A stretch of 64,000 nucleotides of DNA from Deltaproteobacteria bacterium. Its GTDB lineage: Bacteria; Myxococcota_A; UBA9160; SZUA-336. The position numbers were made by a program, and so were the translations under genes. Position 1 is the first letter of the stretch. Each line of letters begins with the position of its first letter. Under the pieces are notes generated by a model. It had not been told where the DNA came from. It was given only the letters and a program-made list of their open reading frames with translations, and did not search any database. The stretch is from the NCBI GenBank assembly GCA_029261895.1, contig JAJDAK010000067.1, forward strand, positions 12,541 to 76,540. The letters run 5' to 3'. Of the stretch, positions 1-64,000 are shown piece after piece.

Positions 1-1
1 C

Positions 2-1567
2 TCATTTCCGCTTCTTCCTGCTCTTCTTTGCGTCCCTCTTGCGCTTTCTATCCTGAAACAGCTGGTTCACGCGAAGCGCAAACGGATAGAGCAAGACAGC
101 GAGTACGCGTGAACCGACCGATCGCGCTTCGGGCGCGGGCGACGCCATATTTCCAAGGCTTTCAACTCCGTCGGCGAAAACATCCGTCGCCGACACTTCG
201 ACGCCATGCGGACGAATGAACGCCTTTACGAAGTCATGAGACTGTCGCGCAGCGACGCTTGGCGCCGCGATGGACTCGCTTAATTGTTTCAAATGCTCGT
301 CGAAGCTTCGCGCGGATCGCAAGAGGCCTCCCGCCACATTCAGCAAGTAGTGAAAATGAAGCGTCCCCTCTTGATTGTCCCAGAATTCTGGCTCAAGGAT
401 CGTATGTACTGGCCGTCCTACAATGCCCGCCTCCAAGAACGCGCTGGTATTGAGCCCCACAACCGCGTGACTATGGTGTAACGATTCAAAATAGTCGCTC
501 CGGGACTCGTCATCGATCGGAACGGAGCCCCAGAGCGAAACATTATCGAATCCCGTGAGGTCGATATCGTTCCACAGGTGCATGCGGGTCGGATGGGGAC
601 GGACGAGAAGTCCTGCGCTCCGTAGTTGGGGAAAGGTTGCCGCGCGAATCCGTTCGATCCACTTGTAAACAAACTCCGCCTCACTCGGGCTCCCCGGAAA
701 GAGCGCGGAACACGCGTAGACTAGAAACGGGCGCTCCGGTCGCAATCCCACCTTCTCGCAGAAAGCCTCTCGGGAAAGTTCCGACCCACGGTCGAACCAG
801 TGGTCAAAACACTGCGCACCGGTCACGACCACCCGTTCGCGTGGCACGCCGTGCAGGTCCATCGCTTCGGTTCTTTGGGTTTCGTTCCAAACAAAGATGC
901 GATCCGGGTGATGGCGTAGTACCGCTTTGCTGGAGAGATGATCCCAGCTTGCCACACAGAGTGCCGTACGCAGACCGAGTGTTTTGGAAGCGCGAAGCAC
1001 CTCGAGCTGAGAGGAGCCCAATGCCAGCAACGGCGTAATGAGAACGAGATCTGGCTTCTCTTGGCGCAGAAACTCCAGCAGTGGAATTTGACTCGGTGCC
1101 GCTCTCTCAATCGTGCGTAAGCTCGCGGACAAGATACGAACCGCCCAGCGAGGGAATCGATTCAGGAACGGCAGCCGTTTCCGCACGAAAGGCGCCAAAC
1201 GTGTTCCGGCCCGACGACGCAGCTGCGGGAAACCCTTGTAGCTCTCATCCGAATAGCGGAAATAGTCGAGCAGACGCCGAATTTCGCGTACAAAGAGGAA
1301 CCAGACGCTCTGCTCAGCCGACGGCGCTTTGCCACAAGTAACCGTGGGAAATTCCCGAGTGAGACGGGCAGCCGTTTCGTAGCCTCCCACGTCCTTAGCG
1401 GTTTCAGGAATGATACGGATGCTATGCCCACGTACGGTAAGTTCTTGGATCACCGTGTCATAGATCCGCAAAGATCCTAGATGCGCGACCGAGAAAAGAA
1501 TCCGCAACGGGCGTGACCGTTGTGCATCGCTCCGAACGGGCGTAGCCTCTGCTTCAAACACTGTCAT
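2..1567 (-). CDS. TagF/KpsC-KpsS-like GT-B family protein, paralog A. C-terminus runs past the window start. Likely start is MTVFEAE, overlapping the stop of the upstream paralog by 4 nt.
   Basis: The N-terminal ~470 aa are collinear with the ORFs at 1564..4125 and 5878..7488. Shared blocks include ITPLL..S..L, SWDhLs.KG, VWNE.Q and RPHP...NTSA..EA.IVG.PV.T. The K/R-rich C-terminal tail continues beyond position 1. Confidence 0.6.
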   Translation of the reverse strand: MTVFEAEATPVRSDAQRSRPLRILFSVAHLGSLRIYDTVIQELTVRGHSIRIIPETAKDVGGYETAARLTREFPTVTCGKAPSAEQSVWFLFVREIRRLLDYFRYSDESYKGFPQLRRRAGTRLAPFVRKRLPFLNRFPRWAVRILSASLRTIERAAPSQIPLLEFLRQEKPDLVLITPLLALGSSQLEVLRASKTLGLRTALCVASWDHLSSKAVLRHHPDRIFVWNETQRTEAMDLHGVPRERVVVTGAQCFDHWFDRGSELSREAFCEKVGLRPERPFLVYACSALFPGSPSEAEFVYKWIERIRAATFPQLRSAGLLVRPHPTRMHLWNDIDLTGFDNVSLWGSVPIDDESRSDYFESLHHSHAVVGLNTSAFLEAGIVGRPVHTILEPEFWDNQEGTLHFHYLLNVAGGLLRSARSFDEHLKQLSESIAAPSVAARQSHDFVKAFIRPHGVEVSATDVFADGVESLGNMASPAPEARSVGSRVLAVLLYPFALRVNQLFQDRKRKRDAKKSRKKRK

Positions 1568-4125
1568 CGCAAGTTCCAGTCGGCCCCAAGGCCCAATCGG
1601 AGGGTATCGAGATCGTCTAGATCCAACGCAATAAACCTCCCCGCTCCTAGGGACTGAAATATATCGCGTGCGAGCGCAAGATGGTCCGCTCGAAAACTTT
1701 GCTGGCCGGAATAAAATGAGACCGTATCGACGCCACAAAGCGGGCCAAGATACGAAAATCCGCCGTAGGTTCCGACCAGAGCCCGCGCGTTGGCAATCAA
1801 CTGCGTCTGTACATCCAGGTTGTTCTGCGGCGTAATGAGGTGGCTAATCGTGTGCAAGCGGTCTCGTTGAGCAGCCGTAAAATCTCCATGGTCATCTACG
1901 CGTAGCCCCGTATCGAGCAGCACAACATCGGTTTCACGGGTCAGATTCTCAAGCAACGCAGAAACAAACTGACGGGTGCGGGGATTATCGGGAAAGGCCG
2001 CGCTGTCATAGAACTTGACCGCCACGTAGGAATCCGGGAGCCCCACTAAATCCTGCGATGTTTCCATCGGAGCAAACATTCGATACGAGCTAAAAGACTC
2101 GATCAGTCTAACCGAGGTTTGTTTGCGCCAAAACAGCCGGAACAAATTGTACATCAGCGAAGGATGCAGCCACTGGCTCTGATTAAGGCTCGACGGTTGA
2201 CCTAGCTGCGCAAGAATTTCACGATCGAATGCGGAAACACTTACGTGCTTAAGGTTGCCACCCTGCTGTGCGGTTCGTTCATCGTTCTTCGTGCGAAAAG
2301 TACCCGGCTCAAACAGCTCGAAGATGTCACGGTAGTTCGGAGATATATCTCGGTACCAATGCGACGGACCACCACGTGACAGCACGATCAGTCGGTCGCC
2401 ACGGATTCCCCCGTACGCTTTGGCCCAGTGGAGAAACGGGATCCAATACAGCAGTTCAAAACCAACTTCGGTAATCCAGGGACCCACAACGATGGGTCGA
2501 TCGCCGTCGCCGAGCGCACGGATAGTGTCCTTGGTGGCCTGTACTTCCGGGAACTGCGCAAGCAGATTCTTGGGACGACGTGTCTTTTTCTCGGTTTTCG
2601 ACGGAACACCGCCGCCTTTGAGCTGTGACTTCCGTGGAACGACGGACTCAAGTCGACGACGCAACGAAGCTACACCACGAAATCCCGCAAAAGCCAACGC
2701 CAACGGAAATCGCAGCAGAACACCCCAAACAGGTACTGGCTCGGGCGGCGGCTTTTCGAGCTGCTCCAGACTTTCGATTGCGTCGGCAAGCAGTGGCGTG
2801 CTTGCATGCGCTAGTCCCTGTGGGCGTACGAACGCTCGAAGAAACTGCTCGCCGGTTTTTATAGCGGCATCGGGGTCTTCAAGCGTACGCGACAACGCGC
2901 GCGTGTGTTCACTGAGCGTCGTGCTCAACTGCACGAAGCCGCCATTTTCGGGTACGAGATAATGAAAGTGAAGTGTTCCCTGCTGCCGTCCCGCGTATTC
3001 AGGAACAGCAATGGTATGAACGGCTTTACCTACGATCGCCGCTTCGATCATCGCACTGGTGTTGATACCGACGACGGCAGCGCTGTGATAGAGCGAATCA
3101 AAATAGTCGTCCTGATCGCGTGCATTGACCGCACTGCTTTGCTCTCTGGGCCAAACTGCAACCGCCTCGAGGTCAGTGAAGTCTGCATTCTCCCACGGTC
3201 CCGTATTATAAGGATGCGGCCGAATCAAGACTGCCAGCTCACGCACGGACGGATCATCACTTCTACGCAACGCTTCGATCCAGCCCCGAACCCATTCGAC
3301 TTCCGCACCACGCCCCGCAATAAATCCGGAAGACGCGACGAAGAGAACATAGCGTCGAGAGGCGGGAAGGCCGGCAGCCTGGCAGAACTCTGCATACGTG
3401 CGACTCGGCTTCCGACCGAACCAAGTATCAAAAAGTGGCGTCCCCGTAATCACCACGTTTGACGCGGCGGTCCCATGAAATTCTACCGCTTCCTGTTTTT
3501 GAAATTCATTCCATACGAAGACGCGCTGCGGTTGAACCCGCAGCAGGCCTTTGTTTGTCAGGTTGTCCCAACTGGGGATGCAAACCCCGGTTCGGATCCC
3601 CAATGCCTTGGCGCTCTTAATGAGATCCACCTGCTCCGATGCTGCCTCGACCAACGGGGTGACAATTACTGCGTCGGGATCTTGGGAACGAATAAATTCG
3701 AGGGTCGCAGCATCGCAGGGGAGTGCGCGCTCCGCCGCGGCCAGGACACTCATGCAAAGCTGCACCAGGGCTTCCGGTAAACGGCGCACCCGCATACGAG
3801 CAGCTGAAGCGCCGAAGACCTTACGGATCATCCGCTCACGAAGTGCGTGGGCATCTACGTAGCGAGGGTGAAAAAATCGTAAAACGTCCATCGCGCCGCG
3901 GATCACTCGAGCGATCGATCCCCAGCGACCTGCCCGACTTGGAACTTTGCCGAGCACCCGAATCGAACCGGTACCACGCGCGAGATGATCCCAGCGAATC
4001 GTCTTGTCTTTCTCCATACGATTGATCGCGAGCGACACCTGATGGCCCCGGCGCGATAGTTCTCGCAACGTGGACTCATAGAAGCGTAGATAGTCGGGAG
4101 AAGCGACCACGACGAGAAGCTTCAT
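1564..4125 (-). CDS. TagF/KpsC-KpsS-like GT-B family protein, paralog B (853 aa), with an extra ~380 aa C-terminal domain of unknown function
   Basis: The N-terminal ~470 aa are homologous to paralogs A and C, sharing the SWDNLTNKG and IRPHPYN..GINTSAMIEAAIVGKAVHTI blocks. It lies 18 nt downstream of the ABC ATPase gene on the same strand. Confidence 0.65.
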   Translation of the reverse strand: MKLLVVVASPDYLRFYESTLRELSRRGHQVSLAINRMEKDKTIRWDHLARGTGSIRVLGKVPSRAGRWGSIARVIRGAMDVLRFFHPRYVDAHALRERMIRKVFGASAARMRVRRLPEALVQLCMSVLAAAERALPCDAATLEFIRSQDPDAVIVTPLVEAASEQVDLIKSAKALGIRTGVCIPSWDNLTNKGLLRVQPQRVFVWNEFQKQEAVEFHGTAASNVVITGTPLFDTWFGRKPSRTYAEFCQAAGLPASRRYVLFVASSGFIAGRGAEVEWVRGWIEALRRSDDPSVRELAVLIRPHPYNTGPWENADFTDLEAVAVWPREQSSAVNARDQDDYFDSLYHSAAVVGINTSAMIEAAIVGKAVHTIAVPEYAGRQQGTLHFHYLVPENGGFVQLSTTLSEHTRALSRTLEDPDAAIKTGEQFLRAFVRPQGLAHASTPLLADAIESLEQLEKPPPEPVPVWGVLLRFPLALAFAGFRGVASLRRRLESVVPRKSQLKGGGVPSKTEKKTRRPKNLLAQFPEVQATKDTIRALGDGDRPIVVGPWITEVGFELLYWIPFLHWAKAYGGIRGDRLIVLSRGGPSHWYRDISPNYRDIFELFEPGTFRTKNDERTAQQGGNLKHVSVSAFDREILAQLGQPSSLNQSQWLHPSLMYNLFRLFWRKQTSVRLIESFSSYRMFAPMETSQDLVGLPDSYVAVKFYDSAAFPDNPRTRQFVSALLENLTRETDVVLLDTGLRVDDHGDFTAAQRDRLHTISHLITPQNNLDVQTQLIANARALVGTYGGFSYLGPLCGVDTVSFYSGQQSFRADHLALARDIFQSLGAGRFIALDLDDLDTLRLGLGADWNLR

Positions 4126-4143
4126 AAACTTGGTATCTCCTGG

Positions 4144-4968
4144 CTAAATGAGATCCACATCATCTTCGTCGACCATGCTCAAATCCGCATCATCATCGCC
4201 ATCATCACTTGCGCCACGAAGCTTGTCGACACAGATGGGCAGCACATCGTCCGGAGGCCCGGCGGCGATCAGCTCACCTTTCTCCAACATGAAAACGCGA
4301 TCGATCTGCTGGGGAAGAATATCAAGATGTGGTGACATAAAAATGACCGTTCGGCCGTTTCGTTTGCGTTCAAGCTCCGCGACAAAGCGCCGCCGAAGCT
4401 CCTGCGATCGTGCGCTGGGCAGCCCATCGATGACGAACACATCGGCGCCCGAATACAAGCCAGCGAGCGCGGTACCGACGGTCAAGCAGTCACGTGGGAG
4501 ATCATGAACTTTCGCCTCCTTCCACTCTTGCCAGCCAAAGGTATCGAGAATCGCCTCACCAGCCGTCCGGCGTTCTCGTAGTGGTACGCCAAAAAGCGCC
4601 ATCGACAGTCTGAGGTGTTCGCTGAATAGAATGAAGCGTTTCGCCCCGAGCTTACTCTTGGGTATGAGTACAGCCTTGCCATAAACGCGGACGTGACCTT
4701 GATCGGGTCGTAGCAGCCCAGCGATCAGTCTAGCCAGCGTACTTTTCCCAGAATTTCGTTCGCCCAGCACCAGGACGACTTCACCGGGCTTGATCGAGAA
4801 ACTCAGGTTTCGGAGCGCAGAGATGCTATTGGGAATGTGCGCCTTCCGACGCTGAATGCCGGGTAAGAGCATATCGAAGAATGCACGGGAACGAGCTTGG
4901 TCGAACGATCCGTAGAAAGCTTTCGATACCTGCTTCGCAACGATCGCGCCGGCGGCCCCTTTAGCCAT
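4144..4968 (-). CDS. KpsT/TagH-like polysaccharide ABC transporter ATP-binding protein with degenerate signature and Walker B motifs
   Basis: Walker A is GERNSGKST and the H-loop is MSPHL. The expected signature SSGM reads PRDC and Walker B reads VFVIDG, with Asp-Gly instead of Asp-Glu. The start is chosen at MAKGAAG so it does not overlap the divergent permease. Confidence 0.6.
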   Translation of the reverse strand: MAKGAAGAIVAKQVSKAFYGSFDQARSRAFFDMLLPGIQRRKAHIPNSISALRNLSFSIKPGEVVLVLGERNSGKSTLARLIAGLLRPDQGHVRVYGKAVLIPKSKLGAKRFILFSEHLRLSMALFGVPLRERRTAGEAILDTFGWQEWKEAKVHDLPRDCLTVGTALAGLYSGADVFVIDGLPSARSQELRRRFVAELERKRNGRTVIFMSPHLDILPQQIDRVFMLEKGELIAAGPPDDVLPICVDKLRGASDDGDDDADLSMVDEDDVDLI

Positions 4969-5057
4969 ACAGCATGCCCTCCAGAAGCTCATCCGGGCTT
5001 AACGCCGGAGGACGGTCACCCCGCACTTCGATCGAGGGTACGGGTTCCCATTTTGGA

Positions 5058-5912
5058 GTGCAAGCACTATGCTCCTCGACCGTGATCGAGATTTTCGTCC
5101 TCGGATGGCAGCTTTTTCTACGCGACTTTCGTACTCGCTACCGCCAAGCCTACCTGGGTTACGTCTGGGCTTTTGCTCGGATTGTTTTGACCGGCGGCCC
5201 CATCATCATGGTAGGAAATCAGTTCGGCTTGGGAGAAGCCGACCCGACGGTCGACTACATTCCGTTTGCGTTCGCCGGCACGTTCTTTTTTCAGGTTTTC
5301 TGGGATGGCCTCGTGATGCCTCAATGGATCGGCCGACGGATGCGCGTCATTATGCGAGATATTCCGATCCCTAGCTCGGCTGTGCTCGTCGCTGCAGCGT
5401 GTTACACGGGGTTTAACTCGTTGCTATCCGGGATCGTCCTAACCGTGTTGCTCGTGGTCTTTGACGCGTCAATCGCAGCCACATTCCCACTCATCCTCGT
5501 GAGCTTCCCGGTGGTCATGCTGGCAGGCATCGCCGTCGGAGCGTTCATTTTACCCGTGACTTTCGTCTATCTCGACATCCGCTACGCGCTGACCTTCATT
5601 GCGCCGGTCGTGATGTTCAGCACACCGATATTCTACGTCTCACCCGAGACCGGATTCCTCGCCACAGTAAACACTTGGAACCCACTCACCTATCTGATCA
5701 ACACGCCGAGGGACTGGCTCTTCGCTGGCTTTACCGGGGACGAGCCCCTCTTCGCAGCCATCATCGTATTCGTCTTCATACTGCTGGCAATCGCGTTGCT
5801 GTTTTTGCGACGCGGACTCCCGATCGCACTCGAGCAACTCATCCGCCCTCAGGGTTCGGGCGAGGATCCAAGTCCGATCAATGATCCTCTGGCTCATCCG
5901 GCGGGTAGATAG
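5058..5912 (+). CDS. ABC-2 type (KpsM/Wzm/TagG-like) polysaccharide export permease. Start is uncertain, GTG at 5058 or 5082.
   Basis: It carries the FLRDFRTRYRQAYLGYVWAF motif typical of ABC-2 Wzm/KpsM permeases, followed by about six hydrophobic segments. The ATG-ORF start at 4974 would overlap the divergent ATPase. Confidence 0.65.
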   Translation: MQALCSSTVIEIFVLGWQLFLRDFRTRYRQAYLGYVWAFARIVLTGGPIIMVGNQFGLGEADPTVDYIPFAFAGTFFFQVFWDGLVMPQWIGRRMRVIMRDIPIPSSAVLVAAACYTGFNSLLSGIVLTVLLVVFDASIAATFPLILVSFPVVMLAGIAVGAFILPVTFVYLDIRYALTFIAPVVMFSTPIFYVSPETGFLATVNTWNPLTYLINTPRDWLFAGFTGDEPLFAAIIVFVFILLAIALLFLRRGLPIALEQLIRPQGSGEDPSPINDPLAHPAGR

Positions 5913-7488
5913 CATTTCGAACCCGATCCCGGAGCTCAACCAACAACGCCCGGGCGCGCTTCCGGACAATGCGAAGGGGCCGCGTGAGTCGACGCTGTAC
6001 GCGGTGAGCATCGACGCCCGCCTTCAACGCGAAGGCGACGTTGGCACCGATCGCCAGCGGAAATAGCAAGGGGATGAGTGCGGGGGTCCACGCGGGTCGC
6101 GGTGAACGCGGTACCGGCTGAAGACTTCCCGTTTCCTCAACGACGTCCGCCATTACTGTAGCCGCCGGTGTATCCAACCCTTGAGGGCGCACATAACCAG
6201 AGACGAAGCGCAGACTCTTCTCGTCGGTCTTTGACTCGGTTGCCAACGCCGAACTCAAGTCGGCAATGTGGCGGTCCATGTCGTGCGAAACATGCAGCAG
6301 CCCGCCGTGAAAATGCAGCAGATGCTGGAAGTGAATCGTCTCGACCTGCGACGCACCTAAATCCTGGCGTAGGAGCGTGAAGACGGGTCGCCCGATGATC
6401 GCGGATTCAATCAAGCCGCTCGTGTTCAACCCGATCACTGCATGACTGTGGTACATGGAGTCGTAGTAGTTCGCGCTCGAGGCTGAGTCGATGGGATTCG
6501 CGCCATGACGCGGCCAAATGCTCACGTTCTCGAAACGACCTAGATCGAATGTCTCCCATTGCGCCGCGTTTTGAGGATGGGGTCGGATCAGGATGCCAAC
6601 CTCGTTCAAATCGATTTTTCCGCAGTCACGCAACGTATGCAGCCACTCATCCACAAATTCCCACTCACGCGGGGCAATGAACATCGATGAAGCAAGGTAG
6701 AGCAAATACGGTCGGTCGCTGCGCAAACCCACTTCGCTACAGAATGCGGCTCGATTCGTACTGGGCTCCGCACCGAACCAACGGTCATAGCCGGGGGCAC
6801 CCGTGAGTTTGATGCGCTCCATGGGAACTTGATGCAGGCGGATCGCCTCTTCACGCTGAATTTCATTCCAAACCGCGACCCGGTCCGGAACTTCGTGAAT
6901 CTGTCCTTTGGTCGTTAGATGATCCCAACTCCCGATGCAGAGCAAGCTGGGCAACCCGCGACGACGAGCCGTGCGTACGAGATCCACCTGTTGTGAGCCG
7001 AAGTACAATAAGGGCGTCGTGATCAATACATCGGGCTTATGCGCCTCAATAAAAGCGTCGACCGCACCACTGATCGGAACCGCGCGCTCCAGCGTCTTCA
7101 ACAACGTACCGATCCAACGTCGACCCGTGGAACCTCGGAAGATACCAAAGCTGAGTACCTTCAGCGTCCAACCGGGCAGATGGGATGCTGCACGCGCGCG
7201 GAGCCGCGGGGTGTCGGCGAAACTCGGTTCTAAATAGCGGAGGTAATCGATACAGAGACGAATCGCGCGAGCCAACGCACGCCACATTCCGCTGCTGTAC
7301 CGCGGCTGATCCACGATGGAAACCGAGGTCAAGTCCAGCGCCAGTCGGTCCGCGATTTGACGCTCGTCGGGCTTGCCTTTGCGCTCCGCAAAAAGCAGCA
7401 CCTCATGGCCGCGTTCCGCTAGCGTGCGAACCGTGGTTTCGAAATTGCGCAGGAAGCCGAAATGGGCGGTGAAGAAGATGATCCTCAT
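5878..7488 (-). CDS. TagF/KpsC-KpsS-like GT-B family protein, paralog C (536 aa)
   Basis: It is collinear with paralogs A and B, sharing ITTPLLYFGSQQVDL, GSWDHLTTKG and IRPHPQN..GLNTSGLIESAIIGRPVFTL. It is convergent with the permease, with a 35-nt overlap. Confidence 0.65.
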   Translation of the reverse strand: MRIIFFTAHFGFLRNFETTVRTLAERGHEVLLFAERKGKPDERQIADRLALDLTSVSIVDQPRYSSGMWRALARAIRLCIDYLRYLEPSFADTPRLRARAASHLPGWTLKVLSFGIFRGSTGRRWIGTLLKTLERAVPISGAVDAFIEAHKPDVLITTPLLYFGSQQVDLVRTARRRGLPSLLCIGSWDHLTTKGQIHEVPDRVAVWNEIQREEAIRLHQVPMERIKLTGAPGYDRWFGAEPSTNRAAFCSEVGLRSDRPYLLYLASSMFIAPREWEFVDEWLHTLRDCGKIDLNEVGILIRPHPQNAAQWETFDLGRFENVSIWPRHGANPIDSASSANYYDSMYHSHAVIGLNTSGLIESAIIGRPVFTLLRQDLGASQVETIHFQHLLHFHGGLLHVSHDMDRHIADLSSALATESKTDEKSLRFVSGYVRPQGLDTPAATVMADVVEETGSLQPVPRSPRPAWTPALIPLLFPLAIGANVAFALKAGVDAHRVQRRLTRPLRIVRKRARALLVELRDRVRNAIYPPDEPEDH

Positions 7489-7658
7489 CGCTCGAGAGCA
7501 ACCCCTCGATCCACGAGCCCTGTTGGTAATCTCGGGTTCAATTCAATCCCCCTCTGGGAACAGCACGGTAGGGGTACCGCTTAAAGGGATCAAGTCGAAA
7601 ACGCGCAAGTTGGACTCATCCGCAGACGCCAGCCGATCGGGCCACTATACTTCTCGCC

Positions 7659-8573
7659 ATGGAACCTGAGCTCGACCTGAAATCGCTGGCCAGCCAGCGG
7701 GAGATCGCGGAGATCTTCGCGCCGTACGTACGTGAACGCATGCCCACGGCTTCGGAGGGCTGGATCCGGCTTGCAGAATCGCGCGCGAATAAAAAGAAGA
7801 AGGCCTTGGGGAAGAAGCGCGGGCCGGTGGACCGCACGTCAAAGCTCCTATCACCGCTCGACCCGTCGCTCGGAGATTTGGATCGCGCACGCGAGTGGTT
7901 TTCTCTCAAACTGAGTCCGGAAGGTAAACCCGTCCCCTGTGAGTGGGGCGATGAAGGTCTGATGGCCAAAGGCGTGGGCACCGCCCGCGTGCAACTGTTT
8001 TTGCTGCTTCGGGCGATCGAAGCCCTGCAGCCCGAGAACATTCTGGAAGTTGGATCGGGAAGCGGCATCAACCTCTTCGTTTTGGCCACGCGCTTTCCAT
8101 CCGTCCGCTGCTCGGGACTTGAGCTCGAGCCAGATTCCGTCGCGCGGGCCAAAGCGATCACGCAAGATCCGATGCTGCCTGAGGCTCTTTGTCAGTTTTC
8201 TCCGCTGCCACTCGATACGAACTCGGCCCATACCCGCATCCAGTTCCACCACGGGAATGCTGCCGCCCTGCCGTTCGCCGACGGCTCATTCGATGTTTCA
8301 TTCACCCGGCTCGCTCTCGAACAAATGCAGGACGTTCGTGACCAAGCGCTCACCGAGCTGCGCCGTGTTTCCCGAAAATATGTGGTGATGATTGAGTCCT
8401 TCCGCGACTGGAATGACTCGGGGATTCGGCGCGATTACATACGGTCGAAGAATTATTTTGATGCGTCACTCGAGGACTTGAATCGCTACGGACTCGAACC
8501 GATTCTGGCCTTCAATGACTTTCCGTCCAAGCTGACGCTTAAGCCCGGGATCGTCATTGCGCGTGTACGTTAA
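7659..8573 (+). CDS. Class I SAM-dependent methyltransferase
   Basis: Motif I is ILEVGSGSGINL and the acidic/motif II region is LELEPD...FADGSFDVSF. Confidence 0.7.
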   Translation: MEPELDLKSLASQREIAEIFAPYVRERMPTASEGWIRLAESRANKKKKALGKKRGPVDRTSKLLSPLDPSLGDLDRAREWFSLKLSPEGKPVPCEWGDEGLMAKGVGTARVQLFLLLRAIEALQPENILEVGSGSGINLFVLATRFPSVRCSGLELEPDSVARAKAITQDPMLPEALCQFSPLPLDTNSAHTRIQFHHGNAAALPFADGSFDVSFTRLALEQMQDVRDQALTELRRVSRKYVVMIESFRDWNDSGIRRDYIRSKNYFDASLEDLNRYGLEPILAFNDFPSKLTLKPGIVIARVR

Positions 8574-8593
8574 TCAACAGAGCAGGGCCTGCT

Positions 8594-9535
8594 ATGTTTG
8601 AAAAAATTAACTCGCGAATTCGCAAACGCTTAAACTTTCGCCCAAAGACGAAACCGCCACAGCCAGTAGCAGTTACCGTACAAACACCCAGCCCGGCTGA
8701 GCTTGCTCGACTCTCCAAAGAATTCAATTTAGAACGGATCACACAGCATGTGCACGAACGAATGGCGGCGAGCAAAGTCATTGAAGAACCTGGCCCTCAT
8801 CTAATCGTAGATCATTTACTTCCCAACGACTTCTATCAAAAGCTCGTTGATGCCGTGCCACCCTCGACATATTTCACGGGCGGAGACAACGTCAGGCTAA
8901 AATGCCGGATGAGTACACCCGACCTGCCCCAAGAGACACGAACACTTTGGGGGTTCATGAGCTACGTCGTATGCCCCCAAGTGATTCAACCAGCGACGCA
9001 AGCAAAATTCGCCGCGTATTTTGACGACTTCTACGTTCAGGTCTTCGGCAAGGACATGGTTCGGGATGGCCGCACACTGCCTCGCTCGGTTTCTGATCAG
9101 CGCTTCTTACTTGGACGCCCCGGTTACAAACTCAAGCCACATATGGATCGCAAGCCCGTCTTACTCACGCATCTCTTGTACCTGCCGAAAGACCCCGGCA
9201 GCGATGAGAGATTCGGGACACAACTCTTTAAGGTCGACCGCGAATTCGTGGCCCGTTACGTCGAGACCTACTATCCGGGAAACGATGGCATGCGTTGCGA
9301 ATACCTCAAGAGCATGCCGTATCGCTGGAACACCATGGCAACGTTGATGAATTCGCGCGTCGTGCATGGGGCCGATATTCCCGCCGACCAAGCTCCGCCC
9401 ACCTTAGAGCGGCGAGCGTTTCAATTCTACGTCAGTTTGGATCCCGAACCGCTTGAGGAGTTTGTCGATACCCTGCCCGAAGAACTCCGTACGCCTTGGT
9501 TTGCAGAACGCACATCACTTGCGACGCCGCTTTAG
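8594..9535 (+). CDS. Hypothetical protein, possibly a 2OG/Fe oxygenase-like fold
   Basis: An ORF of 313 aa with plausible codon usage. An HMD ... VVHGAD pattern weakly resembles an HxD...H facial triad. No firm family call. Confidence 0.35.
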   Translation: MFEKINSRIRKRLNFRPKTKPPQPVAVTVQTPSPAELARLSKEFNLERITQHVHERMAASKVIEEPGPHLIVDHLLPNDFYQKLVDAVPPSTYFTGGDNVRLKCRMSTPDLPQETRTLWGFMSYVVCPQVIQPATQAKFAAYFDDFYVQVFGKDMVRDGRTLPRSVSDQRFLLGRPGYKLKPHMDRKPVLLTHLLYLPKDPGSDERFGTQLFKVDREFVARYVETYYPGNDGMRCEYLKSMPYRWNTMATLMNSRVVHGADIPADQAPPTLERRAFQFYVSLDPEPLEEFVDTLPEELRTPWFAERTSLATPL

Positions 9536-10513
9536 AAATTTCTTCCGAGAGCGTCGGTAATAACTAGCCAAGTCACGCAGCGGTCCGTGGCTATACGCTT
9601 TTGCAAAACGAAGCGGCGCTTCCAATCGATGGCGCAAGTAGAGGCGCACCAACGTCGAGAACAAGGCGTCGGGATCATCCGCACGGATCGCCCTCGCCGG
9701 ATTCGGGGTCGCGGGCTTCTGGCCGACAACAAGCAGGTGCTGCACGCTCGACCATCGATCCACGTGATTGGCATACATAATTTTAAAACCGGCTTTCTCC
9801 ACGAAGGCCCGAGTCGAACCGAGCGTCATATGCTGAAAATGCGCGATGGCTGAGTCACCCGAAAGGCTGAAATGCTTGCCGTACGGCCTTGGTCGCGTGA
9901 TGTCTTTCTCGGACACCAGCACCAGACCACCGGGGTTAAGACGCTCATAGCAATCCCGAAGCAGCTTCGTCGGCGAGGGAGAATGCGATGGTACGTGGAT
10001 TGTAAGCATCCCGATGAAGTCGAACTTCCCGGGGATCGTACCCAATAGGTCATTCATGGAGCGCGTATAAAACTGCTCGGAACTAAAATGATTCCTCGCG
10101 AAAGCGATGTTGGCTTCAAATGGATCTACTCCATGTACCTCCGCACCCATCTCAGCAACGATTTCCAAAACAGGCCCACTGCGCGATCGCACTTCAAGCC
10201 ACTTCTTGCCTTGAACGTCTCCGAAACGTTTCACCAGGTCCTCGACGTAGGGGCGAAGCTTCTGAACTCGTTTGTGTAGTTTTTCTGCGGTTACGTCCTT
10301 GGCCCCAGTGGCTTGAGCCCCGGGATCGGAAACGAAACCATCACGTAGCCACGCTTCTAGTGCAGCAGCCGTCTGCCGCGGGTTCGTATACACCAGACCG
10401 CAGTCTCGGCAGATGACCACGGTGTGTGGACGCGTGATGAAACTTGGAAGCGCATGGTAGTCATCGCTTCCACACAAGTCGCAAGCACAGGTTTCACGAT
10501 CGGTTCGCGTCAT
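9515..10513 (-). CDS. SAM-dependent methyltransferase with an N-terminal Cys4 zinc-ribbon
   Basis: An N-terminal CxxC..CxxC pattern (CDLCGS...CRDCG) is followed by VLEIVAEMGAEVHGVDP and LNPGGLVLV class I methyltransferase motifs. Confidence 0.65.
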   Translation of the reverse strand: MTRTDRETCACDLCGSDDYHALPSFITRPHTVVICRDCGLVYTNPRQTAAALEAWLRDGFVSDPGAQATGAKDVTAEKLHKRVQKLRPYVEDLVKRFGDVQGKKWLEVRSRSGPVLEIVAEMGAEVHGVDPFEANIAFARNHFSSEQFYTRSMNDLLGTIPGKFDFIGMLTIHVPSHSPSPTKLLRDCYERLNPGGLVLVSEKDITRPRPYGKHFSLSGDSAIAHFQHMTLGSTRAFVEKAGFKIMYANHVDRWSSVQHLLVVGQKPATPNPARAIRADDPDALFSTLVRLYLRHRLEAPLRFAKAYSHGPLRDLASYYRRSRKKFLKRRRK

Positions 10514-10526
10514 CTTCGCGCTGCTC

Positions 10527-11507
10527 CTAAGGAAGTCGATACGAAAAGTGAGTGAGATCGACCCCGGTCAATTCCGCCATACGTGCATTCCCCCTAACGA
10601 TTTCCTCAATCTCCTGTGCTGAAAACGCATCTTCCAGGCTACCCAGTACATGCGCGCCAGGTCCCTCGCGATCGTTCTTTGCTGCGCGGTGCATCTTCTG
10701 GAGAAGTCCCGGAAGTAATTTCGCCTCAAGTGGGTTCAGGCCTGCCTTATCGGCCAGCATTTTCGCTCGACCCAGGACAAAGCCGTACTCCGGAACTCTC
10801 CCACGCACGACATCAGTCGTAGTCATGAGGGCGTCGAACGATTCTCGGTCAACGCCGAGGAAATCCGGTATCCGCCGGTCGGCGTATTCACCGACACCCG
10901 CAAACATGGCCTCCATGGGAACGACAAGAACCCGCTCGCTTCCGATTATTGAAATCATTTCCTGAATTGGGGGCCAGAGGTTGCAACACTTGAAAGCGTT
11001 CCAGGGTTTGGCGCGTTGGCGATGAGCCCAGTCGCCGAAGCCATCAACGCCGACACTAGTGAAGTGTCGAAAACCCTGAAGGTAGAATGATTCCAGCCAG
11101 CCGCGTTGCTCTCGGATCGTGATCAGTACCTTGAACGGCTTATCAAAGACGCGTTGCAAACGATCCAATGTATCCACCGGGTGATTACGAACCGGAGTGT
11201 AAAAAGACTCGACGGAAAACAGCGTGCAGCGCCACTTAGGATCAGTATTCGACTTCGACGCAACCAACACCTGAAGATACTCTCGAATATCTGCAAGCGC
11301 GGTTTCGAACTCCTGATCCGACGTATGAGAAATATCACGGACGACTTTCTTCGTAAGTTCCCAGTTGGGGAGAACGCCCCATGGCTTGGCAACGTTCTGA
11401 ATCTCTGGATGTTTCGCAAAGACTTCCGTCTGAAGCAACTTGTTGAAGGTGCTCGGCAGTCCGAGATGGATAACGAGTTCAGCTTCGACCATCGCACCCC
11501 CGATCAA
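10527..11507 (-). CDS. Hypothetical protein, possibly sulfotransferase-like
   Basis: ITIREQRGWLES fits the R-x7-S pattern of the 3'-phosphate-binding motif. GLPSTFN is weakly reminiscent of the 5'-PSB motif PKSGTT. Low certainty. Confidence 0.3.
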   Translation of the reverse strand: MIGGAMVEAELVIHLGLPSTFNKLLQTEVFAKHPEIQNVAKPWGVLPNWELTKKVVRDISHTSDQEFETALADIREYLQVLVASKSNTDPKWRCTLFSVESFYTPVRNHPVDTLDRLQRVFDKPFKVLITIREQRGWLESFYLQGFRHFTSVGVDGFGDWAHRQRAKPWNAFKCCNLWPPIQEMISIIGSERVLVVPMEAMFAGVGEYADRRIPDFLGVDRESFDALMTTTDVVRGRVPEYGFVLGRAKMLADKAGLNPLEAKLLPGLLQKMHRAAKNDREGPGAHVLGSLEDAFSAQEIEEIVRGNARMAELTGVDLTHFSYRLP

Positions 11508-11519
11508 AAACCTTTCGCA

Positions 11520-12398
11520 TTATTCACCCGCCAAAACCGCGCGCTGAACCCGACTCAATTGCGCATCTGCAAGAGCGCCAAGCGGTGCACCCTGACGATA
11601 GTCGGTCGGCACGGTAAACGCGAAGGGCGTCAAGTACTGCACCATCAAAACCACCCGCGGGGTCGAGCCGGGCGAGACCCTCGAGCCGTAGTGGAAGCAG
11701 CGGCTCGAGTCGAAGAGACAGACGGTTCCCGGTGGCCCGGTCACAACCTCAGGCGAACGCTCCTCTCGGGCCTCGTCTATCACCGAGTCGGGAATGCGTT
11801 TGGGATAACGGTAGTTAATCCGTGCTCGAATCCGTTCGGATTCCTTCGCAGGAATCAAAGTAAGCGGACCGTTTTCAGGTCCAATATCACTGCAATAGAC
11901 GAAGGCCTTTACCTGCGCTTTATCGTGGGCATCACAGTGAAAAAGCTGGCTGCTCCAAGGCTCCGTATCGCTGGGCTCAGACAGGAAAACTTTGATATTG
12001 GCGAGAATCGGTACCATTCCAAGGTAGCGGCTGACCGCACTGAGAATCTCGGGATTCAGGGCGAAACGAAGAATCGGCGAGTCGAGACTGAGCAGCGCGG
12101 GATCGAGCCGATTCAGCAGGAAAGTCTTGCGGGTTGGCTTATGGGTGGGGTCGTGGAACGTGGTCCGGACCATGGTCTGAGCCATGACCGCGACTTCTGC
12201 GGCTTCCGGAATGCGGTCGTACGCTAGAGTCGCAATTCCGGTCGATTGCGGAATACGGAACGTGGGGCGTGGAAGCGCCCATGTGGCCAGTTGTCGCTGC
12301 ACGTAAGTCGTGGGACGCCTCAACCGTCGAGCCAGCGCATAGAGTCTTCGGCGCCCTTCACGTTGGTTAATGAAATCTTTCTTGATGTCGATCGCCAT
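11520..12398 (-). CDS. Phytanoyl-CoA dioxygenase (PhyH)-like 2OG/Fe(II) oxygenase
   Basis: It carries FHCDAHD (HxD) and a distal CFHYGSRVSPG histidine with LTLIPAKES. The overlapping plus-strand ORF 11106..12227 is R-rich and looks like antisense noise. Confidence 0.5.
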   Translation of the reverse strand: MAIDIKKDFINQREGRRRLYALARRLRRPTTYVQRQLATWALPRPTFRIPQSTGIATLAYDRIPEAAEVAVMAQTMVRTTFHDPTHKPTRKTFLLNRLDPALLSLDSPILRFALNPEILSAVSRYLGMVPILANIKVFLSEPSDTEPWSSQLFHCDAHDKAQVKAFVYCSDIGPENGPLTLIPAKESERIRARINYRYPKRIPDSVIDEAREERSPEVVTGPPGTVCLFDSSRCFHYGSRVSPGSTPRVVLMVQYLTPFAFTVPTDYRQGAPLGALADAQLSRVQRAVLAGE

Positions 12399-12554
12399 GC
12401 AACCACCAAGGGAGGAGGATTCGCTGACACTATACTGGAGCGGCCGACAAAATCACCGTTGCACACAGCCGTGTCGGCCATCCTTGACAGAGCTCCCTCG
12501 ACGGGCTGGAATACGCGCTTCCGACGGTGAAGACGGTCGGAGGCGGGGGGGAGT

Positions 12555-13658
12555 TTGATCGTTCAGTTTGAAGAGCTGCATCGCTATCGCGGTGAAGTCG
12601 CGATGGTCGATGGGGCGTTCGATCCGCTGCACTACGGTCATATCCGCTACTTCGCCGAAGCGGCAAAGCTCGGGAGCCCGGTTCTGTGCAATCTGGCTCC
12701 AGACACTTACGTATCAGCGAAACACGCACCGCTGCTACCTGCCGAGCAGCGGAGCGAGGTGATAGACGCACTTCGCCACATCGACTACACGCATCTCAAC
12801 GCCTATGACACCGAGGCGGTTCTTGAAGAACTTCGGCCCAAGTATTACGTAAAAGGCTCGGACTGGAAGAGCAAGTTGCCACCCGCTCAAGTGCAAATCT
12901 GCGCCAACCACGGCACGGAGATCGTGTATTTGGATACCGTGCTGGATTCTTCTACCAAGTTGCTCGCATCTTGGCTCGACGAGCGCAGCGATGCGTCATC
13001 ACTCGCGCGCTTTGAACGCTACGCCCAGGATCAAGCGCGAATCGGAGCAGCGCATTACGACGCTGAATACTTCACCACTGATTGGCGCGATGATGGCAAC
13101 TGCTACACCATCGATGCACGACGTGAGATCGAAGGCAAGAATCCAGCACTGATCAAAGAGATTTTCGAACCGCAGCGGGTTTTAGACCTGGGCTGCGGTC
13201 CCGGCTCTCTGATGTTTCTGCTGCAGGAGCAAGGCATCGTCGCGGATGGAGTCGACTTCAGTCCGGGATGCGTCAAGCTCGCACCGCAGGAAGTTCGTGA
13301 GCGCATTATTACCGCGCCGGTGACCGCACCACCGGTTCCCGACAACGCTTATGACCTGGTGATTTGTCGCGAGGTTTTCGAGCACCTGACGATTCTCGAG
13401 GTTCAGCAAGCCGTTGAGCAGATCGCGCGCGTGACATCTAAGTTTGTGTACCTCACGACTCGCTTCCATCCAGAACCACGCGACTTGCTCGACGTCACCA
13501 CACAGTTCGATGTCGATCCCACGCATATTACGCTGCTCAACCAGGACTTCCTTCGCTTGCTCTTCGTGATGCAGGGACTACGACGCCGCAAGGATCTGGA
13601 GCAGCGCATGGACTGGCTCAACAAAGGTCGTGTGCTGGTCTACGAAAAAGAGGCCTAG
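12555..13658 (+). CDS. Bifunctional protein: a TagD-like nucleotidyltransferase (CTP:glycerol-3-phosphate cytidylyltransferase family) fused to a C-terminal class I SAM methyltransferase
   Basis: The N-terminus reads VDGAFDPLHYGHIRYFAEAAKLG, compared with TagD YGTFDLLHWGHIKLLERAKQLG, and YVKGSDW compared with TagD MGDDWEGKF. The C-terminus reads VLDLGCGPGSL...DGVDFS...YDLVICREVFEHL. It starts with TTG and is preceded by a G-rich ribosome-binding site. Confidence 0.65.
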   Translation: MIVQFEELHRYRGEVAMVDGAFDPLHYGHIRYFAEAAKLGSPVLCNLAPDTYVSAKHAPLLPAEQRSEVIDALRHIDYTHLNAYDTEAVLEELRPKYYVKGSDWKSKLPPAQVQICANHGTEIVYLDTVLDSSTKLLASWLDERSDASSLARFERYAQDQARIGAAHYDAEYFTTDWRDDGNCYTIDARREIEGKNPALIKEIFEPQRVLDLGCGPGSLMFLLQEQGIVADGVDFSPGCVKLAPQEVRERIITAPVTAPPVPDNAYDLVICREVFEHLTILEVQQAVEQIARVTSKFVYLTTRFHPEPRDLLDVTTQFDVDPTHITLLNQDFLRLLFVMQGLRRRKDLEQRMDWLNKGRVLVYEKEA

Positions 13659-14604
13659 CGTGGACCCCAGGCAGCGATCATTGGACTGCGTCGTTGGTTA
13701 TCACCTGAATCCGCATACTTGCGGCATCGCCAAGTTCAACCTGGTGCTAGCGCGGCAGCTGCAGGTACCGATTCATGGACTCGCCGACCCGGCCGTACGT
13801 GATCATCCTCGGATTCTGCTTTCGATCAAAACGGAGGAATTCTCCGAGGCTGCGCTCCACCTACTCACGCGTTTTCTCGACGAGCTCAAGCCACAACAAG
13901 AGCTTCAACTCTTCCTCCACGCCTATGCCGATACACCACTCGAACGGCGTTTTCTCGAGCGCGCCGAGCGAGTTTATTGCGGCAATTCCGAGCTCGCGGG
14001 TCGCCTTCGGCCTCACCATCGCCAAGTCGTCGAAGCCTGGTGCCCGGGTTCATTTCTCGAGACTCAGCGCTTTGAGCCATCCGAGCTCACCGTGCTGACA
14101 TTTGGGATGGCCCATAAAGTGCGCGCTTCTCACTTTGAAAAGCTTCAAACCCTATTGGAAGCGACGGGCAAGTCATACAGCCTCTTCGTCTCTACAGCGC
14201 TGCACGAGGGCACCACCTTCGAGGGTAGTTTCGCCAAGGCTTTCGCCCAGATTCAGGAAATCTTCCGAGGCCAAGCCTATTTCCTAGGCTATCTATCGGA
14301 TGCAGGTGTCTACAACTACCTGCTCGATACGACCTATTTTGCCGCATTCTTTGAAAAAGGCGTGCGCGAGAACAACACCAGCGTCAATTCGGCGATGGAA
14401 TGCGGTGCCGTCGTTATCACCAATCTGGACGACCTGTCTCCGGCCACCTACCGGGGCGGTCGAAACCTGATCGATATCGCGACATGCGAGCAGTTACCGA
14501 CGAAAACCGAGGAATTGCAGGAAATTTCGGCAGGAGCGCGACAGAGCGCCGACGAATTTGGCTGGAAGCGGCTGGTGGATCGACTCGCGGGACCCATGTA
14601 CTAG
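13630..14604 (+). CDS. Hypothetical protein, possibly a glycosyltransferase-like C-terminal domain
   Basis: A 324-aa ORF tightly packed in the plus-strand operon, overlapping the upstream stop by 29 nt. No confident motif. Confidence 0.35.
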   Translation: MCWSTKKRPSVDPRQRSLDCVVGYHLNPHTCGIAKFNLVLARQLQVPIHGLADPAVRDHPRILLSIKTEEFSEAALHLLTRFLDELKPQQELQLFLHAYADTPLERRFLERAERVYCGNSELAGRLRPHHRQVVEAWCPGSFLETQRFEPSELTVLTFGMAHKVRASHFEKLQTLLEATGKSYSLFVSTALHEGTTFEGSFAKAFAQIQEIFRGQAYFLGYLSDAGVYNYLLDTTYFAAFFEKGVRENNTSVNSAMECGAVVITNLDDLSPATYRGGRNLIDIATCEQLPTKTEELQEISAGARQSADEFGWKRLVDRLAGPMY

Positions 14605-14672
14605 AGGGATTTTTCTCGTTCGTCGACAGGATTTCGGTACTCTTCGAACGAATCCGGGGGGAGGGTTGGACG

Positions 14673-15722
14673 ATGGCTCGTGAGCTCACGATCGGTGGCT
14701 TTCGTATCGACGACGACAGCGACTGTTTCATCATTGCCGAGGTAGGACACAATCACCAAGGCGATATCGAGAAATGCAAAGAACTCTTCCTAGCCGCCAA
14801 GGAATGTGGTTGCCACGCGGTTAAGCTTCAAAAACGAAGCAACCGCACGCTCTTCACCCGCGATATGTATGAGAGCGCGTATGACAACGAAAACAGCTAC
14901 GGCGACACCTACGGTAGCCATCGAGAAGCACTCGAATTTGGCTGGGACGAGTATCAGGAGCTGAAGCGTTATTGCGCGGAGATCCAGATCATCTTCTTCG
15001 CCACGGCATTTGACTTCGAAAGCGCCGATTTTCTGATGAAGCTCGACGTTCCCGCATTCAAGATCGCATCCGGTGACCTCACGAATCTCCCGCTGATCAA
15101 GTACGTGGCGGGATTCGGTCGCCCAGTAGTGATGAGTACCGGCGGCGGCACGATGGAGGACGTTCAACGCGCCTATGACGCGGCCATGCCAATCAACCCG
15201 CAGATCACCATTTTGCAATGTACCGCGGGCTATCCGCCGGATTTTGACCAACTCAATCTGCGCACGATCGAGACTTTTCGAGAGGCCTTCCCCAATATTG
15301 TGATCGGTCTCTCGGCGCATGACAGCGGGATCGCGATGGCACCCGCGGCTTATGTGCTCGGCGCACGAATCCTCGAAAAGCACTTCACCTTGAATCGCGC
15401 CTGGAAGGGCACCGACCATGCGTTCTCCTTGGAACGACCGGGAATGCGGCGCTTGGTTCGAGACCTTCAGCGCACACGAATCGCCCTCGGTGACGGCCAG
15501 AAGCGCCAATACCCGACGGAGAAAAAGCCCTTATTCAAGATGGCAAAGAAACTTGTCGCGGCGCGTGATCTCGCGGTTGGACACCAGCTTACGCGCGAGG
15601 ACATTGCAATTCGTTCCCCGAACGACGGACTTCCCCCGTACGAACTCGAAAACGTCATCGGCAAAGTGCTGAAGCGTTCACTCACGACCGACGAGAATCT
15701 CGGTCATGAGGATTTAGAATAA
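14673..15722 (+). CDS. NeuB-family nonulosonic/sialic acid synthase (PEP-condensing, NeuB/PseI/LegI-like)
   Basis: IIAEVGHNHQGDIEKCKELFLAAKECGCHAVKLQKRS is compared with NeuB IIAEIGCNHNG..A..AGADAVKFQ. The start is taken at MARELTIGG, preceded by GGGGGAGGG. The ORF-track start at 14400 would overlap the previous gene. Confidence 0.75.
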   Translation: MARELTIGGFRIDDDSDCFIIAEVGHNHQGDIEKCKELFLAAKECGCHAVKLQKRSNRTLFTRDMYESAYDNENSYGDTYGSHREALEFGWDEYQELKRYCAEIQIIFFATAFDFESADFLMKLDVPAFKIASGDLTNLPLIKYVAGFGRPVVMSTGGGTMEDVQRAYDAAMPINPQITILQCTAGYPPDFDQLNLRTIETFREAFPNIVIGLSAHDSGIAMAPAAYVLGARILEKHFTLNRAWKGTDHAFSLERPGMRRLVRDLQRTRIALGDGQKRQYPTEKKPLFKMAKKLVAARDLAVGHQLTREDIAIRSPNDGLPPYELENVIGKVLKRSLTTDENLGHEDLE

Positions 15723-15745
15723 CGGGCGAAGCCGAGCGAGGCTTC

Positions 15746-16564
15746 ATGAACGACAATCTATTCAGTCTTCGCGGCCGACCCATCGTGATCACCGGTGGTC
15801 TGGGACAGCTAGGGCTGCAATTCACGAAAACGCTGTTGGAGCGCGGCGCACGCGTCGCGATTTTTGACCTCGAAGTCGAGGACGATCGGATAAAAACCGC
15901 GCTCGGGCACCGCCCCTCCGAGAGCGAATTGCTAACGCTGAGCGTTGACGTCACCAAACGTATCTCGATCGAGCGCGCACTCGACCAAGTGCGCAAGCAT
16001 TGGTATACCCCGCTGGGGCTGGTGAACAACGCCGCATTGGACTCGCCCCCGGGCGCGGGCGCTGCTGAAAACGGTCCTTTTGAAAATTACCCCGAGAATT
16101 CTTGGGACCGCGTGATGGAGGTCAACACCAAAGGCGTGTTCCTCTGCTCCCAAGTGATTGGCGGCGCGATGGCGGAAGCCGGGCGGGGATCCATCGTCAG
16201 CATCGCGTCCATCTATGGCTTGGTCTCACCAGACCAGAGTCTCTATGAGTATCGACGCCAGCGCGGGGAAGAGTTCTATAAGCCCGCCGCATACGCGGCA
16301 TCGAAATCCGCTCTGCTCAATTTGACGCGATACATGGCGACCTACTGGGCGCCACGAGGCGTCCGCGCCAACACATTGACTCTCGGGGGTGTGTTCAATG
16401 ATCAAGACGAAGAATTCCTGGAGCGCTATCACGCTCGCGTCCCACTCGGACGCATGGCTCAGCCAGAGGACTACAACGGCGCGCTGGTCTTTCTGCTATC
16501 CGACGCGTCTTCGTATATGACCGGTTCAAATCTCATCATCGACGGTGGCTGGACCGCTTGGTAA
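15746..16564 (+). CDS. Short-chain dehydrogenase/reductase (SDR)
   Basis: ITGGLGQLGLQF is the TGxxxGxG motif. NNAA and the Y-x3-K motif YAASKSAL are present. Confidence 0.75.
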   Translation: MNDNLFSLRGRPIVITGGLGQLGLQFTKTLLERGARVAIFDLEVEDDRIKTALGHRPSESELLTLSVDVTKRISIERALDQVRKHWYTPLGLVNNAALDSPPGAGAAENGPFENYPENSWDRVMEVNTKGVFLCSQVIGGAMAEAGRGSIVSIASIYGLVSPDQSLYEYRRQRGEEFYKPAAYAASKSALLNLTRYMATYWAPRGVRANTLTLGGVFNDQDEEFLERYHARVPLGRMAQPEDYNGALVFLLSDASSYMTGSNLIIDGGWTAW

Positions 16565-18045
16565 GGAACACGATGCCTGAATTGCCTTTCCCGCAAGAAA
16601 TTCCCAATTGGATCGAAGGGAAGGAAACGTCCGCCCTTTCCGGCGAGCGGCTGGATAAGTTTTCGCCTGCCGACGGACGCTTGCTTTGCCGCCTCACAGC
16701 GTCGAACGCCCAGGACGTCGAAGTCGCCATCGCTGCCGCACGTGCGGCGGCACCCAGTTGGGCACAAACCTCGGCCGTCACGCGCGGTCAGATCCTACAC
16801 AATATCGTGATGGGCCTTGAGAAAGAACGCGAAGCCGTGGCCCGGACGGTCGCCCTGGAAACAGGAAAGTCGATCAGCGAGGCCCAAGGCGAAACCGGCG
16901 CTGCCATCGCGCAAGGACTCTTCATGTCGGGGGAAGGCCAACGACTCTTCGGCCGGACCATCCCCAGCGGAGGGGTAAATCGGATTCAAATGACCGTACG
17001 CCAACCACGCGGTGTTGCGGGATTGATCATCGCGGCCAACACGCCGATCGCGAACGTGGCTTGGAAAGTCTTTCCGGCATTAATTTGCGGCAATACCGCG
17101 GTGCTCAAAGCGGCCGAAGACACACCCGCGACCGCATGGCTTTTTGCAAAGATCGCGCATGAGGCCGGGTTACCGGCCGGTGTCTTGAATGTAATTCAAG
17201 GAAGTGGCCCCGCGGCAGGTGCTCCATTGGTCGCGCATGCCGACGTGGATGTCGTGAGCTTCACCGGGTCCACCGCTGTGGGCCGTCAGATCGCACGCAT
17301 CGCGGGTAAAAGACTTGCTCATGTCTCGTTGGAACTCGGTGGCAAAAACCCATTGGTGGTCTGCGATGATGCCGATCTTGAAAACGCGGTGCGCTGGGCC
17401 GCACTATCTGCATTTAGCAACGCGGGGCAACGCTGCGCTGCTGGAAGTCGTCTGATTGTTTTCGACGAAGTTTACGCAGCGTTTCGTGACGCACTCGTGA
17501 CGCACACGCAAACGCTGCGGGTAGGCTCCGCCGAAGGCGATGATCTCGGACCCGTGATCAACGAGGGCCAGCTTGGCAAAATGCTTTACGCGATCCGTAT
17601 CGCTAAGTCCGAAGGTGCCAAAGTGATCCTTGGTGGCCATCGAATTACCAATGACGCACGCGCGGCGGGTTACTACATGACACCGACCCTGGTCGAAAAC
17701 GTTAAACCCGACGGCAAGCTATCCACGTTGGAAATTTTCGGCCCGATCGCTGTTCTCTATCGCGTAGCCAATCTAGATGAAGCGTTGGCGTTGGCGAATA
17801 ACTCTCCGTACGGCCTTACCGCATCGATTCATACCAAGAATATCGACCGTGCGCTTCGCTTCGCGCAACATGTCGAAGCTGGAGTCGCGATGGTGAACGC
17901 CGGCACCTACGGTAGCGAGCCCCATATGCCCTTTGGGGGCCGAAAACAATCGGGGAATGGCACACGCGAGCCGGGCACCGAAGCACTCGACGTCTATTCC
18001 GAACTCAAGAACATCTGCATCAATTTCAACCCGGAGGCCAATTAG
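16558..18045 (+). CDS. NAD(P)-dependent aldehyde dehydrogenase
   Basis: LELGGKNP and FSNAGQRCAAGSR carry the catalytic Cys and Glu motifs of the ALDH family. Confidence 0.8.
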   Translation: MVRNTMPELPFPQEIPNWIEGKETSALSGERLDKFSPADGRLLCRLTASNAQDVEVAIAAARAAAPSWAQTSAVTRGQILHNIVMGLEKEREAVARTVALETGKSISEAQGETGAAIAQGLFMSGEGQRLFGRTIPSGGVNRIQMTVRQPRGVAGLIIAANTPIANVAWKVFPALICGNTAVLKAAEDTPATAWLFAKIAHEAGLPAGVLNVIQGSGPAAGAPLVAHADVDVVSFTGSTAVGRQIARIAGKRLAHVSLELGGKNPLVVCDDADLENAVRWAALSAFSNAGQRCAAGSRLIVFDEVYAAFRDALVTHTQTLRVGSAEGDDLGPVINEGQLGKMLYAIRIAKSEGAKVILGGHRITNDARAAGYYMTPTLVENVKPDGKLSTLEIFGPIAVLYRVANLDEALALANNSPYGLTASIHTKNIDRALRFAQHVEAGVAMVNAGTYGSEPHMPFGGRKQSGNGTREPGTEALDVYSELKNICINFNPEAN

Positions 18046-18046
18046 A

Positions 18047-18808
18047 TTGGCACGAGCGGTCGCGCTGATACCTGCACGTTCGGGCTCAGAGCGCGTTCCG
18101 GACAAGAATATCCGCAAGCTCGGCGAGCATCCGCTAATCGCATATTCAATTGCAGCCGCACATGAGAGCAAAGTCTTCGACGCTGTTGTGGTTTCAACAG
18201 ACTCAAGTGCGTATGCCGAGGTTGCCAAATACTATGGCGCCGAGGTGCCTTTTCTGAGACCGTCTGAACTCGCGGGATCTCGTTCGCCCGACATCGAATG
18301 GGTCGAGCATATGCTCCGCTGTCTCGAATCAAGTGGTCGCGACTTCGATTGCTTCAGCATCCTGCGACCCACGAGTCCATTTCGTCGTGCGGAGACCATC
18401 CACAGGGCGTGGCAGCAATTCCTAGCGTTAGATGGAATCGACTCGATTCGTGCCGTCGAATTATGCAAACAACACCCGGGCAAAATGTGGCTCGTTCGTG
18501 GCGACAATATGGCACCGTTACTTCCATCTCCGGCCGACCCACCCTGGCATAGCTCGCAGTATCCCTCGCTGCCCGAGGTTCATGTACAGAACGCGAGTCT
18601 TGAAATCGCATGGTCGCGCGTCGTGCAACAGGGCCGCAGCATTGCCGGCGAGCGACTGGCGCCGTTCTTTACCAAGGATTTCGAAGGGTTCGATGTGAAC
18701 GATGAGGCCGATTGGTTTCACGCCGAGCGACTGCTCGCCGACGGAAGCGCGAGTCTTCCCCCCATACCTCAGACCCCTTATCCCAAGGAAATCCCGTGTC
18801 GGAACTGA
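18047..18808 (+). CDS. NeuA-like CMP-nonulosonic acid synthetase (acylneuraminate cytidylyltransferase family)
   Basis: ALIPARSGSERVPDKNIRKLGEHPLIAYSI is compared with NeuA AIIPARGGSKGIPRKNI..L.GKPLIAHTI. It starts with TTG 1 nt after the ALDH stop, with GGAGG upstream. Confidence 0.7.
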   Translation: MARAVALIPARSGSERVPDKNIRKLGEHPLIAYSIAAAHESKVFDAVVVSTDSSAYAEVAKYYGAEVPFLRPSELAGSRSPDIEWVEHMLRCLESSGRDFDCFSILRPTSPFRRAETIHRAWQQFLALDGIDSIRAVELCKQHPGKMWLVRGDNMAPLLPSPADPPWHSSQYPSLPEVHVQNASLEIAWSRVVQQGRSIAGERLAPFFTKDFEGFDVNDEADWFHAERLLADGSASLPPIPQTPYPKEIPCRN

Positions 18809-20685
18809 TCTACATTCCTGAAGACGAACTAAAGCGTGTGCGAGAACTCGGCAATAACACGGTGGATCGCACGGCGATCTTTGCCGATGTCTGCCGCATC
18901 AACACACTCTATATGATCGCGAATGCAGGCTCGGGGCATATCGGCAGCAGCTTCAGCAGCCTCGACATCGTTTCCCATCTGTTATTGAACGAAATGGATC
19001 CTGACCGCGACGTCTATTTCTCATCGAAGGGTCATGACGCACCCGGTTATTACGCAGCACTGATTGGCGCGGGCCAGCTCGAGTTCGAGTTGGTGCATCA
19101 GCTACGGCGGCTTGGCGGCTTACCCGGCCATCCGGATGTCTCCACACCTAATGTCGAGGCCAACACCGGCTCGCTCGGTATGGGAATTTCCAAAGCAAAG
19201 GGCATGGCGCTGGCCAACCGTGCGCACGGAAAACCCGGACAGACCTTCGTGATGACCGGGGATGGCGAACTTCAAGAAGGCCAGCTCTGGGAATCCTTAG
19301 CATCGGCCGCAAACCAGCAGATCGGTGAAATCACTGCGATTGTCGATCACAACAAGCTCCAATCCGATACCTACGTTTCTCACGTAAGCGACCTGGGCGA
19401 TCTCGAAGCGAAGTTTGCAAGTTTTGGCTGGGCAGTTGCGCGCTGCAACGGACATGACTTCCTTGCGCTCGCGGAAACTTTGCATTCGCTACGCGACGAT
19501 CCGCGTCCGGGCGTACTGATTGCCGATACGATCAAGGGACGCGGCGTTTCCTTTATGGAGCACCCGCGCTTCAAACCCGACGAACTCTACGCCTTCCACA
19601 GTGGCGCACCGAGCGTGGAGCATTATGAGAAAGCGCTTGCGGAGCTTTTGGATCGCACGAATGAACGCTTGTCCAATCTTGGGCTTGCGTCCCTGAACAC
19701 GCGGAGCCATGCGAGACCCAAGGCTCTCGCAGCCAAGCCCACTCAGAAATTGGTTGCCGCGTACGGCCGCGCGCTGGTTGAGCAGGGTCGACGGAACTCC
19801 GAACTGGTTGTACTCGACGGGGATTTGGTACTCGATACCGGATTGATTCCGTTTCGCGATGCCTTTCCCGACCGATTCTTTGAATGCGGCATCGCCGAAC
19901 AGGACATGGTCTCCCAAGCGAGTGGGATGGCGCTCAAAGGTTGGCTGCCCGCGGTGCATAGCTTTGCGTGTTTTCTGGCCGCGCGTCCCAACGAGCAGAT
20001 CTACAACGCGGCGACCGAAGGTCGCAAGATTCTCTACGTGGGTTCATTGGCTGGATTGCTGCCGGGAGGACCGGGGCATTCCCATCAGTCTGTACGCGAT
20101 ATTGCTGCACTCGCCGCGATGCCGGGTTTGATTCTGATTGAACCCGCGACCGAACGAGAAGTCGCCGCCGCGCTGGAATTCGCGCTGAATCAAACCGACG
20201 AAAGCGTTTACCTTCGACTCGTCACGGTACCCGTTGAAGTGTCGTTCGAGGTTCCCGACCTGCCACTCAAACTTGGCCACGGTCACTTGGTTCGAGATGG
20301 TAATGATGCGCTGCTGATCAGTTCGGGTCCGGTGATGCTCCGTGAAGCTATGCTTGCCGCAGAGAAGCTGCGAGACCAGTACGCGATCTCCCTGCGCATC
20401 ATGGATCTGCCCTGGCTGAATCGCATCGATGCCGATTGGCTCACAGAACAAACCCAAGGGTTCAAGCGTGTATTTACACTCGATAATCACTATTGGCTGG
20501 GCGGGCAGGGTCAATTGATCGCAAGCACGCTGGCCACAGCGGGAATCGGTGCAGGCCAACGCGTCGTTCCGTTTGCTGTGGAGAACGTGCCCGCATGTGG
20601 TACGGCGGATGAAGTCCTCCACGCGCATGGGCTGGACGCCGTGAGTCTTACCTCACGCATCGCGTCCGAACTCGGCGCTGCATGA
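18796..20685 (+). CDS. Transketolase-like TPP-dependent enzyme with the N-terminal TPP domain and the pyrimidine/C-terminal domains fused
   Basis: SGHIGSSFSSLDIV...KGHDAPGYYAALI matches the transketolase N domain. GIAEQDMVSQASGMALKG matches the pyrimidine-binding domain. It likely starts with GTG overlapping the NeuA-like stop. Confidence 0.65.
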   Translation: MSELIYIPEDELKRVRELGNNTVDRTAIFADVCRINTLYMIANAGSGHIGSSFSSLDIVSHLLLNEMDPDRDVYFSSKGHDAPGYYAALIGAGQLEFELVHQLRRLGGLPGHPDVSTPNVEANTGSLGMGISKAKGMALANRAHGKPGQTFVMTGDGELQEGQLWESLASAANQQIGEITAIVDHNKLQSDTYVSHVSDLGDLEAKFASFGWAVARCNGHDFLALAETLHSLRDDPRPGVLIADTIKGRGVSFMEHPRFKPDELYAFHSGAPSVEHYEKALAELLDRTNERLSNLGLASLNTRSHARPKALAAKPTQKLVAAYGRALVEQGRRNSELVVLDGDLVLDTGLIPFRDAFPDRFFECGIAEQDMVSQASGMALKGWLPAVHSFACFLAARPNEQIYNAATEGRKILYVGSLAGLLPGGPGHSHQSVRDIAALAAMPGLILIEPATEREVAAALEFALNQTDESVYLRLVTVPVEVSFEVPDLPLKLGHGHLVRDGNDALLISSGPVMLREAMLAAEKLRDQYAISLRIMDLPWLNRIDADWLTEQTQGFKRVFTLDNHYWLGGQGQLIASTLATAGIGAGQRVVPFAVENVPACGTADEVLHAHGLDAVSLTSRIASELGAA

Positions 20686-22391
20686 ATCAGCTCTTTCGCA
20701 ACTACCTCAAACAGGCGGGGTGGTTCCGTCCGGCTCGACTCATGCGTCATCATCGTCAACAGCGACAAGGTCATCCGGATTGGACACGGATTCTCGACCG
20801 TGACCGTTCGGAATGGGAGGCCGCCCTGGAGCGGTCACGTAGCGGACCCAAGGTGTTGATCGCGACCAGTTTTGGCGGGCATCTCGCCGTAACACCCGTG
20901 GAGAGTATGCTCGCCGTCGCACTCACATTACGGGGTGCGCGCCCGGAAATCCTACTCTGCGATTCCGCTCTGCCAGCCTGCATGGCATGCGAAGTCAGTT
21001 GGTACCCGAATCAAGAAGCGTTTCTTGAGTTCGGACCCAAACCAGATCTTTGCAAAGAATGTTTCAAGCCTGCACATCACATGTATCAGGGCGCGGGGTT
21101 TCGCGTACACCGCTACAGCGATTGGTTGGCTACAGCCGACCACACGCGTGCCGAGGAAATTCTCGATGAAACGCCCTACGCATCGATTCCCGCTTTGGTG
21201 GTCGATGGAATTGCGGTCGGCGAGCACGCCATGGCGGGCACCTTGCGCTTTTTCGCACGCGGCACGCTCGACGCCGAGCAACACGCCGAAAGTGTTTTAC
21301 GGCGCTATCTGCATGCGGCACTGTTGACAACGTTTTCGACACAGCATCTTTTGGCAGATCACCCATTCGAAACGGCAGTTTTCCATCACGGGATCTACGT
21401 GCCACAGGGATTGATCGGAGAGGTCGCGAGAAAATTCCACACGCGAGTCGTAAACTGGCATCCCGCATACCGCAAGAAGAGTTTCCTCTTCAGTCACGGC
21501 GACACCTACCACCAGACATTGCTGCATGAACCCACCAGTGAGTGGGAAAACATGGAATGGAACGCAGAGCTCGAGTCGGAGACCCTACGGTACCTCGAGA
21601 GCCGCTGGACCGGGCACGAGGACTGGATCTGGTTTCATGAGAACCCAAGCTTTGATCTGGATGAATTGACGCAAGACATTGGCGTAGATTTACAACGCCC
21701 CTGCATCGGCCTGATGACCAACGTGGCTTGGGACGCTCAGCTGCACTACGACGCCAACGCCTTCCCGGATATGTTGAGCTGGTTGTTTGCAACCATCGAA
21801 CATTTCCGCGGTCGACCGGAACTGCAGCTGATCATTCGTGTGCATCCGGCGGAGTTGCGAGGAGCATTACCGTCGCGTCAAAAGGTCGTCGATGAACTCC
21901 GCGGGGCATTCCCGACATTACCATCGAATGTATTCGTCATCGGACCGGAGAGTCGGCTGAGCACCTATGCCGTCATGGCGCGTTGCGACTCGATCCTCAT
22001 CTACGGCACCAAGGCGGGGATCGAACTCACAAGCTTGGGCGTACCCGTGATCACCGCGGGCGAAGCTTTCATTCGTAACAAGGGCATCACGTTGGACGCC
22101 AAGTCGAGCGAGGACTATTTCGAACTGCTGCAGAAGCTACCGCTCGGGGAACGCCTGGTTGACGCCGAGTTGGAACGCGCACGGAAGTACGCGTTTCACT
22201 TTTTCTTCCGGCGCATGATCCCATTGGAGTTCATGGAGCCCACGGGGGCGTATCCGCCATACCGTATCGCCACCGATAGCATCGAGCCATTCTTGCCCGG
22301 ACGCAGTCGCGGCCTCGACATCATCTGCGACGGCATTTTGAAGGGCACGAGCTTCGTCTACCCGGCAGAGGAACTACTCCGCGGCGTTTAA
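20682..22391 (+). CDS. KpsS/KpsC (Capsule_synth)/TagF-like GT-B protein, paralog D (569 aa)
   Basis: The C-terminal half reads LIIRVHPAELRG...STYAVMARCDSILIYGTKAGIELTSLGVPVI. It resembles the KpsS HHP...AVVTINSTAGISAL block and the R.HP...NTSA blocks of paralogs A to C. Confidence 0.55.
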   Translation: MNQLFRNYLKQAGWFRPARLMRHHRQQRQGHPDWTRILDRDRSEWEAALERSRSGPKVLIATSFGGHLAVTPVESMLAVALTLRGARPEILLCDSALPACMACEVSWYPNQEAFLEFGPKPDLCKECFKPAHHMYQGAGFRVHRYSDWLATADHTRAEEILDETPYASIPALVVDGIAVGEHAMAGTLRFFARGTLDAEQHAESVLRRYLHAALLTTFSTQHLLADHPFETAVFHHGIYVPQGLIGEVARKFHTRVVNWHPAYRKKSFLFSHGDTYHQTLLHEPTSEWENMEWNAELESETLRYLESRWTGHEDWIWFHENPSFDLDELTQDIGVDLQRPCIGLMTNVAWDAQLHYDANAFPDMLSWLFATIEHFRGRPELQLIIRVHPAELRGALPSRQKVVDELRGAFPTLPSNVFVIGPESRLSTYAVMARCDSILIYGTKAGIELTSLGVPVITAGEAFIRNKGITLDAKSSEDYFELLQKLPLGERLVDAELERARKYAFHFFFRRMIPLEFMEPTGAYPPYRIATDSIEPFLPGRSRGLDIICDGILKGTSFVYPAEELLRGV

Positions 22392-22775
22392 TCGTGCTTC
22401 CGCGCGGTCGAGTTCGTCGCGCGCGATTTGCACCTCTTCGGGCGGCGATTGCACACCGATCCGCTCGAGTTCGTTCCGTGCACGATCCACCGCTTGCTCC
22501 GCACGTGCACGATCGATCTGATTCGAGACCTCCGCAGTCCGAGCCAAGATCGTTGCGCGTTCTTGAGTCACTTCCGCGAACCCGCCCGAAACTGCAACGC
22601 GATGCGTTTCACCAGCCACCCGATATTCGACAACGCCGGCGCGCAACGGAGCAAGGAACGCTTCGTGTTCTGCGAGCACACCAAATTGACCCTCGGTTCC
22701 GGGGATCACCACGGAATCGACGTCGAGCTCCACAATCGGGCTCTCGGGCGTAACGATGCTGAGATGGGTCGCCAT
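22374..22775 (-). CDS. atpC: F1 ATP synthase epsilon subunit
   Basis: IVTPESPIVELDVDSVVIPGTEGQFGVL is a typical epsilon N-terminus. It lies downstream of atpD. Confidence 0.85.
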   Translation of the reverse strand: MATHLSIVTPESPIVELDVDSVVIPGTEGQFGVLAEHEAFLAPLRAGVVEYRVAGETHRVAVSGGFAEVTQERATILARTAEVSNQIDRARAEQAVDRARNELERIGVQSPPEEVQIARDELDRAEARLNAAE

Positions 22776-22780
22776 GTGAC

Positions 22781-25079
<2,299 letters not shown>

Positions 25080-25105
25080 GTTTCAATCTCTCCAGCGAGT
25101 TGGTG

Positions 25106-26644
25106 TTAGTTCAACTGTTTCGATGGCTGAAAGTTTTCTGCAAACGAATCCAACGCTGCATCCAACTTGGTCTTCACTTCATCCGTCAGCTTTCCGCTCG
25201 AGCGGATTTCGTCAAGAATTTGAGAATGTTTGCTTTCGATCAACTCGACTAGCTCTTCGCCAAAGCGCGTCACGTCTTCGACCGGTATGCCGAGAACCCA
25301 TGAAGGTCGATCGTCGGTCGCGGTCGCCGCATAAATCTGCACCACTTGGTGTTCAACGGGCAATGGCTTGTACTGCGGCTGACGCAACATCACGGTGAGG
25401 CGCTGACCGTTCGCAAGCTGATCTTGAGTGGTCTTATCGAGATCACTGCCAAACTGCGCAAAAGCTTCAACCTCTCGGTACTGTGCGAGCGACACGCGCA
25501 ATCCGCCCGCAACGCCCTTCATCGCTTTCACCTGCGCGGCACCGCCGACGCGGGAAACCGAAACACCGGCGTTCATGGCTGGGCGCTGGCCTGAGTTAAA
25601 GAGGTCTGTCTCAAGAAAGATCTGACCATCGGTAATTGAAATCACGTTGGTCGGAATATAGTCCGACACGTCGCCGGCTTGCGTTTCAATAATCGGCAAT
25701 GCGGTTAAGCTGCCACCACCCTCGGCGTCACTCATCTTCGCGGCACGCTCAAGCAAGCGTGAATGCAGATAGAAAACATCGCCGGGATAGGCTTGGCGTC
25801 CCGGTGGGCGCCGAAGCAACAATGCCATCTGACGGTAGGCGGTGGCTTGCTTGGAAAGATCGTCGTAGATGATCAGCGCGTGCTGGCCGCTATCGCGAAA
25901 CCATTCGCCCATGGTGCAACCCGTGTAAGGCGCCATGAACTGCAGCGGTGCCGGATCGGATGCACAAGCCGCAACCACGATGGTGTAATCCATCGCGCCG
26001 TGCTCACTGAGCTTCTCGACCACTTGGGCAACCGTCGACTGCTTCTGTCCGATCGCGACGTAAATGCAAAACACACCCGTTTCGCGTTGATTGATGATGG
26101 TATCGATGGCGATCGCGGTCTTGCCCGTTTGGCGGTCGCCGATGATGAGCTCGCGCTGACCGCGACCGATCGGTGTCATCGCATCGATGCACTTAAGACC
26201 CGTCTGCAACGGTTCCTCTACCGGCTGACGACTGACGATGCCCGGTGCTTTGACTTCAACACGACGAGATTCGCTGGATTCGATCGGACCTTTTCCGTCG
26301 ATCGCTTTCCCCAGGCCGTCGACGACTCGGCCGAGCAAACCTTTACCGACGGGAACCTGCAAGATTTCTCCGGTGCGGCGCACGATATCGCCTTCACGAA
26401 TCTTGCTATCGCCGCCCATGATGGCAATGCCGACGTTGTCCTCTTCCAGGTTCAACACCAAGCCTTGGACCCCGGCAGAAAACTCGACAAGTTCACCCAT
26501 GGCCGCATTCTCAAGACCATAAACACGCGCAACACCGTCACCCACCGAAAGCACGGTTCCAGTTTCCGCTACATCGATCTCTCGTTCGTAGTCACGAATC
26601 TGGCGTCGAATAATGTCGCTGATTTCGGCCGCTTTGATCTTCAT
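25106..26644 (-). CDS. atpA: F1 ATP synthase alpha subunit
   Basis: [18 protein letters not shown] is the Walker A motif. Full-length alpha subunit. Confidence 0.95.
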
Positions 26645-27180
26645 CGCGATCCCTTCTCCAAGCTCCCGGCCAGGGAACCCAACTGTGTTTTCACACTACC
26701 GTCGAGCAGCAGATCACCCACACGGGCGACAACACCGCCGATTAAGCTTTCATCAACCTTCACCTTGAGATTCACCTGCGCGTTGACGCGCTGTGAAAGA
26801 GCGGCACGAATCGATTCCACTTCACTCTCGTCGAGCGCGCGGGCAGAAACAAGCTCCGCATCCACCTGGCCCGCGGCAGCTTGCACCTGCTTTCGCAGTT
26901 CGTCGCGAATCGCAGGTAGCAACGCGACGCGATTCTCATCGACAAGAATCATCGCAAACGTACGCATCTCTGGCGCGATCTCTAGCTTCTCCGCCAACTC
27001 CGCGATCAAGCCACGGCGTTCCGCCCGCGGATGAATCGGCGTAAAGAGTGCCCGCTCCAACTCGGGACTTCCGGTCACGGTTCCCGTTAGCAGATCAATC
27101 TGACTGAGCAGATCTGCCGCGTCGCCAAGACCGAATACCGCACGCGCGTAACGCCGTGCAATCGCACCACCCTTGATCAC
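26641..27180 (-). CDS. atpH: F1 ATP synthase delta (OSCP) subunit
   Basis: Its position is between atpF and atpA. The YARAVF N-terminus is typical. Confidence 0.8.
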
Positions 27181-27737
27181 GCGCGTTCCTCCACTTTCTG
27201 GATGTATTCCCCGACCAGGCGACGATCGATGTCCAGAGTCATTTTCTCGCGCAGAATCTCACCCGCCATAGAGATGGCGAGATTTGAAGCTTCGCGCTGC
27301 AGTTCACCGCGAGCGCGCGAGACCTCTTGCGTGGCCACGATACTTGCTTCATTCCGAATTCGCGTCGCTTGTTCCTCCGCACGTTCCATGATTCGCGCAG
27401 CGCTCGCGCGCGCTTGTTCTTCGGCATCCCCCACCATGCGGTTGGCTTCGGCTTCAAAACCATCGAGGCGTTCACGGATTTCTTTGAGATCTGCTTCCGC
27501 GCGGCGCAGACGATCCTGCGAATCTTCAAGGCGATCGCGGATGGCTGCCGCACGATTTTTCAGAAACTCCTGCAATGGCTGACGTGCAAAACGAAACAGC
27601 ACGAACGCCAACACGAACACGTTGATGATCTGCAGGATGAGCAGACGCCAGTTTGGCTCGGCATGGGCTTCACTCGCGGCAGCTGCGTCCCCCGCGATAC
27701 CGAAGATCAGCAGAACGAGTGCTGTAGCTCGGATCAT
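27177..27737 (-). CDS. atpF: F0 ATP synthase subunit b
   Basis: One N-terminal transmembrane segment is followed by a long charged coiled coil. Position within the operon supports the call. Confidence 0.75.
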   Translation of the reverse strand: MIRATALVLLIFGIAGDAAAASEAHAEPNWRLLILQIINVFVLAFVLFRFARQPLQEFLKNRAAAIRDRLEDSQDRLRRAEADLKEIRERLDGFEAEANRMVGDAEEQARASAARIMERAEEQATRIRNEASIVATQEVSRARGELQREASNLAISMAGEILREKMTLDIDRRLVGEYIQKVEERA

Positions 27738-28399
27738 GAGTCACTCCGCAATAACTTGTCTGCGATATCGCGCGCAATCACGCGCGCATCGTTGTGTAGC
27801 ACCGCGCGCGACGCAACGAGCTCTTCGCCTACAGCGTTACGTACCTTATCGACTTCGGTCGTTGCCGCATCACGCGCAGATGCAATCAATTCCCGTTCCC
27901 TCTGCTCGGCCTCACTGAGAATACGGCGACGTGCATCGGTGACTCGATCCCCAACCTGCTCGAGACGCGTGCCAAGCTCACGCTCCGCGCGTGCCGCTTC
28001 GGCCGCCACCGCTTCCGCCTGATCGGATGCCCCCGCGGTTTGTTCGTCCCGCAGGGCCAAAGTGCGAACCAGCGGATCGATCAAGAACTTTTTGGTGGGA
28101 ATCATCAGTAGCAGGAACAGAACGATGTTCATTCCAACACGCGTAGGATTGATGTCGAAAAGGCCTCCGCCCCCCGCCGCCCAAACCGGGCCCGCTAGGC
28201 TGACGCCCAAGACAATCCATGCAATCTGATTCTTTACGCTCCGCAAGCTGCCCTGTCCCGTGCTGCCCGTCGATAATCCGGATAGAAATGGGAGGAAGAA
28301 ATAGGCCTGACCGAGATTCCCCGCGGCAGACCAGATCAAATCCGTAGCACCGAATGCCGCCGACGTGGTCGGCCCTCTGCGCGGCCCGGAGTATCGCAA
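27734..28399 (-). CDS. F0 ATP synthase subunit b'. The true start is probably internal, near 28230.
   Basis: LFDINPTRVGMNIVLFLLLMIPTKKFL is a b-subunit N-terminus followed by a coiled coil. It forms a tandem pair with atpF. Confidence 0.65.
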   Translation of the reverse strand: MRYSGPRRGPTTSAAFGATDLIWSAAGNLGQAYFFLPFLSGLSTGSTGQGSLRSVKNQIAWIVLGVSLAGPVWAAGGGGLFDINPTRVGMNIVLFLLLMIPTKKFLIDPLVRTLALRDEQTAGASDQAEAVAAEAARAERELGTRLEQVGDRVTDARRRILSEAEQRERELIASARDAATTEVDKVRNAVGEELVASRAVLHNDARVIARDIADKLLRSDS

Positions 28400-28430
28400 A
28401 GACGGAGTTCAAGTCAACGCGATAAAGCGC

Positions 28431-28796
28431 TTATTCCGCCTTTGCTTGGGGGTTTGGGATAGCCATCGGAGTACCCGTCATTTGAATCTTGGCGTTTAGC
28501 CGCGAACCCTCGTCCATCTGTAGCCTCGGTGCCATCACCGTACCCTCCACAACACCCGTCGCACCGACTTCGACGCGCTCCCGCGCAGCGATATCGCCGA
28601 TCACAGTGCCATAGACCACCAAGCTGCCGACATCGAGCCGGGCTTCGACACGACCCGTCTCGCCGACCACCAAGGTACCGTCGGCACTGACCTCGCCCGA
28701 GAAATGGCCGTCGATCCGGACCAACCCTTGAAACGAGACTTTCCCCTGAAACGAAGTCCCGCTGTCTAAAAACGCTTTCAATGACGGATCACTCAT
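28431..28796 (-). CDS. Bactofilin (DUF583) cytoskeletal protein
   Basis: A repetitive beta-helical pattern of G.V.G.V / G...G.V..DG repeats. It overlaps the parB stop by 4 nt. Confidence 0.7.
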   Translation of the reverse strand: MSDPSLKAFLDSGTSFQGKVSFQGLVRIDGHFSGEVSADGTLVVGETGRVEARLDVGSLVVYGTVIGDIAARERVEVGATGVVEGTVMAPRLQMDEGSRLNAKIQMTGTPMAIPNPQAKAE

Positions 28797-29704
28797 GACT
28801 CACCTCCAAACAATCGTTCGGTCAATCGTTCCAACTCGGCCTCGCCGAAATAATGCAGTTCAACACGGCCTCGGTTCCGTTTTCCGACGATCCGAACCCG
28901 AGTCTGCAGTTCGCGACGCATGCGTTCTTCTAGGTCAACGATGTGAACGTCACGCGATGGCCCCGGTCGAGCTGTTTTTGACGCACTACTTGGTGCGTCA
29001 TCTGACGCGACGCGTCTAGACAGTTCTTCGGCGGCACGCACCGACAGGCCTTGCCGTTTGATCTGATCACGTACTAAAACTCGTGATTCTTCGGGCGCTT
29101 GCAAGATCGCCTTGGCGTGGCCCATGGTGAGATGCTGATCGATCAGCTCCTGCTGAATTGACGCATGGAGTTCTAAAAGCCGTAAATGGTTTGCGACCGT
29201 CGAGCGATCCAGACCAACGCGTCGACCCACTTCTTCCTGCGTCATGCCCTCACTGTCGATCAAAACCGCAAAGGCGTTGGCGAGTTCGACCGGGTTCAAA
29301 TCAGCACGCTGCACGTTTTCCACCAACGCCATTTCAACCACGATTCGATCGGTCGCATCGGTAATGACAACGGGAACGGTGTCGAGTCCGGCCATTTGCG
29401 ATGCGCGCCAACGTCGCTCGCCGATGATGAGTTCATAGCCATCACCGCGGCGCCGAACAACCAAGGGCTGCAGGATGCCCTGCTCGCGAATCGATGCCGA
29501 GAGCGATGATAACTCCTGGTCACGAAAGGATTTTCTTGGTTGATTGGGGTTAGGTGCAACCTTCGAAATTGGGACAAAAAGTGGCCCAGCATCCGCGCTT
29601 TGGTCCGACCTTTCGCTCGAAAGCGGCGCAGCTGCCGCCTTGCTCGACGGTGTCGGTGGGATCAGCGCTGATAGCCCGCGCCCCAGGGCTTTACGTGCTG
29701 CCAT
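28793..29704 (-). CDS. parB: Chromosome partitioning protein ParB
   Basis: LQPLVVRRRGDGYELIIGERRWRAS is the ParB box. An HTH region is present. Confidence 0.9.
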   Translation of the reverse strand: MAARKALGRGLSALIPPTPSSKAAAAPLSSERSDQSADAGPLFVPISKVAPNPNQPRKSFRDQELSSLSASIREQGILQPLVVRRRGDGYELIIGERRWRASQMAGLDTVPVVITDATDRIVVEMALVENVQRADLNPVELANAFAVLIDSEGMTQEEVGRRVGLDRSTVANHLRLLELHASIQQELIDQHLTMGHAKAILQAPEESRVLVRDQIKRQGLSVRAAEELSRRVASDDAPSSASKTARPGPSRDVHIVDLEERMRRELQTRVRIVGKRNRGRVELHYFGEAELERLTERLFGGES

Positions 29705-30468
29705 TTTGGATCCTTTCTAATAGCTCCTCCGCAAGTTGGAGATAACTAATGGCTCCTTTGGAGTTGATGTCATAAAGCAGCGCGGGCTTGCCATGGCTCG
29801 GTGCCTCGGAAAGTCGGACGTTGCGAGGAATCACGGTTTTGAAAACCAAGTCCCCGAAATGCTCCCGCGCTTCAAGCACAACCTGGGTTGAGAGGTTATT
29901 GCGCTGATCTCGCATCGTGAGTAGCAGGCCTTCGACCCGTAAATCTGGGTTGAGCGTGCCTTTGACCAGCTCGATGGTCTGCATCAGCCCAGCCAAACCC
30001 TCGAGCGCGAGATACTCACATTGCAGCGGCACCAGGACGGTATCTGCCGCAACCAACGCATTGAGCGTCAGCAGACCCAGCGACGGCGGGGTATCGATCA
30101 GGATGATTTCGTAGTCATCCCAGACCCCGGCAATCTGCTTTCGTAGTCGATATTCGCGCTCCGTCGCGGTCGCGAGCTCGATCTCCGCACCCACAAGATC
30201 CGAGGTTGTGGGGACCAGATGTAAAAATCGCAGCGGGGTTTCGAGGATCAACTCGGAAAACTTGGCGATTCCGACGAGCCCGTCGTATGAGCCCTGCTTC
30301 ACGTCAGCGGGCAGGTATCCGAGGCTGGAGGTCGCATTTGCCTGTGGATCGAAGTCGATCAGCAGCGTGCGGCGTTCCGCGGCGGCCAAAGACGCAGCGA
30401 GATTAACAGCGGTGGTCGTCTTGCCGACTCCGCCTTTTTGATTCGCCACTGCAATGACTCGTGCCATT
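29691..30468 (-). CDS. parA: Chromosome partitioning ATPase ParA/Soj. The start is trimmed to MARVIAV.
   Basis: VIAVANQKGGVGKTTTAVNLAASLA is the deviant Walker A motif. The ORF-track N-terminal extension is implausible. A G-rich ribosome-binding site precedes the chosen ATG. Confidence 0.85.
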
Positions 30469-30507
30469 CCACCCCCCGATGGCTCCAATGTCGGGAGTTT
30501 ACATGAA

Positions 30508-30523
30508 TGTTCCACGTGAAAGG
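30508..30523. promoter_or_regulatory. parS-like site 1 upstream of parA
   Basis: TGTTCCACGTGAAAGG compared with the consensus TGTTTCACGTGAAACA, 3 mismatches. Confidence 0.4.
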
Positions 30524-30547
30524 AGCAGAACCTTTCGTCATTTGATG

Positions 30548-30563
30548 TGTTCCACGCGAAACT
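30548..30563. promoter_or_regulatory. parS-like site 2 upstream of parA
   Basis: TGTTCCACGCGAAACT compared with the parS consensus, 3 mismatches. It lies 40 bp from site 1. Confidence 0.35.
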
Positions 30564-30901
30564 ACCGCCCCATGAGCACGTAACAGAGCAGCAAGGTCTT
30601 TTAAACGATGGGAAAAAGGCGCGGGGCATACCACTCCGCTCAACTGGGGCCCCCGAGCTGCCCAAGCTCGCTTCGCGGCACGCCCCGCGCCTTTTTCCCA
30701 GTAAATCGCGTCGCTCGGTAATAGAGAACATGTGCCCAAGTAAGCGGAACACATCAAATGCCTCAACGGTGAAGGGGTTTGAGATGCCCTGCGGTGCGAA
30801 GCACCGCTTTTCCCTCGCAGCCACGCAACGCCCGCCCCCGCAACGCTGTGCAAACGAAAACACGCGGCTAAACGAAACAGGATTCCGTCGCGAGTGGTCG
30901 T

Positions 30902-30979
30902 GAGGTTACGTCATGGGGTTGGAGCGAACTTGGGCTGCTCTGGGGTCCCAGTTGAGCGAAAACCCCATGACGTAACCTC
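30902..30979. repeat. Perfect 19-bp inverted repeat with a ~40-nt loop (GAGGTTACGTCATGGGGTT ... AACCCCATGACGTAACCTC), immediately downstream of the rsmG stop
   Basis: Exact reverse-complement arms at 30902-30920 and 30961-30979. Confidence 0.7.
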
Positions 30980-30993
30980 AAACCCCAACAGCC

Positions 30994-31521
30994 TCAGGAT
31001 GGAATCCGGATCACATGTCCACGTGGAAGAGGAATTGTGGTCGCGCCGGCCGGGGCGGGCTTCGTGGTCCAAATCCAAAGCTCCCCGTCGCTGCATAACC
31101 AGGGCACGCCCAGTTTTTGACTCGCGTCAGGCGACGCAACGGCACGCATGGTCGCGATGTCAAAACGCTCCGGCGGTGGATCTTCAAGGCGCCGACGTTC
31201 CACACGGATGTCGAGGCCAAGGGTGCGTACGATATGACGCAGGAAATGGACCCGCTTCTCACGAATCTCGACGAGGGTTAGATCGAGATCGGGCCGTGCG
31301 ATCGCGATCGGAATACCCGGTAGTCCCGCACCCGAGCCAAGGTCAGCCAAGCGGATACCTTTGGGGATCTGATCCACCACAGCGAGCGAGTCTTCAAAAT
31401 GAACCTCGATGTCGACTCGCTCGAGTGAACCGACGAGATTCATCCGCTCGCCCCAGGATTGGAGCTCGGTCAGATACTGTTCGAGCTGGTCTTTGACGCG
31501 CTGCTCGAGCGCGTGGCTCAT
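30994..31521 (-). CDS. rsmG: 16S rRNA (guanine527-N7)-methyltransferase RsmG/GidB
   Basis: IADLGSGAGLPGIPIAIARPDLDLTLVEIREKRVHFL is a typical GidB motif. Confidence 0.85.
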   Translation of the reverse strand: MSHALEQRVKDQLEQYLTELQSWGERMNLVGSLERVDIEVHFEDSLAVVDQIPKGIRLADLGSGAGLPGIPIAIARPDLDLTLVEIREKRVHFLRHIVRTLGLDIRVERRRLEDPPPERFDIATMRAVASPDASQKLGVPWLCSDGELWIWTTKPAPAGATTIPLPRGHVIRIPS

Positions 31522-32348
31522 TCCGGTTCGACTTTGACGCGCTTCGTGCGGCCCTCTCCGTCGCTGCGAGACGTCACACCCGCGATCTCCCGGATGACGT
31601 TATGGATCACCCAGCGCTCTTTCGAATTCATCGGTCGCATCGTTAGCGCCTCGCCCGATTCCTGCACGTCCGCCGCGGCGGCGCGCGCTTCTTTCTCGAG
31701 TTCCTCTGAGCCCTCAGGCATGGCTTCCTGGCCTCTGTCATCCGACACACCGGAGTGCGCCACCGAGACACGTACTCGAACTTCTTCCTCTTCGAGCTTC
31801 TGCCCCGCACGGTGAGCCAGATGCGAGAGTGCAAGCAGGGTACGTTGGTCGTTCTTCACCATTTGTGCGATCGAGGCACCACGGATCAGGATCTTAATTT
31901 CCTCGCCGTCGCGCGTTTCCTCGACACGACTCTGCGGTCCAAGCGACATCTTCTCCAATATGCCCCGTACAAAGTCTCCAACGGCGCCGACCTCTTGCTG
32001 TGGTCCGAGATCCTCTTCGGGTTCGGGTTCCGGCACCGGTGCCTTGGCGGCTACCGGACGCTCTTCACGCGGTTTGCGGTCAGAACGGGATCGATCACGA
32101 CGCTCGCCGCGGTCTCGATCACGTCCACGATCTCGACCCTCTCTACCGCCATGATCTTCGTCGCGACTTTGTCTCGGCTGCTGATTCGCCAAACCGGCAA
32201 GGACTAAAACGCGCCCCCCCAGCCCCGAGATATCGAGATCCTCAGGAACCTGGCTAACGCGTAGCTCGCCTTCGGAAACACCGTAATGTTGAATAGCCTG
32301 CGCGACCGCGCTTTCGCGCGAGTCCGCCGCGAATTCCTTCCACTCCAT
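31518..32348 (-). CDS. Jag/KhpB-like RNA-binding protein with KH and R3H domains
   Basis: The C-terminal R3H-like region reads RWVIHNVIREIAGVTSRSDGEGRTKRVKV. It sits between yidC and rsmG. There is a central R/D/E-rich low-complexity linker. Confidence 0.7.
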   Translation of the reverse strand: MEWKEFAADSRESAVAQAIQHYGVSEGELRVSQVPEDLDISGLGGRVLVLAGLANQQPRQSRDEDHGGREGRDRGRDRDRGERRDRSRSDRKPREERPVAAKAPVPEPEPEEDLGPQQEVGAVGDFVRGILEKMSLGPQSRVEETRDGEEIKILIRGASIAQMVKNDQRTLLALSHLAHRAGQKLEEEEVRVRVSVAHSGVSDDRGQEAMPEGSEELEKEARAAAADVQESGEALTMRPMNSKERWVIHNVIREIAGVTSRSDGEGRTKRVKVEPE

Positions 32349-32380
32349 ATCAGCTCACTCCTCCTTGGGCCCGTCGTGCA

Positions 32381-34039
32381 TCACGCCTTCGCTGGCGTCG
32401 TGCCACTTCGATTTACCCAGGTCTGCTGCAAGATGCCGAGCACGTTGCTTACGAACCAGTAAAGCACAAGCCCCGACGGGAATTGATAGAAAAGAAAAAT
32501 GAACACGACGCTCATCCACATCATCATTTGTTTCTGTTGCGGATCCGCGGACGGATTCGGCGTCATTTTTTGCTGAAGCACCATTGACGCACCCATCAGA
32601 AGTGGGAGCACGCGGATCGGTAGGCCCGCAACCGAAAACAAAGTTTCCGGTGTAGACAGATCGTTGATCCAGAACATGAACGGCGCATGACGCAATTCGA
32701 TCGTGCCTTGAAGCGCAAAGAACAGCGAGACCAGAAACGGCATCTGAATGATCATCGGCAGGCAACCCCCGCCCATTGCGGAGAGTGGGTTCATACCTTT
32801 GCGCTTATACAACGCCATCATTTCTTCCTGAAGCTTGCCCTTGTCGTCCTTGTACTTCTCCTGCAGCGTCTTCATTTCAGGTGCAATCACTTGCAGACGC
32901 TTCATCGACTTCATCGAACGCTGTGTCAAAGGGAACGTAATCAGTCTCAGCAAGATCGTCAGCAGAATGATGGCAACGCCGTAGTTGGAAACGACGTTCG
33001 TATACGTCCACTTGAGCAGGGCGGAGAAAAGCGCCACCAAACCACGAATCCAAGACCACCCGGTATCCACCGCGGGCAAGAGCGGCGCATCTACTTCGGC
33101 GCTATAGGCCGTTACAACGTCACGTTGCTTCGGTCCGATGTAGAGGTCGTAGAAACGCTCGACGTAACTCCCCGCGGGTACTTCGAATGCGGGATAACTC
33201 AGCAGCGCAACGCCGGTATCGACGCCAGCGGCCTGCACACTCGCGGAAGCTTCCTCACGATTCTTCGGAATCACGACGATCATGAAGTACTGACTCTCCA
33301 CACTCACCCAATCAACGGGCGGAAAGAGCGGGTCAACACCGCCAAACGCAAAGAAACCTGGATCGTGGGCGCCCTTGATCGCCTGCCGCTCTATGCCGTC
33401 CACACCGAGTGCGGCCACGCTGTAGTTTCCAAAGCCAGTGCGACCGTTGTCTGTTCCGTACAGCGCGACTTGGAATTGCGGTCTCAAGACATCGTCGGTG
33501 CGGTTCTCGAGTCGGACACGGAGCTGCGCCCCGTAGCCGGTCTCGTCAAGACTCAGCTCGCGCACGATCCGCATGCCACTCACCGTTTGCGTCAGCTCAA
33601 CCCGACGCGTTTCCCGCGCAGTGATTTCGCTCCGCTGGCCTGCGAGTTGTTCAAAAACACCGCGGCCAAACAAAATTTCCATGACGCCGAGCTGTTGCTG
33701 GGTGACGAGCTCAAGTGGACTGTCGTCGTCGAGACTCTGATGAAAATCGAACAGTTTCACACTGGTCAGTTTGGGGCCCTCGTTGGTCATCGCGAGTTCT
33801 AGCTGGTCGTTTCGCAAGACCACGGTCTCGGCATTGATCTTCGATGCCGTACCCTGAACGGGCGCTGGATCTACTGACGCAGCTTCAGGTGTCTTTGACG
33901 CGGTCGGAAGTCCACTCTCTCCCAGCGTCGAGTCTGCGGTCTGCGGTGATGCAGGAGGTGGCGCTGCTGGTGCGGTCCAGAGCCAGCCGATCAGCATGGC
34001 GACACCTGCAGCAATGACGATGATTTGTATGCGATCCAA
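32381..34039 (-). CDS. yidC: Membrane protein insertase YidC
   Basis: YGVAIILLTILLRLITFPLTQRSMKSMKRLQVIAPEMKTLQEKYKDDKGKLQEEMMALYKRKGMNP is the conserved YidC core. Confidence 0.9.
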   Translation of the reverse strand: MDRIQIIVIAAGVAMLIGWLWTAPAAPPPASPQTADSTLGESGLPTASKTPEAASVDPAPVQGTASKINAETVVLRNDQLELAMTNEGPKLTSVKLFDFHQSLDDDSPLELVTQQQLGVMEILFGRGVFEQLAGQRSEITARETRRVELTQTVSGMRIVRELSLDETGYGAQLRVRLENRTDDVLRPQFQVALYGTDNGRTGFGNYSVAALGVDGIERQAIKGAHDPGFFAFGGVDPLFPPVDWVSVESQYFMIVVIPKNREEASASVQAAGVDTGVALLSYPAFEVPAGSYVERFYDLYIGPKQRDVVTAYSAEVDAPLLPAVDTGWSWIRGLVALFSALLKWTYTNVVSNYGVAIILLTILLRLITFPLTQRSMKSMKRLQVIAPEMKTLQEKYKDDKGKLQEEMMALYKRKGMNPLSAMGGGCLPMIIQMPFLVSLFFALQGTIELRHAPFMFWINDLSTPETLFSVAGLPIRVLPLLMGASMVLQQKMTPNPSADPQQKQMMMWMSVVFIFLFYQFPSGLVLYWFVSNVLGILQQTWVNRSGTTPAKA

Positions 34040-34051
34040 GTTCAGGGCTCC

Positions 34052-34263
34052 CTACGGTAGATCGATGCCGCCCGCCCGAAAAGGCGTGCAGCGGAGCAGG
34101 CGCGTAAACGTACGCCAACCCCCGCGCCAAAAACCGTCCATTTCAATCACTTGGACTGCATACTCAGAACAGCTCGGATAAAAACGACAGGTCGGACCCA
34201 TCATCGGGGATAGTGTCCGCTGATACAGCCGAATTAATCGAACCGCTCCGTTCAAGACAACAC
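34052..34263 (-). CDS. yidD: Membrane protein insertion efficiency factor YidD. The start is trimmed to GTG just after the rnpA stop.
   Basis: The CRFYPSCSEYA motif is present. The longer ORF-track version would overlap rnpA. Confidence 0.7.
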
Positions 34264-34602
34264 CCCGATTTCTCGAAGTTTCTTGTTGAGGTCCGCATTG
34301 ATTTGATCCTGATGCAGCTTCTGGGGCATATCCCGTTTGGCGACCAGGACTAGATCGCATGATCCAAAGTCGAGTTCGCGTTTGCGAAACCATTCGCGAA
34401 CCAAGCGTTTAATGCGATTTCGACGGACTGCATGGCCCACCTTGCGCGTGACGGTGATTCCAAGACGTGTTTCGCCTGCGTCCTTGCGTTCGAGCTGAAA
34501 AACCAAGAAATAGCGCGTGACGATGCGCCGACCCCGACGTGTCGCCAAGAGAAAATCCGGTCGCCGGAGCCGAGCTCGCAGCTGCCGCTCCGTGCCCACC
34601 AT
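34252..34602 (-). CDS. rnpA: RNase P protein component
   Basis: ITVTRKVGHAVRRNRIKRLVREWFR is the RnpA motif. It lies downstream of rpmH. Confidence 0.85.
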   Translation of the reverse strand: MVGTERQLRARLRRPDFLLATRRGRRIVTRYFLVFQLERKDAGETRLGITVTRKVGHAVRRNRIKRLVREWFRKRELDFGSCDLVLVAKRDMPQKLHQDQINADLNKKLREIGVLS

Positions 34603-34617
34603 GGATTAGACCGAACG

Positions 34618-34767
34618 CTACTTCCTCTTGTATCCGGGCGCCAGCCGAGCGCGTCCCTTGGCCCGGCGACGGGCAAGAACCCGGCGTCCGGCTGGGGAGC
34701 TCATGCGCGCCCGAAAGCCGTGGGTGCGAACCCGGCGAATCCGACTTGGCTGGTATGTACGCTTCAT
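34618..34767 (-). CDS. rpmH: 50S ribosomal protein L34. Not in the ORF track, found by manual translation.
   Basis: The reverse complement of 34618-34767 translates as [49 protein letters not shown]. Confidence 0.85.
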
Positions 34768-34978
34768 TAGGCTGGCCTATTCAATCCGAAGTACAAGCGG
34801 GCTAATGCAAGCATAGGCCCACTCCTATGTCAACGTTCAGCACATAAGCCGAACCCTGACGAAATGTTTTGTTTGTCCCTGCTTCAGCGACGATAAACTC
34901 ATTGCATTGCTGCGCGGCGCTCTGGTATCACGAAGTAACCTGAAACGAACGTTCACTCGTTGAAAGGTTGACCCCCAG

Positions 34979-36292
34979 ATGTTGAAAACCCGTCGCGGCG
35001 TTTTACCTTCGCATGCGGACCACCCATTGTGGCTTTCGATACTCGAAAAGCTTGATGGTAAACTTGCGGGCACGCAGGTCGATGAAATCATCGACGCTTC
35101 GCGTGTGCTTCAAGTTTCATCCGCGGATCTTCGTTTAGGTGTACGTCAAGCGCAGTTGTTGCGCTGGGTGCACGATGGTAGGCTTGCGTTACTTGCTTCA
35201 GTAATCAGCAATGTTACCGACGGTGGGACTGAGCTTTCTGTTGTTCCGCTCGATGTTGATCTTCCACTTCATCTAGATCCGAGTCTCACACTTGAGAGTT
35301 TCATCGGAAGTCCTTCGAACTTCGATGTAATTCAACAAGCACGTGGAAAGCTTGACCGTTTCAACCAAGTTTCGCGCCCGGTGTTCGTTTTCGGCCCATC
35401 GGGTTCAGGCAAAACTCATTTGCTCTGCGCAATGGCACAATCTACTGCAGAAAAAGTTTGTGACGGAGAGATCATCTGCCTCAGCGCACAAGACTTTTCT
35501 ATGCAGATCGTTAACGCAATCCGCGGCGCAGAGCTGGAACTCCTACGTCAGCGCTTACGGAACGCGTCAGCCGTCATTTTGGACGATATCCAGGACCTCG
35601 TTGGGCGGGAGGCTTCACAGGAGGAACTCGTTCGAATCCTCGAGGAAATCCGCGAATCCCGACTCGTCACGCTCAGCGCGGATCGACCCGCAGAGACCTT
35701 AACCGGGCTGATGGATCCGCTGCGAAAGCGCCTGATTGAAGCCGTCGGTTTGCGCCTAACGCCTCCTGAGTGGGAGACCCGAGTCGCCATTGTTCTGGAG
35801 CGCGCGACACGCTGGGGCATCCCGATGTACCCCGAGGTCGCATCCTTTTTAGTGGGCGAGCTCGGTCACGACCTCAGCCGACTCGATGCGATCCTGACCC
35901 GGCTGATGATCCATCCCACCAGTGAGAGCGGTTTGATGGATGTGAATTTGGTACGACGAGCATTGACGCAGGACCATCGTTCCACGCGCCCCATCTCTCC
36001 TGATGCGGTCATCGAACTTGTCGCGCGTCATTTCAATCTCAAGCAATCCGATCTGCGCACTGCGAGTCGAAGTCCGCGCGTCACGACACCGCGTCAAATC
36101 GCCATGTACCTCGTGCGCCGCCATTGCAGCCTGTCATTTCCCGAGATCGCCAGGCGCTTTCGACGCCATCACACCACCGCACTCCATGCCTGCCGTCAGA
36201 TCGACACAAAGCGAGATCAGCAGGGCAGCCTCCGTGCCGCGCTGGTGTTGTTGGAAAAAGAGCTGCTTCTCCTTGGGGAAGAGTGTGGATAA
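34979..36292 (+). CDS. dnaA: Chromosomal replication initiator DnaA
   Basis: VFVFGPSGSGKTHLL is the AAA+ Walker A motif. The C-terminal DnaA-box binding HTH reads PRQIAMYLVRRHCSLSFPEIARRF. Confidence 0.9.
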   Translation: MLKTRRGVLPSHADHPLWLSILEKLDGKLAGTQVDEIIDASRVLQVSSADLRLGVRQAQLLRWVHDGRLALLASVISNVTDGGTELSVVPLDVDLPLHLDPSLTLESFIGSPSNFDVIQQARGKLDRFNQVSRPVFVFGPSGSGKTHLLCAMAQSTAEKVCDGEIICLSAQDFSMQIVNAIRGAELELLRQRLRNASAVILDDIQDLVGREASQEELVRILEEIRESRLVTLSADRPAETLTGLMDPLRKRLIEAVGLRLTPPEWETRVAIVLERATRWGIPMYPEVASFLVGELGHDLSRLDAILTRLMIHPTSESGLMDVNLVRRALTQDHRSTRPISPDAVIELVARHFNLKQSDLRTASRSPRVTTPRQIAMYLVRRHCSLSFPEIARRFRRHHTTALHACRQIDTKRDQQGSLRAALVLLEKELLLLGEECG

Positions 36293-36479
36293 ACTGTTGG
36301 GAATTCTCACGATCGACGAGGGGTCGCCGTGAGTCCAAAGTTTCTGCAGGGGTCATGGTTCCAGTCTGTTGATAAAAAACATAACCAGGCTGCGGGTTTG
36401 GGTCAGTTATCCCAAAACTCACAGGCTCTCCTACTACTTCCTTATTATTAATCTTTAAAAGGAAGCAGGAGAAGAAGAG
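36284..36479. promoter_or_regulatory. Candidate oriC in the dnaA-dnaN intergenic region, with DnaA boxes and an AT-rich unwinding element
   Basis: TGTGGATAA is a perfect reverse DnaA box at 36284-36292, overlapping the dnaA stop. TGTTGATAA lies at 36367-36375 and TTATCCCAA at 36407-36415. The AT-rich stretch CTTATTATTAATCTTTAAAA lies at 36441-36460. Confidence 0.55.
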
Positions 36480-37586
36480 ATGAAATTTCAAATTGATCGC
36501 GATGAACTCTTACGAGGGCTTGGACGTATCCAAGGAATTGTGGAGCGTCGCGGTACGCTCCCGATTCTTTCAAATGCACTTTTTCAAGTACGAGAGGACG
36601 GCATCACACTCGCTGCAACTGACCTCGAGGTAGGCGTGACGGCAACCTTGGCGGCAAAGGTGACAAAAACCGGTGCGGTAACGCTCGTTGCGAAAAAGCT
36701 CTACGAGATCGTTCGTGAGTTGGAAGAAACCGAGCTTACATTCAGCCTTGAAGAAGGCTCACGTGTTCGTATCGATTCTGGAAAAGCGCGCTTCAGTCTG
36801 CTCTCCATCTCCCCGGAGGAGTATCCAAGCATTCCGAGCGGGGATGGTGTGAACTTCGTCGAGATGGAGGCGTCGTTACTTGCAGAGATGGTCGATCGAA
36901 CGATGTATGCCACTTCCACCGACGAAGCCCGTTACAACTTGAACGGTGTTTTCATGGAATTAACCGAGGACAAGCGCCTTCGCTGTGTGGCTACCGATGG
37001 TCATCGGTTGGCAAAAATCGATAAGACACCACAGAAACCGCTCGAGTTTCTTAGCAAGGGAATCATTGTTCCGCGCAAAGGCGTCGGCGAAATCCGCAAG
37101 CTATGTGACGAGACCGATGCGACGGTCGAACTCGGTCTTCGCGATGGTTTTCTGATTGTGCGACGCACGGGATTAACACTTTCGTGTCGGCTGATCGAGG
37201 GAGAGTTTCCGAACTATCGTCAGGTTCTTCCGGATGATCCCAAGGTTCGGCTGCTGGTCGATCGTGAACGCCTGCTTCATGCGGTGAGACGAATATCCCT
37301 GCTCGCACATGAACGCTCGAGAGGATTCCGGCTCGCGATCGAGGATGGAGTTTTGGAGCTATCTGCGAATAACCCCGATTTAGGCGAAGCCGTTGAACAG
37401 CTCGAGATTGATTACAGCGGCAAACGCGTGGAGACGGGTTTCAACGCGCGTTACATGCTCGACGTCTTGGGTTCAATGATTTCCAAAGAAGTGAGTCTGG
37501 AGCTTACCGACGAACTGGCACCGGCAAGGATCTGTCCCGCGGATGATCCGGACCTACTCGCAGTCATCATGCCGATGCGGCTTTAA
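36480..37586 (+). CDS. dnaN: DNA polymerase III beta sliding clamp
   Basis: MKFQIDRDELLRGLGRIQGIVERRGTLPILSNALF is a typical DnaN N-terminus. The length of 368 aa fits. Confidence 0.9.
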   Translation: MKFQIDRDELLRGLGRIQGIVERRGTLPILSNALFQVREDGITLAATDLEVGVTATLAAKVTKTGAVTLVAKKLYEIVRELEETELTFSLEEGSRVRIDSGKARFSLLSISPEEYPSIPSGDGVNFVEMEASLLAEMVDRTMYATSTDEARYNLNGVFMELTEDKRLRCVATDGHRLAKIDKTPQKPLEFLSKGIIVPRKGVGEIRKLCDETDATVELGLRDGFLIVRRTGLTLSCRLIEGEFPNYRQVLPDDPKVRLLVDRERLLHAVRRISLLAHERSRGFRLAIEDGVLELSANNPDLGEAVEQLEIDYSGKRVETGFNARYMLDVLGSMISKEVSLELTDELAPARICPADDPDLLAVIMPMRL

Positions 37587-37587
37587 G

Positions 37588-37920
37588 TTACACAGCCGTA
37601 GAATTCGGTTCATCTTCAAGATTGGGCAGGCCAATCGCGTCAATAAGCACATCGCTGACCCCCGGCCATCGAATCTTGCGTCCTTGGTTCCTTGCGGTGC
37701 GCGCGAACGTATAAAGGAGTTGAACCGTGGCTATATCGAAGCGTTTCAGTGCAGACGTAACGATCACAATGGGATGTTCTGTGAGAAGGGCTTCCTCTAG
37801 GTGGCCACGCAGCTTCTGAACGCGATCGATTGTCATATCACCGTCGACTAGGATGGTTGTGGATGTTGGTGGACTCGACGTACACGCATCTTTCCTCACG
37901 AGTTTTTTTATTTTGGCCAT
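37588..37920 (-). CDS. STAS-domain protein (anti-sigma-factor-antagonist-like)
   Basis: A 110-aa protein with IVIVTSALKRFDIATVQLL...IDAIG STAS-like features. It is convergent with dnaN. Confidence 0.45.
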   Translation of the reverse strand: MAKIKKLVRKDACTSSPPTSTTILVDGDMTIDRVQKLRGHLEEALLTEHPIVIVTSALKRFDIATVQLLYTFARTARNQGRKIRWPGVSDVLIDAIGLPNLEDEPNSTAV

Positions 37921-38098
37921 AGTGTAACAGCACCAGTTAGCGGTACTTCCTCTGGCCTACTGCTCGGCGGTATGCGAAAAAACCTTTACAGTAGAAGTGT
38001 CGTTTCCGACACAGAAAAGTGCATGTATATCTACACAAAAATATGTCTATAGCTCGGGATAGCCGTCGCCGATCTAACAGCCCGAGATATACACCAAC

Positions 38099-39265
38099 AT
38101 GCGTATAAATATGACCATCAAAGTGGCACTCGTGACAACACTGGCATGTGTTGTCGAGTCAATCTTAGATTCGGCCAGGTTGCCGCCCTGGTCTCTTGTT
38201 TTACTGAGCTCGGCGGTATGGGTCTTTTGCGTCTATAAAGCGGAGCGATCGGGTCTGTATCTGGCTAAAACAGGGAATAAAGCGGTTGTTAATGACATTG
38301 CGATCGGCATGAAGGAAGTTATTGATCGCGAGTGTGAAGAGATGACGCAATCTGTTGAACAAGTTCTCAGTATGGTCTCGGATGCCTCGACCAAGGTCAA
38401 AGAGAGCTTTATTGGGATGAACACTGAAACCCGAGGCCATGCGCAAGTGACGGAATCGTTGATTTCGCGAATGAATGCGAACTCGGAAGGAGAAGAGGCT
38501 GGAAAGCATGTCACGTTCCGACAGTTCGCAGAGGAGATCGATGAGGTCCTGCAAGGATTTGTGAGCTCGATTGTCACGGTGAGTCATGAGTCGATGGTGA
38601 TCGTGGCGAATATCGAGGATGTAGCCATTGAGATGAACGAGATCGTAGGTTTGGTCCGTGCGATTCAGTCGGTGGGTCATGAAACACATATGCTTTCGCT
38701 GAACGCCACGATCGAGGCTGCCCGCGCGGGTAAGGCGGGTGCGGGTTTCGCTGTTGTGGCGGAGGAAGTCCGCAACCTATCCTTGAATACGCGCGGGGCG
38801 AGTGAAAAAATCACCGCGGCGGTCAGCAAGACCCGGGCGAATATTGAAAGCATGCGGAGTGCTAGCGAAGAAATGGCTTCGAAGGATATGAACGTTGCCC
38901 TCGAAGCGAAGATCCGAGTTGACGAGATGATTCAGGATGTTGAGCAGTTGAACAGTCTGATCGAGAGTAGCGTGGAGGATGTTTCTGGAATCGCGCAGCG
39001 GATCGGGAAGCACGTCAATCACGCCGTCACCGCCATGCAGTTTGAGGATATCTCTGGGCAGTTACTCGAATACATGACGCGTCGGGCGTCCGCTCTGCGA
39101 GATTTTGCCACCCATATCTGCCTGGTGGCCAGTGCTGAGGGTCCAGAGTCAGCCGCGAAAGCCATCGAGGAAAAGAGGCGAGAGATCATGGATCTCGGGG
39201 ATTTCGCTCCGGATAAACCCGTCCACCAAGAGTCCCTTGACACAGGTAGCACTGAGCTTTTCTAG
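38099..39265 (+). CDS. Methyl-accepting chemotaxis protein signalling-domain protein with two N-terminal transmembrane segments and no obvious periplasmic sensor
   Basis: LSLNATIEAARAGKAGAGFAVVAEEVRNLS is the MCP highly conserved domain. Confidence 0.8.
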   Translation: MRINMTIKVALVTTLACVVESILDSARLPPWSLVLLSSAVWVFCVYKAERSGLYLAKTGNKAVVNDIAIGMKEVIDRECEEMTQSVEQVLSMVSDASTKVKESFIGMNTETRGHAQVTESLISRMNANSEGEEAGKHVTFRQFAEEIDEVLQGFVSSIVTVSHESMVIVANIEDVAIEMNEIVGLVRAIQSVGHETHMLSLNATIEAARAGKAGAGFAVVAEEVRNLSLNTRGASEKITAAVSKTRANIESMRSASEEMASKDMNVALEAKIRVDEMIQDVEQLNSLIESSVEDVSGIAQRIGKHVNHAVTAMQFEDISGQLLEYMTRRASALRDFATHICLVASAEGPESAAKAIEEKRREIMDLGDFAPDKPVHQESLDTGSTELF

Positions 39266-39501
39266 CGTTGCTCTCAGCCTCGGGTAGAGATTCATGTCAT
39301 GGGTTGCTGGGCGCGAAAAAAGCGTGTCCCTTCACCTAGACCCTAGTCGCTGGTTAAGTTAGATTAGACAGCGATTTCAAGGCCTTGCGGGGCGATGCGA
39401 AGCAGGACGCCGGAGCGGAATCCCCCATAGGTAGGTCTCCCCCGATAGCTCAGTCTCAGTGCACCTGGTGCAGCCAGAATTATGCCCGATTGAGCGGATA
39501 G

Positions 39502-41946
<2,445 letters not shown>

Positions 41947-41949
41947 GAT

Positions 41950-44433
41950 ATGCCTGAAGACATACCACCAGAAGCAACTACAGCGATCCCGGTAAATATC
42001 GAAGATGAGATGCGCCGATCGTTTCTCGAGTATTCGATGTCTGTCATCATCAGTCGTGCGCTTCCGGACGTGCGCGATGGTCTCAAGCCTTCACAGCGTC
42101 GGATTCTCGTAACTTTCAACGATCTTAATCTGAGCAACGATCGGCCGTACCGTAAGTGCGCGAAGATCTCTGGTGACGTTTCGGGTAATTACCATCCGCA
42201 CGGTGAGGCGGTGATTTATCCCTCGCTCGTACGACTCGCTCAACCATTTGCGTTGCGCTACCCGCTGGTCGATGGCCAAGGGAACTTTGGTTCCATAGAC
42301 GGCGACCCACCCGCCGCCATGCGGTACACCGAAGCGCGCCTATCGAAGATTGCGTCGGAGATCCTCGCGGATCTAGGTCGTGAGACGGTCGACTTTGTTC
42401 CCAACTACGACAACACGCGCACCGAGCCAGTGGTTCTGCCGAGTCGGATACCGAATCTCGTCATCAACGGGTCGTCCGGGATCGCGGTGGGAATGGCGAC
42501 CAATATCCCACCCCACAATCTCCGCGAAGTCGTGGACGCTCTCGTTCTTTTGGCCCGAAGATCTGATGTATCACTGGATGAACTTTTAGAGGTACTTCCA
42601 GGTCCCGACTTCCCGACGGGGGCCACGATCTGTGGTCGCCACGGTATTCGCGATGCTTATCGCACGGGTCGTGGCTTGCTTGCGTGTCGTGCGAAGGCCG
42701 AGGTCGAAGAATCGAAATCCGGGAAGCGAGCCATCATCGTTACCGAGATTCCGTACATGGTCAACAAGGCGAGCATGATCGAAAAAATCGCCGACCTCGT
42801 ACGTGACGGGAAACTTGAGGGCATCGGTGACCTTCGCGATGAGTCGGATCGTCACGGCATGCGCGTGGTGATCGAACTTAAGCGAGACGCCAACGACGAC
42901 ATTCTTTTGAATCAGCTTTACAAGCTGACGCCGATGCAAACGACATTTGGCGTGAACCTATTGGCACTGGTCAATAAGCGGCCGCGCACGCTGCCGATGA
43001 TTGACATGCTAAATCACTTTCTCGAGTTCCGACGCGAAGTGGTGCGTCGACGCGCCGCATACGACCTGCGTCAGGCGGAAGATCGAGCCCACGTCTTAGA
43101 GGGCTTCGCGAAAGCGCTCGATAACCTGGATGCAGTCATCTCGCTGATTCGCTCGAGTGCGGGTCCTGCCGAAGCGCGCGAAGGTCTCATCAGCACCTTT
43201 GAGTTTTCGGAACGGCAGGCGCAGTCCATATTGGAGTTGAGACTTCAGCGACTGACCGCGATGGAACGTCAGCGGATCCTCGATGACCTGGCGGAGATCC
43301 GCGCGCTGATCGAGCGGCTGAAATCACTACTCGCGAGCGACGACAAAGTCACGGATGTCATTGTTGAAGAACTCGAGGAGATCAAGGAAAAATACGGAGA
43401 TGCGCGCCGAACCGAGCTCGGGGAAGCGGTGGGAAGCCTCACGAACGAGGACTTGATTGTCGAAGAAGAGATGATCGTTACCGTGACGCATCGGGGTTAC
43501 GCGAAGCGGAATACGCCGGATCTTTATCGTGCGCAGCGCCGCGGCGGCAAGGGCAAAAAAGGCATGGGGACCAAGGACGAAGACTTCGTCACGCGGGTCT
43601 TCGCGGCCTCGACGCATGCCTATCTACTGTTGTTTACCAATCGTGGCCGGATTCATTGGCTGAAGGTCTTCGAACTGCCACAACTCGCCCGCAGCGCGAA
43701 AGGCAAGGCCCTGGTCAACATGCTGGGCTTAGCCGAAGGCGAGCGTGTTTCCGAGATCCTACCCGTTCGCAGTTTCGACGAGGGTGGCTTCGTCGTGCTT
43801 GCGACGCGCAGCGGCCTGATTAAGAAGACCGCACTCGAATCGTATTCGAGCCCGCGTCGTGGTGGTATTATCGCGATCAACCTCAACGAAGGTGATGAGT
43901 TGATTGGTGCCGCACGCGCAAGCGGTCAGGAAGAAATTCTTGTCGCTACCGCGCAGGGCAAGTCGATTCGGTTCAACGAGTCGCAGGTGCGGGCGATGGG
44001 ACGGGCCGCGGCCGGCGTGCGTTCAATATCTACCAAGGGCGATGATCAGGCGGTCGGCATGGAAGTACTGCGCCCAGGTGCAACGATTTTGACACTAACA
44101 GCGAACGGTTTTGGCAAGCGTTCGCCGCTCGAAGACTACCGTGAGCAGAATCGCGGCGGCCAGGGCATCATTACAATCAAGACCACCAATCGGAACGGAC
44201 CGGTGGTCGGTATTCTCCAGGTTACCGATGACGACGAAATCATGTTGATCAGTAGTGGGGGTAAAATTCTCCGACTACGTGTCGACGGAATTCCAACCAT
44301 GGGTCGAAATACGCAGGGTGTGCGCTTGATGGAGGCCGAAGTCGAGGAACGTGTGGTATCGATCGCGCGTTTGGCGGAAGACGTCGACGATCCACAGGCG
44401 CTCGAGAGCGAGGAATCGACCGCGGACGCCTAA
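41950..44433 (+). CDS. gyrA: DNA gyrase subunit A
   Basis: The N-terminal block reads IISRALPDVRDGLKPSQRRIL and AAMRYTEARL. C-terminal beta-pinwheel repeats and an acidic tail are present. Confidence 0.95.
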   Translation: MPEDIPPEATTAIPVNIEDEMRRSFLEYSMSVIISRALPDVRDGLKPSQRRILVTFNDLNLSNDRPYRKCAKISGDVSGNYHPHGEAVIYPSLVRLAQPFALRYPLVDGQGNFGSIDGDPPAAMRYTEARLSKIASEILADLGRETVDFVPNYDNTRTEPVVLPSRIPNLVINGSSGIAVGMATNIPPHNLREVVDALVLLARRSDVSLDELLEVLPGPDFPTGATICGRHGIRDAYRTGRGLLACRAKAEVEESKSGKRAIIVTEIPYMVNKASMIEKIADLVRDGKLEGIGDLRDESDRHGMRVVIELKRDANDDILLNQLYKLTPMQTTFGVNLLALVNKRPRTLPMIDMLNHFLEFRREVVRRRAAYDLRQAEDRAHVLEGFAKALDNLDAVISLIRSSAGPAEAREGLISTFEFSERQAQSILELRLQRLTAMERQRILDDLAEIRALIERLKSLLASDDKVTDVIVEELEEIKEKYGDARRTELGEAVGSLTNEDLIVEEEMIVTVTHRGYAKRNTPDLYRAQRRGGKGKKGMGTKDEDFVTRVFAASTHAYLLLFTNRGRIHWLKVFELPQLARSAKGKALVNMLGLAEGERVSEILPVRSFDEGGFVVLATRSGLIKKTALESYSSPRRGGIIAINLNEGDELIGAARASGQEEILVATAQGKSIRFNESQVRAMGRAAAGVRSISTKGDDQAVGMEVLRPGATILTLTANGFGKRSPLEDYREQNRGGQGIITIKTTNRNGPVVGILQVTDDDEIMLISSGGKILRLRVDGIPTMGRNTQGVRLMEAEVEERVVSIARLAEDVDDPQALESEESTADA

Positions 44434-44435
44434 TT

Positions 44436-45721
44436 TGCGCACCGCTCAATCGAAAAAACTCATGCGCCGAGCCCGTGAGGTCATACCTGGCGGGGTCAAT
44501 AGCCCGGTGCGTGCATTCGGGTCGGTCGGGGGTACTGCGCGCTTCATCAAGTCGGCGACGGGCGCACGGATTCGGGATGTCGACGACAACCGCTACCTTG
44601 ACTACGTAGCGTCGTGGGGTGCGGTCCTTGTTGGACACGCGCATCCGCGCGTGGTTGATGCGGTACGCTCCGCGGCTGCACGCGGCACAAGTTTCGGCGC
44701 ACCTACGGAAGCGGAAGTCTTGCTCGCGGAACGTGTGATCGAATTCGTTCCGTCGGTTGAGATGATTCGCTTTGTGAACTCGGGTACCGAAGCCGTGATG
44801 AGCGCGGTACGACTCGCACGCGGTGCGACCGGTCGCGATAAGATCATAAAATTCGAAGGCTGTTATCACGGACACGGCGATAGTTTGCTCGCGGCGGCGG
44901 GATCTGGAGTGGCGACGCTGGGAATTCCAGGGACGCGCGGTGTTCCTGAAGCCGCTGTGCGCGACACGATCGTGGTTCCGTACAACGATCTCGATGCGGT
45001 CGAGAATGCGTTTCTTCAACACAGTGATGGCATCGCGGCGGTGATCGTCGAGCCAATCGCGGCGAATATGGGGATGGTCTCTCCGCGGCCTGGGTTTCTC
45101 GAAGGTCTGCGAAGTCTCTGCGACACCTATGACGCAGTGTTGATCTTCGACGAGGTGATCACAGGTTTCCGCGTCGCGCGCGGCGGCGCGCAGGGTCGTC
45201 TCGGTGTGGTCCCAGACTTATCCACATTTGGGAAAGTAATCGGGGGTGGCCTCCCGGTCGGTGCCTATGGGGGCCGTCGGGATCTGATGCGACACATCGC
45301 GCCCGAGGGGGAAGTCTTCCAGGCTGGAACCCTATCCGGGAATCCGCTCGCCACCGCTGCTGGCTTGGCGGTGCTTGAACTGCTGGATGAAGATGGGGTC
45401 TATGACGCGCTCGAGCAGCGGTCACGACGAATATCCGAGGGTCTGCAATCCCAGGCCGATGCTGCCGGGGTCCCGATGACGATCGATTCAGCGGGTGGGG
45501 TTTTCGGATTCTTCTTTCATCCCGGGCCTGTACGGAACTATGAAGACGTCCAGAAAGCGGATGGAAAACGCTACGAGACGTTTTTTCACGGCATGCTCGA
45601 TCAGGGCGTCTACTTCGCCCCGTCCGCATTTGAGGTCGCGTTTGTCACCACCGTCCACTCGCTGGCCGATGAGGATGAGACGCTTGAGGCCGCCCGCCGT
45701 GTATTTCGGAAGGGTCTTTAA
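44436..45721 (+). CDS. hemL: Glutamate-1-semialdehyde 2,1-aminomutase. The start is TTG at 44436 or ATG at 44463.
   Basis: AREVIPGGVNSPVRAF is a typical HemL N-terminus. A PLP lysine region is present. Confidence 0.85.
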
Positions 45722-45723
45722 GT

Positions 45724-45981
45724 ATGGCAGCGCGAACACCTTCTGGCGCATCGTGGGGGCGTGCCCTGGATCTGGGTCTACAGTTCGCGTTCTCCATTGT
45801 GGTGGGTATGGCGCTTGGGTACTATCTCGACCGCTGGCTCGAAACCGAGCCGGTATTTTTGTTTGTATTTCTGGGCTTCGGGTTTGCCGCTGGGGTCCGG
45901 GCGCTATTTCGATTCGCACGCCGATCAGCGTCGGACGAAACTGCGGGGCAAGACGAATCTGATAGCGATAGTTCTGTATGA
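45724..45981 (+). CDS. AtpZ-like small membrane protein that precedes atp genes (ATPase_gene1 family)
   Basis: An 85-aa protein with two transmembrane segments, LGLQFAFSIVVGMALGYYLDRWL. It lies immediately upstream of atpI and atpB. Confidence 0.5.
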   Translation: MAARTPSGASWGRALDLGLQFAFSIVVGMALGYYLDRWLETEPVFLFVFLGFGFAAGVRALFRFARRSASDETAGQDESDSDSSV

Positions 45982-46349
45982 AGCCGCTCCTATCGATTCA
46001 TCAAAAGAACGCCCTCATCCTTGGCATCGTCCTCTTGGGAATGACGCCATTCGGATGGGCCGCGGTTAAGGCCGCAGCGCTAGGCGGTGGGATGCAAATC
46101 TTGAATTTACGCGGACTCGAACGGAGTGTAGTGGGTATGTTGGGCCTAGCGGTTGCTGGGCAGTCCACCGCTGCGCGCGCGTTGATCACGCTCCGCTGGA
46201 TCTTTTTATTCGGCGCGATCGCCGCCGTTCTGTTTCTGGCCGAGATTGAGCCAATTGCGTTTATTACTGGACTATCGATTCTTGTGCCTACCGTGATTTG
46301 GCATGGCTTAGAAGACGCGCGACTTCAACACCACAATAGTGAGTTCTAA
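45978..46349 (+). CDS. atpI: ATP synthase protein I-like membrane protein
   Basis: A 123-aa polytopic membrane protein between atpZ and atpB. Confidence 0.5.
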   Translation: MKPLLSIHQKNALILGIVLLGMTPFGWAAVKAAALGGGMQILNLRGLERSVVGMLGLAVAGQSTAARALITLRWIFLFGAIAAVLFLAEIEPIAFITGLSILVPTVIWHGLEDARLQHHNSEF

Positions 46350-46351
46350 CG

Positions 46352-47047
46352 GTGGTCCACGTCCCCACGATATTCGATTGGCTCGCAACCATGCACATCC
46401 CTGCACCCGTAGCGACGGTCGCTCTCACGCTGATTCTTGTACTGCTCGCCAGCTGGGCCATTCGCGGATCGGTTGCGCGTGACGAGGGCGTGGTTCCGTC
46501 GGAGAAGTTCACCTTCCGCAACGTGATGGAAATTCTCTGCGAAGGTATGGTGGATCAGATGCGACAGACCATCGGTCCCGATTGGCCACGTTTTGCACCG
46601 TTGGTCCTCACCTTGGGGTTCTTTATTCTCGTATCGAATCTGATGGGTCTAGTCCCAGGGCTTACAGGGCCGACGGGTTTTATCGATACCAACCTCGCTT
46701 GGGCAGGTCTCTCCTTCGTGACGTACAACGTCGCGGGATTGCAAAAGCATGGCGTGGCCTATCTGAAGCATTTCCTGGGCCCGATCCCGTGGCTTGCACC
46801 GTTGATGTTGCCGATCGAACTCGTTAGCCATGCGGCTCGGCTGCTTTCGCTCACCGTGCGACTCACCGCGAATATGTTTGCGGATCACACACTGGTGGCG
46901 ATCTTCTTGTCTTTCCCTGCAGTGATCGCGGTTGCGGTACCGTGGTTGGTGATGGGTTTGGGCCTGTTTGTTGCCTTTTTACAGGCATTTATTTTCGCGT
47001 ACTTAACTGTGGTTTATATCGGGCTGGCGGTTGAAGACCATCACTAG
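46352..47047 (+). CDS. atpB: F0 ATP synthase subunit a
   Basis: LSLTVRLTANMFADHTL carries the conserved Arg of subunit a. Confidence 0.85.
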   Translation: MVHVPTIFDWLATMHIPAPVATVALTLILVLLASWAIRGSVARDEGVVPSEKFTFRNVMEILCEGMVDQMRQTIGPDWPRFAPLVLTLGFFILVSNLMGLVPGLTGPTGFIDTNLAWAGLSFVTYNVAGLQKHGVAYLKHFLGPIPWLAPLMLPIELVSHAARLLSLTVRLTANMFADHTLVAIFLSFPAVIAVAVPWLVMGLGLFVAFLQAFIFAYLTVVYIGLAVEDHH

Positions 47048-47077
47048 TCCAGTTTGTCTTTAGGAGGAAGAATCAAG

Positions 47078-47389
47078 ATGCGAGTTCTCTGGTGTTTGAC
47101 ATTTGTATTAGTGGCGCTGATCGCGCCGGATTTAGCTCTTGCCGAGGATGGCACGGGCGGTTCAGGTACATGGGGCATCGGTCTCGGTGCCGGACTAGCC
47201 ATTGGTCTCGCCGGATTGGGCTGTGGTCTGGGTCAGGGCAACGCGGCCGGAAATGCGGTGCAGGGCATTGCGCGTAATCCTGGCGCGGCCGGTCAAATTC
47301 AGACGCCGATGATTATCGGTCTCGCGCTTATCGAGTCGATCGCGCTCTATGGGCTGGTGATCGGCATCATGCTTTTGAACAAAATCTAG
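47078..47389 (+). CDS. atpE: F0 ATP synthase subunit c, with an N-terminal extension of about 30 aa
   Basis: GLGCGLGQGNAAGNAVQGIARNPGAAGQIQTPMIIGLALIESIALYGLVI is a c-subunit hairpin with the conserved acidic residue. An AGGAGG ribosome-binding site lies 8 nt upstream of the ATG at 47078. Confidence 0.85.
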   Translation: MRVLWCLTFVLVALIAPDLALAEDGTGGSGTWGIGLGAGLAIGLAGLGCGLGQGNAAGNAVQGIARNPGAAGQIQTPMIIGLALIESIALYGLVIGIMLLNKI

Positions 47390-47392
47390 GCT

Positions 47393-48262
47393 CTACTCGG
47401 CCGAGACCTCAACTCGGTAGCGTTGCCGTATCGCGGCCAGTGCTTGGTCGTTCCGTGGTGAGTTTGGAATCCGGGTCACGTTTGGTGGCCCGGATTCTTT
47501 GCGTTCATGAATCCACACCGCATGCAGTCCGTACGCCGATGCCACGGGTCCGATCCACGTGTTCAACTCCGCGCCCGCGAGGGCGTCGAGAAAACCTTGG
47601 CCGAATCTTGATGCCAACTTTCGCTCGGTGAGTTTGGGTTGATCCGGTTTATAGAGCGACGGATCGCTGAGTTCATGCGCGGCCTGGGGCGCGAGGTTCT
47701 CTCCGCGTAGCTTTTCGAGCAGCATCGTGGCGTCGGTCTCCAGCGCCTCCCCCCGCTTATCCCGACTCAGAAAAATCTGGGTGACGTGTACTTGCCCTGA
47801 CGCATTTCCAGCTTGATGAACGGGCAAGGGCGGTAACGGCTTCGCCGTTGCCGCCCTTGCCCGTTGCAACAGTCGTCGTCGTACCACGATGTCGGTGCGG
47901 TGCATGCCGAGCGCTCGAGCTTTCTGGTAGAGCTCCGCATGGCTCAGGCGTAGTTCGGGTTCGAGAAAGCGCATGTTCTGCACCAGGCGTCGATAGATCA
48001 CGGGATCGTTCTGATCCCAACCGAGACGTAACGCTTCGCGGAAAAGCATCTCGTCATCGCCGTAGGTCTGAATGGCTGCTTCTAACTCTGACTCCGTAGG
48101 CGCGCGCCCCATCTGCTTGCGCCACTCCCTACGAATCTCTTCAAGCTCGGTGGCAAGGATGACGATCGTTTCAATCTCAGGGGGGTTCCACTGCCGCTCG
48201 ATCGTAAAAAGCAGCCCGCCGACCGCGAGAAAAACCAAAAGAGGTTTCAGGGCCGATACCAA
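47393..48262 (-). CDS. Membrane-anchored parvulin-type (PpiC) peptidyl-prolyl isomerase-like protein
   Basis: An N-terminal transmembrane segment. The C-terminal GPVASAYGLHAVWIHERK resembles the parvulin GPV.S.FGYHII motif. Confidence 0.45.
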   Translation of the reverse strand: MVSALKPLLVFLAVGGLLFTIERQWNPPEIETIVILATELEEIRREWRKQMGRAPTESELEAAIQTYGDDEMLFREALRLGWDQNDPVIYRRLVQNMRFLEPELRLSHAELYQKARALGMHRTDIVVRRRLLQRARAATAKPLPPLPVHQAGNASGQVHVTQIFLSRDKRGEALETDATMLLEKLRGENLAPQAAHELSDPSLYKPDQPKLTERKLASRFGQGFLDALAGAELNTWIGPVASAYGLHAVWIHERKESGPPNVTRIPNSPRNDQALAAIRQRYRVEVSAE

Positions 48263-50019
48263 ATCGGTGAACTCCAGGCGCGTTCCTGAATCAGTTTCGG
48301 AACGTCGGCATCGCAGCAGTAGTCGAGGTCTTCCTCGAGATCGTCGGGTTCTTCACAGGCAATTTTCTTGTCTTCACAGTAAAGCGTAGACCAACGTTTT
48401 GTGGGAATTTCCATGACTCGGGTGTAGTAGAAGGCATGTTGCGCGGCGTTGAACTCGGGATCGACCCAGAATGCACAACTCGTATTCCCGCTACCCGCGA
48501 TGTCGTAGACTTTCTCGTGCAGCGCGTCACCGTCCGTCCAACCTTTAATAATCTGGATTCGGTCGAGCGCTGCACCGTCGGGATCGCGCATCGCGCTTAC
48601 GACAAAACGTGGTGCTGCCGATGTGGCTTCCGGAAGTACCCCGCCCATCGGTACGCCCTGCTTGTAGCCGGACTCTACCAAGTGGCTCGAGCTGCATAGG
48701 TCAGCGTCGTAGTCCCAACCGCCAAAGAAACGCAGCAGAATGCGGGGTCCGCTCGTGCCGTAGGCTTCGCGTCGTTTCATTGCGGTGAAGAGTGATTCGC
48801 GCGTGTTCTGCTCCGCCCAAAGCACCGCGAGACCCCCGGGATTGTAATCTGGTCGATCCACGAAGCCGGGTGGCAATGACTCGCGCGCGGGTTTTCCTGC
48901 GCCACCGTGCCCCGGAAAATCCGCGGTCTCCGCGACATAACCTGGAGTTCCCAGGTGGGTATCGGTCGATGCGATCATGCCGAATTCAAACGGATTGATA
49001 CCCAGCTCCGCATCGAGTTTGAGCCCCGTCTTGAGTGCGCTCCGTGCGTAACTGCCCACGGACGGCGGTTGATTGAGGAACGGCACAAACTGTCCCATGA
49101 AACTCGTCGCTGTGAGTTTCTCGAAACCGCAGAGCTCATCGGTGGAGCCGAGGCCAGGGCTACATTCCGAATCACCCTTATGCTGCATCACTTCAACCAA
49201 TGGCTCTAGCGAAGCACGCATCGCCGCGGTCTCTGCGGTGGCGGGGCTTTTAAAAATCAAACCCCCGCTGAGGTTCGAGTTATGCGGAATAATGACCGCA
49301 TCGCAGCCGGTTTCAGCTTCCGTGCATTCGTTGCGAATACGCGTCCAAATCTCTTCGGGGTTCCGCACTTCGAAGTTGGATACCGGCAGCTTCTGCACCT
49401 GCTCGTTCCTGAAGATCACGTTGCGGTGCATGTTTTTACCGCCGGGCGCACCGGTGATTTCGTAACCGACAAAAGTCGTGAACGAACAGGGGTCGTCGAA
49501 TTTCTTCGCCGCACTTTGAATTCTTTGCCACGGCCGACTGGCGTATTTCAAACAGTGTTCGCCGTTGTCACCGCAAAAACCATGGCGCGTGGGTTCTTCG
49601 GGATAGGCGGCGTTCGTATGCATGATGAAAAACGCGGCCCGTGGCCAGCTGCGATAAATCTTACAGACCCACGAGGTGTAGCCTTCGAGCTCCGGGTCCG
49701 TGCAGATTTCGAGCTCACCGAGCATTTCCGCGTGATCCGTCACCGAGGTGAAATCCAAGGGCTGCTTCAGCTGCAAACTACGCATCGGACGATCGTTGGG
49801 GTCGTAGGGTTGAATGCCTACGCGTGCGCCGCGCGCGAAAAGATAGGCGTCGCGTGGTCCGTTACGTGTCCCCATCGTGGCTGCGTCCAAGGAAAGCGCC
49901 GTATGGACATGAAGGTCGCCGAAATGTGCCGTTCTATGCGGGTTGTAATCCGGACATCGCCCGGCCCGGGCCATGGTCGACATCGAGAGCGCAAGCGCGA
50001 TCAGTAGGAGGAAACGCAT
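48247..50019 (-). CDS. Secreted DUF3604-like metal-dependent hydrolase (PHP-like HxH site)
   Basis: A signal peptide MRFLLLIALALSMSTMARA is followed by FGDLHVHTALSLDA. The protein is Cys-rich. Confidence 0.45.
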   Translation of the reverse strand: MRFLLLIALALSMSTMARAGRCPDYNPHRTAHFGDLHVHTALSLDAATMGTRNGPRDAYLFARGARVGIQPYDPNDRPMRSLQLKQPLDFTSVTDHAEMLGELEICTDPELEGYTSWVCKIYRSWPRAAFFIMHTNAAYPEEPTRHGFCGDNGEHCLKYASRPWQRIQSAAKKFDDPCSFTTFVGYEITGAPGGKNMHRNVIFRNEQVQKLPVSNFEVRNPEEIWTRIRNECTEAETGCDAVIIPHNSNLSGGLIFKSPATAETAAMRASLEPLVEVMQHKGDSECSPGLGSTDELCGFEKLTATSFMGQFVPFLNQPPSVGSYARSALKTGLKLDAELGINPFEFGMIASTDTHLGTPGYVAETADFPGHGGAGKPARESLPPGFVDRPDYNPGGLAVLWAEQNTRESLFTAMKRREAYGTSGPRILLRFFGGWDYDADLCSSSHLVESGYKQGVPMGGVLPEATSAAPRFVVSAMRDPDGAALDRIQIIKGWTDGDALHEKVYDIAGSGNTSCAFWVDPEFNAAQHAFYYTRVMEIPTKRWSTLYCEDKKIACEEPDDLEEDLDYCCDADVPKLIQERAWSSPIWYRP

Positions 50020-50028
50020 CCTCCCTAT

Positions 50029-50457
50029 TTACCACGTCGCACCGCCAAAGAGGCGGGTGGCCCAAAATGCGAGTCGACAGCGCCAGGCCGCCACTCCCTC
50101 TTCGCGCATGATGGCCTTGAAGAGCCAATCGGTTTCTTCCCGGCTGTACGCGCGGGGCGGTTCAATGGCTCCGAGCGGTGGATTGCCCTGATGCCGATAT
50201 AGGAAGTCGTGAATCAACGGCGCCACGACCGATAGTTCGAACGGCGAAATGACCCACCAGAAAACGCGCGGTACCGAAGCCAGGTCGAATACAAACCCCT
50301 GCGGAATTTCGATGCGGAACGCACCTGCTTGATAACGATATGCTGCTTCGAGACGCCAGCGCTCCTCCTCGGTGAGATAACTTAGAACAGGCGCGGATAA
50401 CCCAGATCGCGGAATCGCAACCGCCTCTTTTCGCAGCGCCTTGATCCACTCATTCAC
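50029..50457 (-). CDS. DUF1353 domain protein
   Basis: FVFDLASVPRVFWW ... HDFLYR matches the DUF1353 signature. Confidence 0.5.
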   Translation of the reverse strand: MNEWIKALRKEAVAIPRSGLSAPVLSYLTEEERWRLEAAYRYQAGAFRIEIPQGFVFDLASVPRVFWWVISPFELSVVAPLIHDFLYRHQGNPPLGAIEPPRAYSREETDWLFKAIMREEGVAAWRCRLAFWATRLFGGATW

Positions 50458-50680
50458 GATGCTCCTCCAGTGATAACTCCTCGATCAGAACTTCGATACG
50501 TCGCATGCCTTTGCGGAAGTTAGCACGTGAATAGACGTCCACCGCGGGTCTGGTGTAGGTTCACTGGCGATGATGCGCTTGGAAGAAAACGCTCAAAACG
50601 TTGGCATGCGTCTTGCCTTGTTATCCGGCTGCTTGCTGGAGATCGCCATTACGGGACCGGTGATCTGCGGCGGGCTTTTG

Positions 50681-50749
50681 CCGGATGGGGAATGGGGTAA
50701 GGCGTGCGGTTAACGGGGTGAGGCGTACGCTGTCCCCATCCGGTTTTTT
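50681..50749 (+). terminator. Hairpin (CCGGATGGGG ... CCCCATCCGG) followed by T6, overlapping the annotated tmk start. The loop contains the tandem repeat GGGGTAAGGCGT / GGGGTGAGGCGT.
   Basis: Ten-bp complementary arms at 50681-50690 and 50734-50743. TTTTTT lies at 50744-50749. Confidence 0.4.
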
Positions 50750-51335
50750 CGTCGTGCTCGAGGGTATCGATGGTGCGGGAAAGTCCGAGCAGTCGCGCCG
50801 CTTGGCAGCATGGTTCGCGTCACGCGGCGAATCCGTTGTGCAGACCTTCGAACCCACGGATGGGCCGTGGGGCCGCAAGTATCGTGCGTGGGCCAAGGGC
50901 GAATTCGAAGCCACGGCGGATCAGGTCTTGGAATTTTTCGCGCTCGACCGTCGCGAGCATGTCGACACGCTGATCAAGCCAGCGTTGGCTGCGGGCGATA
51001 CGGTTGTTTGCGATCGCTACATCGCGTCGACGTTGGCTTACCAAGCGGCTCAGGGGATTGATCGCGAGCGGGTCGCAGCGGCGATGGAGAAATACGATTT
51101 TCCCCAGCCCAACCTGGTGCTTTGGCTGCGCTTACCCGTCGAAACCGCAGTCGGACGTATGGGTGCCGAGCGCGAACGTTTCGAGCGCGCAGCGTTTCTG
51201 GAGAAGGTCGATGCGGAGTACGAACGCCTCGGCTTGGATCCTTTGGATGCGTCTGGCGATGTCGATACAGTGACGGTGCAGATTACCGAGCGGGTCGAGC
51301 GCGAACTTACGGAGTGTCGTGCTCGAAACTCGTAA
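50685..51335 (+). CDS. tmk: Thymidylate (dTMP) kinase. The true start may be GTG near 50757.
   Basis: VVLEGIDGAGKSEQSRRLAAW is the P-loop. DRY is followed by the lid region. Confidence 0.85.
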   Translation: MGNGVRRAVNGVRRTLSPSGFFVVLEGIDGAGKSEQSRRLAAWFASRGESVVQTFEPTDGPWGRKYRAWAKGEFEATADQVLEFFALDRREHVDTLIKPALAAGDTVVCDRYIASTLAYQAAQGIDRERVAAAMEKYDFPQPNLVLWLRLPVETAVGRMGAERERFERAAFLEKVDAEYERLGLDPLDASGDVDTVTVQITERVERELTECRARNS

Positions 51336-52128
51336 GCGTATCCTCCGGCTTTTCGTGAATCACCAAGCGTAACCCGATGCCGGTCAGCAGTGCCGCGGGT
51401 GCAAGAAACCCAAACGGGGTGTGGGGGACACTCAGGTCGTCGAACCCCGGAATATTCCAGAAATCGGATAGGCCACCCACGGTCGCGACGCCGAAAAGCA
51501 TGTGAACCACGATGCAGGGCCAGAGCGAACGTCCGCTCCCACGAAGAATTCCCAGCACAATCGCTTGGCAGAAAACAACAGCAACACCGACCGTCGGAAA
51601 CGCGAGTACATTGAGTGCAGCGGTAAGCAAAATACCACGAACACGACTGGTCGCACGCACGAGTGAAGGTTGCAGCGCACCCCGGAAGAAGAGTTCTTGC
51701 ATCACGGGCAACGCGATTACAAAGACCAAGCCATACTCTATGACCGTGAGCCAGGTTTCTGGCGTCCCCATGCCTTCGTTCTCGGGAACTTCGGGGAAGA
51801 GGGGTCGAATCCAATTATCGAGTTCGCTTGCGAGCAGCATCGATGGTACGAGCAGGATGGCGCCCGTCCAAAGTGTGCGAGAGGCGTTGAAAAAGCCGAG
51901 TGTGATCGAGGGTGGAGGTGGAATCCGCGGCGCAGTCAGCGCGATGCCAATGCCGAAGGCAATGACTGTGCCGATACCGACCGCGCCGAAAACATTCCCG
52001 GGGCTGAGCGCAATAACCGTCGCAACCGCGAACACCAGGGTGAATGCGACCACCATCGTAACGAAGAATGCGAAGCCCGGTCCGATGGGCTCAGGGTCTT
52101 CGTGGGGTGATTCGTCGCCTGGAATCAT
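51307..52128 (-). CDS. CPBP-family (CAAX/Abi) intramembrane metalloprotease
   Basis: [10 protein letters not shown] is the EExxxR-type motif. A polytopic membrane protein. Confidence 0.6.
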
Positions 52129-55004
52129 GTGTTAAACAGAATGGGTTGAAGCGCCTGACCCGTGTAGGAAAGTGGATTATTGGCGAGTTCTTCGGGTGTA
52201 CCCTGCATCAGAATATCGCCGCCTTTGTCGCCACCTTCCGGTCCGAGATCGATGATGTGGTCGGCGGTCTTGATGACATCGAGATTATGCTCGATCACGA
52301 CGACGGTATTGCCGCGGTCCACGAGCTTGTTCAAAACCTCAAGTAGCTTTTCCACATCGGCGAAATGCAGACCGGTCGTGGGCTCATCGAGAATGTAAAG
52401 CGTGCGTCCTGTAGAGCGCTTGGAAAGTTCCTTTGCCAGCTTGATGCGTTGCGCCTCTCCTCCCGACAATGTGGTGGCTTGTTGTCCCAGGTGGATGTAA
52501 CCCAATCCAACATCGTAGAGAGTCTGTAGACCGTTGCGAACGGACGGGATGTGCTCGAGAAACTCCAACCCCTCTTCCACCGTCATCTCCAACACATCTG
52601 AAATCGATTTGTTCTTGAATTTGATATCGAGTGTTTGTGGGTTGTAGCGTTTACCCAGGCATTCTTCGCAGGTGACGAATACATCGGGAAGAAAGTGCAT
52701 CTCAATGCGTAGGATGCCATCGCCCTGGCATGCTTCGCAGCGTCCGCCTTTGACATTGAAGCTGAAGCGACCGGGTTTGTAACCACGGATACGGGCCTCA
52801 GGCAATTGGGTGAAGACCTCGCGGATCGGCGTGAAGATCCCGGTGTAGGTCGCGGGATTCGAGCGTGAGGTACGACCGATAGGGGATTGGTTTACGTCGA
52901 TGACTTTGTCGATGTGTTTCAGACCGTCGATTTTCTTGAAGTGACCGGGCCGCTCCTTCGAGCCGTAGAGCTCCTGTGCCAGCGCGCGATACAGGGTGTC
53001 GTTCACCAAGGTGGACTTTCCGCTGCCGGAAACACCTGTCACAACGGTGAAGACACCGAGGGGAAAACGGGCGGTGACGTCGCGTAGATTGTTTTCCCCG
53101 GCGCCTACCAAGGTGATGAATTTATCGGAACCCGGGCGGCGTTTCTCAGGGATCGGAATCGAGCGTCGGCCGCTGAGAAATGCGCCGGTGAGAGATTCTT
53201 TGACGTCGCAGATCTCTTCGGCCGTGCCTTGGGCGACCACTTCGCCACCGTGTCGACCTGCGCCGGGCCCGAGATCGATTACATGGTCTGAGGCGCGCAT
53301 GGTCTCTTCATCGTGTTCGACCACGAGAACGGTGTTCCCGGTATCGCGCAGCGAAAACAAGGTCTTCAGCAAGCGCGCATTATCGCGCGCATGCAGTCCG
53401 ATCGAGGGTTCATCCAAGATATAGAGTACGCCGACCAAACCCGAGCCGACTTGGGTGGCGAGTCGGATGCGCTGCGCCTCGCCGCCGGAAAGGGTTCCAG
53501 CGGTCCGACTCAAAGACAAGTACACCAGACCGACGTTGGCGAGAAAACTCAGGCGCTCCCGAATTTCGCGCAGGATGCGTCCCGCGATCGCTTCGTCCTG
53601 CGTGCCGAGCTTAATGTTCTCAAAAAAATCGAGCGCATGAGCGACGGTCATTTCGCTGATCTCGTGAATGCGTTGGTTCGATACGAGTACTGAACGTGCT
53701 TCCGGTCGAAGCCTTGCGCCCTCGCATTCGGAACATTCCGTCATGCTCATGAAGCGTCGCAGATCTTCACGCACCGTATCGCTGTCGGTTTCGCGATAGC
53801 GTCGATCCAAGTGTGCAACCACGCCGGGCCACGGGCGTTCGACGGTAAATTTTGCGCGTCGGCCAAACTTAAAGACCACATCGGTCTTGCCGGTCCCGTT
53901 CATGATCTTCTTGCGAATCGGGGTCGGCAGCTTCTTCCACGGCGTATCTATATCGAAATCAAGATGCGTAGCCAGCGAGCGCATTAACCCGGAGTAGTAC
54001 CGCGACGCGCGCCCGCGTGCTTTGAACGGTGCGATCGCGCCGTCTTTGATCGACGCTTCGGGATCGCCAATGAGGAGATCGGGATCAAAGAAGTCGCGGG
54101 TGCCCAAGCCTGCGCATTCAGCACATGCGCCATGTGGATTGTTGAAACTGAACATCCGCGGATTGATCTCGGGGTAGCTCGCACCACAATCCACACACGC
54201 GGCGCGTTCGGAGAACAGCATCTCGCGCTTGCCTGGACCGATGTCGATTTTTGCGAAACCCTCGCTGGTCTGTAGTGCGGTCTCGATGGAATCCGCCAGC
54301 CGCTTCTCAACGTCGGGCTTCACCACAATGCGGTCTACCACGAGGTCGATATTGTGTCGCTTCTTACGATCCAGTGCAGGAACTTCATCCAGCTCGTAAA
54401 GTTTGCCGTCAACGATGACGCGAACGAAACCCTGTTTAGCAAACTCGCGAAACTCTTTGCGGTATTCGCCCTTTCGGTCCCGCACGACCGGCGAAAGAAT
54501 TTGAATCTTCGTCGACTGCGGGAGACTGAGGACTTGGTCCACCATCTGCTGCACGGTCTGCGCCTGGATGGGGTTATCGCATTCAATGCAATGTGGGATT
54601 CCAATTCTTGCATAGAGCAAGCGCAGGTAGTCGTAGATTTCCGTGACGGTACCGACCGTCGAACGAGGGTTGCGGCTGGTGGTCTTCTGCTCGATCGAAA
54701 TCGCAGGCGATAGACCCTCGATGGAATCGACGTCAGGCTTTCCCATCTGTTCGAGAAATTGACGCGCGTATGCGGAGAGACTTTCCACGTAGCGCCGCTG
54801 CCCTTCGGCATAGATCGTGTCGAACGCGAGCGACGACTTGCCAGAGCCAGAAAGCCCGGTGATGACCACGAGCTGATCGCGCGGAATGCGTAGATCGATG
54901 TCTTTGAGATTGTGCTCGCGTGCGCCGCGGACGTGGATCTCGCTCGGGCCGCTCGTTACTCGGGGCGCTGGGCGCTTCGGCTGTTTTTGGACAGTTCTCG
55001 ACAT
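52125..55004 (-). CDS. uvrA: Excinuclease ABC subunit A
   Basis: [56 protein letters not shown]. Two ABC modules and zinc fingers are present. Confidence 0.95.
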
Positions 55005-55900
55005 AGACGGATCGCTTCCACCATCGATGATGCATCCGCCTGCCCCTGGCCTGCGATATCGAACGCGGTGCCGTGATCAACACTCGTGCGTACAAAAGGG
55101 AGCCCGAGCGTCACATTCACGGCCCGGCCAAACGCGTGCACTTTGAGCGGGGCGAGTGCTTGGTCATGATACATACCGAGTACTACATCAAACTCGCCAC
55201 CCACTGCACGTGAAAACACGCTATCGCCCGAAAGAGGGCCGTAAGCGTCGATGCCCTTGGCTCGCGCGGCTTCGACGGCGGGACCAATGACGGTGGATTC
55301 CTCGTTCCCGAAGCGCCCCCCTTCTCCCGCGTGAGGATTTAGGCCGCAGACCGCGATGCGTGGTGAACCGAGTCCGAAAAGCTGGTGCAGCCCACGGTCG
55401 AGGACTTCGAGCACATCAATGAGACCCCCCTTGTTCAATAGGTCAGGAACCTCGCGGAGTGCGCAATGAATCGTCGCCAATGCGACGCGCAGCGAACCGC
55501 CGACCAGAAGCATCACGGGTTGTTCGACATCGGCGGCCTCCGCGAGCAATTCGGTATGGCCTGGGTACGCGAAGCCTGCTTGGCTCAAAATCTCTTTGGA
55601 AATCGGTCCGGTCACCATGCCGTCGATTTCCCCTTTCATGCAGTCATGGGCCGCGGCTTGAACCGCTGCCACGGTACCGGCTGCGGCGCGTGAATCCGGA
55701 CGACCCGGTTCTACCGCGGCGGAAGCATGCGGCCGCAATTCAACACCGCTCGGCAGCTCGAGATAGCGCGCCAAGCTCGTAATGTCGCCGTAGAGGCGAA
55801 GCTCGGCGGGGTCGGCGCCGGCGTCACGAAGTACCGCAGCGACGATCTCTGGACCAACGCCGGCGGGGTCACCAAGAGTCACGCCCAATCGACGGCTCAT
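54956..55900 (-). CDS. pdxA: 4-hydroxythreonine-4-phosphate dehydrogenase. The start is trimmed to [18 protein letters not shown].
   Basis: [13 protein letters not shown] is the PdxA N-terminal motif. It overlaps the surA-like stop. Confidence 0.8.
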
Positions 55901-56859
55901 TGGAGTGTGGGGTCCACGATCTCGATGTGCTGGCTCTCGCGCAGATTGGTCAGCCACTTCGTGAACTCGGGAAGCGTCTTACGTTCGGTGAGTTCAGCGC
56001 GGATCTGGTCCGCGACTTGCGGCAGCGTGACCTTGGATGGGTCGAAGCGCTCGACCATCTGAAAGATGTTGAGTCCATGCGCGGTTTCCAACAGCGAAGT
56101 GCGCTCACCGGGTTCGAGCGCGGCCACCGCGAAAGCGATCTGCGGCGCGAGGTCGCCTTCTGTGAAATCGCTCATGCCGCCCTGCTGTGCCGAGGGTGCT
56201 GCTGAATATTGCCGCGCGACCACTGGGAAGGGCGCGCCGTCGTCAAGCGCCTTCTCAATTTTCTGGGCTTCAACCATCAGCAGTTTCTTATCGGCATCCG
56301 TAACTTCCGCTGGCCACGGCAATAGTATGTGCCGCATGCGAATCCGCATCCCGGTGAGAACGTCCCCGCCATAACGCTGGTTGTAGAGTTCTTCGACCTC
56401 GGTATCGGTGACAGTTACGCGGCTCTGCACGGACGATGAAATAACTTTCATCCGAGTCAACTGTGTGCCCAATTGTTTTCGATAGACGGGGCGACGGAGG
56501 CCTTGGCGCTCCGCTGCCGCGTAGATCTCTTCCGGATCGATGCCTTCATCGCCTGCGATCCCCGCAACAGCAGCATCGATCTCTTCTTCGCTTGCGGCGA
56601 GGTCGAAGCGCTTGGCAATCTTCTGAATCAACTTTTCGTCGATCAACCCCTGCAGTGCCTCGCGACGAATCGTTCGCATGGCGTCGGGCGGGAGTGAGCC
56701 GTGCTGCGCCTCGACGCGTTCCTGCAACACAACCGTCGCTTGGACCAGCTCGGAATCAAGAATCACTTCTTTGTCCACCACGGCAACCACTGCGTCGATG
56801 ACATCTGCGCTCGCGAAATGCGGCAGCATGAGCAGTAGTGTGAGCAGGCAGTGCCTCAT
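55897..56859 (-). CDS. surA: SurA-like periplasmic chaperone and parvulin PPIase. The start is trimmed to the signal peptide MRHCLLTLLLMLP.
   Basis: A SurA N-domain is followed by a parvulin domain, MRHILLPW...FSEVA...GG.SDF..G. It sits upstream of pdxA as in the classic surA-pdxA arrangement. Confidence 0.7.
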   Translation of the reverse strand: MRHCLLTLLLMLPHFASADVIDAVVAVVDKEVILDSELVQATVVLQERVEAQHGSLPPDAMRTIRREALQGLIDEKLIQKIAKRFDLAASEEEIDAAVAGIAGDEGIDPEEIYAAAERQGLRRPVYRKQLGTQLTRMKVISSSVQSRVTVTDTEVEELYNQRYGGDVLTGMRIRMRHILLPWPAEVTDADKKLLMVEAQKIEKALDDGAPFPVVARQYSAAPSAQQGGMSDFTEGDLAPQIAFAVAALEPGERTSLLETAHGLNIFQMVERFDPSKVTLPQVADQIRAELTERKTLPEFTKWLTNLRESQHIEIVDPTLQ

Positions 56860-57734
56860 CGCAGGGTCTCCAGCAGCGGTTCGTTGATGCGGATGTTTGA
56901 AACGCGACGTAGATTTCGAAACCAATCGCGTCGTAGTTCCGCCAGTTGTTTCTGTTCTACCTCGAGCAAAATGTCGTCTCGGACCTCTTCAAAGTCAGGT
57001 TCCTTCGGAGGACTTCGTGACTCTACGCGGAAGATATGAAATCCGTAGCCTGATTCGACCACATCTGAGTGTTCCCCGACCTTCGAATCGAATGCGATCT
57101 CAAAAACCTCAGGCATCTCCCCCGATGCAAAAGCCGGTAAAAGTCCCCCCAACTTCGCTTCGGGTGCAATGCTGTGCTCCTGTGCCAAAGTCGCGAAATC
57201 TCCTCCCTGTTCTAATTCGGTGGCCAAATGCTTGGCTTTAGCTCGATCCTCGACGACGATCTGCCTAACGCGAATCTGTTCGGGACGGCGGAAACGGTCG
57301 CGGTTTTCCTCAAAGTACAAAACCAACACGCTTTCTGAGACGTGAATCCGACCGGCTAAGTCCACCAAAGACGTCCGTTCCAGGCGCATTTCGTTGCGCA
57401 CCATCTCGCGGAAATCCGGATCACTGGCATCGAATTTTTCACCGTGAACCCGGGTGATTCGAGCATCTACCTGCTCATCCGCGATCTCGATTCCCAGTTG
57501 TTCAGCCCTTGTCAGTACCACGAGCTCTGTGACGAGACGATTGAGTTCCTGATTCAACACGTCTTCGCGCTCGAGGCCCTCCTGCTCTTCGAGCCGATTC
57601 TCAATACGCTCTTCAAGCGTGGCCAACACCACCTGACGACCGTTTACATCCGCGACCCAGTTCTGATCCGCTACCTGACGACACGCGACGAAGATAATCA
57701 GACCCACGATCAGTTTCCGTGAATGTTTACTCAT
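56856..57734 (-). CDS. Parvulin-type PPIase (SurA/PpiD-like paralog)
   Basis: An N-terminal transmembrane or signal segment. The parvulin domain reads RVRQIVVEDRAKAKHLATELEQGGDFATLAQEHSIAPEAKLGGLL. Confidence 0.65.
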   Translation of the reverse strand: MSKHSRKLIVGLIIFVACRQVADQNWVADVNGRQVVLATLEERIENRLEEQEGLEREDVLNQELNRLVTELVVLTRAEQLGIEIADEQVDARITRVHGEKFDASDPDFREMVRNEMRLERTSLVDLAGRIHVSESVLVLYFEENRDRFRRPEQIRVRQIVVEDRAKAKHLATELEQGGDFATLAQEHSIAPEAKLGGLLPAFASGEMPEVFEIAFDSKVGEHSDVVESGYGFHIFRVESRSPPKEPDFEEVRDDILLEVEQKQLAELRRDWFRNLRRVSNIRINEPLLETLR

Positions 57735-60700
57735 GCGCTCTCCGCGATCGCCGTACCGGCGTTCGATTTTGCTTCTGGGCCGAGTAGGTCGAGCAATCCA
57801 TGTGCTTCAGGAAGTGCATCTTCCAGCGTACGAAGTGTGAGAAAGATACGGTGGTCCGGTGTGACACGTAACGGTGTTCCCGGTTTGTTGAGTAGACCCA
57901 CGAGGATGTCGGGACGAATTTTGGTGGATTCGGTTACATGCAAAACCAGTTCTCCATTTGCGGTTTCGATGGATTCGATGCCCAGTCGACGACAGCCGAT
58001 CTTCAGTCGAATGACCTCGAGCAGATTTTTCGCAGCCTCCGGAAGCGCACCGTAGCGATCCATGAGGTCATCTCGAATTTCATACAATTCTTCGTCACTT
58101 CTTGCGGACGATAGCTGCTTATAGAGCACCAGACGTTGATTTACGTCAGCGACATAGTTGTCAGGCAGTAGCGCGGAGATCGGCAAGCGGATCTCCGGCT
58201 CAATCGCATCTTCGAGGTTCTGACCCTGTAATTCAGCGATCGCCTGATCGAGCATCTCAACGTAAAGGTCATATCCCACCGACGCGATATGACCCGATTG
58301 TTCGCCGCCTAAAACATTTCCGGCGCCGCGAATCTCGAGATCCTCACTCGCCAGCCGAAATCCCGCGCCCAGCTCAGAAAGGTCTTGAATCGCTTCGACA
58401 CGGCGCTGTGCGTCATGTGACAAATTACCGTGCGGCGGCAGGAAGAGGTACGCATATGCGCGCCGGTCACTGCGCCCGACGCGTCCGCGTAGCTGGTACA
58501 ACTGCGCAAGTCCGAAGAGGTCCGAGCGGTGTATGAGAATTGTGTTTGCGTTCGGAATATCGAGACCTGACTCAATGATCGCCGTACAAACGAGTATGTT
58601 GTATTCGCGATCTACGAATTTAAGCATGACGTCTTCGAGCTTCTGACTCGACATCTGACCGTGTCCGATCGTGATCTTGGCCTCGGGTACCACACCGGAA
58701 AGGTACTCAGCGAACTCTTCGATGGTTTCAACGCGATTGTGAACGGCGAATATCTGCCCATCCCGTCGTAGTTCCCGTAGGATCGCTTCGCGTACGACGT
58801 CGTCCGAGAGCCTGCAGACTTGAGTTCGAATCGCCGTACGATCCGGCGGAGGCGTCATCATCACCGATAGATCACGGAGTCCCGTCATCGACATATGCAA
58901 CGTACGCGGAATCGGCGTCGCAGAGAGTGTGAGCACATCCACGAGCTTCCTCATCTGTTTGAGCTTCTCTTTATGTGTAACGCCGAATCGATGTTCCTCA
59001 TCGACGATCACCATGCCCAAATTTCGAAACTGAATATCCTTGGATAGCAGCCTATGTGTTCCCACAACGACGTCGACTCGACCGGAAGCCAGACCTTCGC
59101 GTATCTCTCTGGCTTCTTTTGCCGATGTGTAACGCGACAGCCCCACGATATTGACCGCGGTGTTTGCGAAACGGTCTTTCAAAGTTTGCATATGTTGCTG
59201 GCAAAGAATCGTTGTCGGTACCAGAAAGGCGACCTGCCGCCCCCCCGCCGTTACGAGATAGGTTGCGCGGCACGCAATTTCCGTCTTGCCGAATCCAACA
59301 TCACCACAGACCAAGCGATCCATCGGACGTTCGCCCTGCAGGTCGGCCAAAACTTCGTCCGCCGCACGTCGCTGGTCGGGTGTGTCCTCGTAAGGGAACG
59401 CAGCTTCGAATTCCTCGTAGCCCCGATCGGGCGCGGGATAACGATGACCGCGCAACAATTGTCGTGCGGCGGTAACGGCTAAGAGTTCTTCGGCCATCTC
59501 TTTGACCGCGTGCTTGACCCGCTGTTTCGTGCGCGTCCAGGTCTGGCTTCCGAGTCGATCGAGTTTCGCATTTTCGGCATCGGCGCCTGAATAACGTTGC
59601 ACCTGTCCGAGGCGTGAAATGGGCAGGTAGAGTTTGTCACCCTTGTCATAGAGCAGCAGCAGAAACTCTTGGTCGACCCCCCCGACGCTGAGTTTCGCGA
59701 GTCCCCCGTACTGCCCAATGCCGTGTTCCGCGTGAACTAAGGTGTCGCTGTCCTGTATCTGCGCCAGTCGATCAATCGCGAGGCCGCTTCGGGTACGCCG
59801 TGGGGGTCGGCGCTGAATCCGCGCGCCGAAGACATCACGTTCAGTGACGACGACGAGCTCATCCATCGGAAGCACGAAACCTTCGCTGAGGCTGGCGACA
59901 ACAATCTGTGGAAGAGGTTCGTCGGTCGCGTCTACCCAACCGTCGCCACCGGCCTCGCGGCGGACAATCGGGACATCGTGCCCGTAGTCGCCGAGAATGT
60001 CGTTCATGCGTTCGGCGGCGGAAAGCGACGGGCAGACAACGCGTACGCGTTGCCCGCTGTCGGACCATTCGGTGAGGCGCCTGGACAGCGGTTCAAGGGC
60101 GCGCCCGGAACCGCGCGCTTCTTTGACCTCGCGGCGAAGGTCACGGTGATCCCCCGTGTTGATCTTGAGCTGATCCTCATCCAGGCGTGACTCCATCAGC
60201 CCAAGTCGATCCATCAGTAGCGGCCGTCGCTTCCACACGTGCTCGCGTATCTCTTCGTCGGTGAGATAGAGTTCATTCGGATCGGAAACCAAGCGGTCCT
60301 GATGCTTGGCCTGCCCGTGTCCTTGATACACTTCTTCGAGATAGGCTTCTGCGCGGGATAGACCCGCTTCAGGGTCGTCGACTATGATAAGTGTTGACTC
60401 GGGTAAGTAGTCGAAGAGTGTTTCGAAGCCCTCGTGGAACAAGGTTTCGACGTTTTCGATACCGGATGGAAAATGCCGCCGAGCAAGCGCTTCGTTCAAC
60501 GCGTAAATGTTTGATTCGGGCACGCCTTTGTCGCGACCCATGTTGCGCACGCGGCGGAGCAAATCGTCCAGGTCACCGGGTAGTCGATAGGAACGCGGCG
60601 GTATCGCGACGATGTTGCGCAGCTCTTCGTCTGAACGCTGATTGGTGGTGTCGAAGTAACGGATCGAGCTCAGGTCTTCGAAATCGAACTCCAAACGTAC

Positions 60701-61270
60701 GGCACGATCGAGTTGGGGTGGGAAGAGATCGAGAATGTTCCCACGCGCCGCGACCTCGCCACGCTCCTCGACAATGCTCGTGCGGTGATAACCGGCAGAG
60801 ACCAGTACATCGAGCAAGGCATCACGATCGACCGTCATGCCGCGCTCAAGATGCGTTACACGGCCCCGTAGTTCGGTGCGGGGTAGCACGCGCCGCAACA
60901 ATGCCGACCAGGGCGTGGTCACGGTCAGGTTCGAACCGTCGTCCGCGCTGAGCAATCGATAGAGCAGGCTCATGCGTCGAGCCTCGAGCTCCGGATGTGA
61001 GGAAAATCGATCGAAAGGCGGCGTGTCGTGGCGTGGGAAGAACAGCATTTCCGCATCCGGAGCGAAGGTCTGCATATCCGCCGCGAAACTCTCAGCCTTG
61101 GTGGAAGTCGGCGTGATCACCAGGATGGGTCCGGTATGCGTGGCGCGGATCCGGGCGAGTAGAAATGCAGACGCAGATCCACGGGTCTGCTGCAGGCGCA
61201 GTGGCTTTTCGCGCTCCAAACAGCGCTCGACTAATCCTCGTAGCTGCAGCTTTTCCCCCTCCCCGGACAT
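57731..61270 (-). CDS. mfd: Transcription-repair coupling factor
   Basis: An 1179-aa protein with a UvrB-homology N-terminus and a DEAD/helicase core (DVGFGKTEIA, the DEEH box VIVDEEHRFG). A TRG motif region is present. Confidence 0.95.
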   Translation of the reverse strand: MSGEGEKLQLRGLVERCLEREKPLRLQQTRGSASAFLLARIRATHTGPILVITPTSTKAESFAADMQTFAPDAEMLFFPRHDTPPFDRFSSHPELEARRMSLLYRLLSADDGSNLTVTTPWSALLRRVLPRTELRGRVTHLERGMTVDRDALLDVLVSAGYHRTSIVEERGEVAARGNILDLFPPQLDRAVRLEFDFEDLSSIRYFDTTNQRSDEELRNIVAIPPRSYRLPGDLDDLLRRVRNMGRDKGVPESNIYALNEALARRHFPSGIENVETLFHEGFETLFDYLPESTLIIVDDPEAGLSRAEAYLEEVYQGHGQAKHQDRLVSDPNELYLTDEEIREHVWKRRPLLMDRLGLMESRLDEDQLKINTGDHRDLRREVKEARGSGRALEPLSRRLTEWSDSGQRVRVVCPSLSAAERMNDILGDYGHDVPIVRREAGGDGWVDATDEPLPQIVVASLSEGFVLPMDELVVVTERDVFGARIQRRPPRRTRSGLAIDRLAQIQDSDTLVHAEHGIGQYGGLAKLSVGGVDQEFLLLLYDKGDKLYLPISRLGQVQRYSGADAENAKLDRLGSQTWTRTKQRVKHAVKEMAEELLAVTAARQLLRGHRYPAPDRGYEEFEAAFPYEDTPDQRRAADEVLADLQGERPMDRLVCGDVGFGKTEIACRATYLVTAGGRQVAFLVPTTILCQQHMQTLKDRFANTAVNIVGLSRYTSAKEAREIREGLASGRVDVVVGTHRLLSKDIQFRNLGMVIVDEEHRFGVTHKEKLKQMRKLVDVLTLSATPIPRTLHMSMTGLRDLSVMMTPPPDRTAIRTQVCRLSDDVVREAILRELRRDGQIFAVHNRVETIEEFAEYLSGVVPEAKITIGHGQMSSQKLEDVMLKFVDREYNILVCTAIIESGLDIPNANTILIHRSDLFGLAQLYQLRGRVGRSDRRAYAYLFLPPHGNLSHDAQRRVEAIQDLSELGAGFRLASEDLEIRGAGNVLGGEQSGHIASVGYDLYVEMLDQAIAELQGQNLEDAIEPEIRLPISALLPDNYVADVNQRLVLYKQLSSARSDEELYEIRDDLMDRYGALPEAAKNLLEVIRLKIGCRRLGIESIETANGELVLHVTESTKIRPDILVGLLNKPGTPLRVTPDHRIFLTLRTLEDALPEAHGLLDLLGPEAKSNAGTAIAESA

Positions 61271-61415
61271 AGAAAGGCCCTGCCCCCATATGGGGACCGG
61301 GTCTTCATAAATAGAGCAACCAGTATAAGAAGGGACGGGTCTCCTCGCATGCGGCGAGACCCCGAGCTATAATGCGCCGCCCCCGACCCCCGGGGATCGT
61401 TTTGGAGCGTTTCCG

Positions 61416-62054
61416 ATGACCCATGAATTCCTCGGCCGCAAAGTCGGCATGACACAGATCTTCGACGAGGCCGGCAACCGCATTCCGGTGACCGTCGTGC
61501 AGGCCGGTCCATGCACCGTTGTTCAGAAAAAGACTGATGAAACAGACGGTTACACGGCTGTCCAGCTCGGATTCGAGGACAAGAAGGAAAAGCACACGTC
61601 CAAGGGCGAGCAGGGTCATTTCGCAAAAGCCAGCGTGGTGCCCAAGCGCCACCTCTACGAGATTCGGATCAGCGCCGAAGATGCGGAGGGTTTGGAGCTC
61701 GGCCAGGAGCTGGCGTGCGGTCCGATATTCGAGGAAGTGAAGAAGGTCGATGTAACGGGCAAGAGCAAAGGCCGCGGTTTTACGGGTGTGATCAAGCGCT
61801 ACGGCTTCAAAATGGGCACCGCCAGCCACGGCACGCATGAGTTCTTCCGTCATGGCGGCGCGATGTCCGCGGGTTCCTATCCAGGGCGCGTACTTCCGGG
61901 CAAGAAAATGGCCGGCCAGCATGGCAATTGGAATGTCACGACCTCGGGTCTCCGCTTGGTAAGGGTCGATGCAGAGAAGAATCTGCTCTTTATCCGCGGC
62001 GCGGTACCAGGCGCAAACAACGGCCTGGTGCGTGTGCGCCCCTCCAGCCGCTAG
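61416..62054 (+). CDS. rplC: 50S ribosomal protein L3, located outside an S10 operon context
   Basis: [30 protein letters not shown] ... [38 protein letters not shown] is collinear with L3. A TATAAT box lies at about 61365. Confidence 0.85.
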
Positions 62055-62059
62055 GGCGC

Positions 62060-63761
<1,702 letters not shown>

Positions 63762-63766
63762 TTAAC

Positions 63767-64000
63767 TCAGCGCCCTTCGCGAACGAAGAGTTTGGAGTGA
63801 CCGATGAGCCCTTCGCCCGGAAGCAGGACTTTGCGTTCGGGATCTGCAACCGCTTTGCCCAACACCCAGGCGTCGCTGCCACAGGCGTGAAGCGCTTCGA
63901 GCGCTTTATCGGTATCGCCGGGTGCGACGGTGACGGTGAGTCCGATTCCCATATTGAAAACCGTGCGCATCTCTGCGCGCTCGATGCCGCCGATCTTCTC
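63767..64000 (-). CDS. purM: Phosphoribosylformylglycinamidine cyclo-ligase, C-terminal fragment. The 5' end lies beyond the window.
   Basis: VFNMGIGLTVTVAPGDTDKALEALHACGSDAWVLG matches the PurM C-terminal domain. Confidence 0.7.
   Translation of the reverse strand, partial: EKIGGIERAEMRTVFNMGIGLTVTVAPGDTDKALEALHACGSDAWVLGKAVADPERKVLLPGEGLIGHSKLFVREGR

Follow-up and report, generated by a model that had tools for sequence, protein, structure and literature searches.

Glycan assembly locus at the left edge of the window

Does the gene cluster that opens this stretch of deltaproteobacterial DNA (64,000 nucleotides, hereafter the window) represent a known capsule locus, or does it hold new sugar chemistry and new glycosyltransferase families? 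The glycan assembly locus occupies positions 1–22391. ATP synthase genes follow from 22781 on, and the statement in a preliminary description that such genes are absent from the first 22 kb was borne out. The left edge of the window cuts the locus, which may be incomplete. The genes are as follows.

2–1567, minus: A1 paralog 3, about 521 aa, GT-B transferase-like, R-P-H-P motif, 37–39% identical to the other two copies (BLASTP)
1567–2640, minus: A2, heptosyltransferase-like (GT9-like) GT-B domain, C-terminal 358 aa of the 1564–4125 protein
2641–4125, minus: A1 paralog 2, N-terminal 495 residues of the same 853-aa protein (BLASTP)
4144–4992, minus: ABC-type nucleotide-binding protein, catalytic motifs apparently degenerate (PF00005, 47.8 bits)
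5058–5912, plus: predicted ABC-2 (Wzm/TagG/KpsM-like) permease; the ORF opens at 4974
5878–7488, minus: A1 paralog 1, 536 aa, the member with a structure model
7659–8573, plus: SAM-dependent methyltransferase (Methyltransf_11, E 6e-13)
8594–9535, plus: candidate 2OG/Fe(II) oxygenase (motifs only, PHMD...LTHLLYL...H)
9515–10513, minus: SAM-dependent methyltransferase (Methyltransf_23, E 3.5e-14)
10527–11507, minus: orphan protein
11520–12398, minus: PhyH-like 2OG/Fe(II) dioxygenase candidate (PF05721, E 0.0023, 18.7 bits, cut-off 22)
12555–13658, plus: cytidylyl/adenylyl-transferase-like domain (residues 1–140) with SAM methyltransferase (PF01467, 53.8 bits; Methyltransf_11, 57 bits)
13660–14604, plus: A4, conserved protein adjoining cytidylyltransferase-methyltransferase genes
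14673–15722, plus: NeuB-family ulosonic acid synthase with SAF domain (PF03102, 256 bits; SAF, 38 bits)
15746–16564, plus: short-chain dehydrogenase (SDR), KduD/gluconate-5-dehydrogenase-like (adh_short_C2, 151 bits; NCBIfam neighbours)
16558–18045, plus: aldehyde dehydrogenase (ALDH), alpha-ketoglutarate-semialdehyde-dehydrogenase-like (PF00171, 504 bits)
18047–18808, plus: CMP-ulosonic acid synthetase, NeuA/PseF/KdsB family (PF02348, 79.8 bits)
18796–20685, plus: single-chain "short" transketolase-like ThDP enzyme (three transketolase domains)
20682–22391, plus: A3, distant KpsC/KpsS-like GT-B protein, predicted to be retaining ulosonic-acid transferase-like, with a 4-Cys cluster

Two modules revealed by synteny

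Synteny across genomes is the strongest result of this analysis. The genes for NeuB, the SDR, the ALDH, the CMP-synthetase, the transketolase-like enzyme and A3 lie collinearly, as one cassette, in many loci from metagenomes. Parts of this cassette occur in at least four phyla, and genes for A4, the cytidylyltransferase and the methyltransferase often precede it. The genome-neighbourhood comparison that had been proposed thus found the same plus-strand gene order in many loci, which upholds the view of the plus-strand block as one operon. Five of the junctions given for it hold (15722/15746, 16564/16558, 18045/18047, 18808/18796 and 20685/20682). The sixth, 13658/13630, probably does not, as A4 more likely starts at GTG 13660, the start used in database protein P0128 (314 aa, 100% identical).

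The 80 best A3 relatives, all metagenomic and 49–60% identical, are accompanied by a transketolase gene in 41 loci, a CMP-synthetase in 30, an ALDH in 21, NeuB in 20 and an SDR in 18, many of these contigs being short. All five genes lie upstream of A3 on the same strand in 12 of the 26 loci with at least 8 kb upstream, and the transketolase gene ends less than 1 kb upstream of A3 in half (21/42) of those with at least 2.2 kb. Loci anchored on A1 keep the plus-strand genes in the same order, as partial runs. Two of them, from Nitrospinota (L046) and Vicinamibacterales (L065), run from the cytidylyltransferase and A4 through NeuB and the SDR to the ALDH, where the locus ends. A Thermoleophilaceae locus (L074) has the cytidylyltransferase-methyltransferase, A4, NeuB and the SDR, the last two on the opposite strand; a Chloroflexota locus (L073) has the SDR, the CMP-synthetase and the transketolase, and five Acidobacteriota loci also carry parts of the cassette. 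A1 was found in only 3 and A2 in only 2 of the 80 A3-anchored loci, and the two modules are therefore independent. A1, A2 and the ABC transporter make up a multi-copy module found mainly in Vicinamibacterales. The locus is thus a composite of two widespread, unstudied gene modules and a set of tailoring enzymes.

The sugar cassette

One of these modules very likely makes and attaches a sialic-acid-like (ulosonic) sugar. The NeuB gene starts at ATG 14673, 68 nt past the previous stop and preceded by a G-rich ribosome-binding site, and its product belongs to the nonulosonic acid synthases by its PF03102 and SAF domains. Its scores stay below the cut-offs of TIGR03569 (281 bits against 399.65) and of a further NeuB/PseI equivalog (240 against 340); the nearest PDB entries are SpsE, NeuB and PseI. 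Similarly, the CMP-synthetase, which is 67% identical to its Chloroflexota homolog, reaches 127.6 bits against the PseF model TIGR03584 (cut-off 205.7), and the ALDH falls under the cut-off of every NCBIfam equivalog. The transketolase-like enzyme is nearest in the PDB to human-type and split transketolases, then to DXS. A NeuB/NeuA pair, a transketolase, an ALDH and an SDR had all been named before, as had the absence of Pse/Leg-type aminotransferase and dehydratase genes beside the pair, and the domain searches confirm each of them.

Upstream, the cytidylyltransferase domain scores 69.6 bits against HldE domain II (rfaE_dom_II, cut-off 181.5) and 31.3 bits against TagD (TIGR01518, cut-off 165.4), so that among these models only the superfamily model PF01467 has its cut-off reached. 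In the PDB it matches TagD, ECT and the cytidylyltransferase domain of Fom1 at about 1e-6. The domain and its fusion to a methyltransferase, as first described, are real; the TagD assignment is not supported, and the CDP-polyol logic built on it is not established. The two activities are encoded by separate genes in L025 and L065 and fused again in L164–L166. A4 adjoins the cytidylyltransferase domain in all eight loci long enough for both genes. It has 715 homologs, one of which is named "glycosyltransferase family 4" by NCBI, and profile searches of Pfam and the PDB returned no match to it.

A3 weakly resembles retaining ulosonic acid transferases

A3, the 3' gene of the conserved cassette, has 4492 cluster representatives. 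The window protein matches PF05159 (Capsule_synth) at E 0.015 and 15.2 bits, below the gathering score of 20, and 29 of 38 relatives match it at E<=1, the best at 1.3e-7; the A3 profile finds KpsC (6mgd) in the PDB at E 0.033. A (K/R)XHP motif, described as binding CMP in sialyltransferases and in retaining Kdo transferases (PMC12887879), is nearly invariant in A3 (R386 in 37/38, H388 in 37/38, P389 in 38/38). Thirty-seven residues before the HP motif stands N347 (34/38)-x-x-W350-D351 (37/38), with Asn where QXXXD has Gln; D351 is tentatively equated with the nucleophilic Asp of QXXXD by spacing, not by structural alignment. In KrkA the corresponding spacing, from Asp193 to H-P, is about 34 (PMC12887879). 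On balance these features suggest that A3 is a deeply divergent relative, weakly similar, of the retaining KpsC/KpsS/WbbB-type ulosonic acid transferases. The sub-gathering PF05159 score and the NxxxD in place of the invariant QXXXD would count against this reading.

The A1 family

The three A1 proteins are mutually paralogous (2–1567, 1564–4125 and 5878–7488; BLASTP identity 36–39%, E 1e-99 to 1e-120). Paralog 3 starts at ATG 1567, which shares the tetranucleotide ATGA with the stop of the gene before it, and ends at the window edge. Four paralogs had been counted. Three are indeed copies of A1; the fourth, 20682–22391, is the separate family A3, with no BLASTP relation to them and linked to A1 at profile level only (hhalign probability 51%, E 1.6e-4). 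The KpsS/KpsC likeness claimed for all four likewise holds for A3 alone, weakly and through PF05159, and not for A1.

A1 has a GT-B fold in a confident predicted model, an invariant R-P-H-P motif and a C-terminal hydrophobic helix (residues 464–482 in paralog 2), and occurs in about four copies per locus. The identification of the locus as a glycan assembly locus with R-x-HP-bearing GT-B transferases is in this respect supported. No sequence match to A1 was found in Pfam or the PDB, and the sialyltransferase (GT38/52/80) combination of D/E-D/E-G with an HP motif does not occur in it. Among the 47 A1 loci with full flanks, 25 have a CTP_transf_3-like or PF01467-like gene; Epimerase_2 and CTP_transf_3 are present in other A1 loci. 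Half of the A1 loci have no cytidylyltransferase within 10 kb, which counts against the reading that we prefer.

A2 and the transporter pair

A2 is fused to A1 paralog 2 in one protein. The neighbouring nucleotide-binding protein covers only positions 1–104 of the 137 of the PF00005 (ABC_tran) profile. It keeps Walker A (GERNSGKST) and the H-loop His, and has LPRDC in the signature place and VFVIDG as Walker B, where canonical relatives have SSGM and LLADE. Like this protein, its six closest relatives lack the ABC signature and the Walker B Glu; more distant relatives have both. Judged by these motifs, the export ATPase looks catalytically degenerate, and ATP-driven export by the pair is doubtful because it has neither signature nor catalytic Glu. 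The permease has five hydrophobic segments, against the six helices of the ABC-2 topology, and an ABC-2-type N-terminal motif, LRDFRTRYRQAYLGY. It gives a full-length, weak match to the NCBIfam Wzm model (E 0.035) and none in a Pfam search that included PF01061; distant phmmer links connect it to permease-like ORFs with the N-terminal motif in common (L054, L060), and its relatives adjoin the nucleotide-binding gene in four loci (L044, L049, L050, L055). Of the KpsM/TagG and KpsT/TagH pair described earlier, the ABC-2-type pairing therefore stands, whereas the ATPase departs from it in lacking signature and Walker B Glu.

Tailoring enzymes

The three methyltransferases announced earlier are present, as SAM domains in 7659–8573, 9515–10513 and the C-terminal half of 12555–13658. 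The PhyH-like candidate does match PF05721, below threshold; its sequence shows H-C-D and a distal His, and relatives at 40–44% identity occur in nine A1 loci. The 8594–9535 protein, which has relatives in five A1 loci and no match in Pfam, NCBIfam or the PDB, may be a second oxygenase of the 2OG/Fe(II) type. For the orphan 10527–11507 a sulfotransferase likeness found no support: it matched nothing in Pfam (E up to 10), NCBIfam or the PDB, and no relative appeared in about 166 fetched loci.

Proposed mechanism and alternatives

The gene identities at family or fold level, the paralogy, the motifs and the synteny are observations; from them we infer every substrate, the sequence of steps, what A3 does and how the polymer is exported. 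Our reading, which we hold to be somewhat better supported than not, is a glycan assembly locus of the ABC-2 type in which a KpsC-like transferase adds a CMP-activated ulosonic acid that is non-amino and probably oxidised. In the first module, the plus-strand operon 12555–22391, the NeuB-type synthase would condense PEP with a non-amino aldose. The SDR and the ALDH would then alter the sugar, our preferred guess being oxidation of a terminal CH2OH to the aldehyde and on to the carboxylate of an ulosaric-type acid, and the transketolase-like enzyme would supply or remodel the carbon skeleton; these three roles are proposed from chemical reasoning. The NeuA/PseF/KdsB-type enzyme would give the CMP-sugar, and A3 would attach it as a linker at the reducing end, as a branch or as a cap that ends the chain. 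Together with A4, the cytidylyltransferase-methyltransferase forms a separable sub-module in which a second small building block is probably activated, methylated, and transferred or released. In the second module, on the minus strand, three membrane-anchored A1 enzymes, with a putative CMP-binding-type R-P-H-P and a W-D-H motif in the N-terminal domain, and the GT9-like A2 would build the polymer at the cytoplasmic face. The ABC-2 permease and its unusual partner would export it, and methyltransferases and 2OG-type oxygenases would decorate it.

A teichoic-acid-like polymer, with A1 as TagF/TarL-type phosphotransferases using a CDP-activated polyol- or sugar-phosphate donor from the PF01467 domain and the ulosonic acid as a minor decoration, is unlikely. 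A PF04464 check, suggested for the earlier TagF-like assignment, matched one of 35 A1 members, at E 0.05, and left it without support; the A1 profile did not find TagF or TarL in the PDB, and the PF01467 cytidylyltransferase domain occurs in only 14 of 83 A1 loci, with HldE domain II outscoring TagD in the window. Five active-site motifs define the TagF-like family, whose GT-B fold has two critical His, one the Trp-His base and the other in contact with phosphate. Aligned without gaps, the catalytic His of TagF falls opposite Asp189 of A1, not His190. Rather unlikely, too, is a group-2-like capsule, in which A3 as KpsS/KpsC builds a lipid-linked ulosonic-acid linker that A1 and A2 extend before export by KpsMT-like and KpsE/KpsD proteins. 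The PF05159 and KpsC likeness of A3 and the permease and nucleotide-binding protein speak for it, and export genes could lie beyond the window edge. No KpsE/KpsD/Wza/Wzz-type gene appeared among the Pfam-searched locus genes, in ten larger ORFs sampled at 28–61 kb, or in sampled related loci with precomputed Pfam labels, and the label "capsule-type" is accordingly unsupported. Within 1–22391, cut as it is by the edge, the group 2/3 combination of KpsE (PCP-3) and KpsD (OPX) with KpsMT and of KpsS with KpsC does not occur, and there is one single-module A3 rather than KpsS plus a dual-module KpsC. Moreover, A3 travels with the sugar cassette, not with the transporter or A1, a pattern that suits a cap or branch transferase (cf. 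the WbbB beta-Kdo cap) at least equally well.

Protein glycosylation, in which a surface protein such as flagellin or an S-layer would carry the ulosonic acid and other sugars, after the manner of BFO_1060 or Maf-type enzymes, is quite improbable. The sole named relative of A1 is BFO_1060, the Pse/Leg transferase family of the Tannerella protein O-glycan (PMC5420450), and the organism may be flagellated because it has chemotaxis genes. The BFO_1060 match, however, reaches 29 bits where the cut-off is 200, polymer assembly is the typical setting of ABC-2 transporters and multi-copy transferases, and no oligosaccharyltransferase, flagellin or S-layer gene flanks the locus. The top structural neighbours of the A1 model belong to the UDP-GlcNAc 2-epimerases and to generic GT4/GT1 enzymes rather than to CMP-dependent transferases, which counts against our reading. 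That A1 proteins are non-transferases, namely nucleotide-sugar 2-epimerases or NeuC/PseG-like hydrolases supplying precursors, seems highly improbable. The view that the product is not a known one is supported. The locus is less a known capsule locus than a good lead to glycosyltransferase families and sugar chemistry that are new.

Comparison with known systems

TagF-like enzymes (TagF, TarL, Cps3D) have TWHGTPLK where A1 has SWDHLTTKG, and A1 has no PF04464 match; against the BFO_1060 nonulosonic-acid transferases it scores far under the family cut-off. For A2 the closest known system is the GT9 heptosyltransferases (WaaC, WaaF, TibC). As in Wzm/Wzt, TagGH and KpsMT assembly, the locus combines an ABC-2 permease and a nucleotide-binding partner with several cytoplasmic transferases and methyltransferases, and as with beta-Kdo or methyl(phosphate) capping in ABC-dependent systems it has a Kdo-transferase-like enzyme, a candidate for capping the chain. 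Its ATPase differs from those systems in the missing signature and Walker B Glu, and relatives of this ATPase are fused to a GT9-like domain instead of a carbohydrate-binding module. The window showed neither an initiating enzyme (WecA/WbaP-type) nor a ligase or outer-membrane export (OPX/PCP) gene. The order of a NeuB synthase with SAF followed by a CTP_transf_3 CMP-synthetase is that of the sialic, pseudaminic and legionaminic acid and Kdn pathways, whose equivalog models all score below cut-off here; NeuC, PseB/C/H/G, an aminotransferase and an acetyltransferase are missing, their place in the cassette being taken by a conserved SDR, ALDH and transketolase. A3 differs from KpsC/KpsS (GT107), WbbB (GT99), the A. 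baumannii Pse transferase KpsS1 (GT118) and KrkA (GT140) in N-x-x-W-D for QXXXD, in the extra 4-Cys cluster of its N-terminal domain and in its coupling to a NeuB-type rather than a KdsA-type synthase. With these transferases it shares the weak, consistent PF05159 likeness, the (K/R)XHP motif, a conserved Asp where the C-terminal domain begins, about 37 residues before that motif, and genetic coupling to a CMP-ulosonic acid synthetase.

Synteny of the glycan locus across genomes

Two synteny scans were conducted, one in genomes anchored on A1, a GT-B-type family with three minus-strand paralogs in the window, and the other in metagenomes anchored on A3, a KpsC/KpsS-like protein. The plus-strand genes compared in these scans are as follows.

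12555-13658 (+), cytidylyltransferase-methyltransferase fusion
13660-14604 (+), A4, conserved protein
14673-15722 (+), NeuB
15746-16564 (+), short-chain dehydrogenase (SDR)
16558-18045 (+), aldehyde dehydrogenase (ALDH)
18047-18808 (+), CMP-synthetase
18796-20685 (+), transketolase
20682-22391 (+), A3

The A1-anchored scan yielded 76 loci, mostly from Vicinamibacterales and other Acidobacteriota and the others from Planctomycetota, Nitrospinota, Chloroflexota and Actinomycetota, with about four A1 copies per locus. Gene counts were taken over the 47 loci with full 10-kb flanks. A2, the GT9-like domain that is fused to one A1 copy in the window, was present in 41 of them, an ABC ATPase in 33, and a CTP_transf_3-like or PF01467-like gene in 25. 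The sampled loci with precomputed Pfam labels carried ABC_tran and ABC2_membrane and often added Epimerase_2, CTP_transf_3, Formyl_trans_N and Polysacc_deac_1. The plus-strand genes of the window reappear in the A1 loci as partial runs with their order kept. In L046 and L065 the run starts with the cytidylyltransferase/A4 genes, takes in NeuB, SDR and ALDH, and reaches the end of the locus. L074 has the cytidylyltransferase-methyltransferase and A4 and, on the opposite strand, NeuB and SDR; L073 has SDR, CMP-synthetase and transketolase. Parts of the run are also found in five other Acidobacteriota loci.

The A3-anchored scan covered the 80 closest metagenomic loci, at 49-60% identity. Transketolase was found in 41 of the 80, CMP-synthetase in 30, ALDH in 21, NeuB in 20, SDR in 18 and A4 in 7; A1 and A2 occurred in only three and two, respectively. 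Where at least 8 kb of upstream sequence was available (26 loci), all five biosynthetic genes lay upstream of A3 on the same strand in 12; where at least 2.2 kb was available (42 loci), the transketolase gene ended less than 1 kb upstream of A3 in 21. Based on both scans, NeuB-SDR-ALDH-CMP-synthetase-transketolase-A3 forms a conserved cassette that occurs independently of the A1/A2 module, and in the window locus the two are joined.

The transketolase and A3 genes overlap in the window. They are separated by about 680-830 nt in 15 A3-anchored loci (L126, L136, L137, L140-L142, L145, L146, L151, L156, L158-L161 and L163), where the gap may hold a small extra gene.

A further pair consists of A4 and the cytidylyltransferase-methyltransferase fusion; it is also found away from NeuB, around A4 homologs in L164-L166. 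The neighbours there are true sulfotransferases (Sulfotransfer_1/3), MBOAT, ankyrin-like and Methyltransf_21 genes, which suggests that these organisms make sulfated and acylated glycans. The two domains of the fusion are separate genes in L025 and L065. The PDB profile search with A4 gave no match, and its hhalign comparison with A1 was negative.

A3 as a probable KpsC-like transferase family

The preliminary description counted four GT-B-like paralogs. BLASTP reduced them to three true ones, which are mutually 36-39% identical (E 1e-99 to 1e-120).

2-1567 (-), A1
1564-4125 (-), 853 aa, with A1 in the N-terminal 495 residues and A2 in the C-terminal 358
5878-7488 (-), A1

The supposed fourth copy belongs to a different large family, A3, with 4492 cluster representatives. 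The A3 protein of the window matched PF05159 Capsule_synth with an E value of 0.015, below the cut-off; the same family was also matched by 29 of 38 A3 relatives, with a best E value of 1.3e-7. The A3 family profile found KpsC in the PDB (E 0.033). An hhalign link between A3 and A1 was weak (probability 51%), with RVHP aligned to RPHP. The R386-x-H388-P389 motif is conserved in A3, and 37 residues upstream of it lies a conserved N347-x-x-W350-D351. By its spacing, this motif would take the place of the QXXXD that bears the Asp nucleophile in KpsC, WbbB and KrkA (PMC10148158, PMC12887879). Covalent adducts have been seen for KpsC D160C, WbbB and KrkA D193C. The N-terminal domain of A3 contains four conserved cysteines within residues 93-127 (C93, C100, C124 and C127), which likely form a metal-binding cluster. 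KpsC is not known to have such a four-cysteine cluster. The cassette that ends in A3 also suggests a new branch of retaining ulosonic-acid transferases, enzymes with an unusual mechanism.

The A1 and A2 families

A1 matched no Pfam family, and the PDB profile search with a 35-member A1 profile gave no match. Its sole NCBIfam match, to the BFO_1060 family, was marginal (29 bits, cut-off 200); this family includes genetically proven transferases of Pse/Leg derivatives in Tannerella (PMC5420450). The AlphaFold model of A1 is a confident GT-B fold (pLDDT 90.5), and a hydrophobic helix lies C-terminal to the catalytic domain. R302-P-H304-P305 is invariant and S187-W-D-H-L-T-T-K-G is nearly so. In sialyltransferases and retaining Kdo transferases, (K/R)XHP is described as the motif that binds CMP (PMC12887879). 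A1 would enlarge the set of (K/R)XHP transferases. Whereas retaining Kdo transferases use an Asp nucleophile, A1 is without any acidic residue at that place. The W-(D)-H of A1, together with a second His about 115 residues on, recalls the catalytic histidine pair of TagF/TarL, and the PDB sequence of TagF was confirmed to contain TWHGTPLK with H444 (PMC10901376). The histidine motif of A1 is off by one residue in register, and PF04464 was unmatched.

A2 is a separate family with at least 1931 homologs; no Pfam domain is present in any of the 120 listed. The A2 model has a pLDDT of 88.7. Weak GT9 Pfam matches were seen in 4 of 37 relatives, and the PDB profile search with A2 gave no match.

Putative export and tailoring genes

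Two genes between the A1 copies are candidates for a role in export.

4144-4992 (-), nucleotide-binding protein/ATPase
5058-5912 (+), permease

The permease matched no Pfam family. Its N-terminal motif is of the ABC-2 type, five of its segments are hydrophobic, and it matches Wzm weakly over the full length. The nucleotide-binding protein keeps Walker A. In this protein and its six closest relatives (L040, L038, L050, L030, L049 and L044), the signature motif is lost (SSGM to PRDC or EKGD), as is the catalytic Glu of Walker B (DE to DG), whereas more distant relatives have canonical motifs. L049 and L044 encode the degenerate nucleotide-binding domain as a fusion with a GT9-like A2 domain. No second ATPase gene lies near 4144-4992. 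With such a degenerate protein as the permease's partner, it can be asked where the energy for export comes from. KpsE, KpsD, Wza, Wzz and an initiating transferase were not found in the locus, which runs past the left edge of the window.

The label of sulfotransferase-like, earlier given to the protein at 10527-11507, was supported by no search. An unannotated protein at 8594-9535 (+) shows a PHMD...LTHLLYL...H pattern resembling prolyl-hydroxylase-type 2OG/Fe(II) oxygenases; judged by sequence, it and the PhyH-like protein at 11520-12398 may give the locus two hydroxylases.

Genomic setting and gene starts

The ORF listing and HMM scans bore out that positions 1-22391 are free of housekeeping genes, with only polysaccharide-type genes there. 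From 22781 rightward come the ATP synthase genes atpD, atpG and atpA, followed by parAB, yidC, dnaA (34979), dnaN, gyrB and gyrA. The cumulative GC skew reaches its minimum at about 34-36 kb, with which two genes coincide.

34979-36292, dnaA
36480-37586, dnaN

The coincidence of dnaA and dnaN with the skew minimum places the chromosomal replication origin inside the window (34000-37600), and the positions of dnaA, dnaN, gyrB and gyrA together with this minimum show that the glycan locus adjoins it. Chromosomal GC is about 57%, and the contig from which the window comes measures 79,294 bp. A mobile island was considered for the locus and dropped: its GC does not deviate from that of the remaining window, no RNA gene reached an Rfam gathering score across the whole window, and no integrase was among the ORFs searched.

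An MCP gene (38099-39265) lies between dnaN and gyrB. The ATPase domain of the 390-aa ParA homolog (29691-30863, minus strand) begins only at residue 134, so either the protein is extended at its N terminus by about 130 residues or the ORF start is overcalled. Among 15 billion proteins, not even AtpD, DnaA, DnaN or GyrB has a relative at 90% identity; the source organism is of a poorly sampled lineage.

The tight plus-strand junctions described earlier are present, with two gene starts corrected. For the gene called at 13630, GTG 13660 is the likelier start, yielding 314 aa that are 100% identical to database protein P0128. NeuB starts at ATG 14673, preceded by a G-rich ribosome-binding site and 68 nt past the preceding stop.

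Proposed product and comparison with known systems

The cassette would most likely produce a CMP-activated, non-amino 3-deoxy-2-ulosonic acid. Among annotated proteins, SDR and ALDH are closest to enzymes for 2-keto-3-deoxy sugar acids. These relatives and the order synthase, SDR, ALDH, CMP-synthetase suggest that oxidation of the free sugar, possibly to a dicarboxylic acid, precedes its activation. The transketolase is nearest to human-type and split transketolases. A3 would be a dedicated transferase that adds a linker, cap or branch, on the model of KpsS/C or WbbB, and the main chain would be assembled by A1 and A2.

It is conceivable, if still rather doubtful, that A4-NeuB-SDR-ALDH-CMP-synthetase-transketolase-A3 makes and transfers an undescribed ulosonic acid class, with a new family, at CAZy level, of retaining KpsC-like transferases, that A1, A2 and A4 are further new transferase families, and that together they define a widespread surface polymer. 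The sugar could then be a dicarboxylic (ulosaric) 3-deoxy-2-ulosonic acid or have a transketolase-remodelled skeleton. Its carriers would be uncultured bacteria from soil and the sea, Vicinamibacterales among them, with export possibly by an ABC-2 system having a non-hydrolytic nucleotide-binding subunit. The four core protein families have hundreds to thousands of members each, are practically unassigned in Pfam, NCBIfam and PDB, and have hardly any functional names in the databases searched. They sit in conserved clusters of soil and water bacteria that are abundant yet for the most part uncultured. The cassette offers a testable way in to a new CMP-activated acidic sugar.

The literature search found no characterised precedent for NeuB with a transketolase, or for bacterial biosynthesis of heptulosaric acid. 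In its logic the window locus follows known systems, in which glycans are assembled in dependence on an ABC transporter and with a CMP-ulosonic acid. It differs from them in its enzyme families, which are unassigned in Pfam, NCBIfam and PDB, and in its biosynthetic cassette, for which the literature search found no characterised counterpart.

Follow-up and report, generated by a model that had tools for sequence, protein, structure and literature searches.

A widespread nucleotidyltransferase–methyltransferase fusion encoded beside a divergent NeuB-type synthase

Introduction

Nucleotidyltransferases of the PF01467 family act on glycerol-3-phosphate, phosphoethanolamine, heptose-1-phosphate or phosphopantetheine, and Fom1 uses hydroxyethylphosphonate. 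HldE is a bifunctional nucleotide-sugar enzyme made up of a kinase and the adenylyltransferase for D-glycero-beta-D-manno-heptose-1-phosphate (domain II, like HldC), and in TagD and CCT the motif RTxGISTT carries a conserved arginine. Activation and methylation also meet in the fosfomycin pathway, where the CMP-linked product of Fom1 is methylated on the phosphonate by a separate radical-SAM enzyme. In surface-glycan biosynthesis, the legionaminic-acid pathway of Campylobacter employs a dedicated nucleotidyltransferase, PtmE, which opens a separate GDP-GlcN pool (PMC5378307).

Here we describe a gene that encodes a nucleotidyltransferase domain (CT) and a class I SAM methyltransferase domain (MT) in one polypeptide. 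It lies in a 64,000-nucleotide stretch of contig JAJDAK010000067.1 (the window), within a cluster that also encodes a NeuB-family synthase. A preliminary description of the sequence had read the N-terminal domain as TagD-like and proposed that synthesis of a CDP-activated alcohol, such as glycerol-phosphate, is coupled to a methylation step.

Results

The fusion is a single conserved gene

The fusion is encoded by one uninterrupted open reading frame of the window without internal stop (Table 1). Its TTG start is backed by 20 homologues, in which M1-I2 is invariant and the N-terminus conserved, and GGAGG can be read from the sequence ∼12 nt 5′ of it. All peptides quoted in the preliminary description (DGAFDPLHYGHIRYFAEAAKLG, VKGSDW, VLDLGCGPGSL, DGVDFS and ICREVFEHL) were found in the protein, and both Pfam domains scored above cut-off, confirming a nucleotidyltransferase and a class I methyltransferase in one chain. 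A stop or frameshift between the domains, raised there as a possible flaw, is not present in the window. As two-gene split versions exist in about one-third of related loci, a sequencing or assembly frameshift joining two genes might be suspected. However, the continuous frame can be aligned over its full length, gapless at the linker, to more than 100 fused homologues that are independent of one another and come from various phyla and assemblies, and the identical protein is recorded from NCBI and from Logan assemblies; the likelihood of such an artefact is thus negligible, and it was rejected.

AlphaFold2 modelling of the fusion (mean pLDDT 89.3) predicted two well-folded domains, one five-stranded and Rossmann-like and the other a seven-stranded class I methyltransferase, at a pTM of 0.61 that leaves the mutual orientation of the two active sites undefined. 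Across 85 sequences HxGH, SS(T), GCGPG and many Arg, Tyr and Trp residues of the lid are invariant; in the linker/lid, Q160, Y172, W177, R178, N182, Y184, R189, R190 and E193 are invariant or nearly so. The linker region has lower pLDDT, and it is here that split-gene versions break.

A total of 1976 database clusters match the fusion. The best 120 are all ∼355–400 aa long (apart from one of 643 aa), nearly all with both Pfam domains, and hundreds of ∼370-aa homologues with ∼60% identity occur in Acidobacteriota, Alphaproteobacteria, Actinomycetes, Planctomycetota and others, cultured carriers being Tistlia consotensis USBA 355 and Oricola nitratireducens NBU1457. The fusion is therefore the conserved architecture of a widespread family, far beyond chance, and not a one-off. 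The homologues already carry the generic annotation ‘cytidyltransferase-like protein’. That this is not a standard enzyme, as had been suggested, holds insofar as no curated family covers the fusion and a full-text literature search found no characterisation of this architecture or cluster; the architecture itself is, however, common in metagenomes.

The nucleotidyltransferase domain is closer to HldE than to TagD by sequence comparison

CT matches CTP_transf_like (PF01467) over residues 18–124 (E 3e-14; 53.8 bits against a Pfam cut-off of 21), and H26, G28, H29, S132 and S133 are invariant in the 85 sequences. In the model, strands at residues 16–20, 43–47, 78–81, 97–101 and 122–126 with helices between them, mostly at pLDDT >90, make up its Rossmann-like fold. 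The best score among curated families was obtained for RfaE domain II (TIGR02199; 69.6 bits against a cut-off of 181.5), whereas the TagD equivalog (TIGR01518) gave 31.3 bits against 165.4; with both NCBIfam equivalog cut-offs missed, membership in either the true TagD or the true HldE family was discarded. CT shares 34% identity over 120 residues with the adenylyltransferase domain of Escherichia coli HldE (E 6e-19). In place of RTxGISTT, CT of the window has LDTVLDSST and the family consensus is LDTVRDSST, neither with an Arg at the position aligned to the conserved one. Because RfaE-II outscores TagD, HldE identity reaches 34% and this Arg is absent, the domain appears closer to HldE/RfaE domain II than to TagD. 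The TagD reading, and with it CDP-glycerol, is thus not supported; the RfaE-II-like alternative that the preliminary description had also offered stands as the better fit but not as family membership.

A PDB profile search with the N-terminal domain ranked differently: ECT (8.8e-13) and TagD (1.2e-11) came out on top, slightly better than Burkholderia pseudomallei HldC, followed by the Fom1 cytidylyltransferase domain (4e-9), NMNAT (3.8e-5) and PPAT (1.2e-4). FAD synthetase, PPAT and NMNAT, which had been named as competitors of TagD, all fit worse than TagD-type enzymes and were excluded on scores. As no family cut-off is reached, the substrate class has to be judged from relative similarity and genomic context. 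For a heptose, tblastn with E. coli GmhA, the HldE kinase domain and GmhB against the window and 127 loci gave no matches except one weak GmhB, and the epimerase adjoining CT is only partly HldD-like. Neither ManB, that is, mannose-1-phosphate supply, nor a canonical NTP_transferase or ManC homologue was found in any locus examined.

The methyltransferase domain is of class I with generic relatives

Residues 193–342 match Methyltransf_11/25/23 (E ∼1e-14 to 3e-15; 57, 54.9 and 53.8 bits, all above the Pfam cut-offs). GCGPG (residues 213–217) and D234 are invariant in the 85 sequences and D231 nearly so, and the seven-stranded fold and PDB matches are likewise those of a class I enzyme. Phosphoethanolamine N-methyltransferase (PMT) was matched with E ∼4e-7 (profile) and ∼6e-9 (Foldseek), no better than UbiG, ChlM, MitM and similar enzymes, and the top PMT match in Foldseek is inflated by an alignment that spans two domains (TM 0.34, rmsd 22). 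A PDB profile search gave a weak match to the WbdD methyltransferase domain (2e-4); Pfam and NCBIfam searches revealed no kinase domain, and the AlphaFold2 model has no long coiled coil.

The fusion is coupled to a predicted GT-B protein, w12

The fusion stop and the GTG start of w12 are separated by a 1-nt gap, with AAGAGG upstream. For w12, which has no Pfam or NCBIfam match, a GT-B fold is predicted whose nearest solved folds are GT4 glycosyltransferases (E ∼1e-10), whereas neither PseG nor NeuC is among its top 50 structural matches; a w12 fusion protein shows a weak Glyco_trans_1_4 match. In a manual alignment of invariant residues, w12 has R236...S244 in place of the canonical GT4 EX7E, an invariant Arg standing where GT4 enzymes have the first Glu. 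At 314 aa w12 is small for GT4, and a PseG-like hydrolase would also fit. Sequence searches of w12 and the U family against the PDB gave no matches, and the Azospirillum pseI locus, in which a PseG was sought for profile comparison with w12, has no annotated pseG.

CT and MT are fused in most loci. In ∼25–29 of 81 they form two neighbouring genes, with the break exactly at the linker; in one locus the split genes are in reversed order (L075). CT is also joined directly to w12: two proteins are true CT::w12 fusions (P0329 and P0346; w12 part 36% identity, E 1e-52; CT part 49%), and contiguous CT-w12 matches in a dozen further loci are mostly adjacent or overlapping genes. Between CT and w12 stand either MT or one to three PhyH-like dioxygenase genes, including relatives of w10 of the window, so that the order CT, MT or PhyH, w12 recurs. 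A 643-aa homologue (P0046) considered as a CT-MT-w12 triple fusion was dismissed; it contains only the first half of w12, lies in a transposase-rich locus and is probably a degraded read-through.

Table 1. Features of the fusion gene and its surroundings in the window
Feature	Position	Strand	Remarks
w01, U-family paralogue	2..1738	-	ORF abuts left window end; gene may be incomplete
w02, U-family paralogue	1564..4125	-	853 aa
w03, ABC-transporter ATPase	4144..4992	-	likely export component of glycan cluster
w05, U-family paralogue	5878..7488	-	no Pfam family; weak BFO_1060 glycosyltransferase and GT4 N-domain matches
w06, additional class I methyltransferase	7659..8573	+	
w08, additional class I methyltransferase	9515..10513	-	
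w10, PhyH-like 2OG/Fe(II) dioxygenase	11520..12398	-	weak match; divergent from fusion
Weak sigma-70-like promoter match	12424..12453	+	consensus match only; 156-nt divergent intergenic region 5′ of fusion
CT-MT fusion gene	12555..13658	+	367 aa; TTG start; TAG stop 13656-13658
Nucleotidyltransferase (CT) domain, residues 1-145	12555..12989	+	Pfam PF01467, best NCBIfam rfaE_dom_II, invariant residues, fold
HxGH motif (H26-Y-G-H29) of CT	12630-12641	+	SST motif: residues 132-134
Helical linker/N-terminal lid of methyltransferase, residues ~146-205	12990..13169	+	alignments, AlphaFold2
Class I SAM methyltransferase core, residues ~206-367	13170..13655	+	Pfam Methyltransf_11/23/25, invariant columns, Foldseek and PDB matches
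MT core motifs	13191-13205 (GCGPG)		acidic D231/D234; REVFEH (residues 272-277); TTRFHP and DPTH
w12, GT-B (GT4-like) fold	13660..14604	+	314 aa; GTG start; no Pfam/NCBIfam family
NeuB2, divergent NeuB-family ulosonic-acid synthase	14673..15722	+	Pfam NeuB and SAF; ORF opens 14400, likely start ~14673
Classical SDR	15746..16564	+	best match PRK09186 (PtmA family), then GolD/gluconate-5-dehydrogenase/KduD-like families
Aldehyde dehydrogenase	16558..18045	+	alpha-ketoglutaric-semialdehyde-dehydrogenase-like, below cut-off
CT3 (CTP_transf_3), CMP-ulosonic-acid synthetase, PseF-like	17933..18808	+	127.6 bits vs cut-off of 205.7; true start probably near 18059
Transketolase/DXS-like ThDP enzyme, single-chain	18712..20685	+	
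w18, no family	20682..22391	+	569 aa; weak Capsule_synth (KpsC/KpsS-like) match

The family recurs in ulosonic-acid-type gene clusters

The synthase NeuB2 stayed below the cut-offs of both NeuB (282 of 399 bits) and PseI (241 of 340). The neighbours with which CT-MT recurs are such a divergent NeuB synthase, a PtmA-like SDR and the glycosyltransferase-like U family in several copies. Where the gene directly upstream of an SDR-followed NeuB could be assigned, it was w12 in 24 loci, CT-MT without w12 in 11 and a member of the epimerase/Gmd family in 5; a NeuC-followed NeuB never adjoins CT-MT. Six loci have CT-MT and w12 but no NeuB within 10 kb, a CT-PhyH-w12 set adjoins a complete CT3-NeuB-NeuC set with its own hydrolase (L102, L108), and in Streptomyces NeuB2-SDR-transketolase stands without CT, MT or w12 at a distance of up to 12 kb. 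Most loci, the window included, carry a conventional CT3; pattern-B loci, which have CT-MT-NeuB2-SDR, have none within 10 kb.

Other recurrent neighbours of CT are an epimerase/dehydratase, translationally coupled to it in 17 loci, PseC-like DegT aminotransferases and hexapeptide acetyltransferases, and a true Gmd lies 3′ of w12 in alphaproteobacterial and planctomycete loci. Split-type loci have the order EPIM-CT-MT-Hexapep-DegT...w12-NeuB-...-CT3. A transketolase gene is often just 5′ of CT, and in related loci w18 is again found 3′ of transketolase. Methyltransferases abound in the clusters, NanM-like and FkbM-like types among them.

Neither a NeuC or PseG homologue nor another visible free-aldose source is present in window-type loci, and the operon has no phosphatase. 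As no annotated locus encodes PEP mutase or phosphonopyruvate decarboxylase, phosphonate decoration was ruled out; ethanolamine kinase and LicD-like genes were not seen in any annotated locus either. A MeOPN-type pathway (Cj1416 and Cj1419/20) was rejected in the same way, the annotated loci having no glutamine-kinase-, amidase- or APS-kinase-like genes, and a literature search on MeOPN yielded nothing relevant to the CT-MT family. An Rfam scan of the cluster identified no riboswitch or other RNA family. Base composition is uniform at ∼55–59% GC and gives no hint of a foreign island.

Discussion

Intact conserved domains, fused, split and CT::w12 variants, a recurrent order of CT, MT or PhyH, and w12, and a conserved NeuB2-SDR association characterise this family. 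Overall, it is reasonably likely that an NDP-linked intermediate is formed by CT, tailored by MT and taken over by w12, and the general idea of coupling an activated phosphate ester to methylation, already voiced in the preliminary description, gains support. As a full reading we tentatively favour, at somewhat less than even chances, a bifunctional NDP-sugar enzyme in which CT activates a sugar-1-phosphate, MT methylates the NDP-sugar and w12 transfers it to an ulosonic-acid-containing glycan. In detail, the HldE/RfaE-II-like CT would join an NTP to a sugar-1-phosphate drawn from housekeeping metabolism, yielding an NDP-sugar that is most plausibly manno-configured (heptose or hexose); the fused methyltransferase would use SAM to methylate the nucleotide-linked sugar, and the tailored product would pass to the translationally coupled w12. 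This GT-B protein would most likely transfer the methylated sugar onto the glycan made by the rest of the cluster, where NeuB2 and CT3 would lead to a CMP-ulosonic acid, the U-family proteins and w18 would act as transferases and the ABC ATPase would serve export. In this scheme we infer that the substrate is a sugar-1-phosphate, which nucleotide is used, that the NDP-sugar is what becomes methylated and that w12 acts as a transferase.

Counting for the bifunctional NDP-sugar enzyme is the functional coupling of CT and MT, which are fused in most loci and adjacent split genes in about one-third, and that of CT and w12 through fusions, adjacent or overlapping pairs and the 1-nt gap in the window. 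The intact and invariant motifs of both domains, the HldE-like scores of CT, the recurrent gene order, the GT4-like fold of w12 and the lack of a canonical NTP_transferase or ManC homologue in any locus count for it as well. The neighbourhood of epimerase/dehydratase, DegT, hexapeptide acetyltransferase and Gmd is one of NDP-sugar enzymes, and CT-PhyH-w12 beside NeuB-NeuC sets, together with the Streptomyces loci, argues for independence from NeuB2. Against it count the missed RfaE-II and TagD cut-offs, the absence of heptose-1-phosphate or mannose-1-phosphate supply genes, the ranking of ECT and TagD above HldC in PDB profiles, the small w12 without EX7E, the 11 loci in which CT-MT leads to NeuB2 without w12, and the pTM of the model. 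In addition, polysaccharide sugars are usually O-methylated after transfer.

The same NDP-sugar might instead supply the synthase. After tailoring by MT, or in other loci by PhyH, dehydratase, aminotransferase or acetyltransferase in its stead, w12 would act as a PseG/NeuC-like hydrolase that frees the methylated aldose, NeuB2 would condense this aldose with PEP to a methylated ulosonic acid and CT3 would activate it. The w12, CT-MT or epimerase/Gmd genes that directly precede an SDR-followed NeuB, CT-MT never adjoining a NeuC-followed one, the absence of NeuC, PseG or another visible free-aldose source from window-type loci, a split-type order that mirrors the Pse/Leg pathway, the PseF-like CT3 and PseC-like aminotransferase, and the size of w12 and its lack of EX7E are in line with such a route. 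Yet w12 is structurally nearest to GT4 transferases, CT-PhyH-w12 adjoins sets that already have a hydrolase, CT-MT leads to NeuB2 without w12 in 11 loci, Streptomyces has NeuB2-SDR-transketolase without any of the three genes nearby, and in six loci CT-MT and w12 have no NeuB nearby. We therefore regard precursor supply as rather unlikely. More doubtful still is that CT cytidylylates a non-sugar phosphate, be it glycerol-3-phosphate as in the original TagD proposal, another polyol phosphate (possibly from transketolase and SDR) or phosphoethanolamine, with PMT-like N- or O-methylation by MT and a TagF-like w12 that forms a phosphodiester on the glycan. The PDB profile ranking of ECT and TagD together with the Fom1 match, PMTs among the best characterised MT matches, the invariant Arg of w12 and the transketolase gene frequently just 5′ of CT fit this route; glycerol-3-phosphate would need no dedicated supply genes, in line with their absence, and a hydroxylase such as PhyH in the MT position would arguably suit an alkyl or aminoalkyl phosphate better than a sugar. 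But the RfaE-II score is twice that of TagD, CT is 34% identical to the HldE domain and without the RTxGISTT Arg, the MT matches are generic and the top PMT match inflated, genes for PEP mutase, ethanolamine kinase or LicD-like proteins are not seen in annotated loci and the recurrent neighbours of CT are NDP-sugar enzymes, so that a CDP-alcohol seems improbable.

Two further readings are very unlikely. In one, NeuB2 would form an ulosonic-acid omega-phosphate from a sugar phosphate (for example from transketolase), CT would convert it to an NDP ester and MT would methylate the acid. An operon without phosphatase, the CT-MT-NeuB2-SDR loci without CT3 and the phosphate or phosphonate substrates of the matching solved PF01467 enzymes are consistent with this; however, most loci including the window have a conventional CT3, CT-w12 pairs exist away from NeuB2, and we know of no precedent for such an NDP-ester activation. 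In the other, held to be just as remote, MT would cap chain ends in the manner of WbdD, methylating the terminus of a finished ABC-transporter-dependent polysaccharide, with CT in a regulatory or binding role. The cluster does encode an ABC ATPase and many glycosyltransferase-like proteins, it is of a methyltransferase-rich kind and MT weakly matches the WbdD domain, but real nucleotidyl transfer is suggested by the invariance of the catalytic HxGH/SST motifs, a role of CT together with w12 that does not depend on MT is shown by CT::w12 fusions and by CT-w12 pairs lacking MT, and no coiled-coil or ruler domain is predicted by AlphaFold2.

If the bifunctional NDP-sugar model holds, the family unites activation of a sugar with its subsequent tailoring in a self-contained unit, and is a marker of a large and unexplored class of clusters for surface glycans in bacteria of soil and sea (Vicinamibacterales, Rhodospirillales, Planctomycetota and others). 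In these clusters a divergent NeuB, transketolase and aldehyde dehydrogenase occur together with at least three families without a Pfam or NCBIfam model (U, w12 and w18), and the substrate of the fusion, once defined, would give entry to glycan structures, possibly with new methylated or chain-extended sialic-acid-like sugars. The series of CT-MT, CT and MT, CT::w12 and CT-PhyH-w12 also offers a clean case in which gene order and fusion report pathway order. As a speculative extension that we consider improbable, CT-MT/w12 might commit a seven-carbon manno-heptose or other manno sugar to the NeuB-type synthase, giving methylated, C10 or non-canonical CMP-ulosonic acids; transketolase, aldehyde dehydrogenase and SDR would then belong to new sugar-acid chemistry. 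CMP-activated ‘extended backbone’ alpha-keto acids, in a series 14 Da apart, have recently been found in Magnetospirillum gryphiswaldense by mass spectrometry, and no genes were assigned to them (bioRxiv 10.64898/2026.04.20.719630). When a Rhodospirillum-type member was used as query, no named Magnetospirillum protein was among its homologues, a result that does not refute a link to M. gryphiswaldense.

Among described systems, Fom1 likewise joins a PF01467 domain, at its N-terminus, to a second enzyme, but the annotated CT-MT loci are without PEP mutase or phosphonate genes. The kinase-methyltransferase O-antigen terminator WbdD, GlmU and HldE resemble CT-MT in that two fused catalytic domains act successively on one substrate in a polysaccharide pathway; in CT-MT a nucleotidyltransferase takes the place of the kinase or acetyltransferase, a coiled-coil ruler is absent, and the evidence points to a soluble nucleotide-linked substrate. 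PtmE, with its unrelated NTP_transferase fold and no known methyltransferase fusion, would be a functional analogue of CT and not a homologue, CT standing among LegB-, PseC- and NeuD-like genes in split-type loci; that CT feeds NeuB2 is, however, one of two options considered here. TagD, like ECT and CCT, has PF01467 and HxGH in common with CT at PDB profile E-values similar to or better than those of HldC, its counterpart of the ‘GxDWEG[KR]’ stretch of CT is similar, and in a general sense it too activates a phosphate ester for a downstream GT-B-type enzyme; CT differs by an HldE-type insertion before the last strand and by the missing Arg, and the cluster has no match to the TagF/TagB (Glyphos_transf) family. 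CT scores below the HldE equivalog cut-off, is not accompanied by GmhA, the kinase or GmhB, and belongs to ulosonic-acid glycan clusters instead of LPS-core loci. Nonetheless, HldE domain II and HldC have the same small HIGH-motif fold and share with CT the layout GxFDxxHxGH ... RP/PLL..EQR ... VKGxD[YW] ... P.E....G.E.V.L ... SST, and HldE, like the CT-MT protein, pairs this domain with a second enzyme, a kinase where CT has a methyltransferase.

A conserved fusion of a nucleotidyltransferase and a methyltransferase

CT-MT, whose product joins a nucleotidyltransferase (CT) domain to a class I SAM methyltransferase (MT) domain, is an uninterrupted frame containing every peptide quoted in the preliminary description, which had claimed both a single ORF and this architecture. 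Pfam confirmed the latter, with CTP_transf_like at residues 18-124 (53.8 bits, cut-off 21) and Methyltransf_11/25/23 at residues ~193-342, each above its cut-off. The start codon is supported by conservation of the N-terminus in homologues (M1-I2 and 'MIxxFxxL..YR..VAMVDG') and, from the sequence itself, by a GGAGG ~12 nt upstream. The AlphaFold2 model, built on an 85-sequence alignment, was confident (pLDDT 89.3) and comprised a five-stranded Rossmann-like nucleotidyltransferase and a seven-stranded class I methyltransferase, joined by a helical linker or lid of lower confidence (residues ~133-204); at a pTM of 0.61 their relative orientation is not reliable. Invariant residues include HxGH (H26, G28, H29) and S132-S133 in CT; GCGPG (213-217), R272/E273/E276/H277, TTRF (301-304) and D321-P322-x-H324 in MT; and Q160, Y172, Y184, R189, R190 and E193 in the lid. 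Because the motif residues are invariant across homologues, both domains look catalytically competent.

Positions of features in the window and in related loci
Feature	Position	Strand	Description
CT-MT	12555-13658	+	367 aa, TTG start
w12	13660-14604	+	314 aa, compact GT-B fold
Ulosonic-acid operon set	14673-20685	+	NeuB-family synthase, PtmA-like SDR, aldehyde dehydrogenase, single-chain transketolase; unusual set
w18	20682-22391	+	569 aa, weak Capsule_synth (KpsC/KpsS beta-Kdo-transferase-like) match, E 0.015
w01 (U family)	2-1738	-	upstream of CT-MT
w02 (U family)	1564-4125	-	upstream of CT-MT
w05 (U family)	5878-7488	-	upstream of CT-MT
ORF, 373 aa	11106-12227	+	antisense to w09 and w10 genes
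Origin-type genes	34979-44433	+	dnaA, dnaN, MCP gene, gyrB, gyrA
DUF3604 protein	48247-50019	-	strong match (E 1e-165), unrelated to CT-MT
L088	1566-2258		true CT::w12 fusion gene, short contig
L089	1172-1861		true CT::w12 fusion gene, short contig
L086 / L087	10001-11932		643-aa protein, CT-MT plus half of w12
L085 (= L045)	2885-10808		second CT-MT copy and following genes, alphaproteobacterial MAG
L131	12001-15780		NeuB2-SDR-TK, Streptomyces sp. NBC_01237

The fusion defines a conserved family: 1976 clusters matched among 5.8 billion proteins searched, and the best 120 are ~355-400 aa long (one 643 aa), with 57-64% identity and, in nearly every case, both domains. Among 50%-identity representatives, exhaustive HMMER searching gave 101 clusters at E<=1e-30. 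Screening a single genome from each species gave 311 relatives, among which Acidobacteriota (Vicinamibacterales) dominate; other carriers include Alphaproteobacteria (among them the cultured Tistlia consotensis and Oricola nitratireducens), Actinomycetes, Planctomycetota, Chthoniobacterales, Chloroflexota and Nitrospinota. None of the curated families describes the fusion, full-text literature searching found no characterisation of it, and databases label its members 'cytidyltransferase-like protein' or 'glycerol-3-phosphate cytidylyltransferase-like / SAM-dependent methyltransferase'.

CT appears closest to the HldE branch

The TagD identity first proposed for CT was not supported: the TagD and archaeal PPAT models each scored ~31 bits (TagD cut-off 165.4), and the top curated NCBIfam model was RfaE domain II at 69.6 bits, with the generic cyt_tran_rel domain second. 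The RfaE-II-like alternative offered alongside it thus fared better in rank and in the 34% identity of CT to the E. coli HldE adenylyltransferase domain (120 residues, E 6e-19), although it too missed its cut-off (181.5). Against PDB sequences, the family profile matched ECT (8.8e-13), TagD (1.2e-11), Burkholderia pseudomallei HldC (9.9e-11), a Thermoplasma RfaE-II-like protein (2.8e-9) and the Fom1 cytidylyltransferase domain (4e-9), with NMNAT and PPAT much weaker. TagD/CCT carry RTxGISTT; HldE and the CT-MT family instead end in D-x-S-[ST]-T and contain an additional 'P.E....G.E.V.L' segment. From these NCBIfam, pairwise, profile and motif comparisons we conclude that CT is probably a small phosphate-ester-activating enzyme closest to the sugar-1-phosphate (HldE) branch, a homology that does not fix its substrate. 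MT matched generic class I enzymes only, with phosphoethanolamine N-methyltransferases (PMT) no better than UbiG, ChlM or MitM. The top Foldseek match to the two-domain plant PMT was discarded as an alignment artefact (TM 0.34, rmsd 22).

Domain rearrangements connect CT, MT, PhyH and w12

In about 25-29 of 81 loci, CT (query residues 1-~144) and MT (~149-365) lie in separate reading frames, always split at the linker and in one locus (L075) in reversed order; these are genuine two-gene versions. Lone CT (~150 aa) and lone MT (~230 aa) proteins were also found among the representatives, as were two proteins, P0329 and P0346, in which CT (49% identity) is joined to a homologue of w12, the product of the next gene 3' of CT-MT, and MT is absent; their entire w12 part is 36% identical to window w12 (E 1e-52). 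With P0329 as the seed, a metagenome scan returned 38 loci: a dozen had contiguous CT-w12 matches, mostly overlapping or adjacent genes without MT, three had CT-MT-w12, and several had CT, then one to three PhyH-like dioxygenase genes, then w12. Across fused, adjacent and PhyH-bearing loci, the recurring order is therefore CT, then MT or PhyH, then w12. In the window, one nucleotide separates the CT-MT stop codon from the w12 GTG start, which is preceded by AAGAGG within the CT-MT 3' end, and the PhyH-like gene w10 adjoins CT-MT divergently, just upstream.

Some loci had further features. A DtxR/MntR-type metal-dependent repressor gene divergently adjoins both CT::w12 fusions in L088 and L089, and the 389 nt 3' of the latter encode nothing. 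The protein in L086/L087 lies in a transposase-rich locus; we rejected it as a functional triple fusion, since half a w12 among transposases likely marks a decaying operon copy. In L085, a split w12 comes after the second CT-MT copy, together with genes for two sulfotransferases, an FkbM-type methyltransferase and an ABC ATPase; NeuB is absent from the 10 kb downstream, and on the other side 1.7 kb of contig precede CT-MT.

CT-MT lies beside ulosonic-acid genes

In the window, CT-MT and w12 are followed on the same strand by a NeuB-family synthase (282 bits, NeuB cut-off 399), an SDR, an aldehyde dehydrogenase (ALDH), a PseF-like CTP_transf_3 synthetase (CT3; 127.6 bits, cut-off 205.7), a single-chain transketolase (TK) and w18. 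The SDR best matches PRK09186, the PtmA 'flagellin modification protein A' family. In related loci w18 likewise follows the transketolase gene; it is a candidate ulosonic-acid transferase. Upstream lie two further methyltransferase genes, an ABC ATPase gene and three U-family paralogues. U-family proteins (500-970 aa, typically 3-6 tandem copies per locus) had no Pfam model or PDB sequence match, and hints are limited to weak matches to GT4 N-domains and the BFO_1060 glycosyltransferase family, BFO_1060/Tanf_01245 being a putative nonulosonic-acid transferase of Tannerella (PMC5378307).

The remaining window, of uniform GC content, holds a chromosomal origin region (dnaA, dnaN, gyrB, gyrA, yidC) and the ATP synthase operon; the grouping of dnaA to gyrA and a cumulative GC skew minimum at ~34-36 kb indicate that it probably spans the replication origin. 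The 373-aa ORF is probably a shadow ORF, as the de novo clustering likewise grouped ORFs that lie antisense to conserved genes in different loci (0% + strand clusters).

Gene families in 84 related loci (de novo clustering of all ORFs)
Family	Loci
CT-MT	81/84
U family (245 members)	73/84
NeuB	60/84
w12	52/84
CT3	49/84
SDR	49/84
NDP-sugar epimerase/dehydratase	38/84
Transketolase	34/84
Aldehyde dehydrogenase	32/84
DegT aminotransferase	23/84
NanM-like O-methyltransferase	21/84
NeuC	19/84
Hexapeptide acetyltransferase	15/84

NeuB synthases are of two types: one, followed by NeuC, never adjoins CT-MT; the other (NeuB2) is followed by an SDR and has w12 (24 loci), CT-MT (11) or the epimerase/Gmd family (5) immediately 5'. 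Split-gene Vicinamibacterales loci show the order EPIM-CT-MT-(Hexapep)-DegT...w12-NeuB2-SDR-ALDH-CT3-TK, with a separate complete NeuB-NeuC-CT3 set upstream; in 17 loci EPIM and CT are translationally coupled. In L082, CT-MT has LegB-like and LegC-like genes 3' of it, and a true GDP-mannose 4,6-dehydratase (443-455 bits, cut-off 415) stands between w12 and NeuB2 in alphaproteobacterial and planctomycete loci. Homologues of ManC, ManB, GmhA and the HldE kinase domain were found in none of the loci, and GmhB gave one weak match; supply genes may lie elsewhere in the genome, outside the loci searched. In the cultured Streptomyces sp. NBC_01237, a 1.6-Mb 'plasmid' carries NeuB2-SDR-TK (51%, 42% and 52% identity). 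CT, MT and w12 are all absent within 12 kb of it, so that the trio can obtain its substrate without CT-MT. It adjoins an alpha-keto-acid-type (alpha-aminoadipate-type) aminotransferase and an RmlD-like reductase, which may point to the same alpha-keto-acid chemistry being put to another use.

Possible roles of CT, MT and w12

The w12 family (718 database clusters) had no Pfam, NCBIfam or PDB sequence match. The AlphaFold2 model of this small protein (pLDDT 90.5) is a compact GT-B fold, nearest among solved structures to the GT4 glycosyltransferases BshA, MshA, sucrose-phosphate synthase, TarM and TreT (E ~1e-10), and in a manual alignment an invariant Arg (R236) and Ser/Ala (244) appear to occupy the position of the GT4 motif EX7E. 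w12 could act either as a transferase or, like PseG, as an NDP-sugar hydrolase.

We consider it reasonably probable that CT would make a nucleotide-activated sugar, MT or PhyH would tailor it while nucleotide-bound, and w12 would take the product; the substrate, nucleotide, methylation site and w12 activity are what we infer here. This is suggested by the fusion of CT to MT and, elsewhere, its fusion to or overlap with w12, by the occurrence of other tailoring enzymes where MT would stand, and by the setting of CT among NDP-sugar-modifying enzymes in clusters without a canonical sugar nucleotidyltransferase. Chemistry on a CDP-alcohol or phospho-base, by the TagD idea or the logic of ECT plus PMT, would suit the ECT profile match but sits poorly with the TagD score, and we hold it improbable.

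For the fate of the methylated sugar, we tentatively rank transfer onto a glycan by w12 above hydrolysis. The GT4-like fold, the logic of joining a donor-making to a donor-using enzyme, the adjacency of CT-PhyH-w12 to NeuB-NeuC sets that already have their own hydrolase, and the Streptomyces trio all favour transfer. PseG/NeuC-like release of the sugar for NeuB2 seems rather unlikely, although the strict adjacency of CT-MT/w12 to NeuB2, the Pse/Leg-like ordering of genes in split loci, the absence of another aldose source from window-type loci, and the small size and missing EX7E of w12 speak for it. A 2026 preprint on Magnetospirillum gryphiswaldense describes C10 'extended backbone' ulosonic acids that are CMP-activated and differ in steps of 14 Da, and assigns no genes to them (bioRxiv 10.64898/2026.04.20.719630). 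That a heptose-type CT feeds the NeuB synthase to give such a C10 acid is speculative and a long shot; no named Magnetospirillum protein turned up in a homology search with a Rhodospirillum-type query, and the loci hold no heptose-supply genes.

Overall, CT-MT belongs to neither the TagD nor the HldE equivalog family; it would work like the bifunctional nucleotide-sugar enzymes HldE and GlmU, and is similar to the dedicated step that PtmE performs in the legionaminic-acid pathway of Campylobacter.

Follow-up and report, generated by a model that had tools for sequence, protein, structure and literature searches.

An origin-proximal parA-parB-bactofilin locus in an uncultured Myxococcota-like bacterium, probably of the same kind as parA-parB-bacM of M. 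xanthus

Introduction

The question raised by the locus described here is what a single bactofilin gene does for the cell when it lies directly behind parA and parB and ahead of the ATP synthase (atp) genes. We analysed it within a 64-kb stretch of DNA (64,000 nucleotides, referred to below as the window). An earlier note on this DNA had placed the Myxococcus bacNOP genes beside parAB, which made the absence of an adaptor gene, padC, look like a puzzle. That placement is wrong: in M. xanthus it is bacM that sits directly downstream of parAB, while bacNOP and padC lie elsewhere in a separate putative operon (Lin et al., PMC5703909; PMC3899335). Because bacNOP and padC form an operon of their own, a bacM-type locus is expected to lack padC, and the apparent puzzle is removed.

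Our best explanation, which we hold to be fairly probable, is that parA, parB and the bactofilin gene form an origin-proximal operon in an uncultured, Myxococcota-like bacterium, that this operon is of the same kind as M. xanthus parA-parB-bacM, and that its third product is a BacM-like scaffold.

Results

Partition genes and origin-proximal neighbourhood

The genes of the locus and of the region upstream of it are the following.

28431-28796, minus strand: bactofilin, 121 aa (PF04519, E=4.9e-27)
28793-29704, minus strand: parB, 303 aa (Pfam ParB_N 1e-32, HTH_ParB 1e-28, ParB_C 2e-5)
29691-30467, minus strand: parA, 258 aa, Walker-type partition ATPase (Pfam AAA_31 3e-59, CbiA 2e-28)
30508-30523, strand not given: parS-like 16-mer TGTTCCACGTGAAAGG, upstream of parA, 3 mismatches
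30548-30563, strand not given: parS-like 16-mer TGTTCCACGCGAAACT, upstream of parA, 3 mismatches to TGTTTCACGTGAAACA
30994-31521, minus strand: rsmG (Pfam GidB)
31518-32348, minus strand: jag/R3H (Pfam R3H)
32381-34039, minus strand: yidC (gene order as in relatives)
34979-36292, plus strand: dnaA (from the ORF list)

Both partition proteins have the domains of a chromosomal ParABS system, namely the Walker ATPase in ParA and the N-terminal, HTH and dimerisation domains in ParB, and their genes overlap by 14 nt. The parA start is ATG 30467, the start also called on an identical contig; a 390-aa reading frame reaching to 30863 is a mechanical extension and was rejected as the gene model. The genes are indeed present in the segment originally delimited for the locus, 28431-30600, although its upper end lies 133 nt beyond the parA start. 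The ParA proteins of the closest relatives share 71-75% identity with the window ParA, and a PDB sequence search with ParB returned Spo0J (1VZ0, 1e-55) and an M. xanthus-type ParB (7BNK, 7e-51). PadC, whose ParB-like domain has a solved structure, was absent from the PDB sequences that this ParB matched at E<=1e-3.

The two parS-like 16-mers are the only matches in the window and both lie upstream of parA, with a chance expectation of 0.24 and 3 of 100 shuffles reaching two matches. In relatives, too, parS-like or perfect parS sites lie shortly before parA, and the string of rsmG, jag/R3H and yidC beyond them has an identical order in these genomes. The GC-skew minimum falls near 35-36 kb of the window.

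The third gene and its product

The assignment of the third gene to the bactofilins (DUF583), made in the earlier note, holds well: the PF04519 match scores 94.5 bits against a curated cutoff of 27.9 and spans profile positions 2-97 of 98. The AlphaFold2 model (pLDDT 86) consists of all-beta windings that form a beta-helix. Foldseek of this model against the PDB gave 6RIA, 6RIB and 2N3D as top matches, the best being 6RIA, the bactofilin of Thermus, at an rmsd of 1.8 A (TM 0.88 target-normalised), and the PDB sequence search returned BacA (2N3D, 4e-9) and TtBac (6RIA, 7e-9). As modelled, the third gene of the locus encodes a canonical bactofilin beta-helix. Leu100 aligns with the hydrophobic position occupied by Phe130 in BacA and Phe125 in BacM, and the F130R change in BacA blocks polymerisation.

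The protein, which also occurs in SRR15505518, is nearly devoid of tails. The Pfam domain begins at residue 9, preceded by an N-terminal tail of 8 aa (MSDPSLKA), and about 15 aa follow at the C-terminus. An MFSK-type membrane-targeting sequence was sought at this N-terminus and is absent; the consensus MFSKKKK is common in bactofilins, not universal (PMC12448750).

The stop codon of parB and the start of the bactofilin gene share the 4-nt ATGA at 28793-28796, as originally described, with a GGAGG 6 nt upstream. A consensus scan called no promoter or terminator between parAB and the bactofilin gene, which, like the overlap, is consistent with co-transcription. HMM scans of all ORFs in the window detected a single bactofilin and a single ParB-like ORF; the initial observation of a single bactofilin with no padC-like gene is thus borne out within these 64 kb.

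The spacer and the atp genes

Downstream of the bactofilin gene, the following features were found.

28390-28417, minus strand: sigma-70-type promoter with extended -10, TTGACT-16 nt-(TGc)GATACT (consensus scan)
27734-28246, minus strand: atpF' (b' subunit), 170 aa, from the probable start TTG 28246 (Pfam ATP-synt_B)
27177-27737, minus strand: atpF (Pfam)
26641-27180, minus strand: atpH (Pfam)
25106-26644, minus strand: atpA (ORF translation, matched to the same-order gene of relatives)
24228-25079, minus strand: atpG (ORF translation, matched to the same-order gene of relatives)
22781-24211, minus strand: atpD (ORF translation, matched to the same-order gene of relatives)
22374-22775, minus strand: atpC (Pfam)

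For atpA, atpG and atpD, the same-order genes of relatives used in the identification carry precomputed Pfam hits.

The longest mechanical reading frame of atpF' starts at TTG 28399 and would leave a gap of 31 nt behind the bactofilin gene, the value given in the earlier note. This 221-aa frame was rejected as probably over-extended: its Pfam ATP-synt_B match starts only at residue 91, the AtpF' proteins of relatives (172-175 aa) align from about residue 52, and the conserved promoter overlies TTG 28399. The atpF' gene probably starts at TTG 28246, which would give a spacer of 184 nt and leave the atp genes with a promoter of their own; in relatives the corresponding gap is about 150-300 nt.

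The promoter begins 14 nt past the bactofilin stop. Its columns TTGA.TT and TTGC.ATA.T are invariant across 10 species, and the promoter as a whole hardly varies over 15 related loci. The 1.34 Mb of fetched DNA contain 17 copies of the motif, each of them just behind the bactofilin gene of the window's clade. We presume from this sequence that it is the promoter of the atp operon. Because it intervenes before atpF', the former description of an operon running straight into the atp genes was overstated. No intrinsic-terminator-like site was seen on the coding strand of the bactofilin-atpF' interval, so that transcripts of parAB may continue into atp. An Rfam scan of the window gave no match; hence the 184-nt atp leader fits no known RNA family.

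Conservation of the gene order

The order yidC-jag-rsmG-parA-parB-bactofilin is found in all 12 closest genomes, with atp next wherever the contig reaches. The stop/start overlap between parB and the bactofilin gene reads RTGA in 11 of these genomes and measures 1 nt in the remaining one; across related loci it is kept in 20 of 22. When metagenomes were searched from ParB, a bactofilin gene was present at all 10 loci with ParB of at least 65% identity, compared with 1 of 54 loci with a more distant ParB. The synteny proposed as a check on the gene pair is therefore strong in close relatives, and chance adjacency of parB and the bactofilin gene is refuted. The suspected lineage, Myxococcota-like or a relative, agrees with the closest homologs, which come from MAGs labelled by their submitters as Myxococcota or Deltaproteobacteria.

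A bactofilin gene is also linked to parAB in MAGs with the labels Bdellovibrio and Vicinamibacteria, in a Corallococcus genome (where the NCBI name is 'bactofilin BacM') and on a Myxococcaceae-like contig. More distant bactofilin homologs still lie upstream of atp genes. Among them, those of Desulfovibrionales and Desulfobacteraceae (42-48% identity) come last after mreB-mreC-mreD-pbp2-rodA. In distant lineages that have no bactofilin gene there, parAB is followed by atp directly, or by mnmA and then atp. Of the 84 bactofilin homolog loci examined, 53 have other neighbours. Some lineages thus place the bactofilin gene behind parAB, Desulfovibrionales place it behind the elongasome operon, and others have none between parAB and atp. 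Judged by these gene orders, the association of parAB with atp is ancient and does not depend on bactofilin, which suggests that the bactofilin gene is a variable element within an old origin-proximal arrangement. A literature search brought up no specific description of bactofilin-atp or parAB-bactofilin-atp synteny.

A genome scan with two peptide patterns derived from 22 closer sequences, VRIDGHF[SRQ]G and a TLVVGE-type motif, found no second bactofilin in genomes of the parAB-linked clade. These patterns cannot retrieve the BacM of Myxococcaceae (VRIDGKF), and M. xanthus thus lies outside the scan. In a weakly resolved NJ tree of 121 columns, the clade of the window stands beside a clade of bactofilins from an unrelated locus, not with the Myxococcaceae BacM group.

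Discussion

Proposed role of the bactofilin

Under the bacM-type reading, the bactofilin gene would share a transcript with parAB and be coupled to parB in translation, and through this coupling its product would be made in step with ParB. The protein would polymerise into filaments without nucleotide, as other bactofilins do. Lacking tails, it would resemble a BacM that has already been processed to the mature form, and it probably forms cytoplasmic filaments or reaches the membrane through a partner. The neighbouring atp genes look like an inherited gene order near oriC and not like a functional operon fusion.

By analogy with BacM, we see about an even chance that the protein is a scaffold for cell shape or cell-wall growth and not an essential component of ParABS; a role in cell shape is in any case more likely than one in segregation. 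Counting for cell shape are the phenotype of the BacM deletion, in which the localisation of ParA and ParB is unchanged, the requirement of BacM for rod shape (PMC5703909), and the homologs that end mreBCD-pbp2-rodA operons. Counting against a BacM-like shape function is the 4-nt parB overlap found throughout the clade, the pattern expected of functionally linked proteins. The parAB linkage seen again in the MAGs labelled Bdellovibrio and Vicinamibacteria counts the same way. The negative BacM result, moreover, comes from a single species that also has BacNOP and PadC, which possibly mask an ancestral role in ParABS. Kinship with BacM itself is weakened by the NJ placement away from the Myxococcaceae proteins, the absence of a cleaved extension and the absence of a downstream gene like MXAN_7474.

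Alternative explanations

A bactofilin scaffold co-made with ParB could also anchor ParB-parS or ParA by itself, in a direct coupling that needs no PadC and that would be ancestral to BacNOP plus PadC. The overlap kept in 20 of 22 loci, the recurrence of the parAB linkage in distant lineages and the known organisation of ParABS by M. xanthus bactofilins all speak for it. So do the single bactofilin and the single ParB-like ORF of the window and the lack of a second match in any parAB-linked clade genome, although these searches covered 64 kb of genome and two peptide patterns, respectively. Against it, the one bactofilin encoded at this position that has been characterised, BacM, has no effect on ParA or ParB localisation, and recruitment of ParA in M. 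xanthus requires PadC, with a core scaffold, BacP, that has a long C-terminal region (PMC5703909) compared with about 15 aa here. Since the Desulfovibrionales homologs kept the atp neighbour and exchanged parAB for the elongasome operon, it can further be argued that the bactofilin is not tied to ParB. On balance we regard direct coupling as rather unlikely. Its more specific version, in which a tail-less, ParB-coupled bactofilin would represent the original anchor of ParB-parS or ParA, needing no adaptor, the 4-nt overlap would fix the ParB:bactofilin ratio, BacNOP-PadC would be a later elaboration and BacM a remnant shifted to cell shape, is more doubtful still.

The persistence of the bactofilin-atpF' adjacency where mreBCD-pbp2-rodA replaces parAB upstream raises the idea that the protein belongs with atp more than with parAB and is functionally tied to ATP synthase, for instance by positioning or tethering F1Fo. 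For H. pylori, interactions of the shape protein Csd5 with the bactofilin CcmA, MurF and ATP synthase have been reported (as cited in PMC6590870). We nevertheless consider such a tie improbable: a conserved promoter parts the bactofilin gene from atpF', and in relatives about 150-300 nt separate the two, whereas the bactofilin gene overlaps parB. As parAB adjoins atp without a bactofilin in other lineages and atp genes are missing downstream of bacM at loci of the M. xanthus type, shared ancestry of the gene order is enough to account for the adjacency. Least credible of all would be a small bactofilin gene caught by chance between two housekeeping operons. Bactofilin genes are common and turn up in many settings, as the 53 homolog loci with other neighbours illustrate, but the pair is kept in every one of the closest genomes and ParB-defined relatives, nearly always with the same 4-nt overlap, and M. 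xanthus has this arrangement too, with documented co-transcription (PMC3899335).

The bacM-type reading makes this a real but fairly ordinary locus that leaves the current understanding of bactofilins and ParABS unchanged. The parAB-bactofilin arrangement is much older and wider than Myxococcus, extending over many Myxococcota MAGs besides those labelled Bdellovibrio and Vicinamibacteria. With its 4-nt-locked gene pair and tail-less protein, the clade would offer a clean natural test for a segregation role of parAB-linked bactofilins.

Comparison with known systems

C. crescentus BacA and the T. thermophilus bactofilin share the PF04519 domain and the right-handed beta-helix with the window protein, which differs from them in having no MFSK-type sequence and no adjacent gene for a cell-wall enzyme. 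In Desulfovibrionales (e.g. Desulfohalovibrio reitneri), the homolog is of similar size and also stands last in an upstream operon, followed by atpF'FHAGDC; that operon is the elongasome there and parAB in the window.

The BacNOP-PadC system, as presumably the window locus, involves bactofilin-family polymers in a Myxococcota-type organism with ParABS. It comprises three co-assembling paralogs, the long C-terminal region of BacP and the ParB-like adaptor PadC, none of which is found in the window. NCBIfam holds no models for bactofilin subfamilies or BacM and hence makes no call between BacM and BacNOP; we judged this kinship by gene position, with the BacN, BacO and BacP sequences outside the comparison. 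The proteins listed by a second homolog search were all of the BacM type.

The closest counterpart is the bacM locus (MXAN_7475), although several features set the two apart. BacM carries a cleaved N-terminal extension of ~27 aa, and about 30 residues precede the core in BacM-type proteins, whereas the window protein is made without the extension and has 8. The parB-bactofilin overlap of 4 nt contrasts with gaps of 3-75 nt at the Corallococcus and Myxococcaceae-like loci. The next gene in the window is atpF' behind its own promoter; in M. xanthus it is a small protein gene of the MXAN_7474 type, co-transcribed with parA, parB and bacM (Iniesta 2014, PMC3899335). Over the whole beta-helix core, the bactofilin is 36-40% identical to BacM-type proteins (36% to the Corallococcus 'bactofilin BacM'). 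One of the sequences compared, P0093 (38% identity), matches Leu35, Ile124, Phe125 and Met131 as encoded by the published M. xanthus bacM mutagenesis primers. At both loci, close to oriC and with no padC, parB is directly followed by one bactofilin gene in the same orientation, and mature BacM, with just 5 N-terminal residues outside the core, resembles the window protein in having almost no N-terminal tail.

Gene order at the replication origin

The parA-parB-bactofilin region adjoins the replication origin, with dnaA nearby and the minimum of the cumulative GC skew at about 35–36 kb in the window. After dnaA come dnaN, a gene for a methyl-accepting chemotaxis protein (MCP), gyrB and gyrA; from dnaN to gyrB (window 36480–44433) there is no ORF of recF size, and the MCP gene stands in that position. 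The features are:

34979–36292, plus strand: dnaA, from the ORF list
38099–39265: MCP gene, between dnaN and gyrB
34052–34602, minus strand: rnpA and yidD, from the relatives' gene order and Pfam matches
32381–34039, minus strand: yidC, from the relatives' gene order and Pfam matches
31518–32348, minus strand: jag/R3H, after yidC in the order leading away from the origin
30994–31521, minus strand: rsmG, after jag/R3H
29691–30467, minus strand: parA (Pfam AAA_31, 3e-59)
28793–29704, minus strand: parB (Pfam ParB_N, 1e-32; HTH_ParB, 1e-28; ParB_C)
28431–28796, minus strand: bactofilin, 121 aa (PF04519, 4.9e-27, full-length match)
22374–28246, minus strand: atpF', atpF, atpH, atpA, atpG, atpD and atpC, after the bactofilin

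The 390-aa parA ORF of the mechanical list was rejected as an upstream extension: the true start is ATG 30467, the same call as on the identical public contig. The parA and parB genes share 14 nt. The rsmG-parA spacer (30468–30993) measures 526 nt, compared with about 80–140 nt in the closest relatives, and contains two parS-like 16-mers (30508–30523 and 30548–30563) together with the spurious parA extension. At the other end, a 569-aa ORF (20682–22391, plus strand) is convergent with atpC and gives no Pfam hit at E<=1e-5. The atp cluster lacks adjoining atpI, atpB and atpE, a split also seen in relatives, so the genes for the a and c subunits must be elsewhere.

Conservation of the parB-bactofilin junction

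At 28793–28796 the sequence ATGA contains both the stop of parB and the start of the bactofilin, with GGAGG 6 nt upstream, in agreement with the 4-nt overlap described in the earlier note. Synteny in relatives was followed by two independent routes, bactofilin-first and ParB-first, and the pair is kept in both.

For the bactofilin-first route, one genome per GTDB species was scanned for the bactofilin, yielding 80 loci whose neighbours were labelled by tblastn with the window proteins. The string yidC-jag-rsmG-parA-parB-bactofilin is found in the 11 closest species and in one NCBI MAG retrieved by exact look-up, all labelled Myxococcota or Deltaproteobacteria (lineage labels of relatives are those of the MAG submitters). 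Bactofilins of these 12 loci are 53–62% identical to that of the window, and atpF'FHA follows wherever the contig is long enough. The parB stop and bactofilin start form an RTGA overlap in 11 of the 12 and a 1-nt overlap in the twelfth. The ParB-first route, a metagenome scan blind to the bactofilin, also gave 80 loci, some of which may be the same species as the genomes of the other route. Where ParB is at least 65% identical and downstream DNA is present, the bactofilin is found in every locus (10/10), with the RTGA overlap in nine and a 2-nt gap in one; at 36–50% ParB identity it is found in only 1 of 54.

The feature is real and conserved, and the parB-bactofilin pair is a fixed trait of the window's clade. 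Chance adjacency is excluded by the 12/12 closest genomes and the 10/10 ParB-defined loci.

The bactofilin protein

The window protein has the bactofilin fold, as the earlier call had it. Besides the full-length PF04519 match, its sequence matches BacA (PDB 2N3D, 4e-9) and the Thermus bactofilin (6RIA, 7e-9), and its AlphaFold2 model (pLDDT 86) folds as an all-beta helix whose best PDB structural neighbours are 6RIA, 6RIB and 2N3D (rmsd 1.8 Å to 6RIA). Leu100 is a hydrophobic residue at the position of BacA Phe130 and BacM Phe125. Eight residues precede the core, and an MFSK-type membrane-targeting peptide is absent.

The probable atpF' start and a predicted promoter

The 31 nt previously given between the bactofilin and atpF' hold only for the longest ORF, starting at TTG 28399. 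This start was rejected: it is situated before the point where transcription is expected to begin, the Pfam ATP-synt_B match begins only at residue 91, and AtpF' of relatives measures 172–175 aa, its signal-like N-terminus aligning with the window ORF from about residue 52. The probable start, the in-frame TTG 28246, gives a protein of 170 aa and a spacer of 184 nt.

On the coding strand of this spacer, a promoter-like site, TTGACT-16 nt-(TGc)GATACT (28417..28390), begins 14 nt past the bactofilin stop. When the spacers of ten species were aligned, the TTGA.TT and TTGC.ATA.T columns were invariant and the surrounding DNA variable, in species whose proteins are only about 55–60% identical. A regular-expression scan of the 1.34 Mb of fetched DNA returned 17 matches to the motif, all just 3' of this clade's bactofilin gene. 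Taken together, the invariant columns and the clade-restricted motif argue for a predicted, conserved promoter of the atp genes' own. The parAB-bactofilin and atp units are not simply fused, and the picture of an operon running straight into atp has to be revised. No terminator-like hairpin was found between bactofilin and atpF', so read-through from parAB into atp is possible. The leader of about 140 nt between promoter and atpF' matches no Rfam family.

Across the clade (window, L004, L009–L017, L090, L094, L096 and L097), the near-invariant extended -10 promoter reads TTGACTTG, 12–13 nt, TTTGCcATAyT, and occurs nowhere else in the 1.34 Mb. In most relatives (L004, L010–L016; columns 66–84 of the spacer alignment) the -35 box is preceded, at a distance of about 25 nt, by another conserved motif, CAGCGAAATGTGGCA, which may be a binding site for a regulator or resemble an UP element. 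The window lacks this motif; its -35 box begins only 14 nt past the stop codon.

Wider distribution of the homologs

More distant homologs occur in three kinds of gene context. The first is parA-parB-bactofilin with or without atp, with parB-bactofilin gaps of 2–75 nt, in other Myxococcota-labelled MAGs, the Bdellovibrio-labelled L077 and the Vicinamibacteria-labelled L061. The second, mreB-mreC-mreD-pbp2-rodA-bactofilin-atpF'FHAGDC, is found in Desulfohalovibrio reitneri and six other Desulfovibrionales/Desulfobacteraceae genomes (L006, L026, L034, L035, L038, L039, L056). The third, seen at about 45 loci (among them L007 and L020–L037), has metG and a DNA polymerase III delta'-like gene upstream and divergent, and NifU and MoaD/MoaE downstream; these bactofilins form a sister group with a MAFGR-type, possibly membrane-targeting N-terminus. 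They never share an assembly with a parAB-linked copy and so may be a relocated ortholog, not a paralog. In L073 (Myxococcales MAG HK-STAS-MYXO-10), the bactofilin and parB-parA are on different strands and point away from each other, and atpA is found further upstream; in this rearranged version the genes are still neighbours but no longer one operon.

Eight loci with ParB of 38–48% identity lack the bactofilin: parAB is followed by atp directly in L113 and L157, and by a motif-identified mnmA-like gene and then atp in L102, L103, L111, L129, L136 and L167. It therefore seems that parAB and atp were neighbours before the bactofilin was inserted. We infer that parAB has long lain beside the atpF'..C cluster near oriC, that some lineages have the bactofilin between the two, and that atp adjacency alone does not indicate a shared function.

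Possible function

The bactofilin would be co-transcribed and translationally coupled with parB and would form nucleotide-independent filaments, either cytoplasmic or needing a partner for membrane attachment. We favour a role as a shape or cell-wall scaffold, because BacM maintains cell shape in M. xanthus (Lin et al.) and homologs end an elongasome operon in Desulfovibrionales.

A direct role in ParABS would fit the strictly conserved parB/bactofilin overlap, but BacM deletion leaves ParA-mCherry patches and ParB-YFP positioning unaffected (Lin et al.). M. xanthus, in which that negative result was obtained, possesses BacNOP and PadC as well, PadC being the adaptor by which ParA is recruited to BacNOP. 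We regard a direct role as improbable, though worth keeping in mind. A link to ATP synthase is far less credible still, the sole outside hint being the Csd5-CcmA-ATP synthase interaction reported in H. pylori (cited in PMC6590870).

Comparison with Myxococcus

The earlier note was mistaken in taking bacNOP to adjoin parAB in Myxococcus. In M. xanthus, bacNOP shares a separate putative operon with padC (Lin et al.), and the parAB-linked bactofilin is bacM, co-transcribed with parA, parB and MXAN_7474 (Iniesta 2014). Among the homologs, P0205 ("bactofilin BacM [Corallococcus]" at NCBI) shows parA-parB-bacM followed by a 180-aa ORF, the Myxococcaceae-like P0085 shows parA-parB-bac followed by a 94-aa ORF, and P0093 has exactly the residues Leu35, Ile124, Phe125 and Met131 that published mutagenesis primers for M. 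xanthus bacM imply. The window bactofilin is 36–40% identical to these BacM-type proteins across the core. Gene position and this moderate similarity point to a bacM-type position for the window locus; the neighbour-joining tree, on 121 columns, is not decisive. A PadC-like gene is indeed missing, the 64-kb window holding one bactofilin ORF and a single ParB-like ORF, but its absence beside parAB is what a bacM-type position leads one to expect and is no puzzle.

A parAB-linked BacM-type bactofilin is an already known kind of locus. In the literature searched we found no description of the 4-nt overlap kept throughout the clade, the protein's lack of a tail, the conservation of the atp promoter or the alternative elongasome-linked arrangement (mreBCD-pbp2-rodA-bactofilin-atp). 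Compared with BacM and its locus, the window bactofilin lacks the cleavable N-terminal extension of BacM, which in its mature form keeps 5 residues before the core rather than 8; no MXAN_7474-like gene lies downstream of it; and the junction with parB is tighter.
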